From contig CAVZJV010000014.1 in NCBI GenBank assembly GCA_963775685.1, forward strand, positions 1,344,001-1,408,000: a stretch of DNA of 64,000 bases, written 5' to 3'. The translations under genes were made by a program, and so were the position numbers. Below the pieces are notes generated by a model that searched no databases, was not told where the DNA came from, and worked only from the letters and a program-made list of their open reading frames with translations. Numbering within the stretch: position 1 is the first letter of the stretch; every line of letters starts with the position of its first letter. Source of the DNA: Candidatus Bathyarchaeota archaeon (GTDB taxonomy: Archaea; Thermoproteota; Bathyarchaeia; Bathyarchaeales; Bathycorpusculaceae). Positions 1 to 64,000 of this stretch are shown here, one piece after another.

Positions 1-1
1 T

Positions 2-250
2 TTGGGTTATGTCGTTTTGGGTGATGTTTTGATTAGCAACGAAAGACTTTTGCTGATTGACGGAAGAATAAAAGAAGCTTTGGGTCAAGCTGATGAATTG
101 CCACTAAAAGAAGCAGCAAGAATAATTGAAAACGAAGGTGTAGACGACTCGGCCAATGTATTGGTTGTACTAGGTTACAAGATTACATGGCGAGGAATTA
201 ATGTAGATCAAGCTGAGGTCTCTAAGGTACCTGTGAAGCTTGGCTATTAG
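2..250 (+). CDS. 3' end of a hypothetical protein, truncated by the window edge
   Basis: Open frame from the window start to TAG at 248-250; no recognisable motif. Confidence 0.5.
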   Translation: MGYVVLGDVLISNERLLLIDGRIKEALGQADELPLKEAARIIENEGVDDSANVLVVLGYKITWRGINVDQAEVSKVPVKLGY

Positions 251-717
251 AAGCCAATTCGCTAAGTCTTAGGCGTTATTAATTTAATTTGACAAACGTA
301 GCATCTCTACCTTTTCGTAGATTTTATGTGAAACAATCTATGATTGCAGATACGCTGGAAACCGAGCAACTCATCACCGTTGTGTTTAAAACAAAAGGTC
401 ATTAAAAATAAACATGCCTGGCAAGATTTCAAAACAATACTGGGTGAATCGACAACCCTAAAATCAACAAGAATCCTGAAATCTTTCGAAAATTGGTTTA
501 GTCAAGCCCTTCAACCATAAGGCTGAGTCGGACAGGTCAACCCCAAATGTATACGATTCCCAACCATCGATCGCATGTTAGATTACGCTTCAAATTCGAT
601 CGAAGCATTCGCGTTAAAAGGGAATTCGAAACCGCGACTTCTGAACTGATAGAACTGATAGTTTATTTATCGTCGAGAAAAACAAATAATATATCGTTAA
701 TGTTGGTTGATGATATT

Positions 718-1461
718 ATGGAAAAAATAACTGATTATATAGAGAAACTGAGATCACTAAAAGACTGGGACAGTTTTCTGCTAAAAGAATCAGGGTGGCC
801 TGGTCCCCGAGGTAACTTGGAGTTGGCTCAAGCTTTTGCAGACCTTGGTGATGAATAAAAAATCAAAGAGTACCTTGCCATAAAAGTAGAAGATGCCCCC
901 GTTAATTCCGCCAAAGTTTTTTTGACTTTCTGCGGTGTAGTAGGACTCGGAACAGTGATTAACATGGGCAAACTGCAGTATTTGAAGCAACTTCGACAAT
1001 TCGCCTCGGATCCCCGCTGGAGAATCAGGGAAGCAGTGGCGATGGCTCTTCAGAGAGTTGGCGACGTAAACATCGATTTCCTTCTTCAAGAAATGGAAGA
1101 GTGGAGCAAAGGCAATTTCTTTGAAAAAAGAGCAGCGATAGCAGCACTTTGCGAACCTCGACTACTGACTTCTGACAAAGTTGTGAGTTCAGTTCTAAAT
1201 ATCCTCGACTATGTAACCACATCGTTTGGCAGTTCACAAGACAGGAACAGCGAAGACTTCGAAGTACTCAAGAAGGGATTGGCCTACTGCTGGAGCGTCG
1301 CTGTTGCAGCGTACCCTGAGGAAGGCAAGGAGTTAGTTGAGAGGTGGATTAGAAGCAGAGACAAAGATGTCATTTGGGTTATGAGGCAGAACCTTAAAAA
1401 GAACAGATTATTGAAAATGGACAATGAATGGATTTTGAGCCAGCTAAAACTACTTTATTAA
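718..1461 (+). pseudogene. HEAT-repeat-like protein interrupted by an in-frame TAA (856-858)
   Basis: Track ORFs 547..858 and 922..1461 share a frame and read GPRGNLELAQAFADLGDE*KIKEYLA...FLTFCGVVGLG; DPRWRIREAVAMAL is HEAT-like; ATG at 718. Confidence 0.7.
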
Positions 1462-1802
1462 AGGAAGACTCTTTAAAAAGTGGTGCTGGAGAATAGGTTT
1501 TCATTCTTTTCCGAAAGCCATCTAAACAAGAAATTCAGAGGGTAATTATTGAAATTCTCTTTTTTTAAGGCTCGAAAATTAATAGATATTTTGAGTTCTC
1601 TGGTCTACATGATTAGTTGTATGTGTTCAAATTAGCGGTGGAAAGGGGCTGCAAAGTTTTCGGTAAAGGATTCGCCACATAAGATTTCGGTTGATGACAT
1701 TAACTCTTACTTATAACCGAAACTTGATTTATGACTGGATGTGACTTTCAGCTGATTCCAAAAGGTTATTACTTTTCGGGAGTAAATGTTGTTTGGTCAG
1801 CT

Positions 1803-2359
1803 ATGAAGAAATGGGCAGTTCTAATAATTCCTTTTTTGGTTGCATTGTTTGTGATTCCATCCATTGTCTCATATTGGAATGATCTGCCTCAAACAAGCTA
1901 TAAGCTTGGCAACCAAATTAACGGCTTGCCCATCAATGGTCTTTCTCTCATTGTTTGGAACTACTTTGTCATCAACACCAGCCTACCAAATCTATCGCTG
2001 CCAACACTTCCTTTCGAACTTCAATATGTCGTCTTCAACGTTTCCGTATTAAATCTGGAAAACCAAGGAATCAACTTTAATCAGAGCGATGTTGAAAAAC
2101 AGCTTTCGCAAGCCACAAGCAAGTACCTCTACCTTGAGCTCGGAGCCAGCAACGGAGGAGGGGCTTCTTTTCCAAGAATTCCTAATGGCGACATTGATTG
2201 GTGGGTGTGGCATTAAGCGAACCGCCTACAAATATGGCGTCAAATGAGCGAATAGACGGCTTCATGTACTTCTTGAAAGATCAAGGTTTAGTTCCAAAAC
2301 AGTTGGTGTGCAAATCAATTTTTGAAACTAAACTTCTGTTCGTTGTACAATTAGACTAG
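1803..2359 (+). pseudogene. Membrane-anchored/secreted hypothetical protein with a frameshift near 2210-2230
   Basis: Signal-anchor MKKWAVLIIPFLVALFVI; a protein-like frame continues after the stop in another frame (MASNERIDGFMYFLKDQGLVPKQLVCK...VQLD*). Confidence 0.5.
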
Positions 2360-2720
2360 ATTGTAACAGTAAAAAACAGACAGCAAACGCCTTTAAGTCA
2401 TTAGGACCACGAGTGTAGTGCAACAAGCAAGAGCCTCAGAAGGGTGAAATTGCAGGTTTGGCAAGCCATGGGATGCATCAACAACCAACTGTTGGAATGA
2501 ATGCGGTTTTGCATGCTAACAACAATTAACTTCAGTCTTCCTGACGCTTCATGCTTGAGAAAAAGGATTCAACAAATACATAAAAACGAAATTGAGCTTA
2601 AGGTTCAGAACTCTATTATGGGGTTGACCCAAATTTGAATTGGCATATAGGATTAAGTTTAAGAAATTTTGCGGCAGTCTAATAAGCGAAATAAACCAAT
2701 CAATGGTTAAGGAGATCCTA

Positions 2721-4145
2721 TTGAAAGTCCTGTTTATTGAGCCGCCTAAAGATATTTGGTTTGTCATGGGCGAATACCTGCCGCCGCCTTATGGCATTAT
2801 CCAACTCGCTGCCTATCTGGAAAGAGAAACCAAAAATGTCCAAATAGAGATTCTGGATTGCAATGCGGAGAAAGTTGATTGGAAGAATATGGAGGAGCAT
2901 ATTGCCATTTCGAACCCAGATGTGGTGGCTTGTGCTTCTCTGGCCACATGCAACACTTATGCTGTCGTGAAAACTCTTGAAACCGCTAAACGCATCTCAA
3001 CAAAAGCCCTCACGATAACAGGCGGACAACACTTCACCGCAACAGCTCAAAATAGCCTCCAACTTTATCCAGAAATCGATGTCATCATCCGCAGCGAGGG
3101 GGAACAAACTCTAGCTGAATTGGTAAAAGCACATCAACGGGGATTAGGTTTCCAAAACATTTGTGGAATTTCTTTTAGGAGCGGCGGAAAGGTGATGCAT
3201 ACCCCTTCGAGACCTTTGATTGCAAACTTGGAGGATTTACCGTTTCCAGGTTACCACCTTGTAAAAGACAACATGCCAAAATACCACTTCTCCGTCATGG
3301 CAGGTAAAAGGGCACCTTACGCGCTAATTGAAGGAGCACGCGGATGCAACCACCAATGCACTTTTTGCACTCAGTGGCGACATTGGCAAGCCTGCTGGCG
3401 GCTCAAGCCGGCAAAGCGTATTGCAGACGAAATGGCTTATGTTAATAGGGAATTTGGAAGTGAAATGATTTGGCTAACCGACGACAACTTTGGAGCTGGA
3501 CAGCATCCCAAAGAAATCGCTGAAGAAATCATCGCCAAACAACTACCTGATGATGTAACTTGGTTTGTTCAGGCACGTTGTGACGACATTATCCGCAATA
3601 AGGACATTCTTCCAAGGTTGGCTAAATCAGGGTTAAGCTGGGTTTTGCTTGGGGTGGAGAATTCGAGTCCCGTCACGCTGGACTACTTCAAGAAAGGCAT
3701 TACACCCAATGATGCAAAGATAGCGGTGCGGTTGTTGCAAGAAAACGGTATCATGGCCCATGCCATGGTCATTATTGGCAACCGCAAAGAAACCCACCAA
3801 TCCATCCTCCGACTTCGAGAATTCACCAACGACTTAGACCCTGACTTTTTCATGTTCGGCATATTAACGCCTTTTCCTGGCACAGAAGTTTACGCCGAGG
3901 CAGAACGCAATGGATGGATTGAGGACCACAATTGGAGCCATTACGACATGATTCATGCAATCATGCCAACTAAAACGCTTTCCACCCATCAGATACAAGA
4001 AGAGCTCTATGGCTGCTACCACGACTTCTACGGCTCATGGAGCAGGCGATTCCACGGGTTATTCTCAAGCAATCCGATGAAGCGGCGAACATTTAGGCAC
4101 ATGGTAAATTGGGGCGTACTGGGCAAAATAAAATCGATGTTCTGA
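2721..4145 (+). CDS. Cobalamin-binding (class B) radical SAM protein
   Basis: N-terminal B12-binding-like region (PPYGIIQLAAYL, GGQHFT), CNHQCTFC cluster motif; TTG start after an AAGGAG RBS. Confidence 0.9.
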   Translation: MKVLFIEPPKDIWFVMGEYLPPPYGIIQLAAYLERETKNVQIEILDCNAEKVDWKNMEEHIAISNPDVVACASLATCNTYAVVKTLETAKRISTKALTITGGQHFTATAQNSLQLYPEIDVIIRSEGEQTLAELVKAHQRGLGFQNICGISFRSGGKVMHTPSRPLIANLEDLPFPGYHLVKDNMPKYHFSVMAGKRAPYALIEGARGCNHQCTFCTQWRHWQACWRLKPAKRIADEMAYVNREFGSEMIWLTDDNFGAGQHPKEIAEEIIAKQLPDDVTWFVQARCDDIIRNKDILPRLAKSGLSWVLLGVENSSPVTLDYFKKGITPNDAKIAVRLLQENGIMAHAMVIIGNRKETHQSILRLREFTNDLDPDFFMFGILTPFPGTEVYAEAERNGWIEDHNWSHYDMIHAIMPTKTLSTHQIQEELYGCYHDFYGSWSRRFHGLFSSNPMKRRTFRHMVNWGVLGKIKSMF

Positions 4146-4154
4146 GGTGAAAAA

Positions 4155-4844
4155 TTGCTACAATCTGAGCCATCAAGGTTTTTCTCGCTGTTTTTGGTGG
4201 CTGTTTCAGTTTTTGGGTTAGCTCTTGTCCCGCTTCTTTTGTTTCAGCCTAACCTGCAAGTTGACCAGTCGCCTTTTCGACGCCCTCTCGTAGGCTCCTT
4301 ATACAGTGTAGTCTGCATCGTGGGCGTAGTTGCGGTGTTTTATCCTAGCAAATGCCGCATGATGTTCCAAAAACCGAACTTTTCTCACGACATTACAAAA
4401 GTATCAGTTTCGGTACAGATTAAGGGGCACCATCCTGACTGTGAAGGGTTTTCAGCTAATCGAATCACAATCAGGGGCGCGGTCTTTTGTGCCGCGTGCA
4501 GTGGCTTGTTGATAGGGGCAATAGCTGCCATAGCGGCGGCTGTTTTGTTTTCTTTAGGATTTTTCGGTTTGGGAGTTGGAAGCCTGTTGGTTCTGACGAC
4601 TGGGGAAGTTTTGATGCTTGTGGGATTGACTCAAATAAAGCTGAAAGGTTTTGTCAAAATGGCGGTGAATACTCTGTTTGTGGTTGGGTCGTGCATTACT
4701 TTGGTTGTGGTGGATTTAGCTGGGCAGAGCTTGCTGGTTGATGGTTATGTCCTTGTGTTAATTGTTTTTGTGTTGTGGTTTAGGATTTTTCTCTCCGAAT
4801 GGAACAATAAAAAAATTTGTGTTGTTTGTGGACGCTGCGTTTAA
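4155..4844 (+). CDS. Multi-pass membrane protein with Cys/His motifs
   Basis: Several hydrophobic helices; GHHPDC, CAAC and terminal CVVCGRC; GAGGTGA RBS overlapping the upstream stop. Confidence 0.75.
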   Translation: MLQSEPSRFFSLFLVAVSVFGLALVPLLLFQPNLQVDQSPFRRPLVGSLYSVVCIVGVVAVFYPSKCRMMFQKPNFSHDITKVSVSVQIKGHHPDCEGFSANRITIRGAVFCAACSGLLIGAIAAIAAAVLFSLGFFGLGVGSLLVLTTGEVLMLVGLTQIKLKGFVKMAVNTLFVVGSCITLVVVDLAGQSLLVDGYVLVLIVFVLWFRIFLSEWNNKKICVVCGRCV

Positions 4845-5200
4845 GTGGGGTTAAATGGGCGTTGGTTATACCGCCTTTGTCTGGAGAGCGCGCCTATCAA
4901 GAGTAGTATGCCGAAAATAATTATTATGAATGGCCATAAATATTGCCAGAAATTTATCGATATGCCGTAGGTAACTTGCAAGAACAAACCTAACCCGACA
5001 AAAATTATGATGACACCTATGATGATGCCCACAATCATGCCGCCATTGGGCAAGCCAAAGCATTCGTTTTCCACTCGACGGTAATGTTCTCGGTCACTTC
5101 CAGGATAGCGTTGACCGACCGTGTATAGGGGTGCACCGCAGTTTGAGCATACGGTGTTTGTGTCGGGGTTTTGGATGCCACATCTGCTACAATAAACCAT
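4841..5200 (-). CDS. Zinc-ribbon membrane protein
   Basis: CSRCG...CSNCG zinc ribbon followed by two TM helices. Confidence 0.8.
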   Translation of the reverse strand: MVYCSRCGIQNPDTNTVCSNCGAPLYTVGQRYPGSDREHYRRVENECFGLPNGGMIVGIIIGVIIIFVGLGLFLQVTYGISINFWQYLWPFIIIIFGILLLIGALSRQRRYNQRPFNPT

Positions 5201-5388
5201 TAGAATTCCTCATTCAAGAGTACCCTTGATTTGGTTTTTAAGATTTGCGGTAGCAAAAAATTCAGGATGGCTAAATGCCCAAATTTGAGCCAGAGCTTAT
5301 AGGTCAAAGTCTAAGCATAGACCTATCCAGTTTCACCCCTAGTATTTTTCTGATATTGGCTATTTCCATAAAGAAAATGAAAAATTAT

Positions 5389-5526
5389 TGGTGCCGGGGA
5401 CGGGATTCGAGCCCGCGACTTCTGGTTGTAGGCGCTTGCCCCTTGCAAACTCCAGATTTCTCATCTGGATTTTTCCATTGTCCAGATTATGAGTCTGGCG
5501 CCCTAGCCAGGCTAGGCTACCCCGGC
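5389..5526 (-). tRNA. tRNA-Met(CAT), elongator-type, with encoded CCA and two 30-nt introns (37/38 at 5458-5487; 45/46 at 5420-5449)
   Basis: Acceptor GCCGGGG/CCCCGGC, anticodon stem CCAGA/TCTGG with CT-CAT-A, T-arm GCGGG-CTCGAAT-CCCGT, ACCA end; bulge-helix-bulge motifs at the introns; splices to 78 nt. Confidence 0.92.
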
Positions 5527-5967
5527 ACGTTGCCTCTCGGTTTTTGGGCCGATGCCATTTTAGTTTATTTGCCTTCATTTAAACCTTAAGATTTCCCAAC
5601 AAAATATCCCGATTCTGTAAACTAAGTTTCTGCAGCGGGGTCGCCTCGGGATCAAACTCTTAAAAGTTACAAGGCATTATGTTCGAGCATGAGGCTGAGA
5701 ATCTATCTTCTACTTAGAAGTTGTGGTAGTTATGTCAGCCTATAGCTCGTTTCGCCAGAGTTTGGACCGCTTGTGGCAACTTACACAACCAGAGAACAAT
5801 CCAAATCTAATCCTGACAACAAAATGAAGTTTTTAGCGAAAATCGCTGGTTGTTGTAAAAAGAGAGATTTCTGCCACAACTACTAAAGAAAAAATGTCGC
5901 ATTCAATCCTTAATGTTTGTATCAATAAATTTATTGGATTGAAAACTCAAATAGGGTTGGTGATTGT

Positions 5968-6564
5968 ATGTCTTCAGACAATGATGATTATCCTGAATGG
6001 TTCAAGAAGCGCCGCAGTTCATCGAAGGATCCATTCAGCAACATTGATGAAATGTTCCGGGAAATGGAGAAGATGATGGATGAGGAACTCAAAAACTTCA
6101 CCGAAAAAGTTCCTAAAGAATACGTTAAGGAACGCAAGTTGCCTGATGGCAGCATGGTTAAGGAGCTTGGACCATTTGTTTATGGTTACAGCATGAAAAT
6201 TGGTTCCGACGGCAAACCTGATATCCAGGAATTTGGCAACATCAAAAAAGGCCTTAAGGGAACTCCGCAGGTTAAGGAAGAACGTGAACCACTCGTGGAC
6301 ATCGTGGAAACCAACGAAGACATCCATGTTGTCGTTGAATTGCCAGGTGTAGAGAAAACCGAAATAAAACTACACGGAACCGAGGATTCCTTGGAAATTT
6401 CGGTTGATACGCCACAGTATAAGTACTACAAGGAAGTAGAGTTGCCCGCTAAAGTCAAAGTTAAAGAGGCAAACTCCACCTACAAAAACGGTGTCTTAGA
6501 AGTGGTGCTTCCAAAAACTGATGCATCAGGCAAACCTAAAGGCGAACCAATCGACATAGTGTAA
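5968..6564 (+). CDS. hsp20: Small heat-shock protein (archaeal Hsp20)
   Basis: GPFVYGYS, EREPLVDI, VELPGV, YKNGVLEV alpha-crystallin motifs. Confidence 0.93.
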   Translation: MSSDNDDYPEWFKKRRSSSKDPFSNIDEMFREMEKMMDEELKNFTEKVPKEYVKERKLPDGSMVKELGPFVYGYSMKIGSDGKPDIQEFGNIKKGLKGTPQVKEEREPLVDIVETNEDIHVVVELPGVEKTEIKLHGTEDSLEISVDTPQYKYYKEVELPAKVKVKEANSTYKNGVLEVVLPKTDASGKPKGEPIDIV

Positions 6565-6607
6565 AGCCTAAAAACCCTGACTCACTATCCGTATAGTAGC
6601 TAGTGTA

Positions 6608-7021
6608 ATGATGAGCGGCAATTCAGAAATTGACACCCTAAACGCTATTTGCAGAGAAGCTAAAGCAGTAGGCAAACTGTCGGGTAACAACTTAACAGAG
6701 CTCTACGAGCTTTTTGGACCACGATTCATCAAGTCTCTTGACGCGGTTAAGGAGGGCAGAGTCAAAAAATATGTTTTTAAGTCCAGCGGCAGAATTGTGT
6801 GGATTGTGGTTGGCCGAGAACGCGACTATCTTATTATGCCTGAAGCGGAATTCTGTACCTGCGATGACTTCTACTTTCGCGTACTAGACAAGAAGGTTCA
6901 CATGTGTTATCACCTTTTGACTCAGAAAATCGCGGCGAACTTGGGTTGGTTTAAGACCATAGAGGAAAACGACGAGTGCTTTGACATGTTGATGAATGAA
7001 TGGAAAAAAGCTACCGAATAA
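6608..7021 (+). CDS. SWIM zinc-finger protein
   Basis: FCTCDDF...CYH (CxC-xn-CxH). Confidence 0.8.
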   Translation: MMSGNSEIDTLNAICREAKAVGKLSGNNLTELYELFGPRFIKSLDAVKEGRVKKYVFKSSGRIVWIVVGRERDYLIMPEAEFCTCDDFYFRVLDKKVHMCYHLLTQKIAANLGWFKTIEENDECFDMLMNEWKKATE

Positions 7022-7579
7022 ACAAGAAGGCCCAATTAGCCAAAGAAAAATATAGTTATGGCTGATTTGCAAGGCACTTAGCTGCTTTATTTGGGGTACT
7101 AAAATTTTTGATGTTACTGCCCACACTCTGGCGGAACCGTTTGTCAATATGACATTTTTTAGGTTTTCAGCGCCTTAGCTGCTGACACTTTAACGAAGGG
7201 TGTGTTGTTCTTGGCAAATTGCATTTCAACGTTTACAACGTTCATGGTTACTTCAGCGTTTGTTCCGTCGATTAATAAACGAACGCTTTTAGGGGCATTG
7301 TCGCTATTTGCTTTTGAGCTTTCTTATTGTATCGATAACGTGCCGCAATTTCGCCTTAGATAAGTCAACAACGGTTATGATTTTTCCTATGGAGATTGAA
7401 CTTTAAAATTGACGAACCCCCTTATCATCGAGTATTACAAAAATAATTCAAAAATTGTTACGTAAAATATCCTGAATCAGCTCAGGGAAAATGAAAGTTG
7501 AACGATTGATGCTCTTGCTCAGCTTTAGATTTAAATATGAAGATGCTACAACATTAGGTTATTACAAGGAGAACCTCTG

Positions 7580-7702
7580 ATGGATCTAGGCGCATATTTC
7601 ATAACCCTTCAATATGTCCTGATGGGCTCAGTGTTTATGGCTCTACTACTCATCTTCCTGTACGCTTACTATGGCAAGGAAGAAGAGAAAACAAGCGATT
7701 AA
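7580..7702 (+). CDS. 40-aa single-pass membrane microprotein (not in the ORF track)
   Basis: AAGGAG RBS, ATG, MDLGAYFITLQYVLMGSVFMALLLIFLYAYYGKEEEKTSD*, then a T-rich tract. Confidence 0.6.
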   Translation: MDLGAYFITLQYVLMGSVFMALLLIFLYAYYGKEEEKTSD

Positions 7703-7715
7703 ACACCCTTTCTTT

Positions 7716-8012
7716 TTAATTGCTAAACCTTCTATTTCGTCTATTCATAACCAGAAACAAAATTATGCTGATAACCGTTAGGATTATACTGATCACTATA
7801 AGCAAGCCAGCATCAGGTCCAGCGCCAAAAACAATCGGAATCGGACCAATCAAAATCACGCCACCAACACTTCCTGACCTACCCAAAACCTCGGAAGCTA
7901 TAATCAAAACTGCTAAGCCAACAAAAACCAACGTTATGCCTAAAAGCAAAAAACCCAAAATGCGACTGGATATTCCGACTCCTTCTTGAGTTGTTTCCTC
8001 ATCACTCAACAA
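7716..8012 (-). CDS. DUF131-type small membrane protein
   Basis: GGVILIGPIPIVFG signature between two TM helices. Confidence 0.8.
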   Translation of the reverse strand: MLSDEETTQEGVGISSRILGFLLLGITLVFVGLAVLIIASEVLGRSGSVGGVILIGPIPIVFGAGPDAGLLIVISIILTVISIILFLVMNRRNRRFSN

Positions 8013-8018
8013 GCCAGG

Positions 8019-8294
8019 CTACCTCAACAACCAATAATTCACAACTATAATTATTAAGACAACCATGGTGAGAACTAAAGCCAGCGCCAACACCGCCTTA
8101 ACTGATTTTTTGTCTGTTCCAAAAATTATCGGAACGGGACCAATCATGATTACTCCCGAGCCAAGAACCTTACCTTTTTTTGCGCCACCCATGGAAGCGA
8201 GAAGGATTGCGGCAACAATGACTATGATTCCGACAACAATCAGGGCTATTCCGAATGCATAAAAAACCGCAAGGGTCATTTTTTGCCTCCCCAA
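8019..8294 (-). CDS. DUF131-type small membrane protein (tandem paralog); probable start ATG at 8279
   Basis: GVIMIGPVPIIFGTD signature. Confidence 0.8.
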   Translation of the reverse strand: MGRQKMTLAVFYAFGIALIVVGIIVIVAAILLASMGGAKKGKVLGSGVIMIGPVPIIFGTDKKSVKAVLALALVLTMVVLIIIVVNYWLLR

Positions 8295-8397
8295 ACCGAG
8301 ATAAAAATGAAACAGCCTTTGTAATAAACGTAGCCAGCAATCCTTTTAGAATGCAAAAAATTAAAAGCGTCAGCCTTCTTTATCGTGTCGGCGCAAG

Positions 8398-9249
8398 ATG
8401 ACCACGCAAGACCTAATCCAGGAAATCCAGAGGCAAAACCCAACCATCAGCCAAGAGCAAATCCAAGAAAGGTTGCAGGCTGAAAGAACCAGAACAGGCG
8501 GTCTTCTTAGCGACGAAACGCTACTGCGTCTGATTGCAGCTAAATTTGGTGTTGCGGTCAAACAGAAAACGATCCATAACAACGGAATCCTGTCAACCAG
8601 CCGGTTGTTTGCAGGTCTGTATGACGTTACAGTAGCAGGCAGATTAATCGCGGTTTTTCCTGCAAAAACCTTTCAGGGAGCAGAAAAATCAGGCAAATTT
8701 GCCACTATGATGCTCGCTGATAAAGAGGGGATTTTAAGGGTGGTTCTGTGGGATGCAAAAGCTGAGCTGGTTGAGAAAGGCGAGCTCAAAGCGGGGCAAG
8801 CGGTTCGACTTATGCACGGGTACACAAAGCAGGACCGCCAGGGCAAAACAGAGCTACATCTTGGCAACAAGAGCCAAATTGAACCCCAACCTGAAACAGA
8901 AGATAACGGTTATTACTCTATCGAAAAATTTATAACAAAAATCCAAACCCTCACAGTCAATTCAGGGAATGTTCACCTTTCAGGAACGGTGAAGGCAGTT
9001 TTAGGCAAGAAATCTTTTTCTCGAAACGATGACAACGACGGCATAGTTATGCGTTTAGCTTTAAGGGATGATTCAGGCGAAGTCATAGTGGTGGTTTGGA
9101 ACAAGAAGGTTGCTGAAGTGGAAATGATTACGAGGGAGAAACCGGCATTGTTATTGGTTAATGCAAGGGTTAAGGAGGCGAAGGGCGGTAACGTAGAAGT
9201 GCATGTTGACTCCAGCACCTTCGTTGGTTCCCAAGCAGTTAAAGGCTAA
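8398..9249 (+). CDS. rpa: Replication protein A-like OB-fold ssDNA-binding protein
   Basis: N-terminal GGLLSDETLLRLIA region and two OB folds (LADKEGILRVVLWD; LRDDSGEVIVVVWN). Confidence 0.82.
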   Translation: MTTQDLIQEIQRQNPTISQEQIQERLQAERTRTGGLLSDETLLRLIAAKFGVAVKQKTIHNNGILSTSRLFAGLYDVTVAGRLIAVFPAKTFQGAEKSGKFATMMLADKEGILRVVLWDAKAELVEKGELKAGQAVRLMHGYTKQDRQGKTELHLGNKSQIEPQPETEDNGYYSIEKFITKIQTLTVNSGNVHLSGTVKAVLGKKSFSRNDDNDGIVMRLALRDDSGEVIVVVWNKKVAEVEMITREKPALLLVNARVKEAKGGNVEVHVDSSTFVGSQAVKG

Positions 9250-9467
9250 AAAAATACACCTGGAATAGGAATGCCCAGTTCGACAGCACCTCTTTAGCAT
9301 CTGTTTGGAAATAAAGAGAAACAGTCAAAGAAAATCGAAGTTGCCTACTGGAGATATTACGGCACAAAGAAATAATTCGAGGCAATCTAACATAAGTCTA
9401 ACTTTAGGAAAAAGCATAGCGTCTATCTTTTTAAAGAAAAGAAGTAATGGAGCATTGTAAGATAATC

Positions 9468-9674
9468 TTAGCTCGCTTCAACAACGAAAGCTATTTTGAC
9501 TACTGCTCTATATTCTGCAATTTTATTGTTTTCCACTGTTGCTTTGCAGCTTTTAACATAAACAGATTTAATGTTTTTAACTGTCTTTGCCGCTTGTGCC
9601 AAAGCATTCTTAGTAGCGTCTTCCCAATTATTTGGTGAAGTTCCAATTAGCTCAATTATTTTCACAACAGCCAT
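9468..9674 (-). CDS. Dodecin family protein
   Basis: 68 aa; KIIELIGTSPNNWEDA...EYRAVVKIAF. Confidence 0.9.
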   Translation of the reverse strand: MAVVKIIELIGTSPNNWEDATKNALAQAAKTVKNIKSVYVKSCKATVENNKIAEYRAVVKIAFVVEAS

Positions 9675-9774
9675 TTATTCTACTCTCCAACATAATTATC
9701 AACCCAACCAGAGAATAAGAACATGTGTGACTACAAAAAAGATACAACAAGTCATCAACAACAGATTTTTGCCT

Positions 9775-10819
9775 TTAAGGCTTTTTAGAATTTGAAAGTA
9801 ACTTGGAGAAAACTTTTCTTCTTCCTGTTGTTATTATGCTTAGAGAAATTGATACCATAAGACCTATCAAAATTAGTAAGGATTGGAACTCTGGGATTGC
9901 TTGTGCTCCAACTATTTTGAAATTGTGAGTGCTATGGTTGTAGTTTATTCGCAGAATATTGTTTGTTCCATCGTTAGATTGGGTGTAATCTACGTTTCTT
10001 ACCAGGCAACGTTTCGTCTTTGTAGATGGATAGCTCGCCCCATACCAGGATAGTTGGGATGGTAATTATGCAATACCCTGTTGTTCCAGTTTGTCCGTTG
10101 GCTTTGAAGTTCAACTCTTCTATGGCAGGGTTGAATGTTAAATCGGTAACGGTTGAGTTACTTTCAGCGATGATTGGGCAGGTTTTGTCTCCAACTGACA
10201 CATTAAATTGGAACGAAGTTGGACTGGGTGTTGGACTAAGTGAAGAGATTTGACTTGGTGATAAGACAATTTTGTCAACTATGTTAACGGTTATTGGGTT
10301 GCTCCAGTCACTTGTTTCTGAATCATTAAATGTAATCTCTGTATAACCATCTCCAGGTCCTACGGGTGAAATACCTGGCATGTAACCTGGCTTTTGAGTT
10401 AAGGCATAGCAACCAGTTATTGCTTGAACTTGAAAATCAAGCAAAGAACTGTTGTTAAGCAGATTATTCTTAGCTGAACGAAAAAGGTAGTCTCTTAGGT
10501 CGCCGGGGTAGGGTGGTATTGAGATAAGAGTAGTTTGTGAGTCAGACTGAAGCTGATAATTACCCATGCGTATCCATTCTTATAAGTTATGGTCTTTGAC
10601 TCTATAATAGTAAATTATTGAGTTAACAGAGCTACTGATAGTGAACCCTTGATTTTCTATAACTATCTGTAATGAGCTATCATTTAGGAATTGTATAGTG
10701 AACTCTGGTGCATAGGGTTTAGATGAGTGAGCACTAACAGGTTCAAGGCAGACAGTCCCTAAAGCTAAAAGTGCCAGCAGAATCAGGACAATTATTACTG
10801 GCTTTTTCATCAAAGTCAA
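9775..10819 (-). pseudogene. Secreted surface protein with a PEF-type C-terminal anchor; in-frame TAA (10580-10582) and a frameshift (~10005)
   Basis: Signal peptide, Pro/Ser/Thr linker; the shifted frame gives AIPEFQSLLILIGLMVSISLSIITTGRRK. Confidence 0.75.
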
Positions 10820-10913
10820 GGACTCCCTACGATAACTAACAACGCAGTTAGCTTATAGTTCTATTCACAGAACAAACAACAAGCCGGCTGTTCCATTTTG
10901 GAACACCGAAGTT

Positions 10914-11529
10914 TCAATGTTTATTTTCAGATTTTCCTATATTGCATTTTATTGCAAATATAACAGAGAGTAAAGAGGAAAGTAATGGTAAAATTACTAA
11001 CCAGGAAAATTCTGGAGTTGTTAGTGGAGATGTGTCAACTGTAAATTCAACAGTTTTATAAGAAGAGACTTCAAATCTTTCCAAACTTGGGTTTTCTGGA
11101 ATCCCCAAATATTGCCATCAATAGTAAACTGTGACATTATGGTTCCCTTCAGATAAAGCTGGCAACATCACGTCTGCTGAAGCGGTGGTGGTCCAATGGT
11201 ACCAATCTGGAATGCCTGTCTTATCCACTATGTTATTCACAAAGCTGCTAACGCTATTGATAATTCCACCATCCAAACTATATCCAACATTACCTAATTG
11301 CCCCAACATTATGGTTACTTCAACAGTAAAATTCAGTAGTATCTGATTTGAATACCTGCTTTGGTTTTGAGGAGAAAGAATTTTGATGCTATACCTAACT
11401 ATCGTCTGCATAGAAAAATGTAGCAAGACCTAAAGTTGGGACATCTTGTGTTGTTGGAGCCTGCGCTTTTGCTAATGATGGAATTAAAAAGATGGATAAT
11501 AGGATTGCAATTGTTAGTGCTTTTTTCAT
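10914..11529 (-). pseudogene. Secreted protein with a PEF-type C-terminal anchor; frameshift near 11420 and in-frame TGA (11118-11120)
   Basis: MKKALTIAILLSIFLIPSLAKA signal; VTVYY*WQYLG; TPEFSWLVILPLL tail. Confidence 0.72.
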
Positions 11530-11770
11530 TTAGGCATCAAAAAATCATCGGTATTTTTCTTGTTAAAAACATTCTTGTCAACATGCCTATACCAAAACTG
11601 GAGTGATTTATTATCCAAGTTTCTTGACTAATCGTTTCTATCTATTAGTAACTCCTAAAATTCCCACAAGTAGAAATCCATTCATCAGTTGTTTTTCTTG
11701 AGTCCGTGAGATAGGTTTAAATTGGGAAAGATAAAGTATAAAAAATAAAATTCTAAGGAAGGAAAAGTGA

Positions 11771-12799
11771 CTATTTTGCCATTTTAACTTTAGCAACTAT
11801 GGCATCTGCCACCTCGCTTGTAGTAGCTTTCCCGTCTAAATCTGTGGTTCGTACCTTGCCCTCTTTGAGCACGCTAATCACAGTATTCTCGATTTTTGCC
11901 GCCGCATCTTTTTCGCCAAGGTAATCCAGCATCAAAGCACCCGCCATAATAGTTGCTATGGGATTAACCCTGTTCATGCCTGTGTACTTGGGCGCTGATC
12001 CATGAACGGGTTCGAACATGCCGTAGTTCTCGCCGATGTTAGCTCCCGCCGCTAAACCCAAGCTCCCTGTGACTTGCGCTGCTTCGTCACTAATGATATC
12101 GCCGAACAAGTTAGTTGTAACCATTACGTCGTAGGCTTCCGGTTTTTTGATTAACTGCATGGTTGCTGCATCAATGTGCAGGTCATCGACTTCAACGTCT
12201 AGATAGTTTTGTTGGGCTTCTTTAACTGCGTCTTTAAATATGCCGTCAGTTACCCGTAGAATATTGCCCTTGTGGATGTAGGTGAGGTGTTTTCTTCGTT
12301 GACTGGCAAGTTTGAAGGCGAAGTTTGCAACCTTCAAGGAGGCTTCGCGGGTGATTATTCGCAGGGCTACGCCCACGCCGGGAGCCAGCAGCGATTCCAT
12401 GCCCGAATACATGCCCTCTGTGTTTTCTCGCACCACAACAAGGTCGATGTTTGGTTTGAGAGCTTCCACGCTTGGGAAAGTTCTGCATGGACGCACGTTC
12501 GCATACAGATTGAACATGCGCCGCAGGGTCACGGCTACGCTGACTGGTGCGCCTGGCTCTTCGGGGGTAGTCATAGGTCCTTTAAGGCAGGCCTCGGTTT
12601 TCTTGATTAACTCAATGGTTTCTTTGGGCAAATTGGTGCCGTATTGAGGTATGCAGTGTGCTCCTGCTTCACCGTAGAGGAAGTTAAGTTTAAAATTGGA
12701 TTTTTTTTCCATTGCTTCGAGGACTTTTACAGTTGCCTCGGTGACTTCCGGTCCGATGCCGTCGCCTTTAAGCGTGGCTATATTGTAAGTTTTAACCAT
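11771..12799 (-). CDS. Isocitrate/isopropylmalate dehydrogenase family protein (substrate unresolved)
   Basis: GDGIGPEV, RENTEG, NLFGDIISD, EPVHGSAP. Confidence 0.92.
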   Translation of the reverse strand: MVKTYNIATLKGDGIGPEVTEATVKVLEAMEKKSNFKLNFLYGEAGAHCIPQYGTNLPKETIELIKKTEACLKGPMTTPEEPGAPVSVAVTLRRMFNLYANVRPCRTFPSVEALKPNIDLVVVRENTEGMYSGMESLLAPGVGVALRIITREASLKVANFAFKLASQRRKHLTYIHKGNILRVTDGIFKDAVKEAQQNYLDVEVDDLHIDAATMQLIKKPEAYDVMVTTNLFGDIISDEAAQVTGSLGLAAGANIGENYGMFEPVHGSAPKYTGMNRVNPIATIMAGALMLDYLGEKDAAAKIENTVISVLKEGKVRTTDLDGKATTSEVADAIVAKVKMAK

Positions 12800-12885
12800 A
12801 TTAGGTGCCTTCTGTTTTTTGTTAGTATATTGTTTTTGCTTATCAGCATTCCTGTTATCCTTTTGTTTTTCTAAACAAAAATGCG

Positions 12886-13410
12886 CTAAACTTTGCTTTT
12901 ATGATCGAGGTAGAGTTGCCGTTGTTTCTGATATTCCTTAATGTCTTCTTTTCCTTTGTAGCGTCGCATTGTTGCAGCATTTGTTCTAACTCGTTCAAAC
13001 CGTTTTTGGGTGTTGAGTCTTTCAGCGAGTTTAATTACATCGTTTGGCTTGCCAAACTTCTCCGCAGTACCATCTTCACGTTTACGCTCTACCTTTATGC
13101 AATCATCTACCATGCAGTTAAGCACGCAGGCGCCGCAGTAAACGCACAAGTCCTCGGTTATACCAACTCCGCTAGTGCTCCAATACAACGCGTTAGTTGG
13201 GCAAGCTTTAATGCAAAGCCTACATTGCCCACCGACACAGGTGAACTTGTTAACACTTATTTTACCTTCTTTGAAGAGTTCTTTAACTCCCGTGGATTCT
13301 AAAAGTTCCTTGCGCCGCTGCCGTTTTTCTGCTTCTTCATCAACTTGACTTTCGCTCTCTTCATTCATCAGGTCGAATATAGAAGGCTGTTTCGACGGCA
13401 TTGGAATCAC
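12886..13410 (-). CDS. 4Fe-4S ferredoxin-domain protein
   Basis: CVGGQCRLCIKACP and CVYCGACVLNC. Confidence 0.85.
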   Translation of the reverse strand: MIPMPSKQPSIFDLMNEESESQVDEEAEKRQRRKELLESTGVKELFKEGKISVNKFTCVGGQCRLCIKACPTNALYWSTSGVGITEDLCVYCGACVLNCMVDDCIKVERKREDGTAEKFGKPNDVIKLAERLNTQKRFERVRTNAATMRRYKGKEDIKEYQKQRQLYLDHKSKV

Positions 13411-13554
13411 GACTAAGTTGATTGTTTTAAAAATAGGGTTTATGAATTATAATTACATAGTGGTGCCTACAGGTTAAGATAATCCATTCTGCTATGCTTT
13501 TTTGCGATTTCAACATTTTTTGCACCTTTTTTATTTTCCACTTTTTTAAAAAAA

Positions 13555-14634
13555 CTATTCAGGAAAGAGTATATCGTCAGAGTCTAAAGTCATTAAGCCG
13601 TCAGAGTCATTTAGGTCTTTTTCGTCTTTTTGGTCATCTTTTTCCATTTCGTTTAAGCCTTGAGAGTTTGGTCTCTGTGCTTTTGCAATGTAGCTTTTGA
13701 GCCACTGGTTTATTTTTTCGCTTAGTGTTTTGGGTTTCGGCAATGTGTTAAGCCATAGCTGTTTTATTTCTTGGTTGACTATGTACGGTTTGCCGTTCTG
13801 CTTAAACTCTGGGCTTACAAAAATAGACCCCTCATAAAACCAAGTTTTTGGTTTCATATTTGCGAAGTCTAAGCCTTTCGTTTTTTCAATGCGTCTTAAG
13901 TTTGGTGAAATGTCTTCATTACTTAGTTTGCCTATGCATTGAATCTGTTTAGACCTTATTGTTTTGCTAAAATCGGTTAACCGTTGGCTTGAAGTGAAAA
14001 AGCCTTCCCTGTTGTTTCTGCCTTCATTGAAAACCGTTAAGAATTCCTCTGTCTCAGTGCTTGAGGTTGAACGACTGCTAAAAGCGTTCTGAGCCTCTTC
14101 TATATAGAAACCTATGGCTTTTGTGTTTTCGTGAGTGCTTGAGGTTGTTTTTTCGGCTCTCTGTTGACTGTCTAAATAGTTTATCACTGTTCTTATGAAA
14201 AAGCCACGTTTAGAAGGTTTTCGGGTTTTCAGTCTAAATAAAACGTCTTTATGGGTTTCTAAGCAGATTTTAATTAAATTGCTGTTTTGAAGGCTATATT
14301 TCTCTATTGAATCGGTCTTACTTCTTGCTGTCTCTAAAATGTCTTTTTCACTTATGTTAAAAACTGGGATTCTTGAAAAGCTGTAAATCCAAGTTTCTGA
14401 GCCGTCAAAAATTATGTTTCTCACGTTTGGCTCTTTCATTAATTGCTCTGCAATGCTAAACATTAAGCGTGTTTTTCCGTGGCTTTTTGAAGCTACAATA
14501 TGAGAGCCGATTCTTAGACCCTCTGAGACAAAAGCGTTAAAACTGCTATGGTCTTCTATGTTGACTTGCTTAGTTTGGCTGTTTGGCTCTGTTTGTGGTT
14601 GTTGTGTCATTTCATACACCAAGTTAGGGGTCAA
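13555..14634 (-). CDS. HerA/FtsK-superfamily-like P-loop ATPase
   Basis: Walker A-like ASKSHGKT, Walker B FYIEEAQ, then EGR (Arg-finger position) and SSQR. Confidence 0.7.
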   Translation of the reverse strand: MTPNLVYEMTQQPQTEPNSQTKQVNIEDHSSFNAFVSEGLRIGSHIVASKSHGKTRLMFSIAEQLMKEPNVRNIIFDGSETWIYSFSRIPVFNISEKDILETARSKTDSIEKYSLQNSNLIKICLETHKDVLFRLKTRKPSKRGFFIRTVINYLDSQQRAEKTTSSTHENTKAIGFYIEEAQNAFSSRSTSSTETEEFLTVFNEGRNNREGFFTSSQRLTDFSKTIRSKQIQCIGKLSNEDISPNLRRIEKTKGLDFANMKPKTWFYEGSIFVSPEFKQNGKPYIVNQEIKQLWLNTLPKPKTLSEKINQWLKSYIAKAQRPNSQGLNEMEKDDQKDEKDLNDSDGLMTLDSDDILFPE

Positions 14635-15118
14635 AATCGAAGGTATATATGCAGTATGGCAAAAAGACCATACTTTTTATAAAAAGTGGCTGAAAAGCAT
14701 CTCAAATTAGGCTTATTTTGGGGTGTCTTCGAATGCGTTTCGACCAAGTTTAAGGCTTTTTTGCCTAAATAATCAGTTTTGAGCCTTATTTCAAGTGTTT
14801 ACCATCAAAAAAATGGAGTAAAATTTCAGACTTTTGAAAATTGCCTTTTGCCTACTATGCATAGAAGGGTTTTGAAAGGTTCAGCTTAGAGATTGTAATT
14901 CATTTTAAAACCGCTAAAAAAAGTTGATAATCTACTATGAAAATCGAAACCTTTTGAGTTTGGTTTCTGAAATAGCGTTCTAAGAGTCTCATAAGGGGAT
15001 TTAAATTTAGCTACTTTTTGAAATCGTGATTTCGGAAATTGGAAAAAATTGAAAATTATTGAGAAGGGCAGGAGGGTTCTATGGTGCAAAACACTTTTCT
15101 TGATGGCAAGAAGAGGTT

Positions 15119-15982
15119 TTATTTTTTTAGAGCAATCCCATTTTTTGTGGCTTTTACTTTAAGATAGTTTACAAACGCCGAACAAGAAACAAGCATAAAT
15201 TTAGCTTCTTCAAAATCTGCCTTTATTTTATCCTCTTTTAAAGAGTGCCGTATCCCATCTGCATCGTTTGTATAAGCATATAGATTTGAGAACGCTTCCT
15301 TGAGCGATGTGTGTAACGTAATTTTGCTTTCTCGCTCAATAATACTAAGTGCTCTGCCAAGAGTTGTTTTTTCGTCGTTTGCTATTATCTTACAGATTGC
15401 CTCAACTGCTGAAATTGATTCTTTAATAGAGTTTCTGTAATCAGGTGAAACTCTGTTGGACATTAATTTTAAAGAATTTTCTAAATGAACATTAACTGAC
15501 TTCAAAGGTGATGTCATAGCTTCTTCTATTTCGGAGAGTTCCACATTGGAAGTTATAGCAGCAATTTGTTTTCCTATAAAACGATAAGCTGATAATTCGC
15601 TCTCAAGAATTCTATTGCATTCCTTGATGAAATTGGCATTTTTATATTCGTTTGGATAGTTTGTAGCAATAAATTCAACAAAATTGTAAACTTCATACCA
15701 TTTAGCTTTGAAGAAGTAATCTCTAATTATTCCATTGGTTTTTCCCCAATCATCTGGTACTGTGTCAATAGGATATCTAAAATAGGAATCCCACAGAGTA
15801 TCAGCGAATTTGCACATTTCAGGAACCATTCGGTAGAAGTTAATTGCTCCATAGCCACCAATAGTCCAATAAAACTTATGAAGGGCATTCCAAAGACTGT
15901 TTCTCAATTCGTTACTCATTGACTCAATCTGTGTTTCCTCTTTTGGTTTTGTGATGCCTGTTCTCTCGGAGAAATTTTTCAT
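15119..15982 (-). CDS. AbiJ-NTD4-like protein with a putative C-terminal HEPN-like region (candidate abortive-infection protein)
   Basis: FSERTG...LRNSLWN, WYEVYNFVEF, NSIKESISAVEA, GIRHS, EAKFMLVSCSAFVNYL pattern recalled for this family. Confidence 0.7.
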   Translation of the reverse strand: MKNFSERTGITKPKEETQIESMSNELRNSLWNALHKFYWTIGGYGAINFYRMVPEMCKFADTLWDSYFRYPIDTVPDDWGKTNGIIRDYFFKAKWYEVYNFVEFIATNYPNEYKNANFIKECNRILESELSAYRFIGKQIAAITSNVELSEIEEAMTSPLKSVNVHLENSLKLMSNRVSPDYRNSIKESISAVEAICKIIANDEKTTLGRALSIIERESKITLHTSLKEAFSNLYAYTNDADGIRHSLKEDKIKADFEEAKFMLVSCSAFVNYLKVKATKNGIALKK

Positions 15983-16093
15983 CAGTTCCCAAACCCTTCC
16001 AACTAATAGTGACTCTTTTCCTCACTTAACGCTTTGCGTTTTCAATGCAATAAGATTCATAAGTATAAACAGTAAAAGAAGAATTGATTAAGA

Positions 16094-16480
16094 ATGTCAA
16101 ACGAAGAAAAGAAATCTTGCTTTGACTGTGCTTATCGCAGAACCGTCGCATTTGGTGGCAAAATAAACGGCAAAGTCATCCAAGGTGCTACTTATTGCAG
16201 ACAGAAAAGCCCTTCTTTCAACGAGAAAGATTTAGAAAACAATGTATGTGAGAAGTTTCTACTCAAAAAGACAGGAATGACTTTAGAGGAACAACTTGAA
16301 GAACAGAAACAAGAAAAAATTAAAAAGCAACAGTTAGTGGAACAAGTAAGAATAACTAAAGAAAACAATAACTTACCAAATCGTCTTAAAAAAAATTGGA
16401 AAACAATAGTTGGAATTATAGGTGTTGTTGCAAGTATTGCGACAATTGTGGAACTTTATCTCCTATTGATTAGATATTAA
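16094..16480 (+). CDS. Hypothetical protein: Cys cluster, coiled coil, C-terminal TM
   Basis: CFDC...C...C, E/Q/K-rich helix, hydrophobic C-terminus. Confidence 0.7.
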   Translation: MSNEEKKSCFDCAYRRTVAFGGKINGKVIQGATYCRQKSPSFNEKDLENNVCEKFLLKKTGMTLEEQLEEQKQEKIKKQQLVEQVRITKENNNLPNRLKKNWKTIVGIIGVVASIATIVELYLLLIRY

Positions 16481-16599
16481 TTCGTTTTTGTGCCTTGCAC
16501 CGTACGAGAAGCCTAAAAAAATCCATTCATATAACGCACACCTATAGCTTCAATCCTTGTTATGGTAGATTACTTTTTTTGACTTTGTACTTTATTACC

Positions 16600-16977
16600 C
16601 TAATGAGGGAAAAACATTCCGAAAATGTTTTTAGCTGGTTGTTTATGAGTCTTAAAATAGTTAATTCTGTATTCTTTTATCAAATTCCCTATTTGCTCAG
16701 AAAATAAACTTAAAACTGTATTGTGATAAGTAGCTTTAGTTAAGTAAAAATATTGTCGTTCTATTTCCGTCTGGAACATTGTTTTTAAATTCCAGTTCTC
16801 TATAAACTCGTTATAGGGTAATCTTAATTTAAATTGAAATGTTGGTTTATGTGGATACGTGTTTATTTCGCTAAGTTTATCAGTCATTGCTTTAAATAGG
16901 GTTTCAGTCTTCAAATTTAGTTCCGAGTTATCTATGCATCTATCGTAACATTCTCTTAATGTATCTAAATCAGTCAT
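16600..16977 (-). CDS. Hypothetical element protein
   Basis: ATG at 16977 after an AGGTG RBS (MTDLDTLRECY...). Confidence 0.6.
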   Translation of the reverse strand: MTDLDTLRECYDRCIDNSELNLKTETLFKAMTDKLSEINTYPHKPTFQFKLRLPYNEFIENWNLKTMFQTEIERQYFYLTKATYHNTVLSLFSEQIGNLIKEYRINYFKTHKQPAKNIFGMFFPH

Positions 16978-17054
16978 TCCTAAACACCTGATACTATAGA
17001 TAGTCAAAAAATATATATGCGCTATGGGGTACAGTAACAAAATGAGATAGTAAT

Positions 17055-17225
17055 TTGAAAATAGATGCAAGCGATGGAATTATGATTATTCTTGCTGTGT
17101 TCATTTTAGGTGCATATTGGGCTCTTCCTAAAGAGACTCTCTATCAAGCATTGGTAACGATTGTTGCCGCTTTAATCGGTGCTGGTTGGTTAGGTTCTAA
17201 GTCTAAGAGAAAGCGTCAGGATTAG
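17055..17225 (+). CDS. 56-aa two-TM protein with a basic tail (not in the ORF track)
   Basis: TTG start; MKIDASDGIMIILAVFILGAYWALPKETLYQALVTIVAALIGAGWLGSKSKRKRQD*. Confidence 0.6.
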   Translation: MKIDASDGIMIILAVFILGAYWALPKETLYQALVTIVAALIGAGWLGSKSKRKRQD

Positions 17226-17324
17226 AAATTTTCGTAAGGAAGTTAAGGACGCTTTAGGCATAACTGACCCGAAAGGAAAAATTCTTTTTGTCTTAGAAGG
17301 CTCTCAAGTTATCGTTCAAAAGGC

Positions 17325-17908
17325 TTAACCAGCGTACAATTCCCTTAACCTTTTGCTCTCTTCAACCTTAACAATCTTGGAATATTCGACAATAAAGTCA
17401 CTAATATCACTGTAAGATAGACTGCTTACACGTTCTTTATTGTTAATATCACTATTATGAGTAGTTTCATATTGTGAGGTTAATAGTAAATTAATTAATT
17501 GTTCTAATTGTGAAAAACCGCAAATTTGAATTTTGTCGGCTTGAGCAAGGTCTAATACGCTGTTATAGTTTTGTGGTTTATTGGTTAATAATACGTGGAT
17601 ATGAAATTTATCGGCTATGTGGCAATCTTGGAATCTGGGTTTAACTGAGTCTAAATACCATTGCGTTCTTATGGGATAATTAGCTTCGCAGTGCTTGTTT
17701 TCCACATAAATTTTATATGAGCCAACCGTGAAAATAAAATCTACTCTGTGACCTCTTTCCCTTTTCCATAAGTGTGGAATCCAAGAATTATGAAAAGTTA
17801 AGTATTTGCCGAGTTTCTTAGATTGAAACCTCTTAAACAGAGAGTATTCTTGATTTATTCCTATTGTGTCTAACTTGCTTAGATATTGGCTCTGAATTAT
17901 TTTTTCAC
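17325..17908 (-). CDS. PD-(D/E)xK nuclease-like ORF; 5' end lacks an in-frame canonical start
   Basis: Frame stays open ~70 codons upstream of the track start, giving RVDFIFTVGSYKIYVENKH (D...ExK). Confidence 0.5.
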
Positions 17909-18048
17909 ATCCCCTAAACTATAAAGCCAAACTGCAATGGCTCTTAATATTCCCCAGTGGAATATTTTTTAGTCTATTTATTCCAAACATAATGTTAAAC
18001 TACTATTTAAAACTTATGTTTTTGGGCTTCTTTTGCCAAAAGCGTCAT

Positions 18049-18284
18049 TTAATCAACTGATTAACTAAAAACAGACACAAATATTGCTTATTTAATCAGT
18101 TGATTAAAAAACTTCTGACACTTGAATTCCCATTATTCCCGACAGCTCAATTTGTTAAAAGGAAGATAGGCTAAGGATTGCAGTCCGTTAGCCCCTAAGG
18201 GATGCGAAACCTAATTATGTTATGTCACGTGTCATATTTAAATGTTATGGCACGATTTAGGCTCTATTTAATCAACTGATTAAA
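18049..18284. repeat. Three copies of the near-palindrome TTAATCA-AC-TGATTAA (18049-18064; 18092-18107 inverted; 18268-18283)
   Basis: Read directly in the divergent intergenic region of the element. Confidence 0.9.
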
Positions 18285-18478
18285 AACTAAGCTACATTCA
18301 ACATTTAACCTATGAAATGCGGCGCAAGCCAAAAATAGCATAAAAAACAGGCTTAAAATCAGCAAAAACCCTTACTTCACTGCTTTTTTGTCCATTGCGG
18401 CACGGAAAAGGCATATTAAAACCATAAGCCATAAATACTCGTTTGTGCTACCTCTAAATAGCTAAAGGTGGCTAAAAT

Positions 18479-18787
18479 ATGGTTAAAAACACAAAACAAG
18501 CACCAATTAAAGTCCGAACAGACACAGCACAACAAATTAGGTTTCTTTCTGAAAAATCACATTTATCTATGACGCAAGTTTTAGCAGAAATTATAGACGC
18601 TGTTTTTACTGTTGGTTGCACATTCGCCACATTGAATCTTTCATATGATTTTGAAATTTCCGAGAGCAAAGTGACAATTTCAGTCGGCGGCAAAAATAAT
18701 TTGCAGAGTGGAAGTTTCGAAGTTCCATCAACTACCAGTGATAAAAAAGTTGATAAAATGATTGCTAAGAGGTTGAAAAGAAAATGA
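18479..18787 (+). CDS. Small putative DNA-binding protein (ribbon-helix-helix-like N-terminus)
   Basis: PIKVRTDTAQQIRFLSEKSHLSMTQVLAEII strand-helix-helix pattern; AAGGTGG RBS. Confidence 0.55.
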   Translation: MVKNTKQAPIKVRTDTAQQIRFLSEKSHLSMTQVLAEIIDAVFTVGCTFATLNLSYDFEISESKVTISVGGKNNLQSGSFEVPSTTSDKKVDKMIAKRLKRK

Positions 18788-19356
18788 CCGAAAATAAAGA
18801 CTCACGGGAAATCCACGTTAGCGTTGACAGCGAACAAATGAAGCAACTTTTAGAGCAAAATTCAGCACTGCAAAGGGAAAAAGAAGCCTTAGCTAAAGAA
18901 GTCGAAGAAAACAAAGACGCTAAAGAAAAATTAGACCTGATTGCTCAAAATGCTTTTGAAAAGAGAAAAAGAGAACTTAACGCACCCGAAGACATCACAA
19001 ACCCAGATGAATTGATGGCTTTTGAACGTGGCAAAAAAAGCAATGTAAGAGAAACTGTTCACGTCCCAAGTGGAACAGTCCCATTAAGCACACAGCAAAA
19101 TAACAGCAATCCTCAAGCCTTTGGCACACACGAAGAAATGATAGATTCGATTCGTGACCGTGCAAGTATTCAAAACCCAGATAAACAAGACCGAAAGCAG
19201 GCTCAAGCAATTTTAGATAAACTTTTCGAAAAGAGCCTTAAAGGTCAAAATGAGTCTCGGAAACCCTTCGATTACGAAATGCCAAAAGAAATAAGCCTTA
19301 GCGACTTGCTAAGTGAAAAGTATCGTAGAAGAAAAAATTTAGGAAAAGGTGAATAA
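18784..19356 (+). CDS. Coiled-coil protein (scaffold-like, inferred)
   Basis: E/K/Q-rich heptads, Pro/Gln linker; ATGA overlap with the upstream gene. Confidence 0.7.
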   Translation: MTENKDSREIHVSVDSEQMKQLLEQNSALQREKEALAKEVEENKDAKEKLDLIAQNAFEKRKRELNAPEDITNPDELMAFERGKKSNVRETVHVPSGTVPLSTQQNNSNPQAFGTHEEMIDSIRDRASIQNPDKQDRKQAQAILDKLFEKSLKGQNESRKPFDYEMPKEISLSDLLSEKYRRRKNLGKGE

Positions 19357-19357
19357 A

Positions 19358-19864
19358 ATGGCAAATATGATTGGAAACGAAAAACTTCAATTTGATGAAT
19401 TGGGAATTCCTTACTATTTAAGAACCATAAACAAGAATGGCGAAACAGAAAAAATTTCCCCAGAACAATGTACTTTACCACTCACTAAAGAGCTAAACAT
19501 TAAAGTGATTATTCGAAGAGAAGGCTGGAATCCCCAGATGCAAAAGCAAGTTTGGTGGGGTCTTCAAACAATCACAATTAAGATTCCAAACGAAAAAGCA
19601 GTTCGCTATCACTATCTCGTTTTCGATGCAAAATGTATGTCAAATATTTGCGTAAAAATACTTTCGCCAGCAATGTATGACGCTTTTGGCAATTACAATT
19701 CTATTTGCTGGAATCTTTCATTGCATCCACTTAAAGAGAGTGTCGAATCTGATTGGTTCAAAAGGTCAAAACCCAAGACGATAACGGCTCTCAAGGCTCA
19801 AGCGATGCTTAGAAACCGTGAAGCACTCACAATCTTGTCAGAAAATGGAGAATTGGCTCAATAG
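19358..19864 (+). CDS. Hypothetical element protein
   Basis: AAGGTGA RBS and ATG at 19358; no motif recognised. Confidence 0.7.
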   Translation: MANMIGNEKLQFDELGIPYYLRTINKNGETEKISPEQCTLPLTKELNIKVIIRREGWNPQMQKQVWWGLQTITIKIPNEKAVRYHYLVFDAKCMSNICVKILSPAMYDAFGNYNSICWNLSLHPLKESVESDWFKRSKPKTITALKAQAMLRNREALTILSENGELAQ

Positions 19865-19964
19865 TGACGGTCTTGAGTCGTGGGTTTTATTCGTGTCCAT
19901 CTTTCACCTATTTCACTTTTGCACGGCTCAAGACTTCACAATTTAATATTTAGGTGAAAAATCT

Positions 19965-20339
19965 ATGGCTAAAAAAGTTTGCAAAAATTGCGGTCAAATA
20001 TTCAATGGCATTACTGGACAGCGTTTTTGTCATAAAACTAAAGATTGTTACCCACGGAGAAAAAAAACTTTTAACCATTGCTCAGAATGTGGACGGTCTT
20101 TAGGCTCTGGCAATTGGCGAAACTTACCAGATAAAGACCGAATTTGTTCATTTTGCGATGACCGACACAAAAAAGAACGTGAAAAATTAAGAGAACAGAA
20201 ACGGCAAATTATGACTAAATGCAAGGTTTGCGGTCAATATTGCTACTGTAAAAAGGGTCGAATTTGTTTAGCCTGCTTTAGAAAACAGCAAGACCCAAAA
20301 ATTAAGGAAATTAGAGAGGTGAGAACCGATGTCTATTGA
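19965..20339 (+). CDS. Cys-rich multi-zinc-finger protein
   Basis: CKNC, CSEC, CSFC, CKVC, CLAC; AGGTGA RBS. Confidence 0.75.
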   Translation: MAKKVCKNCGQIFNGITGQRFCHKTKDCYPRRKKTFNHCSECGRSLGSGNWRNLPDKDRICSFCDDRHKKEREKLREQKRQIMTKCKVCGQYCYCKKGRICLACFRKQQDPKIKEIREVRTDVY

Positions 20340-20454
20340 AGAAAAAGAAAAATGTGTTTGCGGTTGCTCAGAGACGGAATTAAAATTAACTGAATTTTCT
20401 CAAATGGAAGTTTGCATTAATTGCGGAATGGTTCGAAGGAAATTTCAGTTTTGA
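20329..20454 (+). CDS. 41-aa zinc-ribbon microprotein (not in the ORF track)
   Basis: GAGGTGA RBS; MSIEEKEKCVCGCSETELKLTEFSQMEVCINCGMVRRKFQF*. Confidence 0.65.
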   Translation: MSIEEKEKCVCGCSETELKLTEFSQMEVCINCGMVRRKFQF

Positions 20455-20465
20455 GAGTGGTAAAT

Positions 20466-20615
20466 ATGGAAAACGACTTAAACAACCTTGAAAGGAAAAA
20501 GAAAAAGCAAAAAACGTTTGAAGAGTGGGAAAACTCACATAATTTTAAGACGGTTGACCCTAAAGAGGTGAAAAGAGCAATTGCTCAAGAATACGATTGC
20601 CGAGAGGGGTCTTAG
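20466..20615 (+). CDS. 49-aa hypothetical protein
   Basis: ATG at 20466, next gene in the tightly packed operon. Confidence 0.5.
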   Translation: MENDLNNLERKKKKQKTFEEWENSHNFKTVDPKEVKRAIAQEYDCREGS

Positions 20616-21207
20616 TGGCTAAGAAACTTAGCAAGAAAAACCGTGTAGTGCATATGCTTCAAATAATAAATTTTTTAGAATCCACTCAAAAAAATTCCCG
20701 ATTTGAAACCCCAAACAGATAAATTAATTCTCTTCTCTTCTAAAACGGCAGGGGTCTATTAACTCACTAATAGTCTTAGTTAATCCCTATTACGTTGTTA
20801 AGTTACTATGTAAAACCACGGACTATCAACTATTCGAATTTGGCTTATTTTCAAATGGTGGGGGGGATATATGCCTTTTTGGCGAAAATAATCCTAATTT
20901 GAGGCTGGTTACTGTGGGGTTTTCTTCGAATTCTAAGAGTTATTGCGGCTCAAGACTGTTTTCCATACCTTAACCATACAAAAAGGTGAGATAATGATTA
21001 TTATCTATGCTCTTTTGTAGAGATAATTAATTTAGAATCCATCAAATGAGACCGTTAATAGAGACATACACGGCTCTTTTTACGGTAGTAATTAACAATC
21101 TATGGTTAATAGTGACGGTTTAGGGGTTCTTAGTGCTTTAATTTGGTGAAAAGTGAGGTTTTAACTGCTTAACTTGGTGAATCTGGGAATAAATAATAAG
21201 TCGGATT

Positions 21208-21427
21208 CTAAGAAGGAGTCTGTTTTGTTTCAGTTATTTTCATTTTTTGAATGATTATTGCGAGAGTAATTAAGACTGCCCCGAAAACCAAAAAAGCCAC
21301 ATTCAAATCCGATGCTAAATTCCAGCGGTGAGGGTAAAAGATGAAATTAAAAAATTGAAAATGCAAATGCAATACTCCCAATGACTGATAGAAGACCAAC
21401 ACTCATTTTTTTCGTTTCTTTATCCAT
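21208..21427 (-). pseudogene. Small two-TM protein split by a frameshift in a T-run
   Basis: MDKETKKMSVGLLSVIGSIAFAFSIF joins FNFIFYPHRW...AFLVFGAVLITLAIII across ATTTTTTAAT. Confidence 0.5.
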
Positions 21428-21554
21428 TTTTGCCTTAGCCTCAATCGATGATTATTTTTACTTTCTGTGTATTTGTTTTGACCTTGCTTAAAAGATTTTA
21501 GAATCCACCACTAATAAAAATAAGAAAACTTGGAAGAAAAGAAGAGAAGGGATT

Positions 21555-22742
21555 TTAACCTTCGATTTTGACTTTTTCTGGTTTTTGTCTCTCATATTCA
21601 ACGATTGCATCAAAAATCATTTTCTTTATAGTGTTTGGGTCAGTACCAGAATTTCGTATAAATTCTTCATATTTCGCCATTCTTTCTTTCAGGGCTTTAG
21701 TTTCTGCTTTTGTCTCTACGCTTTCAGCTTTCAATTTCTCAACGGTTTCAGGTAGCAACCAAGGCAAAGCGTGTTTAAAGACTTGCAGTAATTCCTCTTC
21801 AAAGTGTGCGCTATAGTGCTTGTCAACACCTCTGATTTTGTGCGCTAAAATTGGGCTTATGACGTTGCTGTTAGCCCCAGAACTTTCTAAAGCCGATTGA
21901 GTGAAGTCTCTTATATCGTGTGGACTGAATCGCTTCTTTTCAAGGTCGTGCCAAATCGTTAAACTTGCATCGGTGAATGTTGAATCCATTGATGATGGCT
22001 TCATTGATTGAATTTTTCCTTGATTTGAATATTTTATGAAAATGGGGTCGGTGGGTTTCAGTTCATAGCCTTTGTTTTTCGCTTCAATTTTGTATTCTTC
22101 AAGTTTGCTTGCGGCTAACGAATGCAAAAACGTGATTTGTTTTAATCCTTGATAGCGTCCTTTTCCTTTGCCTTTTAGCCGTTCTGCTTCGATTATTATT
22201 TTGTAGGGAACATCTTTATTTTCCGTTTCTTGCAAGTCTTGCCATTTTAACAAGAAGAGTGTTCCAACACGTACACCAGAAGAAGCTAAGAACCAAATTA
22301 ACGCCCTATCACGTTGACAAGTGAAAACAGATTCGAGTTTCTCTAAATCTTTGCAAATTGGTGTTCGCTGTTTTGGTGTAGGTTTTCCTATGTTCTTTGC
22401 GGTTTGGTTGTTTAGCTGTCTTTTGTTGTTTTTGTAGAAACTAAGGACGGATGCCTTAATTTGTTCCTTTATTGAATCAGTTAATTTAGCTTCACAAAGA
22501 TAGTTTTCTAAAAGGTCTTCTGCCTGAAATTCTTTAGGTGTGTTAATGTTTTGAAGACCTTCAATTTTTACCGCTATTAAATCATCTGGAGTCTTTTCGG
22601 TTGCTTTGCAGTATTTGTTTAGGCTTGCTATGTAAACCCTTTTAGTGTCTGGGCTGTTGATGTTTTGCAACCATTTTTTCCCACTTATGAAACTCGATAG
22701 CCATAGCTCTAAACTGTCAGTCATCTTAGACAAAAAGTTCAC
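21555..22742 (-). CDS. Tyrosine recombinase/integrase
   Basis: Catalytic residues SSGVRVGTL (R), KGKG (K), SPHDIRD (HxxR), LAHKIRGVDKHY (H, Y); coiled-coil C-terminus. Confidence 0.93.
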   Translation of the reverse strand: MNFLSKMTDSLELWLSSFISGKKWLQNINSPDTKRVYIASLNKYCKATEKTPDDLIAVKIEGLQNINTPKEFQAEDLLENYLCEAKLTDSIKEQIKASVLSFYKNNKRQLNNQTAKNIGKPTPKQRTPICKDLEKLESVFTCQRDRALIWFLASSGVRVGTLFLLKWQDLQETENKDVPYKIIIEAERLKGKGKGRYQGLKQITFLHSLAASKLEEYKIEAKNKGYELKPTDPIFIKYSNQGKIQSMKPSSMDSTFTDASLTIWHDLEKKRFSPHDIRDFTQSALESSGANSNVISPILAHKIRGVDKHYSAHFEEELLQVFKHALPWLLPETVEKLKAESVETKAETKALKERMAKYEEFIRNSGTDPNTIKKMIFDAIVEYERQKPEKVKIEG

Positions 22743-22947
22743 CTCTTAAAGGCTTAAGGCTTATGAATTCTGGGTCACTAAATAGCGAGTTATCCGTGCC
22801 TGTAGGAACGGTTAAAATTACTTATCTTCGAGTTTTACAGTTTTTTTCTTCGAAAGTTGAATTTTGAGTTAGGATGTTTAGAAATTCAATTTTATATTAC
22901 AGAAAGGTTTACTAATTTTAGTTTACCAACTAAAAGAAAAAGGTAAC

Positions 22948-24417
22948 TTGATGAGACAATCACAAACGCAAAGCAAACCAACTTCCATTTCGTCAAGGCA
23001 CAGCAGTTTAGTTTTAGCGATAGTAATGCTTGGAACTATGATGGGTGCACTCGACAGCACCATCGTTTTGTTGGCTTTTCCAGTCATAAACGATAGCCTA
23101 CACTCTGACCTTGCCACCACAATTTGGATAATTTTGGCTTATTTGCTTGTTATCGCCGTTGCAACCACACAGATGGGGCGGATTGGCGATATCTATGGTA
23201 GAAGCAAAATATTCAATTTAGGATTCGTCGTCTTCACAGTAGGTTCAGCTCTGTGCGGTTTCTCCCCAAACATATACGCCTTAATCGCTTTCCGAGGGGT
23301 TCAAGCTGTAGGTGGAGCCATCATGCAGGCAACCAGCGGTGCCATAATCGCGGATTATTTCCCACGAGAAAAACGGGGCAGAGCATACGGTTACAACTCG
23401 CTGGGCTACACAAGCGGAGCGATGCTAGGTATTGTTTTAGGCGGAGTCTTAACCACTTTTGTAAATTGGCAGTTAATTTTCTTCATAAACATTCCCATAG
23501 GCGTCATCGCAATTATTGCCGGCGTAAAATACCTAAAGGATGCCGAACGGATACCCGCCAAACTGGACTTAGTTGGCATGGGTTTGCTGGCAACAGCGTT
23601 GGTTTTGCTGTCTTTGGGATTGGTGAATTTCGCCGCACAAGGATTAAGCACTATGAGCGTCGCATTGGCAGTTATGGGCGCAGTGCTAATTCCTGTTTTC
23701 GTACTATTTGACCGTCGGCTTACAAGCCCAATGATCGACTTTGAAGCTTTCAAAAATAAAGTGCTTCGAAATGCCATCTTATCAGCTTTCTTCCTTAGCG
23801 TAGGCTACTTCTCGGTGGTTTTCTTAGTGATAATGTATTTGCAGGGAATAAGGGGACTCTCACCGTTAGATGCCTCGTTGCTTTTGGTGCCTGGATACAT
23901 CGCGGGCAGTTTTCTGGGTCCAGTGATGGGCAAACTATCTGACAAGTATGGTTCAAGAGAAATCGCCACATTAGGCATATTCTTCCTGTCGCTTGCAATC
24001 CTGATTTACTTGACCATGACCCCTACCTCATCGCTGTACATTGCTCTTATAGCTTCAGCAGTATCGGGACTGGGAACATCGATGTTTTTCCCAGCCAACA
24101 ACAGCGCAGTCATGGCAAATGCCAGGTCAGGCGCATTTGGAAGCATCTCAGGTCTACTTAGGACCGTGCAGAACATTGGGCTAGTTGGAAGTTATGTTTT
24201 AGCAATTTCGGTTGCAGCTGCTTCGATTCCGCGCCAATTGGCTTTTGAAGTGTTTATCGGAACAAGCGTCTTCTCTAGCATTATCAGCCAAGCTTTCATA
24301 ATCGGCATCGATAACGCCTTCTACGTTTCTATAGGTATACTTACTGTTGCGGGAGTTTTGTCGTTTGTTAGAGGCAAAGAGGTAAGGGAAGGAAACCCAA
24401 GCAACCCTAAAGCCTAA
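22948..24417 (+). CDS. MFS drug:H+ antiporter (DHA2, EmrB/QacA type)
   Basis: LDSTIV, GRIGDIYGR motif A, FFINIPIG, about 14 TM helices. Confidence 0.92.
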   Translation: MMRQSQTQSKPTSISSRHSSLVLAIVMLGTMMGALDSTIVLLAFPVINDSLHSDLATTIWIILAYLLVIAVATTQMGRIGDIYGRSKIFNLGFVVFTVGSALCGFSPNIYALIAFRGVQAVGGAIMQATSGAIIADYFPREKRGRAYGYNSLGYTSGAMLGIVLGGVLTTFVNWQLIFFINIPIGVIAIIAGVKYLKDAERIPAKLDLVGMGLLATALVLLSLGLVNFAAQGLSTMSVALAVMGAVLIPVFVLFDRRLTSPMIDFEAFKNKVLRNAILSAFFLSVGYFSVVFLVIMYLQGIRGLSPLDASLLLVPGYIAGSFLGPVMGKLSDKYGSREIATLGIFFLSLAILIYLTMTPTSSLYIALIASAVSGLGTSMFFPANNSAVMANARSGAFGSISGLLRTVQNIGLVGSYVLAISVAAASIPRQLAFEVFIGTSVFSSIISQAFIIGIDNAFYVSIGILTVAGVLSFVRGKEVREGNPSNPKA

Positions 24418-24466
24418 TACCCCCAACCACCAAGGGTCTATACGATTAAGCTGTCGGTGGCATCGC

Positions 24467-25417
24467 TTGGGCAAACACAGATTTGGAGTTTTCCTTCCGT
24501 TCTACGCTTTCAAAGCTAAAGCTCCAAACAACCAGTACTACGACCAACTCAAGACTATCGTTTTAGAAAGCGAAAAATTAGGCTATGACGCCGTTTGGCT
24601 CGATGATCATCTAATGTACAATAACTGGCCAATTCTGGAACCTTGGACTACCCTAGCAGCACTGTCTTCGTTAACCAGCAGTATACGCTTGGGAACCATG
24701 GTTTCCTGCAACCAGCACAGAAACCCAGCCTTGCTCGCCAAAACCGCCGCAACTCTCGACGTCATCTCTAACGGTAGGTTAGAATTTGGCATTGGTGCAG
24801 GTTGTCAAGAAGCTGAACATTTAGCGTATGGATATAGCTTTCCGAAAGCAAGTGTTCGAATTGAAAGTGTTGGCGAAGCCTTGGAAGTGATGATTCGACT
24901 ATGGACACAAGAGAAATCAACCTACCAAGGAAAACACTACATGCTAAATGACGCCATTTGTGAACCCAAACCCCTACAAAAGCCGTATCCACCCATAACT
25001 GTTGGAGGAAGCGGCGAAAAACTGCTTAAAGTTACGGCGAAATACGCTGACAGGTTTGATTTGGGTTCTTTACCCAATATTGAGGAGTATAGGCGTAAAC
25101 TTGAGGTTTTACAAGAACAGTGCAAAACTGTTGGTAGAGATTTTGGCCAAATTGAGCGGTCGAGTTGGCCTGGAGGCCAAGTTTTAATTGCTAATGACCG
25201 AGAAGAACTAAGAGAAATGATTTCCCGCCGCAAACCTGCAAATCTGCCGATGGAGGAATTTAGAAAAGGTAATTTGTTTGGCACTCCCGACGAATGCCTT
25301 GAACAGTTGCTTGGTTACGTAGATTTGGGTGTAACTTATTTTATGTTGTGCTTCGCTGACCTTCCAAGCATAGATGGATTAAGCTTGTTCGCCAAAGAAG
25401 TTGCGAAAAAATTGTAG
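24467..25417 (+). CDS. LLM-class (luciferase-like) flavin/F420-dependent oxidoreductase
   Basis: WLDDHL, IRLGTMV, SNGRLEFGIGAG, PPITVGGSG. Confidence 0.9.
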   Translation: MGKHRFGVFLPFYAFKAKAPNNQYYDQLKTIVLESEKLGYDAVWLDDHLMYNNWPILEPWTTLAALSSLTSSIRLGTMVSCNQHRNPALLAKTAATLDVISNGRLEFGIGAGCQEAEHLAYGYSFPKASVRIESVGEALEVMIRLWTQEKSTYQGKHYMLNDAICEPKPLQKPYPPITVGGSGEKLLKVTAKYADRFDLGSLPNIEEYRRKLEVLQEQCKTVGRDFGQIERSSWPGGQVLIANDREELREMISRRKPANLPMEEFRKGNLFGTPDECLEQLLGYVDLGVTYFMLCFADLPSIDGLSLFAKEVAKKL

Positions 25418-25418
25418 A

Positions 25419-25769
25419 TTACAGGTCTCCTTGGGCAATATGTGATAACTCATGAAGAATGATTTGGTCTAAGCTATGATAATGGTTTTCTCTAATTAAA
25501 ATGATGAAATCAGCATCGTCGTTTTGTTCACCGTTAAACACGCAGGCATCAGTGTCTTTAGTAGAAAGAAGTCTGCCCCACTCCTCGATTTCCCGAAAGT
25601 CATCTTCGATGCAGTGGCGGAGCTCTAGGACACGGTTAAAATTGGCGTCGTTTAACCTGAGCGCTTTAACGTTTGGCATTGGCTTGGTGCTCAGTGTTTT
25701 CCATGCGGCAACTAATCGCCTTTTGGGTATGTACTCGGTTTTCATTTGGATTCCTTCTACTATAATCAT
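25419..25769 (-). CDS. Small HExxH-motif protein (metallopeptidase-like)
   Basis: IILHELSHI near the C-terminus. Confidence 0.6.
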   Translation of the reverse strand: MIIVEGIQMKTEYIPKRRLVAAWKTLSTKPMPNVKALRLNDANFNRVLELRHCIEDDFREIEEWGRLLSTKDTDACVFNGEQNDDADFIILIRENHYHSLDQIILHELSHIAQGDL

Positions 25770-25964
25770 ACAAATCCCCGTTTATTCTATTTTTTCGCTA
25801 AGATGCTTGTCGCTTTGGGTAAGTCGCTACAGAATGCAAGGGGTTTAGTTCTAAAAGTGTTTGCAGTAGTCACCAAACAACCACACCTAAAGGGTAATTC
25901 TAAATAAGAATAGGTCATATTGACTATTGTAAAGTTAAAAATGGATTAAAAACAAAAAGTGCGT

Positions 25965-27486
25965 TTAGTTGTTTTTGTGGTTGTAGTCTGTTGTCAGCAC
26001 GTTCATGCCGCTAAGCACCGCTTCCATGCTGGCTTTAACGATGTCTTCCCGCACACCCATCGCCATCACTGTTCGGTTGCCCTTACGCATTCTCACAACA
26101 ACTTCAACCATGGCGTCTGTTCCGCCAGTGATGGCTTTAACGTTGTACTGTTCGAGGGTTATGGGTTCGGTTTCTGCGATGGCGTCTTTGACGGCGTTTA
26201 TGGTTGCATCTACGGGTCCTACTCCGACGGCAGTGCCCCAAACGACTTTGCCGTTAAGTTTTAGTCGAACTGAAGCAGTCGAAGTTACTTTGTCTCCGCC
26301 GACATACGTCATTTCTTCGAGTTGGATTGGTTTGTCTCCGCCCAAACCCATTACAGCTTCCGCGATAGCAAGCACGTCAGCATCCATAACAGTTTTGCCC
26401 TTGTCGCCAAGTTCCTTTATGCGCTGGAAAATCTCCTTGAATTGTGCCTCAGTGGGTTTTAGTCCCATATTGGTTAAATCTGCGTGTATGGCGTTAGAAC
26501 CTGAATGTTTCCCAGCAGCAATGCGTCTTTGGCATCCGACCAGTTCAGGCGCAATCGGCTCATAAGTCAACGGGTTAGAGAGGACGCCTTGGGTGTGTAT
26601 GCCTGATTCGTGGGTGAAAGCGTTTTCGCCAACTATGGCTTTGTTTGGCTGCACATGAATACCTGTTAGCCGCGAAACTATCTGGGAGGTGCCGTAGAGC
26701 AACTCGGTTTTGATGTTCAAATCTAGCTTGTAGAGTGAGCGCAACGTGATTACAATTTCTTCGAGCGCCGCGTTACCTGCACGTTCGCCCAAGCCATTAA
26801 TGGTTGAATGGCACTCTTCTGCGCCTGACCCTAACGCGGCAACCGTGTTGGCGACCGCCATTCCGAAGTCGTTGTGACAATGCACTGCAACGGGAACTTT
26901 TATGAATTTTTTGAGATTAGAGAAGAACTCTGCTGCGCGCTCAGGTGTTAATATCCCAACGGTGTCGCATGGAACAACCCTGTCCACGCCAGCGTCAACC
27001 GCTGTCAGGAACACTTTGGTTAAGTATTCAAAATCGGAGCGGGTCGCGTCCTCAGCTAAAAGCTCCACAGCCAAACCGTGGTCTTTGGCATACAAGACAA
27101 GGTCATGGGTTGTCCTCAGGATTTGCTCGCGGGTCTTGCGCAGTTTAACCTCGATGTGCAAATCAGAAGTTGGAATAATCATCGCAACGCCCGACGCCCC
27201 ACTTTTTAGGACAGCGTCAACGTCGTTTTTGGTGCCCCGTGCCGCGCAGAAAATCTGCGCGCGAAGTCCCTGCTTAGCGATTAGGGCAACGGATTCCATT
27301 TCGCCCTCAGAAACCGCCGCAAACCCAGCTTCGATGAAATCGACGCCAAGCTCATCTAGCCGCTGGGCTATGCGCAGTTTGTTTTCAGGTACAAGAGATA
27401 CTCCGGGTGTTTGTTCACCATCACGCAGGGTGGTGTCTAAAAACTTTACAGACTTAGGGAAGCGGTTGAATAAAGCAATACCCCAT
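25965..27486 (-). CDS. Citramalate synthase / 2-isopropylmalate synthase family (CimA-like); start codon out of frame
   Basis: [12 protein letters not shown] upstream of the track start, [26 protein letters not shown]-terminal regulatory GVGPVDA domain. Confidence 0.85.
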
Positions 27487-28064
27487 TTAAATCACATTCA
27501 TTTTCAAGGGGTCAAGCAGACATATAAGAATTATGGTTATAAGCTCCACTGCTGGCTCCCGCCGGCAGCTGGCTTAAAGTCTCAATTTGGGAGATCTACT
27601 TTCTTTCACGGTTCATCGCTACCCAAAATTGCGTTGCTTACCAACCTATTTGGGGTCTATTAGGAGCCTTAGGTGCGGTTATATGCTGCGGTTTTTTCGG
27701 GCGGATATTTTCCGAATGGCCATGCTATTGCCTGATTGTATTTTGCTGTTCATTGCTGATCAATGCACATGAATTCTAAACAAACGCTACATGCTTTCTC
27801 ATTCACATCCAGCGCTATCCTGCATAGAGCTATGTTGCGCTTGTGGAGAGAATCTCGGGTGCCTCATCCAGACGAGAACGCAGAAACAGCCAGAACTCCA
27901 GAAGCAACTTGATCCTCAAACAGACTTGTGCCAAAATTAAAACCGCTACAATCACACAAAGAGAAAAAAAGATTTGCTTCCGATGAATCGACTTTTGCCG
28001 CAAAAAATTTAACAGCAACCCCATCCAAATAATTACCAACTATTCATTTGTCGAGGTACTTGAT

Positions 28065-29693
28065 TTGAAAAGCGACGCAATTAAGAAAGGAACTGAGAAA
28101 GCGCCTCACCGCGCCCTCCTAAAATCGCTGGGTTTAGAAGATGATGATATTGCAAAGCCGCTGGTCGGGATAGCGAACAGTTACACAAACATCGTTCCAG
28201 GACACATTCACCTCCGCACCATTGGAGAAGCCGTGAAAGAAGGCGTACTCGCGGCGAGCGGCATACCTTTCGAATTCAGCACCATCGCCGTTTGTGACGG
28301 CATCGCCATGGGACACGAAGGTATGCGTTACTCTTTGCCCTCGCGGGAAATCATCGCTGATTCGGTGGAGATTATGCTTCAAGCCCACAGCCTCGATGGA
28401 TTGGTCATGATTTCGAATTGTGACAAAATCACGCCGGGCATGCTTATGGCTGCAGCAAGAGTGGACATACCAGCCATAATGGTTACAGGTGGACCCATGG
28501 CGGCAGGACGATACCGAGGCAAAAAAATAAGTTACTCCACAATGCCTGAAGCACTTGGGCAAGTCGCAGCGGGAAAAATGAGTGAAGGCGAGTTATGCGA
28601 GTTGGAGGAGAACGCTTGTCCGGGGTGCGGCAGTTGCAGCGGCATGTTTACCGCCAATACCATGGCATGTTTAACTGAAGCGTTAGGGATGTCGCTGCCT
28701 TACTGCGGAACCTCGCTTGCGAATAGCGCATTCAAGCTGCGGTTAGCCAGACGAACAGGCAAACAAATCGTCAAACTAATCCACGATGACCTTAAGCCCT
28801 CACAGATTCTCACCAAGGAAGCCTTCGAAAACGCTATCGCAGTCGACATGGCATTGGGTGGCTCAACCAACACAACGTTGCATCTGCCGGCAATTGCTAA
28901 AGAAGCAGGCTTAACTGTGCCACTGTCAACCTTTGACGAAATCGGCAGAAGAGTTCCCCACTTATGCAGTATGATACCAAGCGGAACTTATGCGCTTGAA
29001 GACTTGGATGCAGCAGGCGGAGTCCCAGCAGTAATGAACGAACTTAAAAGCTTACTCCACCTAAACCTGCCAACCGTCTCTGGCAAAACTGTCGGCGACA
29101 ACATCAAGAACGCCGTTGTCCTCGACCGAGAAGTCATCCACAGCTTATCCAACCCCGTTCACAAAGAAGGCGGCATAGCCATCTTAACAGGCAACCTAGC
29201 ACCTAAAGGCTCAGTCATAAAAACCGCAGGCGTCTCACCCAAAATGCAAAAACACACAGGACCAGCTAAAGTTTACGATTCAGAAAAAGAAGCTCTCACA
29301 GCCATTCGCGGCAACCAAATCAAAGAAGGCGACGTGGTTGTCATTCGCTATGAAGGACCAAGAGGTGGACCTGGAATGCCTGAAATGCTATTTCCAACCG
29401 CGACTATCGCAGGCATGGGTCTGAGCGAAAGTGTCGCTCTAATCACTGATGGACGCTTCTCAGGTGCCACACGTGGAGGAAGCATCGGACACGTAGCACC
29501 AGAAGCCTTCGACGGCGGAACAATCGCAGTTCTCAAAAACTGCGACACCATAACCATCGACATCCCCAACCGCACCCTAAAAGTCGAATTATCCGACGAA
29601 GAACTCAAAGAGCGTTTAGCTGCTTGGAAGCCAAGAGAAACCAAAATCAAAAAGGGCATACTCTCCCGCTATAAACCAACACCAACCGAATAA
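28065..29693 (+). CDS. ilvD: Dihydroxy-acid dehydratase
   Basis: [36 protein letters not shown]. Confidence 0.96.
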
Positions 29694-29734
29694 AAATTAA
29701 ACCGTAAAGGGCAAAGGTAGCGGTGGTTGCTGAT

Positions 29735-29997
29735 TTACCTGTATCCGCCATACATCATATCTTTTCCACCAATCCCCATTCTGTAAGGATTAGCACCTTG
29801 ATGTGGATATTGAGAGAACTCATGACCATTGTTAGGAACATGTCTCCATAGTTGCCACCGAACGCTTGTGTAGGGGTTTGGCTATGAGAGCTGGATTGGT
29901 CTTGGGTGTTAAAGTATTGGGCGTAGGTTACTCCGATTGCCGTCATCATCATCAATGATATTGCCAGAGCAATGAGGATTATTTTTGTTTTGGTCAT
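29735..29997 (-). pseudogene. Small secreted Gly/Met/Tyr-rich protein, probable frameshift near 29845
   Basis: GAGGTGA RBS, signal peptide; the alternative frame ends PYRMGIGGKDMMYGGYR*. Confidence 0.5.
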
Positions 29998-30152
29998 TTG
30001 TTTTTCACCTCAACAGACTATTGGCTGAGGTATGGTTTGAGAGTTGGCTGATACATCTTTGAAGCGGTTTGTGTTGGGGTTTTTGATGGAAAAAGTGGTT
30101 TGTGAAGAAAAATCCTTAAATCTCCGGTAAATGAGTCTTTTTTAGATATAAC

Positions 30153-30755
30153 ATGAAAAGAGTTAATATGTTTCTAACCCTACTGATTGCGTCTATAGCG
30201 GCTCTAATAGCTGCAACAGCAATCGGCTTTGCCATATTCGCCCAAACCCAAAACTCAGCCAACTGGATGAGCCAAATGTTTGGAGGCACAAGTGGTACAA
30301 ACGGCATGGGCAGCATGATGGGACAAACAGGAACCACAACATCAAGCGGTCTGCTATCTTACTTTGGCGTCTTGTTCGTGGTCTTAATCGTTGTTACAAT
30401 CATGGGGATTGTCGGTGTTGGTTATTATCTGCTGTACCCCCAAATTCGAGTCGGGAGTGTAGGAGTTATTCAATCTGTACAAAACATTGCTGCAACTCAG
30501 CCAGGCGCAAATGGGTCAACAGCCTACGAATCTGTCGCCAAAACCCTTACTGAAGAAGAACGCAAAATCATAGAGGTCTTAACCAACCACAAAGGCAGAT
30601 ACCTCCAAAAATACATTCGAAACGAAACAGGCCTAAGCAGACTCCAAACCCACCGAATAATCGCACGCTTAGCCGACAGAGGAATCGTTTCACTTGAAAA
30701 AACTGGAAACACCAACCAAGTCTATCTGGCAAGCTGGCTGCAACAAAAAATCTAA
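30153..30755 (+). CDS. Membrane-anchored winged-HTH regulator with a Met/Gly-rich loop
   Basis: Two TM helices flanking GMGSMMG; LTEEERKII...QKYIRNETGLSRLQTHRIIARLADRGIV wHTH. Confidence 0.8.
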   Translation: MKRVNMFLTLLIASIAALIAATAIGFAIFAQTQNSANWMSQMFGGTSGTNGMGSMMGQTGTTTSSGLLSYFGVLFVVLIVVTIMGIVGVGYYLLYPQIRVGSVGVIQSVQNIAATQPGANGSTAYESVAKTLTEEERKIIEVLTNHKGRYLQKYIRNETGLSRLQTHRIIARLADRGIVSLEKTGNTNQVYLASWLQQKI

Positions 30756-31653
30756 CTACATAAGCAGGCTATAGCTCTTAAAATTTAGGGCAAATTCCAA
30801 AACCAGGCTTTTTTTACGATTTATTGGTCAATTAGATTGAGTCTGAGGTTTATTTTTCAATGAAACTATCCCGCAGTAACTGTTGATCTCTCGAAAATAA
30901 AACAACATGAAGAAAACGCCTATAGCTTGTAAATTTGGGCTAGCGCAGTGACTGCAAAATACAAAGCAAAAGAATTAATAGCCCACGCAAGACACCCAAA
31001 AGATAACAGAATTATGCCAACTGTTCTTTCTGAGAATAGATGCGTAATGGAACAGGATTACACCGATGACTAACATTACAATTGGAGCTACACCAACCAA
31101 CTGCCGTAGATTTGCAATATGACATTAAGTAAACTCAATAGATTTTGAATACAAGTTTGCAGAATTCATTTAAAAATTTTTCCTAAACTGCAAGCACTTA
31201 CTGTTTAGCGTCTGGTGCGGGCTAGAACAGAGTATTAAGCCAAAAAGTCTCGGTAAAATCAGCATAGAATAGTTGTTGTTTCATTCTGTGACAACATCGC
31301 CTTATATCATTTAAAGGAGGTAGGGATTGCAAGGATGAATTAACTAAGAGCCAAGCTGAGCGGGTCTGGCGGCTAAAAGGGCATGGCGCTTGTCCACTAT
31401 TTTTTCGCCCTGCTAATGATAGCCCACGGCTAAATCCGCCCACCAAACATCTTTTTGCCCCCCAAAAAAAGACAACAAAAATTTTTTGGCAAAACAAGGT
31501 AATCACAAATTCTCATTAAGCTTGATTTTCAGATAGAAAAGGCTTTTGCTTTTAAACATTTTTGTGGATAACTGTAAAAAAAATATCGAAACACCACAAA
31601 CTATTTATTTTAACTTTGCTGTAACTTTTAAAGTACGTGGAGTTATAAGAGGC

Positions 31654-31710
31654 ATGAATACGAGGGATCGTCACCTCAATAGCTGGGATCGATGGGTACA
31701 AATTCTCTAA
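31654..31710 (+). promoter_or_regulatory. Candidate leader peptide of the ilvBN operon (MNTRDRHLNSWDRWVQIL*)
   Basis: ATG about 20 nt after TATA-like CTTTTAAAG; ends with Val-Gln-Ile-Leu codons; alternative hairpins between its stop and the ilvB RBS. Confidence 0.5.
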
Positions 31711-31803
31711 TTCGCTCAGGTTACCCTCTAAACAAACCACGAACTTTTCTCAGCTAATTTTTTCTGACGAAAGTATACGCTTTTCAACTTATAGGAGACT
31801 GAA

Positions 31804-33516
31804 TTGAAAATGGCTAAAATGTCTGGTGCACAAGCACTCTTAGAATCCCTAGAAAAACAAAACGTTGATACAATCTTCGGCATCTTAGGCGGAGCCATCC
31901 TCCCAGTCTATGATGCATTATGCGGCAACAAGAAAATACGTCATATCCTTGCAAGACACGAGCAATGCGCCGCCCACGAAGCCGAAGGTTACGCAAGAGC
32001 CAGTGGAAGAGCAGGCGTATGCATGGCAACAAGCGGTCCAGGAGCCACCAACCTTGTCACAGGCATCGCCAACGCCTACATGGACTCTTCCCCGATCATC
32101 GCCTTAACAGGCCAAGTGCCCTCAGAAGGCGCCAACACAAGCTATATGATTGGGCGAGATGCCTTTCAGGAAGCAGACATAATCGGCATCGTAACAGCGG
32201 TCACCAAATACAGTTACCAACCAAGAACAGTCGCAGAAATCCCAGTTGCAGTCAACAGCGCATTCCACATAGCAACCACAGGGAGACCAGGACCAGTGCT
32301 CATCGACTTACCCAAGAACATTCAAGCCGGAGTCGCAGACATCGAAATCACAGATAAAATCGATGCAGCAGGCTACAAATTAATAACCGAACCTGACCTT
32401 GCTAAAATCAGCGAAGCCTCCGACTTATTATCCAGAGCTGAATGCCCAATAATATTGGCAGGGGGCGGAGTCATAACCGCAGAGGCATCAAACGAAATAG
32501 TACAAATGTCAGACTTACTAATGGCGCCTGTCGCAACAACGTTTATGGGCAAAGGAGCCTTCCCAGAAACCCACCCCTTATCGCTGGGTAGCATAGGAAT
32601 GCATGGTAACCCGGCCGCCAACAAAATGATAAGCGAAGCAGATGTGCTACTGGCTGTAGGCACAAGATTCTCCGACCGAGCAACCGCAAATCTCGACACG
32701 TTCGCCCCGAACGCCAAGAAAATCCACATCGAAATTGACAATGCCGAAATCAACAAAAACATAGAAGTTGACGTGCCAATTGTCGCCGACGCAAAAGTCG
32801 CGTTGAAAATTTTGATCGCAGCAACCTCAAAGAAGCTTCAAAAAGGAGAAGGAAAGAACTGGTCTAAGCGTGTCAAAGAAGTCAAAGAACAGCTCAGCCC
32901 ACTGTTGAAGGATTTGCCAAGAGACGTGGTTCCCAAAGCTCTGCTAAGTGAACTAAGAAAACTGTTACCGGGGAACGCAATAGTCACAACTGAGGTGGGT
33001 CAGAACCAAATGTGGTCAGCCTTATACTTTCAAGCATTAAAGCCCCGGACGTTCATCAGCTCTGGCGGGCTTGGCACGATGGGATTCGGGTTCCCAGCGG
33101 CCATCGGCGCTAAAGTTGCATGCCCCAGTCGGCCAGTTGTGGACATCGCAGGCGACGGCAGCTTTATTATGAGCGAGCAGGAATTAGCGTGCTCAGTTAA
33201 CGAAGACATTCCTGTTACCGTCATCGTCCTAAACAATTCCGTCTTAGGGATGGTGGCGCAGTGGCAGCGTATGCTCTATAATCGCCGCTACATGGCAGTC
33301 AACTTGGGCAAAACACCAAACTTCGTTAAACTAGCAGAAGCATACGGAGCACAAGGCATAAGAGCAACCTCCATTGAGGAGTTCCAAAAGGCAGTTAAGA
33401 TAGCACTAACCAGTAAAGTAACCACGGTAATCGATGTGCCTATAGGCTCAGAAACTGATGTGGTTCCCTTTGTGCCTCCAGGCTGCGGTTTACCCCAACA
33501 GAGAGGTGACTACTAA
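31804..33516 (+). CDS. ilvB: Acetolactate synthase large subunit
   Basis: RHEQ, TSGPGATN, SGGLGTMGFG, GDGS ThDP motif, GMVAQWQ. Confidence 0.96.
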   Translation: MKMAKMSGAQALLESLEKQNVDTIFGILGGAILPVYDALCGNKKIRHILARHEQCAAHEAEGYARASGRAGVCMATSGPGATNLVTGIANAYMDSSPIIALTGQVPSEGANTSYMIGRDAFQEADIIGIVTAVTKYSYQPRTVAEIPVAVNSAFHIATTGRPGPVLIDLPKNIQAGVADIEITDKIDAAGYKLITEPDLAKISEASDLLSRAECPIILAGGGVITAEASNEIVQMSDLLMAPVATTFMGKGAFPETHPLSLGSIGMHGNPAANKMISEADVLLAVGTRFSDRATANLDTFAPNAKKIHIEIDNAEINKNIEVDVPIVADAKVALKILIAATSKKLQKGEGKNWSKRVKEVKEQLSPLLKDLPRDVVPKALLSELRKLLPGNAIVTTEVGQNQMWSALYFQALKPRTFISSGGLGTMGFGFPAAIGAKVACPSRPVVDIAGDGSFIMSEQELACSVNEDIPVTVIVLNNSVLGMVAQWQRMLYNRRYMAVNLGKTPNFVKLAEAYGAQGIRATSIEEFQKAVKIALTSKVTTVIDVPIGSETDVVPFVPPGCGLPQQRGDY

Positions 33517-34028
33517 TGGAAGCCGGAAAAACAAAAGTCATAAGCGTCCTGGTAGAAAACAAGCCGGGAGTTCTGCATCTCATCGCCAACCTATTCCGCC
33601 GCAGAAACTTTAACATCGAAAGCATCACCGTCGGACCCACCCAACAACCAACCATAGCTCGCATGACCATCACGGTCAACGAAGACGAAAAAACAATTGA
33701 CCAAGTCATCAAACAAGTCGCCAAACAAATCGATGTCCTCAAAGTAAGCGAACTCGAACAAGGCGGCTTTGTCATGCGTGAACTCGCACTCATAAAAGTC
33801 AAAGTCAACGACTCCAAAGAACGCAGCGACATCATCAACTTCGTAGAGGTTTTCCGCGGCAGAATCATCGACGTCTCAACCGACAGCTTAACCGTTGAAA
33901 TCACAGGAACCCCCGATAAAATCGATGCCTTCCTCAACCTCATGAAAACCTTCGGAATCATCGAATTAGCCAGAACAGGCATAACAGCCCTAGCCAGAGG
34001 AGCAAAATCAATAAAAATCGACCAATAA
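33516..34028 (+). CDS. ilvN: Acetolactate synthase regulatory subunit
   Basis: LVENKPGVL, FNIESITV ACT domain, ELARTG. Confidence 0.95.
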   Translation: MEAGKTKVISVLVENKPGVLHLIANLFRRRNFNIESITVGPTQQPTIARMTITVNEDEKTIDQVIKQVAKQIDVLKVSELEQGGFVMRELALIKVKVNDSKERSDIINFVEVFRGRIIDVSTDSLTVEITGTPDKIDAFLNLMKTFGIIELARTGITALARGAKSIKIDQ

Positions 34029-34127
34029 ATCGCATCAACAAAGCGGAAACCCTTAATTCCTTGTTCTTTTAAAAATCCCAATTATCACAAGTATCTTTAG
34101 ACTAATTTCGAGGATAAGCGACCAACA

Positions 34128-35396
34128 ATGAATATTACAGAAAAAATCTTGGCTAAAGCTTCAGGAAAAAAAGTCGTGCATCCAGGCGAAATCATCGATG
34201 CAAGCGTCGATATGGTTATGGTGCATGACTTAACTGGACCTTTGGCTGTCGAAGCTTTCAAAAAAATAGGCGTCCCAAAAGTGTGGGACAACAAAAAAGT
34301 AGTCGTAATTCTGGACCACCAGGTTCCTGCAGAATCTGTCAAAGCAGCAGAACTACACAAAACCATGAGGCAATTTACCAAAGACCAAAACCTCACATTA
34401 TACGATGTTGGTAGAGGCGGAATTTGCCACCAAGTTATGCCTGAAAAAGGACACGTGACCCCCGGCTCAGTCATCGTAGGAGCAGACAGCCACACCTGCA
34501 CCTACGGAGCATTCGGGGCGTTTGCGACAGGCATCGGCTCAACTGAAGCAGCAGCCGTTTTTGCTACGGGAAAAATCTGGTTCAAAGTTCCTCCAACAAT
34601 TAAAGTAAACGTAAAAGGCAGCTTCCCAAAGTATGTCACAGCAAAAGACCTAATCCTACACATTATTGGCAAACTAAGCGTGGATGGCGCCATATACAAA
34701 GCCGCCGAATTCACAGGGGCAACCATCAAAGACATGACCGTTGCAGGTCGAATGACTGTATGCAATATGGCTGTTGAGATGGGCGCCAAAAACGGCATAA
34801 TCGCACCCGATGAAACCACACACAAGTTCTTGGAGAGCAGAATCAAAGCCATGCCAGATTTCAAACCGTTGCAAAGCGACAAAGATGCGGTTTACGAGAA
34901 GATTGAAGAATTTGACGTTTCAAAGATGACGCCCCAAGTAGCTTGCCCATCGTCAGTGGACAATGTGAAGGCCGTCTCAGAAGTCGGCAACGTACCAATC
35001 GAGCAGGCATTCATCGGTTCCTGCACCAACGGCAGATTAGAAGATTTACGCTTAGCCGCCCAAGTCCTAAAAGGCAAAACCGTCAAGGAAGGCGTAAGGG
35101 CACTGGTGATTCCTGCTTCACAAGAAGTCTACCGCCAAGCCATGCAAGAAGGCTTACTGGAAATCTTCACCGATGCAGGCGCAATCGTTTGCGGGTCAGC
35201 GTGCGGACCCTGCCTAGGCGGGCACATTGGCTTGCTGGCAGCGGGCGAAACATGCGTCAGCAGTAGCAATCGCAACTTCATCGGCAGAATGGGCAGTACC
35301 CAAGCCAACGTCTACCTGGCTTCACCTGCAACGGTGGCAGCTTCAGCGGTTACAGGCAAATTAACCGACCCCACAACTCTGGAGGCAAAACCATGA
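34128..35396 (+). CDS. leuC: 3-isopropylmalate dehydratase large subunit
   Basis: GADSHTCT, FIGSCTNGR, CGPCLG, SNRNFIGRMG. Confidence 0.93.
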   Translation: MNITEKILAKASGKKVVHPGEIIDASVDMVMVHDLTGPLAVEAFKKIGVPKVWDNKKVVVILDHQVPAESVKAAELHKTMRQFTKDQNLTLYDVGRGGICHQVMPEKGHVTPGSVIVGADSHTCTYGAFGAFATGIGSTEAAAVFATGKIWFKVPPTIKVNVKGSFPKYVTAKDLILHIIGKLSVDGAIYKAAEFTGATIKDMTVAGRMTVCNMAVEMGAKNGIIAPDETTHKFLESRIKAMPDFKPLQSDKDAVYEKIEEFDVSKMTPQVACPSSVDNVKAVSEVGNVPIEQAFIGSCTNGRLEDLRLAAQVLKGKTVKEGVRALVIPASQEVYRQAMQEGLLEIFTDAGAIVCGSACGPCLGGHIGLLAAGETCVSSSNRNFIGRMGSTQANVYLASPATVAASAVTGKLTDPTTLEAKP

Positions 35397-35893
35397 ACAG
35401 CAAAATAAAAGCACCAGTTATAGTGTTCGGCAACAACATTGACACCGATGTCATCTTACCAGGCAAATACCTAATTCTAGTTGACCCCACCGAGTTGGGC
35501 AAACACGCATTAGAAAACTTAGACACCGAATTTGTAGCGAAGGCTAAAGGTGGCGTCATCTTAGTGGGCGGCAAAAACTTTGGCTGCGGGTCAAGCCGAG
35601 AACAAGCACCTCTGGCGCTGAAGTACTCAGGCGTAAAATGTGTCATCGCTGAATCGTTCGCCAGAATCTTCTTCCGAAACGCCATAAACATCGGCTTACC
35701 TGTCCTAGAATGCAAAGGCATATCCGACGCCGTTAAAACAGGTGACACCTTAGGCGTAGATTTTGAAGCAGGCAAGATAGAAAACACTTCCAACGGCAAA
35801 AAGTTTCAAGTAGACAAGCTTCCACCATTCATCTTAGAAATACTATCAGATGGCGGATTAATCGAAAATCTACGAAGGAAAATGAAAAAATGA
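35393..35893 (+). CDS. leuD: 3-isopropylmalate dehydratase small subunit
   Basis: NIDTDVILP, NFGCGSSREQA, SFARIFFRN. Confidence 0.93.
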   Translation: MNSKIKAPVIVFGNNIDTDVILPGKYLILVDPTELGKHALENLDTEFVAKAKGGVILVGGKNFGCGSSREQAPLALKYSGVKCVIAESFARIFFRNAINIGLPVLECKGISDAVKTGDTLGVDFEAGKIENTSNGKKFQVDKLPPFILEILSDGGLIENLRRKMKK

Positions 35894-36927
35894 CAGAATA
35901 CAAAATATCCCTAATTCCAGGCGACGGCATCGGACCAGAATTAACCGAAGCCACCCTAAAAGTCCTATACTCAGTTCAGAAAAAATTCGGCCTAAAACTA
36001 AAAATCATCGATGCTCCAGCAGGAGACATCGCACTTGAAACGCTTGGAGCCGCTCTCCCAGCAGACACTGTGGAAAAAATCAAAGATTCCCACGTCTGCC
36101 TGAAAGGTCCAGTTGGCGAATCTGCAGCAGCCGTCATAGTTAAACTCCGAATCATGTTTGACCTCTACGCTAACCTGCGCCCCCTCAAAGCCTACCCTAA
36201 CGTCAAAGTCGCCCATCCAGACATCGACATGTACTTTGTCCGCGAAAATACTGAGGACGTTTACAAGGGTTTAGAATTCACAATAGGCAACGACACCACA
36301 CTTTGCCTTCGAGTTATCACACGCAAGAATTGCGAACGTATTGCCAAAAAAGCATTCGAAATCGCACGTCTACGTAACGGCAAAAAGAAAGTCACCGCCA
36401 TCCACAAAGCCAACGTCATGCGCGTAACCGATGGCTTATTTGCCAGCGTCTGCCGCGAAACCGCAAAACAGTATCCAGACATCGCGTTTAACGAACTCTA
36501 CGTTGACGCAGCATCAATGCGATTAATCAAGGAACCAGAAATATTCGATGTGTTCTGCACTTGCAACATGTTCGGCGACATACTCAGCGATGAAGCCGCA
36601 CAGCAAATCGGCGGCTTAGGCATGGCCCCAGGCGCAAACATAGGCGACAACTTCGGTCTCTTTGAACCTATCCACGGCTCCGCACCAAACAGAGCAGGAA
36701 AACACACAGCCAATCCAATCTCCATGATACTCTCCGCTAAAATGATGCTAGAGTGGTTAGGAGAAAAATATGGCGACAAGAAATGCTTACAAGCAGGTGC
36801 AGCCATAGAGAAAGGAGTAATATACGCTTTAAGTAATGGTCAATCTGTTCCAGACTGCGGCGGCAAAACCACGACTGTTGGGATGGCGGAAGCTATTGCT
36901 GAGGCGTTAACCGTTAAAAGTGGCTGA
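35890..36927 (+). CDS. leuB: 3-isopropylmalate dehydrogenase
   Basis: GDGIGPE, RENTED, NMFGDILSD, EPIHGSAP; operon context. Confidence 0.88.
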   Translation: MTEYKISLIPGDGIGPELTEATLKVLYSVQKKFGLKLKIIDAPAGDIALETLGAALPADTVEKIKDSHVCLKGPVGESAAAVIVKLRIMFDLYANLRPLKAYPNVKVAHPDIDMYFVRENTEDVYKGLEFTIGNDTTLCLRVITRKNCERIAKKAFEIARLRNGKKKVTAIHKANVMRVTDGLFASVCRETAKQYPDIAFNELYVDAASMRLIKEPEIFDVFCTCNMFGDILSDEAAQQIGGLGMAPGANIGDNFGLFEPIHGSAPNRAGKHTANPISMILSAKMMLEWLGEKYGDKKCLQAGAAIEKGVIYALSNGQSVPDCGGKTTTVGMAEAIAEALTVKSG

Positions 36928-38461
36928 AAGCATGACCTCAAATAAAGCACTTACCCATATCCGCATTTTAGATACAACCTTAAGAGATGGGGAACAAACC
37001 CCCGGAGTTTCTTTAACAGCTGACGACAAAATTGAGATTGCAGGCCAACTAAGCAAACTAGGCGTTGATGTTATAGAAGCTGGGTTTCCAAGCTCATCTG
37101 AAGGCGAAAAAAAAGTCGTTAAAGACATCGCCAAACTGGGCTTGACCTCGGAAATTTGCGCATTAGCCCGAGCAACAAAGGGTGACATCGATGCAGCCCT
37201 TTCCTGCGACGTTGATTTAATCCATGTTTTCATACCAACCTCACCAGTTCAGATGCAATATGCCGTCAACTTGACCCCCGAACAAGTATTAGCTTCAGCA
37301 GTGGACTCAATTGAATATGTTAAAAAACAAGGCGTAAAATGCGAGTTTTCACCCATGGACGCCACCCGCAGCGAATTGCAGTTCTTAAAAAAAGTCTGCA
37401 AAGCCGCCCAAGACGCAGGCATGGACACCCTAAACGTTCCCGACACCGTCGGTATCATGATTCCCAAAACCACCGCCAAACTAATCGAAGATCTAAAAAC
37501 CGTCGTCACAGTCCCCATAAGCATACACTGCCACGACGACTTCGGTTTGGCAGTTGCAAACTCGCTTGCTGCAGTTGAGGCAGGTGCCGCCCAAGTTCAC
37601 GTTGCTGTTAACGGCTTAGGCGAACGCGCAGGCAACGCTTCACTTGAAGAAGTTGTGATGGCGCTGGAAATTATTTACAAGTATAAAACAGGCGTCAACA
37701 CCCGATTGCTTTACAGCACTTCACGAATGGTTGCTTCCTTAACAGGCATTACTGTTCAGGCTAACAAGGCAATTGTCGGCGAAAACGCGTTTGCCCACGA
37801 ATCGGGCATTCATACACGCGGTGTAACTGAGAAACCATTAACCTTCGAACCCATAAACCCAGAATTGGTCGGTCGTACAAGGAAACTTGTGGCAGGTAAA
37901 CTGGCAGGAACGCGAGGTATCAAAGCTGAACTCGAAGAAATAGGCATCCACCCCACTGAAGAGCAAATCAAAGAAATCGTTCAGCGCGTCAAAGATTTAG
38001 GCGACAAAGGCAAAATGGTGACAGACGCTGATTTGATAGCATTAACATCAGCTGTTATGGGCGAAGTTATAGGGGAAGAAAAAATCGTTGACCTCTGCGA
38101 CATGGCAGTAGTTACAGGCATCAAAGTCATTCCCACCGCTTCCGTTCGCTTAGTTTTAAATGGAAAAGAATACGTTGCTGCTGAAACAGGCGTGGGACCA
38201 GTAGATGCTGTTCTAAAAGCAATCCAAAAATTAACCAGCAGTATAGAAAACATCAGACTAAGCGAATACCGCCTTGAGGCCATAACAGGAGGTTCAAACG
38301 CCGTTGCTGAAGTTGTTATAAAAGTAGAAGATGAAAAAGGCAACATTGTCTCAGCACGAGCAGCCAGAGAAGACATCGTAATGGCAAGCGTCGAAGCAAT
38401 GATAAACGGTATAAACAAACTCTTGCTTAAAAACCACAATAAGCAGGGAAACAAGAAGTGA
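36920..38461 (+). CDS. leuA: 2-isopropylmalate synthase
   Basis: [26 protein letters not shown], regulatory domain; located in the leuCDB operon. Confidence 0.85.
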   Translation: MAESMTSNKALTHIRILDTTLRDGEQTPGVSLTADDKIEIAGQLSKLGVDVIEAGFPSSSEGEKKVVKDIAKLGLTSEICALARATKGDIDAALSCDVDLIHVFIPTSPVQMQYAVNLTPEQVLASAVDSIEYVKKQGVKCEFSPMDATRSELQFLKKVCKAAQDAGMDTLNVPDTVGIMIPKTTAKLIEDLKTVVTVPISIHCHDDFGLAVANSLAAVEAGAAQVHVAVNGLGERAGNASLEEVVMALEIIYKYKTGVNTRLLYSTSRMVASLTGITVQANKAIVGENAFAHESGIHTRGVTEKPLTFEPINPELVGRTRKLVAGKLAGTRGIKAELEEIGIHPTEEQIKEIVQRVKDLGDKGKMVTDADLIALTSAVMGEVIGEEKIVDLCDMAVVTGIKVIPTASVRLVLNGKEYVAAETGVGPVDAVLKAIQKLTSSIENIRLSEYRLEAITGGSNAVAEVVIKVEDEKGNIVSARAAREDIVMASVEAMINGINKLLLKNHNKQGNKK

Positions 38462-39273
38462 CAACCGTAGCCTTCCAAGGCGAACCGGGCGCATATAGCG
38501 AATCGGCAGTATACCAGTTCTTTGGCTCAAAAGTTCAAGTTAAACCATGCATGGACTTCCGAGACGTTTTCGAGAGTGTAAAGAAGCATGAAGTTCAAGC
38601 TGGTATGGTACCAGTCGAGAATTCCCTTGAAGGCAGCGTCAATCAAAACTACGACTTATTCTTCAATTATGACCTTAAAGTTTTCGGCGAAGTAATAGTA
38701 AAAATAGCACATTGCCTAATCGTCAACCCTGGAACAAACATAGACCAAATCAGATTAGTGTACTCCCATCCGCAAGCTTTAGCGCAATGCCGAAGTTACT
38801 TGGAAAAATCAAAGTGGGAAATTATCCCAACCTACGACACTGCTGGAAGTGTAAAAATAATCAAGGAACAAAAGCTCATAAACGCCGCAGCCATAGCTAG
38901 CGAGAGAGCAGCCGAAATCTACAGCATGGAAATCCTTGCCAAAGACATTGCAGATAACAAAGAAAACTTCACCCGTTTCTTTGTCTTATCCAAAGAAGAT
39001 TCGGCTCCAACTGGAAAGGATAAAACCTCAGTTATCTTCTCAGCAAAACATGAGCCTGGCTCGCTCTACCATGCACTGGGAGAATTCGCAAAAAGAAAAA
39101 TCAATCTAACCAGAATCGAATCAAGACCAACCAAGAAAACTGCATGGGAATACAACTTTTACCTTGATTTTGAAGGACATAGAACTGAGCCTAAATGCGA
39201 TGAAGCCCTAAAAGCTCTTGAGAAATATGCGATTTTCGTCAAAATCTTGGGCTCATATCCTAAAGCTGTTTAG
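38458..39273 (+). CDS. pheA: Prephenate dehydratase
   Basis: FQGEPGAYS, ENSLEGSV, SHPQALAQC, NFTRF, IESRP ACT domain. Confidence 0.95.
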   Translation: MTTVAFQGEPGAYSESAVYQFFGSKVQVKPCMDFRDVFESVKKHEVQAGMVPVENSLEGSVNQNYDLFFNYDLKVFGEVIVKIAHCLIVNPGTNIDQIRLVYSHPQALAQCRSYLEKSKWEIIPTYDTAGSVKIIKEQKLINAAAIASERAAEIYSMEILAKDIADNKENFTRFFVLSKEDSAPTGKDKTSVIFSAKHEPGSLYHALGEFAKRKINLTRIESRPTKKTAWEYNFYLDFEGHRTEPKCDEALKALEKYAIFVKILGSYPKAV

Positions 39274-39336
39274 TTATTTCCTTTTCCCTCTTTTAGACGG
39301 TATAGTTGAAACTTAATTTATTGATTTATCCAAGTA

Positions 39337-39645
39337 CTAAATATTCCGCAAAAAGTCTATCGTCAGAGTAGATTGTTTTGGAAGAACAACGTAGCCTTTC
39401 ATCGCTTTTCCCGGCATATGCTCAAAAACACTAACTATAGGGCAATTTTTCATTATCTCTGTCATTTCAACATCAGATAGCCGTAGAAACAGTTTGTTGC
39501 CGTGAACCTCCACAAACATGTTGCCGTTAACAAAAAACGTAGAGTACCCTAACATCTTCTTGCAATCGCAGCTTTTATCCTTCATTTTTTCTATTATGAA
39601 GTCTACGAGTTCTTGTGGGGCTTTTTTGAATTCCTTAAAAATCAA
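39337..39645 (-). CDS. TfoX N-terminal-domain family protein (C-terminus possibly frameshifted)
   Basis: KKMLG...FVNGNMF...LFLRL...MKGYVVLP. Confidence 0.65.
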   Translation of the reverse strand: MIFKEFKKAPQELVDFIIEKMKDKSCDCKKMLGYSTFFVNGNMFVEVHGNKLFLRLSDVEMTEIMKNCPIVSVFEHMPGKAMKGYVVLPKQSTLTIDFLRNI

Positions 39646-39714
39646 CCAATAATAAAAAATGATTTTAATTACTTTTGTCTTTCTGTCAGGCTTTATCTTC
39701 AGGCGAAAGAGTGA

Positions 39715-40431
39715 TTAATTTGTGAGCGATTTAATTCTTTCAAGGATGTCAACTGGTTTTATCGGGGCTCCGCAATGTTTACAAACTATGACTTTTCCAT
39801 TTTCAGGGAAATCAACCATAGCATTGCATTTTGGGCAGTTACAAGCAGACATTGCTAATCCTTTCTTAGTCAAAATATACTTTAGCGCAGAAAAGTCCTC
39901 TAAAACCAGAACAGGTTCGGGTGCGCTATCGACTTCTCCGCTGACGCGTTTCTTTTCGTATTCTGACAGAGTTACGTAGCTTGAGCAGTCTTCTGCAAAA
40001 TTTAAACGGTTGTTAATATCAAACTTTTTTGAGCATACCCAACGTTCCTTAGATGAATTGTCCATTGCTGCGTTACCAGTGATGAGCCCCATGATATTTG
40101 TTCCACGGTTTTTTTCAGGTTCTACTGTAGTCTTTGATGAAAAACCGCATTTAGAACATAGTTTTTTGGCTGCACTGGGGTTGCATTTGTGGCTTCCTCT
40201 TTTTCCGCATTCTGGACAGACTGCACCAAAGTTGAATAACTCGTACGCACAAGATTGGCAGATTTTTTTTCCAGTGAATTGTGGGAAATCCTTGCGTGAG
40301 CCAAATTGGGAGGACCCGATAACTATCCATTTTATGTAGCCTTTTTTGAGGTGTGAATTCCAAAATACAATATGTTGCTCGTGCCAATCAAGCTCTGCGC
40401 CACATTTTGCACAATTACCCATTAAAGTCAC
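39715..40431 (-). CDS. Multi-zinc-finger hypothetical protein
   Basis: Many CxxC motifs including terminal CPKC...CKHCG. Confidence 0.75.
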   Translation of the reverse strand: MTLMGNCAKCGAELDWHEQHIVFWNSHLKKGYIKWIVIGSSQFGSRKDFPQFTGKKICQSCAYELFNFGAVCPECGKRGSHKCNPSAAKKLCSKCGFSSKTTVEPEKNRGTNIMGLITGNAAMDNSSKERWVCSKKFDINNRLNFAEDCSSYVTLSEYEKKRVSGEVDSAPEPVLVLEDFSALKYILTKKGLAMSACNCPKCNAMVDFPENGKVIVCKHCGAPIKPVDILERIKSLTN

Positions 40432-40517
40432 GTTTGTTTAAGCTCTGTTGTTGGCACTAAATAGATTTTGCGTTTCAACCAAAAAACAATTCGCCAAACA
40501 ACTCGATAAGCCGAAGG

Positions 40518-41076
40518 TTACCGCTTAATTATCTGTTTGAAGAAATTCTCGATAACCATGTGGCCTTCAGGGTGCGTTTTGTTTCCAATTGTTGTGCGTT
40601 CCGGGTGGAATTGGACGCCGTAGAATGGTTTTGGTTTTATGTCTAACAGCCTCCACTCCGCATGAAACAGAACAGCCAACAAAACAAAACCAGCGCGCTC
40701 AAGGCTGTCTTTTAATATATAATCATAGTGGTTTTCTGCTAATGGTATTGTTTGCCCCTCTTTGAAGCCAGCGAAGATTTCATCTTGTTGAATGACTTTA
40801 ACGTCTTCAAATCGGCTTGAGATTTTCTGGGACAGCGAGCTTACTTCGGCGCCAAATGCCTACAGAGGAGCTCTGGTGGCCGAAGCATATACCAAATATG
40901 GGCAAACTGCGACCCACTGATGATGATAACGTCAGGGTCTTTGCCAAATTTTATAACTTGCATCAACATCTCCAAAAATTGACTACTTTGTACTCGCTAA
41001 ATTTTTCCACTGCCGTAGGCAAATCCGCGCTTACCTCACCTTTGAGAGAACAGTTAACAAGCAGGTTTTTTTTCAT
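40518..41076 (-). pseudogene. Class I glutamine amidotransferase, multiply frameshifted (not in the ORF track)
   Basis: Fragments LPIFGICFGHQ, ENHYDYI and PFYGVQFHPE in shifting frames; ATG 8 nt after the tyrA stop. Confidence 0.8.
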
Positions 41077-41084
41077 TTGATTCC

Positions 41085-41957
41085 TTATTTTTCTGTGGAT
41101 TCCAGCATTTTATACATGGTTTCATAGGATTCGGCAAAGTCGCAGTCGAATTCTTTAAGCTTCTTTTTTAGCCGCTCCATTCGGTTGACGATTGCTTTCG
41201 TGTCTTTGTTTTTAATTAAGGTGAGCAGTTCTTGGGCTTTAGCCATGAAGGTATCTTCGATTTTGTCCAATTCCTGCAGGTTCGTTTGTACGGCAGCGTA
41301 GAGATCGGGGGTTTCCATCGCCGTTGCTTCTGCCAGCGTGAAGAGCATTCGGTAGGTGGTGCCTGCTACTTTTTTGGTTTCGTGCAAGTTTTTCTGTTCC
41401 AGCAAGGTTTCGCATGCTACTAAGCCTAAAAAGTGTGGCAGTCCCAAAACTACTGACATTAATTCATCATGCTTCTTGGGAGTCATAATGAAAACGTGTG
41501 CTTCTTCCTTCTCGAGCAACTGCTTGAATTTTTCCGCAAACTCATGTTCTTTCGCATTCGTTGGAGTCAAGACATATGCCTTGTGTTTGACGCCGTTACT
41601 TCCCGGACCAAAAACAGGGTGCGTACCCAACACCGTTGCTTCTTTGATGTATTGGTGCATGGTGTTAACGGGTGTTTCCTTTATCGAGGCTATGTCAATG
41701 ACAACCTGTCCTTTATGCAATACTGGGCTGATTGTTTTAACGACCTCTTCGATGGCGTTTATGGATACACAAAGGTAAATTTGGTCGGCCTCTTGGACGG
41801 CTTCTTGAAAGTTCGTGGTTAAATCAACAAGTAAGTCTTTCAGATTTTCGAGTTTCTCTTTTTTTCTATCCGCTAAAATTACATCGTAATCTTTTGAGAG
41901 GAAAAATTTGGCGAACCAAACGCCCATTTTCCCCGCGCCGATTACGGCAACCCTCAT
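41085..41957 (-). CDS. tyrA: Prephenate dehydrogenase
   Basis: GAGKMG Rossmann motif, DIASIK, THPVFGP, HDELMSVVLGLPH. Confidence 0.93.
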   Translation of the reverse strand: MRVAVIGAGKMGVWFAKFFLSKDYDVILADRKKEKLENLKDLLVDLTTNFQEAVQEADQIYLCVSINAIEEVVKTISPVLHKGQVVIDIASIKETPVNTMHQYIKEATVLGTHPVFGPGSNGVKHKAYVLTPTNAKEHEFAEKFKQLLEKEEAHVFIMTPKKHDELMSVVLGLPHFLGLVACETLLEQKNLHETKKVAGTTYRMLFTLAEATAMETPDLYAAVQTNLQELDKIEDTFMAKAQELLTLIKNKDTKAIVNRMERLKKKLKEFDCDFAESYETMYKMLESTEK

Positions 41958-43033
41958 TTATTGACCTCGCAGATTTTATTCAGCCCTGTCTCGATTTGGT
42001 CGTCTGGAGCGGTTAGAGAAATGCGAAAGTGTTCAGGGTAGTTACCAAATGATGTGCCTGGAGCAACAGCAACGCCTTTGTCAAGTAGGTCTAGTGTGAA
42101 CTTTTCGCCGTCTAAACCTTCGAGCTTAGGAAACACATAAAATGGCGCGTCGGGTTTAGTGAATTTGAATCCTGCGGCGGAGAGTTTGGTACAGGCTAGG
42201 TCTGCGCGTTGTTTGTATTTTGCTTTGATGGCAGATGCAATTTGCTTGTGAAGTTCTAAGCCTTTAAGGGCGGCGTCCTGAATGAAGACTGGAATGTTGT
42301 TGATGGTGATTTGGTTGAGTTTGGTTATGTTATCTATGACCATTTTGTTTGCTACCAGGTAGCCGATGCGCCAACCAGTCATGGTGAAGGTCTTTGAGAA
42401 ACCGTTGGAGAGGATATGTTTGCATTCACCGTCGTAGTCGAGTATGCTTTTGGTTTTCACAAAGCTGATTGCTCCATAGACTTCGTCGGAGAGGATAGTA
42501 ACTCCTTTCTGGTTAGCTAATTCGACGACGCCGTCGAGAGTTTTGGAGTCCATGACTTTGCTTGTAGGATTGTTTGGGTTGTTGAGAATAATCATTTTTG
42601 TGTCTTTGTCAATTAAGCTCTCAAGCTTGTCGAGGTCAATTTTCCAACCTTCTGCCATTTCCGTCGGCAGCAGCTTGGTTTTCGCGCCAAGGCTCTTTGC
42701 GATTAAATCGTAAGCTGTCCAGTATGGCGTGGGGATGATAACGTTACCTCCGTTTTTGAGCATCAAAAACATCGTGGAGAATATTCCCCATTTAGAACCT
42801 GGCGTTATCACGACGTTTTCTGCTTCAACGCCGTGTACTTCAGCGATTTTCTGCCGTAGCCTAAGCTCACCATAAGAAGAGGCATACTTAGTTTTGCCTG
42901 CCTTCATTGAAGCGTATGCTGCTTCGACGATTTCAGGCGGCGTAGCCATATCTGGGTCACCAAGGTTTAGTCGAATGATTTTTTTTCCTTCACTTTCCAG
43001 TTTAAGGGCTTTCTCGTTTATCTCATAGAGCAT
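41954..43033 (-). CDS. Class I/II PLP-dependent aminotransferase (probable aromatic aminotransferase)
   Basis: NNPNNPT, DEVY, FSKTFTMTGWRIGY; ATG at 43033; operon context. Confidence 0.9.
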   Translation of the reverse strand: MLYEINEKALKLESEGKKIIRLNLGDPDMATPPEIVEAAYASMKAGKTKYASSYGELRLRQKIAEVHGVEAENVVITPGSKWGIFSTMFLMLKNGGNVIIPTPYWTAYDLIAKSLGAKTKLLPTEMAEGWKIDLDKLESLIDKDTKMIILNNPNNPTSKVMDSKTLDGVVELANQKGVTILSDEVYGAISFVKTKSILDYDGECKHILSNGFSKTFTMTGWRIGYLVANKMVIDNITKLNQITINNIPVFIQDAALKGLELHKQIASAIKAKYKQRADLACTKLSAAGFKFTKPDAPFYVFPKLEGLDGEKFTLDLLDKGVAVAPGTSFGNYPEHFRISLTAPDDQIETGLNKICEVNK

Positions 43034-43061
43034 ACAGTTTGGACTCTCCGTTAGGAGCGCT

Positions 43062-43322
43062 TTATTCTTGAACGGCAATGCACATATTAACTATTTCGCG
43101 GTAAACCGCTTCTACTTGACTAGAATTAAGACCTAATTGGGAGGTTTTGTCTTTTACGCGCTTGTAAACATCATTTTCTCTAGACTTATCTCGAATGGGT
43201 TTACCCTGTTTTTTCTTGGCGGCCCCGATTGCTTTGCAAATCTTTACCCGTTCGCAGAGGGCAATTAGAATTTGGTTGTCGATTTCATCAACCTGTTTTC
43301 TTAGCAAGGGGATTTCGTTCAT
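43062..43322 (-). CDS. aroQ: Chorismate mutase (AroQ type)
   Basis: LRKQVDEID...ER...IGAAK...IRDKSRE. Confidence 0.9.
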   Translation of the reverse strand: MNEIPLLRKQVDEIDNQILIALCERVKICKAIGAAKKKQGKPIRDKSRENDVYKRVKDKTSQLGLNSSQVEAVYREIVNMCIAVQE

Positions 43323-43324
43323 GG

Positions 43325-44431
43325 TTAGTGCTCCTTGAGGACTTTTGGTATGTACCCAGCGCGGATGAGGTGGTCAGCTAAGGTTATGGCGGTTGCTGCT
43401 TCGATGGCGAGCACAGCTTTTGGAACCACACAAGGGTCGTGTCTACCTTTAACGCTTAGAGCGGAATTTTCCATCGTGCACATGTTAACGGTTTTCTGTT
43501 CCTTGGAAATGGAGGGTGTGGGTTTTATCGCTACTCTGATCAGGATTGGCATTCCGCTTGACAATCCGCCCAAGATGCCGCCTGCGTTCTCGGTTGAAGT
43601 GGCAACCTTGCCTTTTTTGATAAGGAAGGCGTCGTTGTTCTCTGACCCCCGCAACTTCGCAGCGTCAAAGCCAGCACCGAACTCGACACCTTTCACTGCA
43701 GGGACAGCAAACATCGCCTTTGCTAAATCTGCATCCAATGAGTCAAACGACGGCTCACCAATTCCAACAGGCATGTTGAGCGCTGCACATTCCACTATAC
43801 CGCCTAAACTGTCCCCTTCTTTTTTAGCTTCAACAATGGCTTCCTCCATCTTTCCTGCGCAAACTAAGTCAGGGCACCGAGTTGCAGCTAAATATCGATT
43901 TTTGCGGATTTCCGAAGTTCTAAACTTTCTATCAGTCTTGACGTTACCGATGGCTAAGGTGTATGCCAAAACATCAATGTTGTATCTTCCGAGCAGTTTT
44001 TTGGCTATTGTGCCAGCCATTATGAGTGCAACTGTGACTCTTCCTGAGAAGCGCCCTCCGCCACGGTGGTCGTTAAAGCCTCCGTATTTAATTCGCGCCG
44101 GATAATCAGAGTGCCCAGGTCTTGGCAAATCCTTTATTGCCTCATAATCGCTTGGCTGAGTTTCCTTATTCTCCACCATCAAGGCGATTGGAGCCCCAGT
44201 GGTGAATCCGTTGAAAAATCCACTTAGGATTTTGGCAACGTCTTTCTCGACTCGCTCAGAAACAATCTTGGACTCCGCTGGAATTCTGCGATCAAGGTCC
44301 TCCTGAAAATCAGCTTCCGAAAGCGGCAAGCCTGCTGGGCAGCCATCCACAACTACTCCGATTACTTTGCCATGGCTCTCCCCAAACGTGGCAACTGTGA
44401 ATTCTTTACCTATCGAATTTCCCGCCAACAA
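43325..44431 (-). CDS. aroC: Chorismate synthase
   Basis: TFGESHG, PRPGHSD, KGVEFG, GRHDPC. Confidence 0.96.
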   Translation of the reverse strand: MLAGNSIGKEFTVATFGESHGKVIGVVVDGCPAGLPLSEADFQEDLDRRIPAESKIVSERVEKDVAKILSGFFNGFTTGAPIALMVENKETQPSDYEAIKDLPRPGHSDYPARIKYGGFNDHRGGGRFSGRVTVALIMAGTIAKKLLGRYNIDVLAYTLAIGNVKTDRKFRTSEIRKNRYLAATRCPDLVCAGKMEEAIVEAKKEGDSLGGIVECAALNMPVGIGEPSFDSLDADLAKAMFAVPAVKGVEFGAGFDAAKLRGSENNDAFLIKKGKVATSTENAGGILGGLSSGMPILIRVAIKPTPSISKEQKTVNMCTMENSALSVKGRHDPCVVPKAVLAIEAATAITLADHLIRAGYIPKVLKEH

Positions 44432-45701
44432 CGTTAGCTCCTATTTGTCTTAGATGAGTGAAGAACTGCGGATAAGACTTTCTGACGCACTCTGCGTTTT
44501 GAATTGTGGTTTCTCCTTCGGCGCCTAAAGCGGCGATTGTGCATGCCATGGCGATTCGATGGTCGTTGTGTGGATCGATGGTTACTCCATGCAAGCGGTT
44601 GCTGCCCTCGATGAGTAAGCCGTCGTTTTCTAAGCCGATTTGAGCGCCCATCTTTGAGAGTTCAGCAAATAACGATTGGAGCCTATCTGACTCCTTGAAC
44701 CTAAGCCTTTGTGCGCCGAAAATGTGAGAAGTGCCTTTTGCGTAGCATGCGAGAGCGGCGATGGCTGGAACAAGGTCAGGAATGTTTTTGGCATCTACTT
44801 CTACGGGTGTAAGTGGAGTTCCTGAACCTTCAATTTCAACGTTGTCCACGCAGACTTTTCCGTTGACGCCCATGTGCTTTAAGGTGCCTATAATCGCTTT
44901 GTCTCCCTGAACGGTCTCGTAGTCAAGGTTGCTAATTTGAACATTCGAGGTAGTTATTGCTGCAGCGGCTAAGAGAAAAGCAGCGGAGGAGAAATCGCCT
45001 GGAACTCTGCCATCTTGGGGTGTGTAGGTTTGGTTCGCTGGGATATGAATGTGGTTTTCATGGGCAGGCACCCTAATTCCATGGTGAACAAGCACTGCCT
45101 CGGTCATTTTAACGTAATCTGCAGATTCCAACGGCGAAGTCAGCATTATTTCCGTGTCCACTTCGGCCATTGGACAAGCAAACATCAAGCCAGAAATAAA
45201 CTGTGAACTCACATCGCCCGCAACGGAAGTCTCGCCGCCAACAATGCCGCCGCCCTCCACAAAAACCGCGTCTTTGTCACCAAGTTTTCCAACGCGCACT
45301 TTGGCGCCGAGTTCTTTGAGGCTAGCTAAAAGTGGTTCCACAGGTCGCTTCTCAATAGAGCCCCTAAACACCAAAGTAGAAGAACCATCTGCCAGCGCAG
45401 CTACGGGAATCATGAAACGCAATGTTGCCCCTGACTCTCTGCAGTCAATTGGTTCTTTTGCGCTCTTAAGCGCTGTGCCTTCGATTGTCCAGCAACCTTC
45501 CGCAGTCTTGACTTTTGCCCCTAAAGCAGTGACTGCCCCAAGCGTGGCTTCGGTATCATCTGACAAAAGAGGATTAGAAACTTTTGAAACTCCATGGGAA
45601 AGTGCAGCGGCTATTACCATTCGTTGAGTATAAGACTTAGATGACGGCGCACAAACTTGCCCGCTTAACTTTTCAGTTTTTTTAATTGTTACATCTGTCA
45701 T
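44406..45701 (-). CDS. aroA: EPSP synthase
   Basis: SKSYTQR, ESGATLRF, SSQFISG, KESDR, DHRIAM, KSYPQF. Confidence 0.96.
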   Translation of the reverse strand: MTDVTIKKTEKLSGQVCAPSSKSYTQRMVIAAALSHGVSKVSNPLLSDDTEATLGAVTALGAKVKTAEGCWTIEGTALKSAKEPIDCRESGATLRFMIPVAALADGSSTLVFRGSIEKRPVEPLLASLKELGAKVRVGKLGDKDAVFVEGGGIVGGETSVAGDVSSQFISGLMFACPMAEVDTEIMLTSPLESADYVKMTEAVLVHHGIRVPAHENHIHIPANQTYTPQDGRVPGDFSSAAFLLAAAAITTSNVQISNLDYETVQGDKAIIGTLKHMGVNGKVCVDNVEIEGSGTPLTPVEVDAKNIPDLVPAIAALACYAKGTSHIFGAQRLRFKESDRLQSLFAELSKMGAQIGLENDGLLIEGSNRLHGVTIDPHNDHRIAMACTIAALGAEGETTIQNAECVRKSYPQFFTHLRQIGANVVGGKFDR

Positions 45702-45703
45702 TG

Positions 45704-46576
45704 TTAGAGCACCTTTGCTTTTTCACTGTTCAACTGTGCCTGAATTATTTCGCCGTCATACCTTTCCAAAGCAGCCTTCACTGCATCTAACTTGTCAGTT
45801 GGAACTACTGCGGAAACAGCAGGTCCTTTGCCGCAAAGCCCAGTCGCTACGGCTCCAGCAGCCAACGCATCTATCGCGATTGTGGTGTTGAGGTTTGAGG
45901 CTGAAGAGTAGATTAAACCGTTAAGCGTTAATGCCTCCCAAACTTTTCCTTCCAAAGCCTTGTCGAATGCGATTTGTACGAGCGGTTTAACAGTTTTGAG
46001 CCTGTTCACATTTGAGTCAGCCGTGTAGGCTTTTTGGGGTGGAACATGAAACAACACTGTTAAATCCTTAGGTAAGGGTAGCTGTTTGATGATTTCACGT
46101 TTGAAGTTATCGGTAATTACTATGCCGCCAAAATAGGATGCACACGCATCATCAAAAGCGCCAGTAACTGTGACCTTTGAATCAAAAGCAGCATCGACAC
46201 CCAACTTTACAATTTCCAAATCATCAAGAGGTTTGCCAAGTGCCGCCGTTGTTGCAAGTGCGGTGGCGTTTGCTGCTACGCTGCTGCTTTTAAGTCCTTT
46301 AGCGATTGGGATGTTTGATAGGGTTTTTATTTTTGCGCCAAAACTTTTGTCTAAACCAAACCTTTGCAGAACTCTTGCCGCGGTTTTTTCTATTAGGAGC
46401 GTGCTTTCTTTTGGGTCTGAAACTATCTCAGCCCTAATAACGCCTAGTTCATCCATTAAATTAACTTCAGCTCTGGTCCACAAATCAACCCCAAACGCTG
46501 CACCCTTACCCAGCGCAATCGCGTTCACGATGGTTGCAGCCCCATGAGCAATCGCTACACCTCTACCCGTTGCCAC
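45704..46576 (-). CDS. aroK: Archaeal shikimate kinase (GHMP family)
   Basis: ATIVNAIA, IPIAKGLKSSS, VTGAFDDA. Confidence 0.93.
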   Translation of the reverse strand: MATGRGVAIAHGAATIVNAIALGKGAAFGVDLWTRAEVNLMDELGVIRAEIVSDPKESTLLIEKTAARVLQRFGLDKSFGAKIKTLSNIPIAKGLKSSSVAANATALATTAALGKPLDDLEIVKLGVDAAFDSKVTVTGAFDDACASYFGGIVITDNFKREIIKQLPLPKDLTVLFHVPPQKAYTADSNVNRLKTVKPLVQIAFDKALEGKVWEALTLNGLIYSSASNLNTTIAIDALAAGAVATGLCGKGPAVSAVVPTDKLDAVKAALERYDGEIIQAQLNSEKAKVL

Positions 46577-46579
46577 AGT

Positions 46580-47437
46580 TTACACCTTCATCAAATAATT
46601 AAGCGCCGCCTGCCTCATAACTTCAACTGGAGCAGACTTACCTGTCCAAAGTTCAAACGACGCTGCACCTTGATAAATCAACATCTCAACCCCGCTGACC
46701 ACCTTAGCTCCCGCAGCTTTCGCCTCATTAACAAGTTTGGTCTCAAGCGGATTGTATACTATATCCATCACAGACAAATCCGGTCTTAAAAGTTTAGGAT
46801 TTACAAGGCTTTCGTCTGCTTTTGGTTTCATCCCAATTGAAGTAGCATTTATGAGAATGTCAGAGTCTTGGAGGTTCTGTTGGATTTCTTTTGGTGAAAG
46901 GGAACCTGCAACTATTTTTTTGTTCGCAGTCTTTTCAAGCAGTCTGGCTAATCCTTGAGCTTGTTTTACGGTTCGGTTCAGGACCGCGAGTTCATCGGCT
47001 TCTTTAGCCATCGTGTACGCTATGGCTCTTGCAGCTCCGCCTGCACCCAGCAACAGAACCTTTCTGCCCTTCGGCTCCACTCCATTTTCTCTTAGAGCTT
47101 TTAGGGCGCCTACGCCATCTGTGTTGAAGCCGAAAAGTTTGCTATCCTTATTTAGGATTGTATTGACCGAATTTATGATTTGAGCAGATAGGTCTGTTCG
47201 GTCTAAATACTTCAACACTGTACTTTTATGCGGCATAGTTACGTTTAAGCCCCGTAGGTTTAGGGCGCGCATGCCATTTACTGCGTTTTCCACTGCATTT
47301 AGCTTTACTTTGAAAGCTAAAAATGCATAGTCAAGGTTGAGAGCGTTAAAGGCTGCATTGTGTATAATGGGGCTCAAGGTATGCTCTATTGGGTCACCGA
47401 TGACTCCGCAAACCCTAGTTTTCCCCGTAATAGGCAT
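46580..47437 (-). CDS. aroE: Shikimate dehydrogenase
   Basis: GDPIEHTLSP, NVTMPHK, NTDG, GAGGAARA, DIVYNP. Confidence 0.96.
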   Translation of the reverse strand: MPITGKTRVCGVIGDPIEHTLSPIIHNAAFNALNLDYAFLAFKVKLNAVENAVNGMRALNLRGLNVTMPHKSTVLKYLDRTDLSAQIINSVNTILNKDSKLFGFNTDGVGALKALRENGVEPKGRKVLLLGAGGAARAIAYTMAKEADELAVLNRTVKQAQGLARLLEKTANKKIVAGSLSPKEIQQNLQDSDILINATSIGMKPKADESLVNPKLLRPDLSVMDIVYNPLETKLVNEAKAAGAKVVSGVEMLIYQGAASFELWTGKSAPVEVMRQAALNYLMKV

Positions 47438-48120
47438 TATTTTATCCCCAAAAGTCCATAAGCAGTGCGCATTTCGGTTATGCTCATCTGCCCAGCCGCG
47501 GTTTCACTGTCAGGCTCAACCGAGGCGAAAGTGAAGAAAGCGCCAAATGCAGGTGAAAGCAACCTTGAGATTTTGCCTTGATCGCCCATGCAGAAGCAAA
47601 CCAGCTTTGCCTTGGCTGAAGCAAAGGAAACAAAGTTCAGAATAGGCAGGTTGTCTTCAACTTGTTTTGCTGTGAGCACGATTTTGCAGACGCTCGCCCC
47701 GCTGGCAATCTCCTCGTCAAGGATCTTTTCCATGGTAGAAACTGCTAAAAGTCCATCATAATTATGATAAGAAACGATGGGTTTTGCCCCTAGAGCTCGT
47801 AGTTTTCCAATTGTTTCGTCCCGTTTAGGGCTGGAAAAATCAACATCCACATATTCGAAGCCATTTTTGGCCGCATCAATAAGGGTCTGTTGACGTTCAA
47901 TTTCGGTTCCTGAAAAGTAACCTTTTTCGTTTTTGAGTTTGTTTGTAGCGATAAAGGGCAGTTTTGTGCTTTTGGCGAAGTCTTGTAGGTTTCGTGATTC
48001 TTCGAGGTAATCGAGACGAACTTCTACGAGGTCTGCTTGGGAACTCTCTGCCTTCTCAATGAGCTTTAGCGCTTCCGCCATGTTTTTTGGGAGAATCGAA
48101 ACACAGATTCTCACAGTCAC
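47437..48120 (-). CDS. aroD: Type I 3-dehydroquinate dehydratase
   Basis: EVRLDY, IVSYHNY, MGDQGKISR, TAAGQ. Confidence 0.92.
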   Translation of the reverse strand: MTVRICVSILPKNMAEALKLIEKAESSQADLVEVRLDYLEESRNLQDFAKSTKLPFIATNKLKNEKGYFSGTEIERQQTLIDAAKNGFEYVDVDFSSPKRDETIGKLRALGAKPIVSYHNYDGLLAVSTMEKILDEEIASGASVCKIVLTAKQVEDNLPILNFVSFASAKAKLVCFCMGDQGKISRLLSPAFGAFFTFASVEPDSETAAGQMSITEMRTAYGLLGIK

Positions 48121-49157
48121 TTTTCAATCACCGTTTCTTCAGGCACAGATATGCCGAAGTGTCTTCCTCCCTTCGCAGCTAAATGCACAAGAACTTCATC
48201 GTTGGGTTTGAGTTCGGTAACTGGTTTTGAGCCTTTAGACGTGACTATGCGTATGGTTTCTGCATTCTGCAAGATAGTTTTAATTTTGGTGCCGTCGGCC
48301 TCGGCTTCGATGAGGATGAGTGGACGGAACTCGATTTTGGATCTACCCACGTTTGTGATTCGGACATTACCTTCTCGACTAACGATTAGAACTTCGTCAC
48401 CAGCTTTGAGTTCAGAGAGGTAGCGTGTACCCTGAATGGAGGTTAAGGTGTACTGAGATGCTGGTCCAGCGTTCACTCGGAAAGGCCTGGATTGCACGTA
48501 GGGGTTCTCGTTAACTTCAGCCTCAACAAGGAAGAACCCTGCGGATTGGCATCCGACAAGCATCCCTTCACCTGGAACCATCAAATCAACAGTGTCTACA
48601 CAGACGCGTGCACCTGAGCCGATGGGTTTAATGGACAAGATTTTGGCTGTGGTAATCGACATTTTGGGCATTTGATTCTTGACGAGCTTGATGGTTTTTT
48701 CCAGCTCAGCTACGTTTCTGGTCTTTAGCAAAACACCGTCTGTGCCCAATTCAAGAGCTTCCAAAACCAACTTAGCATCCTCAGCCGTGGTCACCTCTGC
48801 GATTAGGGTGCTTTTTCCTCTGCCTTTGGCTATGAGGTTTTCAAGCGGAATCACTCGCCAATCTTGACAGTTTATTATGACATAGTCAACGCCAAGTTCA
48901 GCGGCTTTGGCTGCCCTGTTTTCGTCTTCTTTACCTTGGATTATTACTTTTAAGGCTGTTTTTTTGCCCTCTACCTTTAGCTGGGCAATTTTTTTCTCGC
49001 TCAAGTCAGTGAGAAAAATAATTTCCATTTTGCCTTGGCGGTTGCTGGCTTGGTCGCCATCCAAGATCGCGTCTGCGTTTTCATGGGCAAGGCTAAGTAA
49101 ACCTTCCTTTTCTTGAGCGGAAGCATTTTGTGGAATTTCGAGCCAGAGTTCTTTCAA
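48117..49157 (-). CDS. 3-dehydroquinate synthase II (AroB')
   Basis: WRVIPLENLIA, RVCVDT, RPFRVNAG, LQNAETIR, GRHFG. Confidence 0.94.
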   Translation of the reverse strand: MKELWLEIPQNASAQEKEGLLSLAHENADAILDGDQASNRQGKMEIIFLTDLSEKKIAQLKVEGKKTALKVIIQGKEDENRAAKAAELGVDYVIINCQDWRVIPLENLIAKGRGKSTLIAEVTTAEDAKLVLEALELGTDGVLLKTRNVAELEKTIKLVKNQMPKMSITTAKILSIKPIGSGARVCVDTVDLMVPGEGMLVGCQSAGFFLVEAEVNENPYVQSRPFRVNAGPASQYTLTSIQGTRYLSELKAGDEVLIVSREGNVRITNVGRSKIEFRPLILIEAEADGTKIKTILQNAETIRIVTSKGSKPVTELKPNDEVLVHLAAKGGRHFGISVPEETVIEK

Positions 49158-49945
49158 TATTTTTCACCAAAAATCTTTAGCGCTTGCTCAACAGATGCAC
49201 CTTTGTGGACAATGGCAGAGAGCGCTCTTGAAATTTGTGTTGGATTGTCGCATTGGAACATGTTACGTCCAATGGAAAGCCCTGCTGCACCTGCTTCCAA
49301 GGCGTCGCTGGTGGTTTGAAGCACTTCCTCTAGGGAATTGCATTTTGGTCCACCTGCAATAACAACTGGGATTGGGCAACTTTCGATGACTGCTTTGAAA
49401 GTTTCGATGCTTCCTGTGTAGTTTGTTTTGATTATGTCTGCGCCAAGTTCTGCGCCGATTCTCGCTGCATGCGCCACCAATTCGGGTGAATGTTCGTTTG
49501 GGATTTTTGGTCCACGCGGGTACATCATCGCTAAGAGAGGAACACCAAAGGCTTCGCATTCTTCGGCGACTTTGCCTAGGTTTTGTAGCATTTTATCTTC
49601 GTCTTGAGCGCCGACGTTGACATGAACGGATACTGCGTCTGCGCCGATGCGTATGGCTTCTTGCACGCTGCATACTTGGACCTTGCCGTTTACGTTGGGG
49701 CTAAGGTTTGACATGCCAGATAACATTACGATTAAGCCTGCGTCTCCGGTGTCGACTCGTTTGGCGATGCCTTTGTGGACAAGGATGGCATCAACTCCAC
49801 CTTTCACAAGCTGGTTGGTTATGGTTTGCATGTTAGTTATGCCTTGGATGGGCCCAACTGTTACACCATGATCCATAGGTACAATTACTGTGCGGTTGTC
49901 TTGCTGCATGATTTTTTTTAGTCTGCGGGTTTTGCCTTCATTCAT
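49154..49945 (-). CDS. 2-amino-3,7-dideoxy-D-threo-hept-6-ulosonate (ADH) synthase (AroA', DhnA-type aldolase)
   Basis: PMDHG, AMMYPRG, GADIIKT, IAGGPK, GRNMFQ; adjacent to AroB'. Confidence 0.92.
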   Translation of the reverse strand: MNEGKTRRLKKIMQQDNRTVIVPMDHGVTVGPIQGITNMQTITNQLVKGGVDAILVHKGIAKRVDTGDAGLIVMLSGMSNLSPNVNGKVQVCSVQEAIRIGADAVSVHVNVGAQDEDKMLQNLGKVAEECEAFGVPLLAMMYPRGPKIPNEHSPELVAHAARIGAELGADIIKTNYTGSIETFKAVIESCPIPVVIAGGPKCNSLEEVLQTTSDALEAGAAGLSIGRNMFQCDNPTQISRALSAIVHKGASVEQALKIFGEKY

Positions 49946-49957
49946 GTCTTTTCCACT

Positions 49958-51202
49958 CTAATGTTGTTTAAGTGAGTTTTTAATTAACTTTAATGCTTTC
50001 TCTTTCTCATTCCAATCTACAAACAGCAAAATGCTCGACGTAATAGTTAGGATGCCAGAGATGTTTATGCCGTTAAGGCGTAAATCCTCACTGATTTTGC
50101 CGATGATGCCATGCGTTTCCTCCAAGCCCACACCGCTGGTTTTGATGAAGACAAGGTCCTTTTTAACTGCCATAGCTATGGTTTCTTCGTTGCCGATAGT
50201 TATATTGTGGATTTGGTTGAAGAGGACATCGATATTTTTCACCTGCGGCACATAGAGAATGATTGAGTTTGTGTTCATAGACATGCCCAATAACATCGAG
50301 TTTTCCTTAACTCTCTCAACCATCTCGGTGATAACTTTAGTATTAGCAGACATACCGTTTCCGATAACGGTGATTTCCGCCACAGGGGTAGGATGAGCAA
50401 TTTCCGCGTCAAGTTCGGTGCCTAATCCACCGGTGATGATTGTCCCTGCACGACTCAAATCGCCATGAGCATTGCTGATGACTTTAACATCGATATCTTT
50501 TGGCTTGTATTTGAGAGCTTTACTGTGAATAAATTTTGCACCTGAATCTGCTAAGCCAACAAGCGTATTTACGTTGATTGTTGGGAGAAGTTTGGGCGAA
50601 GCAATTATTTTCGGGTCGCCAGACATTATGCCATCTGCATTCGTTACCAGCACAACTTGGTTTGCATTTAAGCCCTGTGCCAGCAAGAACGCAGTAGTGT
50701 CGCTTCCGCCTCTGCCAAGGGTAGTAATTTTGCCATCTTTCGTTTTGCCCACGAATCCAGCTATGACCGGTACGGTTCCTGCCTCAACAAGCGGAAGGAT
50801 GCATTCCTTAATATTTTTCTCGCATTCCTTGACAAGGGGGTTGGCGTTCTGGAACGAGTCATCAGTGATTATTGGCCACTTACTGTCCATGGGGTCAAAG
50901 TAACAAGCATCAACACCATTGTTCCGAAGAGCAGTCGCAAAGATTCGTACACTTGTGCGTTCACCCATCGACAAAATGTCATCTAACTCCTGTTTAGCTA
51001 ATTTTCCGTTCGAAGTGTTCTTTGCGGTAATCAATAGCACATCGGTTGTTTTCCCCATGGCTGAAACTGCTACAGCGATTTTTGTACCTTTTTTGGCTTC
51101 ATTCACCACTGCCTTGACCGCTTTTAGAAGTCTTTCGTGATCAGATAGGCTGGAGCCGCCAAATTTAACGACAATGGTTTGGTTAGAGGAATGTTTTGCC
51201 AT
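49958..51202 (-). CDS. Aspartate kinase
   Basis: VVKFGGSS, VSAMGKTTD, TTLGRGGSDTTA, C-terminal ACT-like domains; ATG at 51202 (alternative 51217). Confidence 0.9.
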   Translation of the reverse strand: MAKHSSNQTIVVKFGGSSLSDHERLLKAVKAVVNEAKKGTKIAVAVSAMGKTTDVLLITAKNTSNGKLAKQELDDILSMGERTSVRIFATALRNNGVDACYFDPMDSKWPIITDDSFQNANPLVKECEKNIKECILPLVEAGTVPVIAGFVGKTKDGKITTLGRGGSDTTAFLLAQGLNANQVVLVTNADGIMSGDPKIIASPKLLPTINVNTLVGLADSGAKFIHSKALKYKPKDIDVKVISNAHGDLSRAGTIITGGLGTELDAEIAHPTPVAEITVIGNGMSANTKVITEMVERVKENSMLLGMSMNTNSIILYVPQVKNIDVLFNQIHNITIGNEETIAMAVKKDLVFIKTSGVGLEETHGIIGKISEDLRLNGINISGILTITSSILLFVDWNEKEKALKLIKNSLKQH

Positions 51203-51222
51203 ATGTTTTACACCCATGTTTT

Positions 51223-51260
51223 GCCCAGAACTTTTCTTAAAAATTTTTTCAGTTCTGGGC
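51223..51260 (-). promoter_or_regulatory. Perfect 10-bp hairpin GCCCAGAACT/AGTTCTGGGC directly after the leader stop codon
   Basis: Inverted repeat 51223-51232 / 51251-51260; the 18-nt loop contains AAAAAATTTTT. Confidence 0.75.
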
Positions 51261-51347
51261 TTAAGGAAAATGGTAATAATAAAAGCAGTAATCGAAGCTC
51301 TGGAACGGCGCCGCATTGCCTGAGACTATGTTTTTTGCATTGAACAT
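51261..51347 (-). CDS. Phe/Tyr-rich leader peptide of the aromatic amino-acid operon (MFNAKNIVSGNAAPFQSFDYCFYYYHFP*)
   Basis: 28 codons with 5 Phe and 4 Tyr, 8 of them in the last 14; lies between a BRE/TATA-like element and the first operon gene. Confidence 0.8.
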   Translation of the reverse strand: MFNAKNIVSGNAAPFQSFDYCFYYYHFP

Positions 51348-51384
51348 TGTGCTTCGAAACCTGTTGAATGCTTCACCTCACAAA

Positions 51385-51400
51385 AAATATAAGCGTTTCG
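51385..51400 (-). promoter_or_regulatory. BRE-TATA promoter candidate for the leader/aro operon
   Basis: CGAAACGCTTATATTT about 40 nt upstream of the leader ATG. Confidence 0.55.
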
Positions 51401-51515
51401 GATTTGGACTCACCAAATATAGGATCACTCTATCTCTTGAAAAAGCCAATAGCCAATAAATTCAAAATCTCAACAACTATGATTATGTTATTTTTTGTAA
51501 TTTAATTGAAGTAGC

Positions 51516-53171
51516 TTAACTTTGAGGGACGGCTTCAGTGCTCTTTTCACCCGCGGAGGATACAATGGCTGGAGGCAAGATTTTTCTTTGGATAAGGGCT
51601 TTTACTGCTTCTGAAAGAACGTTACACGCCTGTTTTCTTACCTCTGCGGAGTTGTCTACTTCCTTGTTTGCAATGGACGTCTCTAAATTCTGCATCTTAC
51701 CAATATTTGCCCGTTTGTTTCTCTCATAATCTTCATGGAGTTTTTGTAGTTCGGTACCTGAATTCTGCTCTGCTAACGCCAAGCTCCTTCTTGCATCATC
51801 TAATTTCTTGATAATTTCTATTTGTCTTTCTTCTTCGGCTACTTTCTTGAGGAAGTGAAGGCTACTTATTTTGGTTTGCCGAATTTGAGCAAGCTCTTCT
51901 TCAATTTACATACATTCTTGGTAAAGAAATCAATAGCAGAGTCTCTTTTTTCTTTGAGCTCGCTCGTCTGCGCTTCATACTCAGCGTCAATGTCCCCAAC
52001 TTTTCCTGAATCAATAGAAGAATTACCAACTGCCAAAGCCAACCTCTTCTCAGCAGCATTCAGTTTCTGAGTAAGCTCGGCTTGTTTTTGTTCTTTTGCC
52101 CTTTTCTTGAGTGGATGCCGATAACTCGTTTTTATCTGCTCCACCTCGGCAAGTTCTTCTTTTAAAATGTGCACGTTTCTGAACAAGTAATCTATAGCGC
52201 TCTTTCCTCTAACTACAAAGTCTTTAGTTTGGGCAGCATATCCAGCGTCAATCTCGCCTAGTAAATATCTATTCTCTACAAGTGTCCTTGCTGAGACTTC
52301 AATTTCTGCTTCGTTTGTCAGTCGCTTGGCTAGTTCATCTTCGATTTCGCTGAAAATGTGGTTACATGCTTCGGTAAAAGTTTCGTCTGACCCTATGACG
52401 TCGCTTGATTCAAAGGATAGAATAATCTGCCTAACGTTAACCATCCAATCGTCAAAGTATTTGCTAACAGGCGACTGCTCAAAGACTTCCCCCCCAAGCA
52501 TTTCTAAATAATTCAAAGTCTCAGCACTAATTGCCTCAATCTTCGCGTTCTGCTCCCCTAAGTCAATGGGCGCTCGGGCTTTCTTGCGGTATTTCTTCTT
52601 CTATCTCTTCAGTGACAATAGATTCTGGTAAGTTAACTGGAATTTCAACTGAAATAACTAAAAGGGGTTCGGGTGCTACAGGTGCTTGAAGTTTTGGAAT
52701 TTCCGCAATCGCTTGAATCTCTTTTGGCGTCTCAACTTTATGTTGGTTTTGGACCATTAAGCTATTAAGTTTTGGAATAATGTCCTCAACTACTATCATC
52801 AAGAGATCGCGGTTTTCGCTTTCATTTAACTCCCAAACTTCTCGACGACCACCCTCAAAGGTTAAAGTGAGGTGCCCTGTGAGGTCGATGTATGCTTGGG
52901 AGGCTTCCTTCAATTTGAATGGAAGCACAGATGTGGAAACCGAAATTGAAGAAAACATCGGCGCCAAATACCTCAGCGACTCAAAAAATTTAGCCACCAA
53001 AACCTTCTCCTCAGACAATAACTTCCCGATCTGCTCAATATCCTCTTCTACAAACGCGAAGGTCTCAGCGATTTCTTGGACACTGATTGACTTTCCGCTT
53101 ACAACATGTGGACTTATGACTAAAGCATCTGCTGGAGATGTTGTTACCGGCACCTGAGTCATGACATTCAA
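51516..53171 (-). pseudogene. Coiled-coil hypothetical protein split into three ORFs by frameshifts
   Basis: Protein-like reading continues across the junctions near 52560 and 51860 in shifted frames. Confidence 0.6.
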
Positions 53172-53231
53172 TTCCGCAATAGCCTATTCGCGGAGAAAAG
53201 TACTTGCATGTCACAAAACTTGCATACACTA

Positions 53232-53936
53232 CTAATGGTCAATCTTTATTATCTGTGGTATCTTTCCCGCTGTTCCAACCTGCCCCTTGTAGATTATCAT
53301 TACCCCAATAACTCCCTCAATCGACAACCCCTTGCTGATGCCTGCCTGAATTCCAGCTTGAGCGTCTTCACCTTTGACCTCATTACCTACGGATGTTGCC
53401 GCCGCATCTGCTAAAGCGGCGTTTTTACAGAAAACAACAGCTGCCTCTGCATCGCCGAAACTGAATGCGTGACTGAAGCGTCCCGAGCTGGTAGCGACAC
53501 CACTTGGGAATTCCATGAGCCGAAAGCCGAAACGATTGGAGAGGGGTTCTTCTCCTGCCGCCACTGCCACATCCAATGGCTGGTTTGAGGTTGCCGATAT
53601 TTCGCCGCCATCCTCCACAACCGCTACCTCGCAGCCTGTCTGGAGCATATCTTCTACAGCTAAATCAGCAATTGCACCCGCAACCGCCGCCATGGGACCT
53701 ACAACCGCCTTTTGAGCAGCTTCTGCCATCAGTTTCGCGACAATTGGCTTTTCTGGCGCTGCAACTGGAGTTAAGGTATGCAAAAATTTTGGGTTAGCCC
53801 GAACGTAAACTTCAAGCTCTATGTAGTTACGTTTGATGGATTCTTTGCCCACTTGGATTGCTGGCTGCTGGTCAGAAATGATTGTGCACTGGGACTCTAA
53901 ATGGGCAAAGTACTCTTTGAACAGGTACTTGGTCAA
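53232..53936 (-). CDS. UPF0280 / ApbE-superfamily protein
   Basis: VGPMAAVAG, EDGGEI, ATSSG, SFGDAEA, ADAAAT. Confidence 0.88.
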   Translation of the reverse strand: MTKYLFKEYFAHLESQCTIISDQQPAIQVGKESIKRNYIELEVYVRANPKFLHTLTPVAAPEKPIVAKLMAEAAQKAVVGPMAAVAGAIADLAVEDMLQTGCEVAVVEDGGEISATSNQPLDVAVAAGEEPLSNRFGFRLMEFPSGVATSSGRFSHAFSFGDAEAAVVFCKNAALADAAATSVGNEVKGEDAQAGIQAGISKGLSIEGVIGVMIIYKGQVGTAGKIPQIIKIDH

Positions 53937-54370
53937 CTTTTCTTAACCTTATCTTTCGTTGAGCGGTCGACACCGTTTGGCTTGATGGATTTTATGGCTC
54001 GGGCTGGGCACGCATCAACGCAGATACTGCAAGTGCTGCCAAGGCACCGCTCCTTATCAAACTGTACTGTTGAATCGTTGGTTAAGCTAATAGCTTCTAC
54101 GGGGCAAAGGGCAATGCAACTGCCGCAGCTGAAACATTTGTCACTGTCGACTTCGATTAGTTTGGGCACTGTTACTGAGACGCCTCTTTGGCGGAAGGCG
54201 TTCACCACTTTTTCGAGTATCGCGTCGGGAACTTCAGCGAGAATTTCGCCCCCCTTTGAGTTAACATGTGCGGACAATATTGCCATTGGTACTTTGTATT
54301 CGATGATGATTTGGGATGCTATAGGCTCTGAAACTTGTTCTTCGTTGAACCTTATGAGAATTCTTGCCAT
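53933..54370 (-). CDS. NIL-domain 4Fe-4S ferredoxin (homocysteine synthesis partner, MA1822-like)
   Basis: N-terminal NIL-like domain plus CFSCGSCIALCP and CSICVDACP. Confidence 0.85.
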   Translation of the reverse strand: MARILIRFNEEQVSEPIASQIIIEYKVPMAILSAHVNSKGGEILAEVPDAILEKVVNAFRQRGVSVTVPKLIEVDSDKCFSCGSCIALCPVEAISLTNDSTVQFDKERCLGSTCSICVDACPARAIKSIKPNGVDRSTKDKVKKS

Positions 54371-54373
54371 GTT

Positions 54374-55876
54374 TTACCGTCCTAACAGCTTAGATACATC
54401 TTCGGCAGTGATTATACCGAGCACCTTACGTTCAATATCAATCACGGGCAACGCGGATATGTTGTTTTGTGCCATGCGTTTGGAAGCAGTCTCCAGAGGT
54501 TCGTCTGGTTTTGCGGTCACTACGTTATGGGATTCTATATCGGCTAATGCTGTTTTACCTTCAGCCATCGCCCTTGTAACATCCCAAGACGTTACAATAC
54601 CCCTTAGCTTGCCAGCTTCATCCACCACAACTATGTGGTTAACTGATCTGGTAACGATACGTTTTGCAATGGCACTAATCGGCTCATCTTCGGTACAAGT
54701 GACTGCTGGATGCATAACACTAACAACAAAAGGAATTTCCTCAGTCTGCCTCATCGCCTTAAAGACTGCGGTTGTGGGCAACCGCTCAACGGGCGCAGTT
54801 AAGAAGAAGCGGCCCTCATCAATCCACGACTTAAGCGTCTGGGAAACCTTCTTTGCCATCTTTAGACTTGAAAGTGAGCTGACGCGAACTTTTTTGCCTT
54901 TAATCATTATTGAGCCAGATTTTAGTTCTTTGTAGCTGACTTGCCCAAACTTGGGGCGATCGCGACGTGGCACGCTGTAGTCCACAATGTCGGTAAGGAT
55001 GTCTTTGTCTTGAATCGAGGTTTTCTTGGCTAATCCCTCGTTTAGAATAGGAATCGGAACACCTAAACCCACATACAATGAAGTGCCATATCCTGTAAAC
55101 GCGGCGCCCTGCAGGAATTCAGGCGACATATTCTTTGCATTACCCTTAACCATCAGAGTCCCGTTGAGGTTTTTGGGGTTATGCTGCGTGCCTTCGCCGA
55201 TAATGTAGCCTTGTGCGCCACCAAGGAATATGCGGGTTCCCATACCCAACGTCTCGTAGTCAGGGTCATTCATTAGCGGGTTGAGTTCACCTGCCCCCGA
55301 AAACGTAGCATTCCTAAACCTTGGCAATAGTTTACTCATATACGTGTAAATAGTTTCGTCGCTACTGTTCACGGCACAATTGTAGCGCTGGTAGCAGTTG
55401 CGAAAATTCAAAAGATAAAACTGGTTCAAATCATCCTTCGTAAGAGTTGTCTTGACCGATGTTCTTGGGTAACAATCTGTCCCATAAGAGGTCGCTCGAA
55501 GTTCAACATCGTTTCCCGCCACCAAATCCTGTATAACATGGCCGCCGCCATACTCAAAAGGAAGCTTCTCTGACATATTCGTCGCGCCAATAAACAGGTC
55601 CACTGCTGCTCCCGGGTGACAGACTTCCACATTGTTCATCCATGCCTTCTCAATCTTAATCGGAGGATCAGAATGCCCAAGATTAACAACAGCACCAGAA
55701 GAGCACATAGCTCCAAAGGTGCCTGTAGTAACAACATCAACTTCATTGAACGCAACTTCGACACCGCTGCTCCCAACCAGCTTCTTCATCTCTTCCGCCG
55801 TTAAAACTTGAGCATCGCCCTTGCGGATTTTCTCATTAATCTCTTCTATTGTGCGAGTCTTCGTAGGTTTGGACAA
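54374..55876 (-). CDS. DUF39-CBS homocysteine biosynthesis protein (aspartate-semialdehyde sulfurtransferase, MA1821-like)
   Basis: VDVVTTGTFGAMCSSGA, YGGGHVI, NPLMNDP, two C-terminal CBS domains. Confidence 0.9.
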   Translation of the reverse strand: MSKPTKTRTIEEINEKIRKGDAQVLTAEEMKKLVGSSGVEVAFNEVDVVTTGTFGAMCSSGAVVNLGHSDPPIKIEKAWMNNVEVCHPGAAVDLFIGATNMSEKLPFEYGGGHVIQDLVAGNDVELRATSYGTDCYPRTSVKTTLTKDDLNQFYLLNFRNCYQRYNCAVNSSDETIYTYMSKLLPRFRNATFSGAGELNPLMNDPDYETLGMGTRIFLGGAQGYIIGEGTQHNPKNLNGTLMVKGNAKNMSPEFLQGAAFTGYGTSLYVGLGVPIPILNEGLAKKTSIQDKDILTDIVDYSVPRRDRPKFGQVSYKELKSGSIMIKGKKVRVSSLSSLKMAKKVSQTLKSWIDEGRFFLTAPVERLPTTAVFKAMRQTEEIPFVVSVMHPAVTCTEDEPISAIAKRIVTRSVNHIVVVDEAGKLRGIVTSWDVTRAMAEGKTALADIESHNVVTAKPDEPLETASKRMAQNNISALPVIDIERKVLGIITAEDVSKLLGR

Positions 55877-55937
55877 AGAGCCTTACCTTGATGCAATCGA
55901 GAAGGCGTTTCGCAGTTAATATTTTTTGCGTAAATAA

Positions 55938-56400
55938 CTAATTTAATTGGAAATTTTCTTTTTGCCAATTGCAACCGGACAAAAGGAACAAGCACCGCTG
56001 CCACCGCTGAAATGAAAACTGCACCGCCGACCTCTGGCACAGTTGGAACAGGTGATGCAGACTGGAATAGGCATCAGATAGGACAGAAAAACTGCTGTAA
56101 TCGATATTGTTTACAAAACGTCTCCTTGCCAGAATCATACATTAAGGCGATAGCTCCGTCCTCCACGATTACGTTTGCCATCTCAGAACTATTTGTGTCA
56201 GAAATAGCTGAAAAGAGATGAAAATGTAGATTTGCATGCCCATTTCATAACGGTTGGAACATAATTAGTTGCTCATATTTTACCTGTTCCCGAATAATAA
56301 ATCATCATCCCTTCCTTTAGCGGAATAGTGGCTGTTACTTCAACAGTTTTAACAATATTATTAGCGGATAGGGCAAGAATCGATATTATTAGAATAGGCA
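55938..56400 (-). pseudogene. Degraded paralog of the YVTN-type surface protein (boundaries approximate)
   Basis: Fragments MYDSGKET and VLSDAY, and a VPEV-TM-basic tail, in broken frames. Confidence 0.55.
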
Positions 56401-56426
56401 AGGGAGTGTTGTGTTTGAGATTTTCA

Positions 56427-57518
56427 TCATTTTGCTTTACTTTTAGATTTTAGGTGAACCAAATTTACAACAATAAACCCTGCCGCTGTCACCAGTAAGA
56501 TGAGTGCTATAGTGCTAAACTCGGATAAAGTCTGCCCTTGCGGTATAGCAGAGGAATCGGCTATTACCGAGACTTTGTTGCTTTCAGAATAGGTCACGAA
56601 CAATTCGCCATTGCCAGAATCAAACACCATGCCTTGGGGTTGCTTTTGCAGAGGTAGATTTGAAATAACGGTGTTTGTGCTGTCTGACACTATGGAGAGC
56701 AAAGTTGAATTGTAATTCAATACAAAAACGCGATCATTGAATGAATCATACGCCACGCAGTTAGGGCTGGCTCCTACAGTCACGGTTGCAACAATGAGGT
56801 TTGTCTCGTCAGATATAATTGAGACCGTACTGGAATTGTAGTTGGCTACAAAGATTTCTCCTAAACCAGAATCATAAGCTAAACTTAAGGGTTGATTTTC
56901 CACTGTTATGTTTGTAACAATGACGTTTGTGTTATCTGATAATACCAAGACTTGATTGCTTCCTGCATGGCCAACAAATATCTCACCTTTGCCAGAATCG
57001 TAGGCTAAAGCACATGGCTGGTTTCCTACTGTTATGTTCGCTATAACAATATTGTTACTATCCGAAACCACTGAGACAGAACTAGAATTATAGTTTGCCA
57101 CGAATACTTCGCCTTTGCCAGAATCATAAGCAATGGCAGAAGGAGCACTTCCCACCTTTATGGTCGCAACCACAGTATTATTACTGTCGGATATCACGGA
57201 AACTGAATCTGCACCGTGGTTAGCAACAAAGACTTCACTTTTGCCCCAATCGTAAGCAACGCCATACGGCACCTTTCCCACGGGCACAGTTGCAACTACC
57301 TTGTTAGAACTGTCCGAGATTACATAGACCGAATCGGTATCCCCATTTGCAATGAATATCTCGCCCTTTTGGGGATCGTAAGCTAATCCATAACAGCCGC
57401 CTGAATGCATAAGAGAAATCGTTGCGACTACTTCAACCGTGTGAACCAAACTAGCTGCTGACGCAGCGAATAATATGATAATTATTGAGGCACAAGAGAT
57501 TATACTCATTTGTTTCAT
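56427..57518 (-). CDS. YVTN/YncE-type beta-propeller surface protein
   Basis: About seven repeats of AYDSGKGEVFVAN..S.SVSVISD; signal peptide; SEF-TM-basic tail. Confidence 0.9.
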   Translation of the reverse strand: MKQMSIISCASIIIILFAASAASLVHTVEVVATISLMHSGGCYGLAYDPQKGEIFIANGDTDSVYVISDSSNKVVATVPVGKVPYGVAYDWGKSEVFVANHGADSVSVISDSNNTVVATIKVGSAPSAIAYDSGKGEVFVANYNSSSVSVVSDSNNIVIANITVGNQPCALAYDSGKGEIFVGHAGSNQVLVLSDNTNVIVTNITVENQPLSLAYDSGLGEIFVANYNSSTVSIISDETNLIVATVTVGASPNCVAYDSFNDRVFVLNYNSTLLSIVSDSTNTVISNLPLQKQPQGMVFDSGNGELFVTYSESNKVSVIADSSAIPQGQTLSEFSTIALILLVTAAGFIVVNLVHLKSKSKAK

Positions 57519-58783
57519 AGGGTTGACTCCGTTTCGCAAACTTTGCGTTTTTGCCTGCCTTTGCCTGTCTTTGCAGCAACCAGAACCGTTGCAACCACAG
57601 CTACAATCAGCGCTACCTCAACATAGGGCAATAGCGAAAGCGGGATTGGTGCACCGTACTGAGAGTCAAGTTTTGCAAGCCACACTGAACCGTTCTTTGA
57701 ACCCACCATGACGTAGCTGCCGTCCTTGGAGCTGATTATGGAGTTGAAGTTTGCCTCCAACCCCACAGGCAACCTAACATCTGGAAAAGTTGTGTTCCAC
57801 ACCTGATTGCCCTGTGTGTCTGTCATAATTAAACCTATATCGGTCAAGTTCGAAATCGACGTGAGCAAGTATCCGCTGGGGGTTTCAATCGCGCAGGTTA
57901 TAGAGCTGTGTTTGGCGCCGTAGGTTTGATTCCACTGCATGTTACCCTCCTGGTCAGTTTTAACTGCCCAAGCGCTCTTTTCCCAGAGGTATCCCGCCAT
58001 CAGGTATCCGCCGTCCCTAGTAGCGATGGCGAAGTTACATTCTGGTTGATAGTAATAGCCATCGCCGCCGTAAACCGTGGACCCTAGCACGTTTCCCACC
58101 GAATTCAATTTTAAAAGCCTAAAGAACGCCTGGTCTGGAACAAAAGAGTAGCTGACCTCAGAGAGAACGTAACCGCCGTCGGCCGTTTGAAAGATGCTTG
58201 AGGGGCAATCCGACAGGGGGCCCAAAATTGTTTTGTTCCACTCCATGTTTCCTTGCAAATCGGTTTTGGCAAACCAAATCCATCCCAAGCTTTCTTCAAC
58301 TGGCTCGCCAAAACCCGCAACTGCAAAGCCACCGTCTTTGGTTTGAATAATGGACATGAAGTAGTTTATGGGCGCTCCCGAGCTCAGTGTTTTGGTCCAT
58401 TCGATATTACCCTCCGAATCGGTTTTAACTATTGTATACAAGTTATCGACAATGCCAGCCAAAACAAAGCCACCTTCAGCTGTTGGCAAGAGACGAGGAA
58501 GGACGGTAATTGTTGGGTTAATTTGGATTGGCTTTGCCCACAATAGCTGGTTTGAAGAGTCAAGTTTGACAAGGAAAGTGCAGGTTGAGTTGGCAGTGTT
58601 GAGGACTAAGCTGCCGTCGGTTAACTGATAAACCGAGTAGCCAAACTCGCCAGGCAAATCAGTCTGCAACTCGATAGGTGAAGACAAAGGAGAACTAGCT
58701 GCAAAGGAAAGCCAAACTACGCTTAACGCTAAGAAAACTAAAACAATGACTGCCAACAGCACAATTACCTTTCGGATCATCAT
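57515..58783 (-). CDS. Secreted beta-repeat surface protein with a C-terminal TM
   Basis: Repeats KTDxxGNxxWxKT and QTxDGGY; signal peptide. Confidence 0.85.
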   Translation of the reverse strand: MMIRKVIVLLAVIVLVFLALSVVWLSFAASSPLSSPIELQTDLPGEFGYSVYQLTDGSLVLNTANSTCTFLVKLDSSNQLLWAKPIQINPTITVLPRLLPTAEGGFVLAGIVDNLYTIVKTDSEGNIEWTKTLSSGAPINYFMSIIQTKDGGFAVAGFGEPVEESLGWIWFAKTDLQGNMEWNKTILGPLSDCPSSIFQTADGGYVLSEVSYSFVPDQAFFRLLKLNSVGNVLGSTVYGGDGYYYQPECNFAIATRDGGYLMAGYLWEKSAWAVKTDQEGNMQWNQTYGAKHSSITCAIETPSGYLLTSISNLTDIGLIMTDTQGNQVWNTTFPDVRLPVGLEANFNSIISSKDGSYVMVGSKNGSVWLAKLDSQYGAPIPLSLLPYVEVALIVAVVATVLVAAKTGKGRQKRKVCETESTL

Positions 58784-58940
58784 ACCTGCAATATGGGAAA
58801 ATGACGCTTTTAATTCTATTCAAGGAACACCATGTTCCAAAGCTGGAACACTTATTCGCAGCCCAAAATCCAAGCAACTTAAGAAGATAAAATTTGTTGA
58901 TTAAATAAAGTTTGAAAAGTATCGCATATAACTCGCGAGG

Positions 58941-61900
58941 TCACCATTGTTTCCAGGGCAACTCATCCATGTACTCGTTTAGACTCCGTATGCTGTTGCC
59001 GTTTTGTCCTTTCTGTTTTAACACTTCCACAAGCGCCGCTGCCAATTGAAGGTTAGTGATGACTGGTACGTTGAATTCTACTGCTTGGCGCCGTATGATG
59101 TAGCCGTCGGTTATGATGTCTGATATACTTGAGCGACGGTTTGCCATGGGAACGTTGATGACTAGGTCGATTTTGCGTTCTTGCAGGTAATCCATAATGT
59201 TAGGGCTAACCTGGGCATCTTTGACCTTGTAGAGAACGGTCGTGGCAACGCCGTATGCGTTGAGCACGTCGGCTGTATGTTGGGTCGCATAGATCTTGAA
59301 GCCCATCTCAGCGAGAGCTTGAGCAATTGGGACAACCCGCTTCTTGCGTTCCTCGTCACCGCCGACGCTTATGAACACTTTGCCGTCTTTAGGCGGGATG
59401 GTGAATTCGGCAGCCTGCAGCGCTTTGCTGAAGGCATCAGAGAAGTTTGCGCCCAAACAAGCCACTTCGCCAGTGCTGAGCATCTCTACTCCGAGAACTG
59501 GATCGGCACCGCTAAGACGCATAAAGCTGAACTGTGGAACTTTCACTCCAACGTGAGGGGCAACAGTCATTGGTGAGAGTTTGATGCCATCGATTTTTTT
59601 GCCCAGCATCGCCAAAGTCGCCAGCTCAATCATGTTTACGCCACGGGTTTTACTGACAAAGGGCATTGAGCGAGAGGCCCTCAGGTTGCATTCGATAACG
59701 TTGACAACATCATCTTTGACGAGATACTGGATGTTGTAGGGTCCATGGATTTTAAGTGCCTTTACTATGCTGATGGTGCATTCTTCGATTTTCTTCTGCA
59801 CCTCAACTTTGAGCGCTTGGGGCGGAATTGTCATGGTCGCATCGCCGCTGTGCACACCTGCGTTCTCAACGTGTTCCATTATGGCGCCGATGAATACGTT
59901 TTCGCCGTCAGAAACGCCGTCGACCTCGACTTCTTTGGCGCGGTTAATGAATTTGCTGATAACAACTGGGTGGTCGCGGCCAACTTTCGCTGCCAAGTTA
60001 AGGAAGTTCTCCAAGGAGGCCTCATTGTAGGCGACGCGCATGGCTGAGCCTGAGAGCACGTAGCTGGGGCGTACTATAACTGGGTAACCGATTTTATGTG
60101 CAAACCGTTTGGCTTCCTCGATGGATTGCAGTTTGCTCCAAGGTGGCTGAGAAATGCACAGTTGGTCAAGCAAAGCACTAAATTTGGAACGGTCCTCTGC
60201 CAAGTCCACGTCTTGAGCGGATGTGCCCAAAATATTTGCGCCTGCCTCACACAACGATAGAGAGAGGTTGTTTGGGATTTGCCCGCCAACGCTTGTGATT
60301 ATGCCCAAGGGGTTTTCTTTCTCGTAAATGTCTAGGATACGTTCGGTAGTTAATTCTTCAAAGTACAATTTGTCTGAAACATCATAGTCAGTAGAGACGG
60401 TTTCAGGGTTGTAGTTAACCATGATGGCTTCTTGTATGCCGTTCTTCTTGAGCGCCCAAATCGTGTTGACCCCGCACCAGTCAAACTCGACACTGGAACC
60501 GATGCGAAACACGCCAGCGCCCAAAACGATAACTTTGCTTTGGGTAGAGCTGAGCTCAATATCGTCTTCATCTCCGCCATAGGTCATGTATAGGTAGTTG
60601 GTTTTTGCAGGCCATTCAGCTGCCATGGTGTCAATCTGTTTCACCGCTGGAATGATGCCTGCGTTCTTTCGGAAGACTCGAATGGTTACTTCGTCCGTTT
60701 TTTGACATGTAGCAATTTGCTCATCTGAAAAGCCGATGCGTTTTGCTTCACGAATAACCTCAAGCGAGGATTCTTCAGCGAGGTTTATTGTGCAGAGCTG
60801 GGCTTCCATATCAATAATGTTTTGTATTTTATGCAGGAAGAAGGGGTCAACACCGCTTAGGCGGTAGATTTCCATGACGGGTATACCTATTTTGAGAGCT
60901 TTTGCAATCTTGAAGAGCCGCTCGTCTGTGGGATGTTCCATCTCATCTCTTAGCCGCTCTTCAGATTCAGGCTCCGAGTCTTCGGGGTTGCAAACGAGTC
61001 CAATCTTGCCCGTATCGAGCATCCGTACAGCTTTTTGCAAGGCTTCTTCGAAGCAGCGTCCAATCGCCATGACTTCGCCAACGGAACGCATTTGGGGACC
61101 AACGTGACGATCGGCATTCTTGAATTTCTGCAGGTCCCAGCGAGGAATTTTAACGGTTATGTAGTCCAGAGCGGGTTCGAAACAGGCGGTAGTGACTTCC
61201 GTAACTTTGTTGATGAGTTCAGGCAATGTGTAGCCCAAGGTGAGTTTAGTTGCGATGTAGGCAAGGGGGTAACCTGTGACTTTGCTGGCGAGAGCAGAGC
61301 TACGGGACATTCTTGAGTTAACTTCGATAACCCTGCACTCTTCAGTTTTAGGGTACAGAGCCCATTGGATGTTGCATTCACCCACTATGCCAAGGCTGCG
61401 TATCGCGTTTATTGAGATTGTGCGGATTTGGTGGTATTCGCGGTTAGTCATAGTCTGCGAAGGTGCAACTACTATGCTGTCTCCTGTATGGATGCCCATG
61501 GGATCAAAGTTTTCCATGTTGCAGACTGTTATGCAGTTGTCTGAATAGTCACGCATGACTTCGTATTCAACTTCTTTCCAATGCCCCACGTACTCTTCAA
61601 CAAGAACCTGGTTAATGCGGCTCTGCGCTATGCCGATGGTAACTATTTCTTTTAGCTCTTTAGGATTATGAGCAACACCTGCGCCTTTCCCGCCTAAAGT
61701 ATAAGCCACACGAACCATAACAGGGTAATTGATTTCGTCAGCAATCTCCAAGGCTTGTTTAACGCTTGTGGCGGCTCGGCTTTTCAGGTATGGAACCCCT
61801 GCTTTTTGCATTGCTTGCCGGAAGCGCTCTCTGTCACCAGTATCTTCGATAGCTTGGACAGGTGTACCTAAAACTTTAACGTTGTACTTTTGCAGAATAC

Positions 61901-62216
61901 CTGTTTTCTCGAGTTCTAAGCCGCAGTTAAGCGCGGTTTGTCCTCCAAACCCCAAGAGGATGCCATCTGGGCGTTCTTTGGCAATCACTTTCTCGACGAA
62001 TTCGGGGGTAACTGGCAGAAGGTAAACTTTGCCTGATAGTCGTGGGTCGGTTTGGATGGTGGCGATGTTTGGGTTAATCAGAACGGTTTCTACGCCTTCT
62101 TCGCGCAGAGCCTTCAAGCATTGGCTGCCGGAGTAATCGAATTCAGCGGCTTCACCGATTTTGATGGCGCCGCTTCCGAGAACCAGAACTTTCTTTATCC
62201 AATCAAACTTTGGCAT
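58941..62216 (-). CDS. carB: Carbamoyl-phosphate synthase large subunit
   Basis: GSGAIKIGEAAEFDYSG, HTGDS, RPSYVLSG, HSGDA, MGS domain; ATG at 62216. Confidence 0.97.
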   Translation of the reverse strand: MPKFDWIKKVLVLGSGAIKIGEAAEFDYSGSQCLKALREEGVETVLINPNIATIQTDPRLSGKVYLLPVTPEFVEKVIAKERPDGILLGFGGQTALNCGLELEKTGILQKYNVKVLGTPVQAIEDTGDRERFRQAMQKAGVPYLKSRAATSVKQALEIADEINYPVMVRVAYTLGGKGAGVAHNPKELKEIVTIGIAQSRINQVLVEEYVGHWKEVEYEVMRDYSDNCITVCNMENFDPMGIHTGDSIVVAPSQTMTNREYHQIRTISINAIRSLGIVGECNIQWALYPKTEECRVIEVNSRMSRSSALASKVTGYPLAYIATKLTLGYTLPELINKVTEVTTACFEPALDYITVKIPRWDLQKFKNADRHVGPQMRSVGEVMAIGRCFEEALQKAVRMLDTGKIGLVCNPEDSEPESEERLRDEMEHPTDERLFKIAKALKIGIPVMEIYRLSGVDPFFLHKIQNIIDMEAQLCTINLAEESSLEVIREAKRIGFSDEQIATCQKTDEVTIRVFRKNAGIIPAVKQIDTMAAEWPAKTNYLYMTYGGDEDDIELSSTQSKVIVLGAGVFRIGSSVEFDWCGVNTIWALKKNGIQEAIMVNYNPETVSTDYDVSDKLYFEELTTERILDIYEKENPLGIITSVGGQIPNNLSLSLCEAGANILGTSAQDVDLAEDRSKFSALLDQLCISQPPWSKLQSIEEAKRFAHKIGYPVIVRPSYVLSGSAMRVAYNEASLENFLNLAAKVGRDHPVVISKFINRAKEVEVDGVSDGENVFIGAIMEHVENAGVHSGDATMTIPPQALKVEVQKKIEECTISIVKALKIHGPYNIQYLVKDDVVNVIECNLRASRSMPFVSKTRGVNMIELATLAMLGKKIDGIKLSPMTVAPHVGVKVPQFSFMRLSGADPVLGVEMLSTGEVACLGANFSDAFSKALQAAEFTIPPKDGKVFISVGGDEERKKRVVPIAQALAEMGFKIYATQHTADVLNAYGVATTVLYKVKDAQVSPNIMDYLQERKIDLVINVPMANRRSSISDIITDGYIIRRQAVEFNVPVITNLQLAAALVEVLKQKGQNGNSIRSLNEYMDELPWKQW

Positions 62217-62217
62217 C

Positions 62218-63375
62218 CTACTTAACCTCCAATGTTTTAGCGAACTTGTCAAACAACATTTCAGTGTCATAGGGTCCCGGTGACGCTTCAGGGTGCCACT
62301 GAACTGCAAAGACGGGTTTGGATTTGTGTTTGATGCCTTCAGTTGTTTTATCGTTGGGATTCACAAACCAGGGTACAAGCGGCGTCTTCTTTAATGAATC
62401 CAAGTTTACCGCATAACCATGATTCTGAGTGGTGATATAGCAGCGGCTGTTGTTGAGATCAAGAGCCGGCTGGTTTTGGGCGCGGTGACCGAACTTGAGT
62501 TTGTAAGTGTCGCCGCCCAATGCTAAAGATAAGATTTGGGCGCCAAGACAGATGCCCATAAGTGGAACTTTTTCGGAGAGTTCACGGATTGACTCGATGG
62601 TTTTGACGCATTTTTTGGGGTCGCCTGGACCGTTGCTCAGAAACACGCCATCAGGGTTGTAAGCTAAGACTTCGCTGGCTGAGGTGTCATAGGGCACTCG
62701 GACAACGTTTATGCCCCGTTTAAGTAGATTGCGAATGATGCTGTATTTGACTCCACAGTCGATTAGGACAACGGTTCTTTTGCCTTCGACACTGTAGATA
62801 ACGGGCTTTTTAACGGAAACTTCTTTAACCAAATCAGTCATGTTAGGGTCCGCGATGTTTTTGCCGTTCTTTAAGATTGCATCTAAATCTGGATCTTCGC
62901 CTGCTTCAAAAACCTGCAATATCCCAAGCATGACTCCATGAGTTCGAAGTTTTTTTGTTAGGCGTCGTGTGTCTACGCCATAGATGCCTGGGACGCCTTC
63001 GTCGGATAGCCATTTATCAAGGGTTCGTGTGGATGCCCAATGGAACGGTTCATGGCAAAGTTCGTGAATGATTAAGCCTTGAACTTGAATGTGGTCGGAC
63101 TCGAAATAGAGCGGCATTCCTAGGTTTTGTTCGTTGGATGGAACACCGTAGTTGCCCACCATTGGGTAAGTGAAAGTTAAAACCTGTCCCTTGAACGACG
63201 GATCAGTAAGCGCTTCTGGGTAACCAACCATCTGGGTTGAGAAAACAACTTCTCCCGAGATTTTTCCTGTTGCACCAAAACCTTTACCGATAAATGGCGT
63301 TCCGTCTTCAAGAAGCAGTATTGCTTTTTTATTTTTGTTGGACGTGCTATGTTGTGGGACCAAAGCCCTATTCAA
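62218..63375 (-). CDS. carA: Carbamoyl-phosphate synthase small subunit
   Basis: LTDPSF, SNGPGDP, GICLG, QNHGY, QWHPEASPGP. Confidence 0.96.
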   Translation of the reverse strand: MNRALVPQHSTSNKNKKAILLLEDGTPFIGKGFGATGKISGEVVFSTQMVGYPEALTDPSFKGQVLTFTYPMVGNYGVPSNEQNLGMPLYFESDHIQVQGLIIHELCHEPFHWASTRTLDKWLSDEGVPGIYGVDTRRLTKKLRTHGVMLGILQVFEAGEDPDLDAILKNGKNIADPNMTDLVKEVSVKKPVIYSVEGKRTVVLIDCGVKYSIIRNLLKRGINVVRVPYDTSASEVLAYNPDGVFLSNGPGDPKKCVKTIESIRELSEKVPLMGICLGAQILSLALGGDTYKLKFGHRAQNQPALDLNNSRCYITTQNHGYAVNLDSLKKTPLVPWFVNPNDKTTEGIKHKSKPVFAVQWHPEASPGPYDTEMLFDKFAKTLEVK

Positions 63376-63379
63376 CCAA

Positions 63380-64000
63380 TCAGTTTAAATTTTTAAGTCT
63401 TCCGTTTTTGGAAGATTTTGAAATATATGATTCCACGGTTAAGTTAAGGGTGTTTTCTGCATTGGCAAGATTCTGTTGGAGTTTAGCAATGAATGTTTTG
63501 GAGTGAGATAGGATTTTGTTTTCGGTTGTGATTGATTTTTCAACCTCTGCGGGTGATGGACCTCCTTGTACTTTATAGGTTTCGATTAATTTGCGAAGAT
63601 TTGTGCATTCAATTATATCCAGTTTTTTAACGGTTAATTTTACGCCAGTTGATTCTTGGGCAACTTTCTGGAGCAATTCAGGTGTCGCATCCAGCAGAGT
63701 CTGTTTTGAATCAACTAAGGCTTTAACAAGTGCTCCAACTATCTTGTGGGAAGTTCGGAAAGCAACCTTGTACTTTCTTACCAGCATGTTTGCTAGTTCA
63801 GTTGCCCCAACAAAACCCGCTGCAGCCTTGCTTTCAACATTATCAGAAACTCTAATGTCGGGTATTAGTTTGGCAAATATACTCAGAGACCCTGAAAGGT
63901 TATCTGTCGATGCCCAAAGCTTTGGAGTTAGCTCTTGGAAATCAAGGTTGTAGGTTGAGGGCAGGCTTTTGAGGACAGCCGCTGAAGCTAAAAAATCCCC
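63380..64000 (-). CDS. argH: Argininosuccinate lyase, 3' part (start outside the window)
   Basis: LPSTYNLDFQE, ATELANMLVRK...FRTSHKIVG, GGPSP. Confidence 0.88.
   Translation of the reverse strand, partial: GDFLASAAVLKSLPSTYNLDFQELTPKLWASTDNLSGSLSIFAKLIPDIRVSDNVESKAAAGFVGATELANMLVRKYKVAFRTSHKIVGALVKALVDSKQTLLDATPELLQKVAQESTGVKLTVKKLDIIECTNLRKLIETYKVQGGPSPAEVEKSITTENKILSHSKTFIAKLQQNLANAENTLNLTVESYISKSSKNGRLKNLN

Follow-up and report, generated by a model that had tools for sequence, protein, structure and literature searches.

Two conserved leader ORFs in a Bathyarchaeia genome most likely serve as ribosome-read gauges of amino-acid supply, one of them probably through a one-base frameshift

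The window analysed here, a 64,000-nucleotide stretch of Candidatus Bathyarchaeota archaeon DNA, carries two biosynthetic operons that each follow a short upstream open reading frame (uORF): leader A precedes the ilv/leu operon and leader B, on the other strand, precedes an operon of aspartate kinase and aromatic-pathway genes (Table 1). Do the two leaders work by a single design? A first-pass annotation had proposed that they do, with cognate codons near the C-terminus, a pairing segment directly after the stop, a U-tract enclosed by that pairing and a competing partner for its 3' segment. Every one of these features lies in the window where it had been placed, and both small ORFs are conserved, but the shared architecture holds in this genome only; across relatives there are two different devices. 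Because both uORFs precede biosynthetic operons and carry cognate codons, ribosome-read amino-acid sensing is the best reading, and it is most likely that both ORFs let the ribosome gauge amino-acid supply. With moderate confidence we further favor the view that both are translated mini-genes reporting cognate tRNA charging, A as a prfB-like +1 frameshift sensor and B as a classical multi-codon sensor.

Table 1. Features of the two leader loci, in coordinates of the window
Feature	Position	Strand	Details
Leader A TATA-like block	31601..31612	+	T-rich, conserved; putative promoter
Leader A uORF Shine-Dalgarno (SD), AAGAGG	31647..31652	+	Conserved in genus
Leader A frame-0 uORF	31654..31710	+	MNTRDRHLNSWDRWVQIL, then stop; C-terminus V-Q-I-L; ORF list, alignment
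Leader A unit 1	31663..31677	+	SD-like AGGGAT 31663-68, 3-nt spacer, P-site CAC 31672-74, sensor Leu CTC 31675-77
Leader A unit 2	31684..31698	+	SD-like TGGGAT 31684-89, spacer, P-site TGG 31693-95, sensor Val GTA 31696-98
Leader A +1 frame	31676..31807	+	43 sense codons; TGA 31805-31807, 2 nt 5' of ilvB ATG
Leader A post-stop pairing	31711..31771	+	31711-19 with 31764-71, enclosing T6 31758-63; present here, not conserved
Operon ilvB-ilvN-leuC-leuD-leuB-leuA/cimA-pheA	31810..39273	+	Pfam
Leader B BRE/TATA-like block	51384..51400	-	CGAAACGCTTATATTTT; near-invariant in 23 genus loci; putative promoter
Leader B 5'UTR strand	51351..51361	-	Pairs with codons S-F-D (51299-51292); RNAalifold, 68 sequences
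Leader B uORF	51261..51347	-	MFNAKNIVSGNAAPFQSFDYCFYYYHFP, then stop; F/Y run 51296-51264; ORF list, orthologues
Leader B post-stop hairpin	51223..51260	-	5' arm 51260-51251, T5 in loop 51243-51239, 3' arm 51232-51223; -18.1 kcal/mol
Operon aspartate kinase, aroA', aroB', aroD, aroE, archaeal shikimate kinase, aroA, aroC, chorismate mutase, aminotransferase, tyrA	41085..51215	-	Pfam

In an alignment of 23 genus genomes, the T-rich block of leader A is conserved about 45 nt 5' of the uORF, and AAGAGG is kept in 23/23 loci, 7 nt 5' of the conserved start; families other than this genus have an SD-like sequence 5-10 nt before the leader start. A 16-codon core, MRDRHLNSWDRRVxxx plus stop, is present in 23/23 genomes, and its stop column is conserved (TAA 16, TGA 7). 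At 31660 the window has ACG in place of the usual ATG, and the start used is another in-frame ATG, two codons farther 5'. The parts that leader A was said to share with leader B fared differently. Its last three codons are variable (11 different tails, with I/L/V at 17/33 positions), and at least three I/L/V among the last four codons also occur in 142/3110 random uORFs of this genome. The post-stop pairing, at -8.4 in this genome against -4.7 when shuffled, averages -3.32 against -3.33 across the genus, i.e., it is not conserved, and a spacer T-run of at least five is found in 11/23 genomes. One common leader architecture was rejected on these grounds. The ilvB gene begins 33-39 nt past the 3' segment of that pairing, with its conserved start placed by alignment at ATG 31810 and an SD, AGGAGA, at 31793-98. 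What relatives do keep of leader A is the internal SD-like hexamer, a cognate codon in a constant position and a +1 frame open to ilvB.

The hexamer and the codon occur twice in leader A, in two units with identical spacing and a common frame, and second units resembling unit 2 are seen in other families (RNRF[IL], MGDRFI). Leaders with the same layout of start codon, SD-like hexamer, 3-nt spacer, one codon and then a cognate codon at position 6 precede ilvB, leuC, cimA/leuA, hisG, trpE and one thrS. In locus sets gathered by protein homology rather than by motif, the motif uORF was found at 85/100 unique hisG loci (His at codon 6 in 82/85), 22/24 trpE loci (Trp in 21/22) and 28/30 ilvB loci (Leu 24 or Val 4, thus 28/28), counts that are slightly biased because the cognate-codon hit was chosen where several motif hits existed. 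Because relatives are not independent, locus counts here and below overstate the evidence. The single thrS (TIGR00418, 538 bits) has Thr at leader codon 6. The motif is missing from 15/100 hisG loci and from the trpE operon of this genus. The hisG leaders start with ATG (57), GTG (14) or TTG (14), which alternate at the same site behind an SD-like sequence, and both CAT and CAC are found at codon 6.

This layout resembles the site of programmed frameshifting in bacterial prfB, where 3 nt separate the SD from the P-site codon. The same spacing of hexamer, 3 nt, codon 5 and cognate codon 6 is found in the his, trp and ilv leaders counted above. The 16S rRNA ends in GGATCACCTCCT, which implies an SD consensus that AGGGAT/GGTGAT fits, and like the internal SD of a prfB-type site the hexamer (AGGGAT, TGGGAT or GGTGAT) is complementary to the 16S tail, perfectly so in many trpE leaders (GGTGAT[C]) and with a one-base gap for AGGGAT. 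Codon 6 would be slowly decoded, since it is cognate to the amino acid of the operon. The P-site codons of his leaders are GTT (77), ATT (7) and CTT (2); some units offer good +1 slip sites (GTT-T, TGG-G, CGG-G, GAA-A), and unit 1 of the window has a poor one (CAC-C).

As at a prfB-type site, an open +1 frame leads to the product at ilvB, trpE, cimA and leuC, and at his after two shifts. Upstream of ilvB, 35/35 loci keep the +1 frame open as far as +3 to +29 relative to the projected start; the +2 control does so at 2/35 and frame 0 at 0/35. In the window this frame is without a canonical start, and the ORF list has no entry of 20 aa or more there that begins with ATG, GTG or TTG. At leuC the +1 ORF ends at 157-166 nt and the gene starts at 156-165 (10/11). 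At trpE the +1 frame coincides with that of the enzyme and is open at least 90 nt into the gene in 21/21 loci; at cimA/leuA it is the enzyme ORF in 8/8. The start of hisG is reached after a single shift in 3/86 loci and after a second in 79/86, and the +1 peptide IQGDC[LVI]H puts a second His unit in frame in 82/86; this genome departs from the pattern, as the doubly shifted frame of its his leader stops 32 nt before hisG. At trpE, thrS and cimA the stretch that needs to stay open is short, about 15-20 codons, and these enzymes could alternatively start at an internal start codon.

The programmed +1 frameshift of prfB (release factor 2) employs an SD, a CUUU slip site and a UGA stop (PMC10798248). 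Leader A is like it in having an internal SD-like element just 5' of the P-site codon, which in prfB is slippery, followed by an A-site codon presumed to be slowly decoded, and in that the product or pathway relieving the slow step would be made only after a +1 shift. It differs in that decoding would be slow not at a stop codon but at a sense codon matching the amino acid or tRNA synthetase that the gene downstream serves. The site also lies within a leader of 6-23 codons; the shifted frame ends at the main start (ilvB, leuC, hisG) or enters the enzyme (trpE, cimA, thrS); his leaders need two shifts; and the host is archaeal, with a frameshift predicted from sequence. The leader A family is probably a prfB-like site built around a cognate sense codon in an archaeal host, and leader A probably works as a sensor through programmed slippage by one base at one matching codon.

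Beyond the observed anatomy, conservation and open frames, we infer the +1 shift, its coupling to the main gene and the sign of regulation as follows. After initiation on the uORF, the sensor Leu or Val codon would enter the A site while the SD-like hexamer, separated from the P-site codon by 3 nt, pairs with the 16S tail. With charged tRNA plentiful, the ribosome would keep frame 0 and stop at TAA 31708-10, about 100 nt before ilvB, leaving the operon low. With charged tRNA scarce, it would slip by +1 and translate across the entire leader to the TGA adjoining ilvB, which would then be translated by coupling; the nascent RNA would also be kept ribosome-covered. Literature searches found no report of a +1 frameshift sensor of this type.

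Other systems share some of these properties. Like T-box riboswitches, the leader A family has one specifier codon for the amino acid of the regulated gene and a regulon that mixes biosynthetic operons with a tRNA synthetase gene, but here the codon would be read by a ribosome. A T-box was rejected for leader A, which has no Stem I, no T-box sequence and no Rfam hit, and instead carries an SD and a start codon, with its frames conserved. Rfam E-value scans of both leaders returned chance-level hits to unrelated families only. Both leaders also resemble the enterobacterial attenuators (pheL/pheA, trpL, hisL, ilvL, leuL) in placing a short cognate-codon ORF before a biosynthetic operon and in the proposed coupling of ribosome position to RNA folding; leader A differs in having one codon per unit, not a run.

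Leader B fits the attenuator pattern of a short ORF enriched in cognate codons. The claim of cognate codons near the C-terminus stands here: seven of its last 12 codons are F/Y, ranking it 1 of 3110 upstream small ORFs in this genome for F+Y of the last 12 codons. The uORF is present at 27/27 close orthologous loci and 57/57 named-genome loci (84/84). Across 72 leaders, F+Y account for 63% of the final 12 codons, all synonymous codons are in use (TAT 196, TAC 119, TTT 141, TTC 89), and there are 53 distinct tails, with a mean pairwise identity of 0.40 in the tail and 0.14 in the preceding 12 residues. A run of F/Y codons also characterizes pheL. The 5'UTR helix is paired in 60-67/68 sequences per position, with no compensatory changes among them.

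The conserved core of leader B is a hairpin abutting the stop. In the window its 5' arm begins at the base right after TAA, and the aspartate kinase ATG (51202, minus strand, with SD GGGTG at 51215-11) lies 20 nt past the 3' arm; the enzyme is identified by NCBIfam NF005159 at 383.5 bits (cut-off 379). The hairpin occurs at 72/72 unique loci in three families, and at 55/72 its first base directly follows the stop (range -3 to +5). In two other families it occupies the same place with different sequences and unrelated stems; no covariation is seen within the genus because the stems there are invariant. The loop T-run is at least five in 54/72 loci, at most four in 18/72 and at most three in 9/72, so the enclosed U-tract is absent in a quarter of them, and no U-tract lies 3' of the hairpin in the genus. 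Competition for the 3' arm by another pairing is strong in this genome (-12.3 vs. -8.5 kcal/mol shuffled) and disappears over the 72 loci (-7.76 vs. -7.54), with no conserved alternative. Leader B therefore differs from enterobacterial attenuators in having neither a terminator hairpin followed by a U-tract nor a conserved anti-terminator, and also in the position of its hairpin directly against the stop.

A ribosome clearing the Phe/Tyr run of leader B would have to melt the adjoining hairpin, and one stalled inside the run would leave it folded, the state we assume to be "on". The hairpin might act on aspartate kinase through a freed 3' arm that masks the SD, or through termination at the loop U-tract. 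The former is predicted in two other families, L026 and L106, where masking the 5' arm lowers SD accessibility from 0.55 to 0.07 and from 0.76 to 0.14, respectively. Leader B is in this respect like ermC/cat translational attenuation, in which a stalled leader ribosome sets the folding of a hairpin controlling the next ribosome-binding site; the likeness fits the families with an anti-SD-like 3' arm. It differs in that the trigger would be tRNA charging rather than an antibiotic, and SD masking is not predicted in this genus, where modeling gave no consistent effect (28 up, 17 down of 72; mean 0.35 vs. 0.39).

A single attenuation design for both leaders would have a ribosome at the stop mask the 5' arm and expose the enclosed U-tract to intrinsic or aCPSF1/FttA termination, while a stalled ribosome would let the enclosing pairing form and permit read-through. 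The anatomy of both leaders in the window suits it, as do the hairpin position and the common loop T-run of leader B, but it is quite unlikely given that neither the pairing nor the T-run of leader A is conserved, that the competing pairing is not conserved either, and that the leader B loci with short T-runs include whole clades and other families. Moreover, the polymerase would be past the leader B T-run before the 3' arm is made, so the hairpin should be unable to act on intrinsic termination there. A hairpin that merely stabilizes the mRNA or insulates against re-initiation, or an F/Y-rich peptide functional in itself, would dispense with amino-acid sensing in leader B and would agree with the failure of modeling to tie the hairpin to the downstream gene. 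Such a role is highly improbable when the enrichment in F/Y is found specifically ahead of an aromatic-pathway operon, F and Y replace each other among the many tails while the N-terminal half is not conserved, and abutment to the stop is kept in families with unrelated stems.

For leader A, stalling might suffice in place of a frameshift. Held by the hexamer at codon 6, a ribosome would block re-initiation and free the uORF SD to pair with a downstream CCUCU (helix P1), releasing the ilvB ribosome-binding site. Applied to the 23 genus sequences, RNAalifold does find helices P1 (AGAGG:CCTCT), P2 and P3 and a UUCUC:GGAGA pairing at the ilvB SD; P3 shows one compensatory change from G-C to A-U, and the 6 nt from hexamer to codon fall inside the range of real SD-to-start distances (GGTGA plus 4-7 nt). 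We nevertheless regard this as unlikely; it leaves unexplained why the +1 frame stays open for 43-60 codons at the ilvB and leuC loci, why the enzyme frame is +1 at trpE, cimA and thrS, and why the second His unit lies in +1. Leader A might instead be a structured RNA that goes untranslated, such as a riboswitch, a protein-binding site or a T-box-like tRNA sensor, with ORF and codon as by-products of RNA conservation. This would account for the first 13 codons, which in the genus are near-invariant at all three codon positions with mostly non-synonymous changes, and for the second UUCAU unit of his leaders being out of frame 0. This reading is very unlikely, because the alternation of start codons behind an SD-like sequence, the use of both His codons, the match of the codon to the operon's amino acid (H, W, T, L/V) and the conserved reading frames all speak for translation, and the Rfam scan returned no matching family.

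We judge it an evenly balanced possibility that Bathyarchaeia possess a general tRNA-charging sensor of the leader A kind, in which a shortage of the matching charged tRNA makes a hexamer-tethered ribosome slip by +1 at one specifier codon. If so, the sensor would turn on the synthesis of branched-chain amino acids, histidine and tryptophan as well as at least one tRNA synthetase gene; the trpE, cimA/leuA and thrS enzymes would themselves be frameshift products; and the two consecutive shifts needed in his leaders would give a steep response. It would be an archaeal counterpart of bacterial attenuation and T-boxes.

Leader A, a small ORF ahead of the ilvB-leu operon, and leader B, a Phe/Tyr-rich upstream ORF (uORF) ahead of an aspartate-kinase/aro operon, lie upstream of two operons on opposite strands of the source genome (3.06 Mb, 14 contigs). 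The first-pass annotation proposed that the two share one attenuation architecture, and both small ORFs and every feature listed for them were found in the window. In leader A the segment after the TAA can pair with a partner 44 nt downstream, with T6 between, and in leader B a 10-bp hairpin, whose 5' arm begins directly behind the TAA, holds T5 in its loop and has its 3' arm 20 nt from the downstream ATG. The aspartate kinase heads the aromatic operon, before aroA'/aroB', and scores slightly above the NF005159 cut-off; its place at the front of an aro operon is consistent with the DKFP route, which leads to dehydroquinate and depends on aspartate semialdehyde. Second and third aspartate-kinase-like genes are found away from the aro operon. 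The prephenate dehydratase gene pheA is the last gene of the ilv/leu operon and not part of the aro operon, and Phe is present in several leader A tails within the genus.

Coordinates of the leaders, their operons and related features
Feature	Position	Strand	Sequence or basis
Leader A uORF	31654-31710	+	MNTRDRHLNSWDRWVQIL*
Leader A sensor codon CTC (Leu)	31675-77	+	
Leader A sensor codon GTA (Val)	31696-98	+	
Stop TGA of leader A +1 frame	31805-07	+	
Operon ilvB-ilvN-leuC-leuD-leuB-leuA/cimA-pheA	31810-39273	+	Pfam
pheA	38458-39273	+	
Leader B uORF	51347-51261	-	MFNAKNIVSGNAAPFQSFDYCFYYYHFP*
Operon aspartate kinase, aroA', aroB', aroD, aroE, archaeal shikimate kinase, aroA, aroC, chorismate mutase, aminotransferase, tyrA	51202-41085	-	
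Aspartate kinase	49958-51202	-	NF005159
Open frame of aspartate kinase	49958-51316	-	
hisG leader L136 (outside the window)	C14:1660079-1660244	-	
uORF L166 (outside the window)	C14:268775	-	
Marginal hairpin (outside the window)	C14:970589-970646	-	nhmmer

Comparison across relatives separated the two leaders. Cognate codons near the C-terminus are a property of leader B, where Phe and Tyr make up 63% of the final 12 codons in 72 unique sequences, but not of leader A, where the last three codons vary. Likewise, pairing that starts at the base after the TAA held for leader B (55/72 exactly, range -3 to +5), whereas the post-stop helix of leader A is not conserved, its folding energy in the genus being that of shuffled sequence (-3.32 vs -3.33 kcal/mol). 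The enclosed U-tract, as a T-run of at least 5, is present in the leader B loop in 54/72 and in leader A in only 11/23.

What is kept in leader A is the uORF itself. Its 16 codons are retained in 23 genomes of the genus, with TAA (16) or TGA (7) in the stop column, and the near-invariant part runs from the uORF Shine-Dalgarno (SD) sequence through two repeats of GGGATCGTC. The conserved start is ACG in the source genome, where an in-frame ATG two codons upstream maintains the ORF (31654-31662), as found in about 9 of the 23 genomes; because the start is this upstream ATG, the sensor codons fall at positions 8 and 15. The core of a start codon plus AGG GAT also precedes hisG in the source genome, and ilvB and hisG in other families. 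Searches of the source genome by nhmmer with the leader cores returned copies only at ilv and his, plus one marginal hairpin (E = 0.017). This hairpin is similar to the leader A helix P2 (arms TGAGG and CCTCA around an 8-nt loop that starts with GATC) and lies 3' of a TATA-like box with no recognised downstream gene. Rfam E-value scans of leaders A and B gave chance-level matches only.

The leader A core defines a family of leaders with a start codon, an SD-like hexamer, a 3-nt spacer, one codon and then, at position 6, a cognate codon. Searching 251 genomes of the order for this motif gave matches in 208, and with downstream genes named by Pfam/NCBIfam the motif was found upstream of ilvB, leuC, cimA/leuA, hisG and trpE, and of a single thrS. 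Among loci gathered by protein homology alone, and choosing the cognate match where a locus had several, the motif and the expected codon 6 were present in 85 and 82 (His) of 100 hisG loci, in 22 and 21 (Trp) of 24 trpE loci, and in 28 and 28 (Leu or Val) of 30 ilvB loci, counts drawn from relatives that are not independent. The motif is absent at 15 of the 100 hisG loci. Codon 6 of the thrS leader is Thr. Leaders of hisG start with ATG (57), GTG (14) or TTG (14), and codons 2-3, AGGGAT or in many trp leaders GGTGAT, fit the SD consensus that follows from the 3' end of the 16S rRNA, GGATCACCTCCT. The trpE exceptions, L339, L333 and L334, belong to one family (f11); one has TAG instead of TGG at codon 6, and two lack the motif or a Trp codon. 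The strict his-type pattern was found in 17/25 within the family and also in other families of the order; outside the class, raw matches in 11 of about 341 genomes compare with 5 for the reversed control. Elsewhere in the phylum the pattern is near its reversed background.

The motif alone is insufficient, since the other uORFs of the source genome with identical first codons (MRD/MRG type, nine checked) precede unrelated genes. The ten top matches checked in a genome-wide search for single-amino-acid-run uORFs were also all before unrelated genes. At locus L259, which precedes a LysW-type kinase, codon 6 is Leu but the +1 frame is unrelated, and the locus was taken as a chance match. Covariation of start codon and His codon, considered as evidence of a hairpin, failed in a larger set. 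A further uORF, L166 (MRGRFHH...), has His as both its sixth and its seventh codon and is separated by 137 nt from a downstream P-type ATPase; it may be a chance occurrence or a metal- or His-related leader. At the trpE and hom operons of the source genome, no cognate leader was found.

The reading frames downstream of codon 6 suggest how the family might act. At ilvB, the +1 frame from codon 6 stays open to within +3 to +29 nt of the projected start at 35/35 loci, while frame 0 reaches the start in 0/35 and the +2 frame in 2/35. At leuC the +1 frame ends where the gene begins in 10/11, and it is the enzyme's own frame at 21/21 trpE loci, 8/8 cimA/leuA loci and the one thrS locus. At hisG, a single shift leads to the start in no more than 3/86. 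The +1 peptide, IQGDC[LVI]H, brings another SD-like unit with its His codon into frame (82/86), and shifting once more at that point leads to hisG in 79/86. The second his unit had looked out of frame because it lies in the frame reached by the first +1 shift. The hisG leader of the source genome, L136, has the two-unit His motif, and its doubly shifted frame stops 32 nt before hisG, unlike that of 80/86 relatives. In the window, both leader A sensor codons enter one common +1 frame of 43 codons, which has no canonical start and ends at a TGA 2 nt ahead of the ilvB ATG.

In prfB, a 3-nt spacer separates the SD from the P-site codon. The same layout as in leader A, of SD, slip site and slow A-site codon, is described for prfB in PMC10798248. 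Weak points of a frameshift reading include the P-site codon of unit 1 of leader A, which is non-slippery, and the stretch required to stay open at trpE, thrS and cimA, which is short. Leader A is best explained as a putative sensor of Leu and Val charging that acts by frameshifting; the shift event itself, coupling where the TGA meets the ATG, and the direction of regulation are what we infer.

Leader B was followed through aspartate-kinase orthologues from 40 relatives and from named genomes. An ATG-started uORF with a Phe/Tyr-rich tail is present at all true-orthologue loci (27/27 and 57/57, respectively) and absent at three loci with only a paralogue (32-37% identity). Both synonymous codons are used for each residue, 53 tails are distinct among the 72 unique leaders, and mean identity is 40% in the tail vs 14% in the 12 residues before it. 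The uORF ranks first for Phe plus Tyr among 3110 upstream small ORFs of the source genome. A post-stop hairpin is found at 72/72 loci, with unrelated stem sequences at its position in two other families, and RNAalifold added another helix, in which the 5'UTR pairs with the codons S-F-D. Both helices are invariant within the genus and hence show no covariation. Since uORF, tail and hairpin are kept across loci, leader B is a conserved multi-codon leader with a hairpin abutting the stop, and as such a candidate classical codon-run sensor. In Ca. Bathyarchaeum (L025/L107), T5 comes immediately after the aro leader's post-stop hairpin, and the SD comes next; this layout resembles a bacterial terminator and is without counterpart in the window's genus.

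The proposed competing pairing of the leader B 3' arm is strong in the source genome but equals shuffled controls across all loci, and among alternative partners for either arm none exceeded such controls except the 5' arm with the SD, a weak complementarity (-7.08 vs -6.02 shuffled). Masking of the 5' arm, mimicking a terminating ribosome, made the kinase SD more accessible by prediction in 28 of 72 and less accessible in 17; a model of SD masking was rejected for the genus because this effect is inconsistent there. The masking changes predicted accessibility at L026 and L106, two loci whose 3' arm is pyrimidine-rich and anti-SD-like. Frameshifting was also rejected for leader B: beyond the hairpin the +1 (50/72) and +2 (39/72) frames are both often open, and thus give no signal. 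The aspartate-kinase frame, identical to leader B's +1 frame, is open for 38 codons 5' of its ATG, across the hairpin and into the Phe/Tyr run; within the genus, this open stretch is not a conserved feature.

One case of -1 frameshifting in archaea is mentioned in a 2021 review (PMC8211752). Our full-text searches found no report of programmed frameshifting of the present kind in archaea, and for an archaeal counterpart of bacterial attenuation or T-boxes they returned only bacterial or unrelated work. Little is known of how archaea match the synthesis of amino acids to their supply. A conserved, sequence-defined sensor would make the question directly testable, as the predicted read-out is a trans-frame peptide that would depend on hexamer, spacing and codon. 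If the frameshift reading of the leader A family is true, gene calling would also be affected: for some trpE, cimA and thrS genes, the real product would begin in a leader in another frame.

Follow-up and report, generated by a model that had tools for sequence, protein, structure and literature searches.

Leader-peptide attenuation is a textbook case of coupling between transcription and translation in bacteria, and the leader-peptide transcription attenuators of the aromatic operons of Escherichia coli are pheL/pheA, pheM/pheST and trpL. Does an archaeon sense aromatic amino acids in a comparable way? The question is raised by a 64,000-nucleotide stretch of DNA from Candidatus Bathyarchaeota archaeon (the window), in which a short ORF (the uORF) rich in Phe and Tyr codons precedes an aspartokinase-aro operon. 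A first-pass annotation had taken the uORF for a Phe/Tyr-sensing leader working through two mutually exclusive RNA structures. Our analysis, made on the sequence of the window and of its relatives, indicates that the uORF is probably part of a ribosome-mediated Tyr/Phe-sensing leader (attenuator) of the operon, an archaeal counterpart of the bacterial leader-peptide attenuators. The best reading of its architecture is a non-bacterial one, and no conserved antiterminator was found in the leaders compared.

The operon runs in the order aspartokinase, aroA', aroB', aroD, aroE, aroK, aroA, aroC, chorismate mutase, aminotransferase and tyrA. NCBIfam profiles identified the aspartate kinase, ADH synthase (aroA'), DHQ synthase II (aroB'), aroD and aroE, and further on the archaeal shikimate kinase, aroA, aroC, chorismate mutase and an aminotransferase, while the prephenate dehydrogenase is a Pfam match, so that all 11 genes named in the first-pass annotation are borne out. 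The products of the operon are chorismate and Tyr, and pheA lies nearby. The real start of the aspartokinase is the ATG at 51202. A 452-aa ORF starting at 51316 is a spurious N-terminal extension, of which the kinase profile covers nothing before residue 46-47 (NCBIfam), and the uORF is indeed hidden inside it, as had been recognized from the ORF list. The Shine-Dalgarno-like sequence of the kinase is conserved as GGGTG or GGAGG, 6-10 nt upstream of the start, and AK(-asd)-aroA'B'DEKAC follows the leader in every sampled lineage. The features of the leader are collected in Table 1.

Table 1. Position and character of the operon and of the leader features within the window
Feature	Coordinates	Strand	Description	Basis
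Aspartokinase-aro operon	41085..51202	-	11 genes	profile searches
Shine-Dalgarno-like sequence of aspartokinase	51211..51215	-	GGGTG	sequence and comparison
P2 hairpin	51223..51260	-	arms GCCCAGAACT (51260-51251) and AGTTCTGGGC (51232-51223), 10 perfect pairs, 18-nt loop	
T5 run in P2 loop	51239..51243	-	preceded by A6; starts 18 nt past uORF stop	
Leader ORF (uORF)	51261..51347	-	28 codons plus TAA; ATG at 51347, TAA at 51263-51261; peptide MFNAKNIVSGNAAPFQSFDYCFYYYHFP; N-terminal half variable, C-terminal half Tyr/Phe-rich	
Aromatic codon block	51264..51296	-	F-D-Y-C-F-Y-Y-Y-H-F-P; U-rich, TTT/TAT preferred	
P1 3' arm	51292..51298	-	GCUUCGA, in the S-F-D codons, directly before the Tyr/Phe run	
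Alternative partner of P2 3' arm	51295..51303	-	CCAGAGCUU; present in window, not conserved	
P1 5' arm	51351..51357	-	UCGAAGC, between SD-like AGGU and uORF start codon	
BRE/TATA-like element	51385..51401	-	CCGAAA..TTATATTT	sequence; near-invariant across family f1

The uORF is placed after the promoter-like element and ahead of the first structural gene, with 33-77 nt separating it from the kinase start in the leaders compared. The BRE/TATA-like element that had been noted upstream of it was found again, and a TATA-like hexamer occurs in 28 of 30 representative leaders, at a median of 45 nt upstream of the uORF ATG. From the usual archaeal spacing between TATA and start, transcription is predicted to begin at about 51362-51361, which would leave a 5'UTR of about 15 nt. 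The uORF itself, in which Phe or Tyr makes up 8 of the last 14 residues, reads directly from the sequence just as first described. It is a feature far beyond chance: of the 602 short ORFs in this genome that share its architecture, it ranks first for amino-acid bias.

Orthologous leaders had been expected to carry short ORFs rich in F/Y/W codons, and they do. The uORF is present in all 27 leaders of a first sample; of 133 distinct orthologous leaders, 111 contain a short ORF that opens with ATG and whose last 12 codons include 5 or more aromatic ones, a further 4 have an aromatic-run ORF with a non-ATG start, and 18 have none. The leader peptides are 21-36 aa long. Across 96 unique tails, the last 12 codons are 34.1% Tyr, 27.3% Phe and 1.6% Trp, compared with genome-wide shares of 3.6% for Tyr and 4.3% for Phe; the three aromatic residues together reach 63% vs. 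9.2% genome-wide. Several properties mark the ORF as coding. Of the tail codons, 65% begin with T and 92% end in C or T; read in either of the other two frames, the tail gives only 11% and 14% aromatic codons. Stops in frames 0, +1 and +2 number 0, 52 and 135 in 75 leaders, and a 3-nt periodicity is seen. Gap runs within the ORF are multiples of 3 in 90 of 101 cases, and most gaps in the leader on either side measure 1-2 nt. Identity among aligned leaders is 31% in the N-terminal part vs. 57% in the tail, and in distant lineages the amino acids are kept with different codons. Taken together, the comparison strongly supports a leader ORF, rich in aromatic codons, that is conserved and held in frame at the head of the aspartokinase-aro transcript.

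Could the leader be constitutive, sensing nothing and setting only basal translation, mRNA stability or coupling, with the Tyr and Phe codons serving as a U-tract RNA element? Codons ending in U are preferred (TAT makes up 67% of leader Tyr codons vs. 43% genome-wide), TTTT is contained in 83 of the 96 tails, U-tracts are archaeal termination signals according to the available text of PMC8716108, and the search for a switch structure described below found none. A U-rich element, however, could do without a start codon, a constant frame, indels in multiples of 3 or a stop placed at the hairpin that follows; aromatic identity is kept in GC-richer lineages, which use UUC and UAC; and the leader accompanies no operon but the aromatic one. 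This explanation is consequently unlikely.

The peptide itself might act instead, either by arresting the ribosome in the manner of TnaC on sensing free Tyr or Phe in the exit tunnel, or as a small trans-acting peptide, for example an aromatic peptide modulating the kinase. Within family f1 a motif, S-F-[DEG]-Y-x-F-Y-Y, is conserved at the amino-acid level, many copies of the uORF end in Pro-stop, and the lineages without the aromatic run carry another conserved short ORF of the form G-[DG]-x-hydrophobic-F-G-[DG]-x-hydrophobic-Y. Against a role of this kind, what is kept between families is composition and position relative to the stop and not a defined sequence, the N-terminal half evolves freely, and eight uORF peptides matched no family in NCBIfam or Pfam at E<=10. 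The tight spacing to the hairpin P2 and the existence of the helix P1 point to action in cis. Action of the peptide itself is thus quite unlikely.

Immediately downstream of the uORF stands the hairpin P2, whose pairing begins at the first base past the stop and whose loop contains A6T5. The perfect 10-bp stem abutting the stop, seen already at first reading, was recovered by RNA folding in the MFE and centroid structures alike. A helix that sets in within 5 nt after the stop and has a dG of -12 kcal/mol or lower was scored in 105 of 107 leaders vs. 25 of 800 ordinary gene ends; the energy criterion took the place of a looser hairpin criterion that matched 259 of 600 ordinary gene ends. In 104 of 105 leaders the first paired base falls within -3 to +5 of the end of the stop. 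The arm sequences are unrelated between families, and little true covariation is seen within f1.

Control at the DNA level would account for the inverted repeats as transcription-factor operators and for the P2 loop as an internal promoter, leaving the uORF as incidental or as a separate tiny gene. The loop, GAAAAA-TTTTTAAG, does resemble a BRE/TATA element, and its distance of 41 nt from the kinase ATG downstream is similar to that seen at the main promoter; among f1 leaders the arms hardly vary, and in this genome they occur together only at this locus, not as a dispersed repeat. Other families, however, have GC-rich loops that are not TATA-like and unrelated arms that are still complementary, and the T-run is missing in some members of the window's genus. 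The changes in the f1 arms are wobble-compatible on the sense strand only, with one-sided G.U-compatible changes in 9, 6 and 4 rows of three P2 pairs, which a DNA palindrome would not favor. Since the frame-maintained aromatic ORF would also be left unexplained, we regard this alternative as very unlikely.

A second helix, P1, had escaped the earlier reader. RNAalifold predicted it from 75 f1 leaders as a 7-bp pairing of the ribosome-binding region of the uORF with the aromatic block, and P1 and P2 were the only helices found. In the true register, 81% of P1 cells are paired, and sliding the whole structure gave at most 49%. Other families show pairings of the P1 type built from different sequences; z is negative in 31 of 34 leaders and at or below -2 in 12 of the 34. 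P1 is best seen in f1 and is weak or undetectable in several families.

The two structures of the first-pass annotation were P2 and a pairing of its 3' arm with CCAGAGCUU in the uORF. The second pairing does exist in the window, where it comprises 9 bp (8 Watson-Crick and 1 G.U) and the uORF body against the 3' arm gives -13.8 kcal/mol at z -2.7. It is not conserved: in 33 representative leaders the median z of the same duplex is -0.18 and only 2 of them fall below -2, and other leaders have CACAGC, CATAGC or CTTAGC at this stretch. By this comparison only this genome and a few close relatives have the pairing, and the antiterminator switch built on it has to be given up. No other candidate took its place. 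Among the seven pairings compared in the 33 leaders, the 5'UTR with the P2 5' arm (4 leaders) and the uORF tail with the P2 5' arm (4 leaders) are at or near chance, as are the two P2 arms with the kinase RBS (2 and 1 leaders); the 5'UTR paired with the P2 3' arm in none, and the aromatic block with the kinase RBS also in none, at a median z of +0.4, which is chance. Thus no mutually exclusive structure, neither an antiterminator nor an RBS sequestor, is conserved among them.

In the window's genus, AAAAC and no U-tract follows P2, and the T-run sits in the loop. In several other families a run of U4-6 does follow P2. A scan for sigma-70 promoters and intrinsic terminators, which is uninformative for archaea, returned 0 terminator sites at the window's leader. 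As a stable helix abuts only 25 of the 800 ordinary gene ends, hairpin-dependent termination is not the norm of this genome. T>=5 runs after its gene ends have a median offset of 19.5 nt, with oligo-T enriched there, and the loop T5 run may signal termination or pausing as an oligo-U, or it may belong to an internal promoter of the BRE/TATA type. A bacterial-type switch, with P2 as terminator and a stalled ribosome releasing an antiterminator of the 3' arm and CCAGAGCUU, is therefore highly improbable even though P2 is real and the 9-bp alternative exists in the window, for its partner is not conserved even inside the genus, the U-tract after P2 is missing there, such hairpins are not usual at the gene ends of this genome, and CCAGAGCUU would lie under or next to a ribosome stalled on the aromatic codons.

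What stood of the first proposal is accordingly the Phe/Tyr-sensing leader, with its conserved aromatic ORF and stop-abutting hairpin, and not its switch. The sequences compared establish that the ORF is coding and conserved, that its amino-acid content is biased, that P2 and (best in f1) P1 exist, and that all of these stand together where the operon begins, at its 5' end. For the probable Tyr/Phe-sensing leader, the following course of events can be proposed. Transcription would start about 15 nt upstream of the short ORF, which has 24-29 codons and whose second half is the Tyr/Phe codon run, and the sensor codons would be mostly wobble-read UAU and UUU. How fast the first ribosome passes the run would report the supply of charged tRNA-Tyr and tRNA-Phe, and P1 and P2 would read the ribosome's position. 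P1 could form only with no ribosome on the aromatic block; P2, beginning at or inside the stop codon, could be melted only by a ribosome at the last one or two codons or at the stop. A ribosome stalled at -4 to -12 would keep P1 open and leave P2 folded, while one that reaches the stop, often in a slow Pro-stop context, would melt P2, after which P1 would close.

How these states act on the operon is more tentative. Stalling would presumably raise expression. With low confidence, we suggest that folded P2 or the stalled ribosome makes the U-rich leader RNA less accessible to the U-tract termination machinery, be it aCPSF1/FttA or intrinsic oligo-U termination, and that unimpeded translation would expose this RNA to premature termination or cleavage. 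An orthologue of aCPSF1/FttA is encoded in the window's genome. On the simplest physical readings, expression would be higher with plentiful Tyr and Phe, which is the wrong direction for a biosynthetic operon: in one, P2 and the U-run would be a terminator blocked by a closely coupled ribosome; in the other, a trailing ribosome would push RNA polymerase through the T-run. Because the U-run lies in the P2 loop here and after P2 in other families, a single mechanism is harder to state.

The leader can be set beside several known systems. Like the leaders pheL, pheM and trpL of E. coli, it has a short 5' ORF with the cognate codons in the last dozen and often Pro-stop, an RNA hairpin before the first structural gene, and a helix that involves the leader's own initiation region. 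Unlike them, it showed no mutually exclusive antiterminator; its sensor codons lie on the side of the P1 3' arm, whereas bacterial segment 1 frees segment 2; its hairpin has no U-tract after it in the window's family; Tyr exceeds Phe; and the peptides match no curated leader family. In E. coli pyrBI, a coupled ribosome blocks the terminator hairpin, and the regulated variable is pausing of RNA polymerase at low UTP, not ribosome speed. The archaeal leader shares with pyrBI a single hairpin right after or within the leader ORF, so that ribosome proximity would decide folding, but the logic of pyrBI is high expression with fast translation, again the wrong direction for Tyr/Phe biosynthesis. The E. 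coli tnaC leader senses free Trp for a catabolic operon. As in the system of tnaC and Rho, a ribosome held at the end of the leader ORF could mask RNA needed by a termination factor; unlike tnaC, hungry codons are the expected signal. We know of no experiment that links FttA to any leader ORF. According to the available text of PMC8716108, aCPSF1 binds terminator U-tracts, and the Tyr/Phe codons of the leader resemble such binding sites in being U-rich. In mycobacterial poly-Cys leaderless sORF attenuators, as far as the available part of the report (10.1101/834739) describes them, a stalled ribosome blocks an RBS-sequestering structure of the next gene; the 5' run of cognate codons, stalling as the signal and the lack of a terminator/antiterminator pair are common to both systems, but the chance-level pairing of the aromatic block with the kinase RBS sets the archaeal leader apart.

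The leader is not a general strategy of the organism, since the trp operon (C1:16243-22077) and hisG (C14:1659234-1660079) of the window's genome have no such leader. Two genome-wide scans of this genome revealed nothing convincing for other amino acids, the first of which masked even the aro leader because the spurious kinase extension was counted as a gene. In Rfam, the region 50500-52500 gave no match near the gathering score, only sub-threshold noise. Our literature search, which covered mostly open papers without their supplements, found no description of an archaeal leader-peptide attenuator, and the text of a 2026 cross-domain termination review contains neither 'attenuat' nor 'leader peptide'.

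The same leader was found in most sampled families of Bathyarchaeia and in other classes of the same phylum. The organisms concerned are uncultured or known only as enrichments. It may be, though we hold this with reserve, the first amino-acid-sensing leader-peptide attenuator in Archaea, old, widespread and antiterminator-free, in which the position of the ribosome on a U-rich Tyr/Phe run would govern helix folding and, through it, aCPSF1-FttA/U-tract termination on the nascent leader. If true, ribosome-sensed regulation exists alongside a eukaryote-like RNA polymerase and a CPSF73-type termination factor, and the leader would offer a natural cis-element for in vivo study of coupling, U-tract termination and FttA access. 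It would also be a ready-made regulatory part for archaeal genetics. It is useful as an annotation rule, too: the kinase start is mis-called because the uORF is hidden inside a spurious N-terminal extension. Finally, Bathyarchaeia, which are abundant and barely cultured, appear to control their aromatic amino-acid synthesis tightly.

The 11-gene aspartokinase-aro operon has the composition proposed in the first-pass annotation. NCBIfam identified aspartate kinase, ADH synthase, DHQ synthase II, aroD, aroE, archaeal shikimate kinase, aroA, aroC, chorismate mutase and an aminotransferase, and prephenate dehydrogenase was identified by Pfam. The pheA gene (PDT and ACT) lies convergent with the operon; it overlaps by 4 nt the end of a LeuA/homocitrate-synthase-like gene (HMGL-like and LeuA_dimer). 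In every lineage examined, the genes downstream of the leader are AK (aspartokinase) or AK-asd, followed by aroA'-aroB'-aroD-aroE-aroK-aroA-aroC, and this order is also found in lineages without an aromatic-run leader ORF.

The short leader ORF (uORF) encodes MFNAKNIVSGNAAPFQSFDYCFYYYHFP and is directly followed by a hairpin, here called P2, whose loop of 18 nt includes A6T5. RNAfold retains P2 in the MFE and centroid structures alike, and the stability of the whole 206-nt region is ordinary (z -1.05). The N-terminal extension of the kinase had been suspected to be spurious, and indeed the 452-aa ORF starting at 51316 is artefactual: its match to the kinase profile starts only at residue 46-47. 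Gene callers would mask the leader likewise in relatives, where the open frames are 411-456 aa long.

Features of the leader and of associated loci; C14 is a contig label in the genome of the window, and all other positions refer to the window
Feature	Position	Strand	Remarks
Region upstream of main BRE/TATA	51402-51515	-	lies past the stop codon of an 88-aa ORF without family match
Second TATA-like element	~51425-51415	-	CCTATATTTGG, with an AT-rich stretch; upstream of main BRE/TATA; possible second promoter
BRE/TATA-like element	51401-51385	-	~45 nt 5' of uORF ATG
P1 5' arm	51357-51351	-	UCGAAGC; between SD-like AGGU and ATG
uORF	ATG 51347, TAA 51263-51261	-	28 codons
Longest-ORF call of aspartokinase	49958-51316	-	spurious extension of 38 codons; overlaps uORF in a different frame
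P1 3' arm	51298-51292	-	GCUUCGA; within S-F-D codons
P2 hairpin	51260-51251 and 51232-51223	-	perfect 10 bp; begins at first base after uORF stop
Aspartokinase start	ATG 51202	-	GGGTG at 51215-51211 upstream
pheA	38458-39273	+	
LeuA-like gene and pheA	36920-39273	+	overlapping pair
Leu-rich short ORF, copy 1	C14:2048082-2048156	+	24 codons
Leu-rich short ORF, copy 2	C14:2301030-2301104	-	24 codons, identical to copy 1
Second aCPSF1-like frame	C14:716962-718279	-	in two pieces; 2 TAA stops inside first match

The leader set was assembled from a first sample of 27, another 65 loci from other families and 60 named loci, giving 145 usable and 133 distinct leaders. The uORF was present in all 27 orthologous leaders of the first sample. 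A search for short F/Y/W-rich ORFs in orthologous Bathyarchaeia leaders had been proposed as a check; an ORF with an ATG start, a length of 21-36 codons and at least five F/Y/W within the last 12 codons was found in 111 of the 133. A GTG- or TTG-started version occurs in four of the other 22 (L062, L079, L080 and L089), and the aromatic-run ORF is absent from 18. Among 96 unique tails, the last 12 codons specify Tyr at 34.1%, Phe at 27.3% and Trp at 1.6%, compared with 3.6%, 4.3% and 1.3% in the long ORFs of the window's genome. The aromatic frequency from position -1 to -8 relative to the stop is 0.20, 0.81, 0.83, 0.60, 0.93, 0.81, 0.87 and 0.66. At codon position 1, 65% of bases are T, and at position 3, 92% are C or T; the aromatic share in the two other frames is 11% and 14%. 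In the alignment of 75 leaders from f1, the leader family that includes the window, no stop falls inside the uORF span in frame 0, against 52 in frame +1 and 135 in frame +2; 90 of 101 gap runs within the uORF are divisible by three, and gaps in the P2 loop and 3' of P2 are mostly 1-2 nt. Mean identity is 31% in the N-terminal part versus 57% over the last 13 residues, and distant lineages keep the same residues with other codons, for example AGT TTT GGC TAT versus AGC TTC GAT TAC in the window. Such a pattern marks an ORF that is translated and under selection for aromatic codons close to its end.

The hairpin is widespread too. A helix domain that begins at most 5 nt past the stop, with dG <= -12 kcal/mol, was found in 105 of 107 distinct leaders versus 25 of 800 ordinary gene ends of the window's genome; in 104 of 105 unique hairpins pairing begins between -3 and +5 of the stop end, and the median z is -2.9 against dinucleotide shuffles. 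The arm sequences are unrelated across families (GCCCAGAAC.., GGAGAAACCG.., GGGGAAAGGGC.., GCCGCGACCG.. and AGCTTCGAAACC.., for example), and the property kept is complementarity and not sequence. Covariation within f1 is scant because the arms are almost invariant there. What variation exists is mostly sense-strand wobble-compatible (A-U to G-U in 9 and 6 rows, C-G to U-G in 4), and the true register pairs 87.7% of cells versus at most 49.3% after sliding. On this evidence P2 is an RNA element. It is not the terminator generally used by this organism. In two leaders of another family, f14 (L078 and L079), the P2 arms use the GCTTCGAA / TTCGAAGC motif that forms a different helix, P1, in f1; this could be a coincidence of the palindromic TTCGAA core, or shared ancestry or rearrangement of helices.

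P1 was absent from the first-pass account. RNAalifold applied to the f1 alignment returned exactly two helices, P2 and the 7-bp P1, which joins the 5'UTR to the start of the aromatic codon block. In one group of f1 genera, a helix of 11-12 bp pairs uORF codons 3-6 with S-G-Y-W codons. Pairings of this type made of other sequences were found in other families: the Bathyarchaeum family joins codons 2-4 to (S/G)-Y-F codons, and in several others the purine-rich uORF SD pairs with CUUCUUC-type Phe codons. Duplex energies against shuffles reach z <= -2 in 12 of 34 representatives and are negative in 31. P1 is well supported in f1, and outside it is plausible but unproven.

A bacterial-type switch had been proposed instead, in which the P2 3' arm alternatively pairs with CCAGAGCUU inside the uORF. 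This pairing exists in the window (-13.8 kcal/mol, z -2.7), but conservation of its partner breaks down even within the genus, and z < -2 was reached in only 2 of 33 representatives, so that the proposed switch is unsupported. Six further candidate pairings were at or near chance in the same 33: z < -2 was obtained in four for the 5'UTR with the P2 5' arm, none for the 5'UTR with the P2 3' arm, four for the uORF tail with the P2 5' arm, two and one for the kinase RBS with the P2 3' and 5' arms, respectively, and none for the aromatic block with the kinase RBS. The terminator/antiterminator scheme of bacteria is therefore not supported. The RBS pairings likewise lend no support to the mycobacterial RBS-sequestration scheme (10.1101/834739).

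Standard ribosome footprints suggest how P1 and P2 might respond to translation. With a hungry codon at -4 to -12 in the A site, the ribosome would cover the P1 3' arm and its front edge would fall short of P2, leaving P1 open and P2 folded. Once the stop or codon -1 or -2 occupies the A site, the ribosome would melt P2 at its GC-rich base, and P1 could re-form behind it. A Pro-stop ending, which is a slow-release context and also ends E. coli pheL, is common among the uORFs, and suggests that the state with the ribosome at the stop and P2 melted is functionally used.

The output may involve termination at U-rich RNA. Oligo-T runs are enriched 3' of gene ends in this genome: of 118 convergent-gene flanks, 41% carry a run of T>=5 within 60 nt, versus 25% for the opposite strand and 7% for coding sequence, and the median offset is 19.5 nt. 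The leader T5 run begins 18 nt past the uORF stop and is located in the P2 loop in the window's family; most other families have a U4-6 run 3' of P2. The aromatic block is itself U-rich, with TTTT in 83 of 96 tails and TAT making up 67% of Tyr codons versus 43% genome-wide. The genome encodes aCPSF1/FttA, which is reported to bind terminator U-tracts in Methanococcus (PMC8716108). A second aCPSF1-like frame may be a broken paralogue of this termination factor. Aragorn listed 41 tRNAs, with one tRNA-Phe(GAA) and no tRNA-Tyr or tRNA-Trp among them, likely through intron-containing genes overlooked by the settings or incomplete assembly.

Two models are tentatively favoured: a folded P2 would be protective, or, by analogy with tnaC and Rho, the stalled ribosome would mask U-rich RNA from the termination/cleavage machinery. 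Both give the expected regulatory direction. At the DNA level, the loop GAAAAA-TTTTTAAG of the window's family, 41 nt 5' of the kinase ATG, could serve as an internal BRE/TATA, but this reading does not hold generally, since the loops of other families are GC-rich and the T-run is missing from some members of the genus. Implausible are the direct physical models, in which P2 and the U-run form a terminator blocked by the coupled ribosome or the ribosome pushes RNAP through the T-run, since both predict more expression with plentiful Tyr and Phe, an implausible logic for a biosynthetic operon.

The host genome, of 3.06 Mb, belongs to a genus-level group that includes Bathyarchaeia MAGs called Ca. 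Bathycorpusculum or 'Bathy6'; Ca. Bathyarchaeum tardum is a relative at 60% identity. The orthologous kinase was found in 24 of 24 same-genus genomes sampled, and in 161 of 401 class and 33 of 251 phylum genomes, which are samples and not censuses. Outside Bathyarchaeia but within the phylum, seven of 16 kinase loci clearly have an aromatic uORF and a hairpin that abuts it (examples of tails are ..FGYFYFYYFGP, ..FYGFYFYFYFGP and ..FSYFFYYSF), five a weaker version and four none. Of the 18 Bathyarchaeia leaders that lack the aromatic run, 16 (L068-L070, L072-L076, L082-L084, L092, L093 and L096-L098, upstream of AK-asd-aro) have another conserved short ORF in the same place. It follows the pentad pattern G-[DG]-x-hydrophobic-F-G-[DG]-x-hydrophobic-Y (hydrophobic also given as [LIV]), with invariant Phe and Tyr; GGUGA motifs recur with it, and the leader past its stop is longer. 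This ORF could represent a second kind of aromatic leader.

Within the window's genome, the architecture (a short ORF, a stable helix abutting its stop and, 25-110 nt downstream, the start of a long ORF) was shared by 602 candidates. The aro leader is the most strongly biased of them in amino acids, and nothing comparable was seen for other amino acids. No cognate-codon leader was found at the trp operon or hisG. A repeated element is the probable origin of the two Leu-rich short ORFs; a hairpin of 21 bp and then a long ORF come after each copy. Neither the leader nor its peptides match an entry in Rfam, NCBIfam or Pfam. Full-text literature searches, in a collection with few subscription-journal papers, found no archaeal leader-peptide attenuator, and an earlier description is possible; neither 'attenuat' nor 'leader peptide' occurs in the text of a 2026 cross-domain termination review.

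The original observation of a uORF, an abutting hairpin and an aro operon is thus confirmed and much strengthened by the comparative data. A leader peptide that senses Tyr/Phe explains it best, and this reading is fairly probable. The leader would then be best explained as ribosome-mediated attenuation in Archaea, with an RNA architecture different from the known kind.
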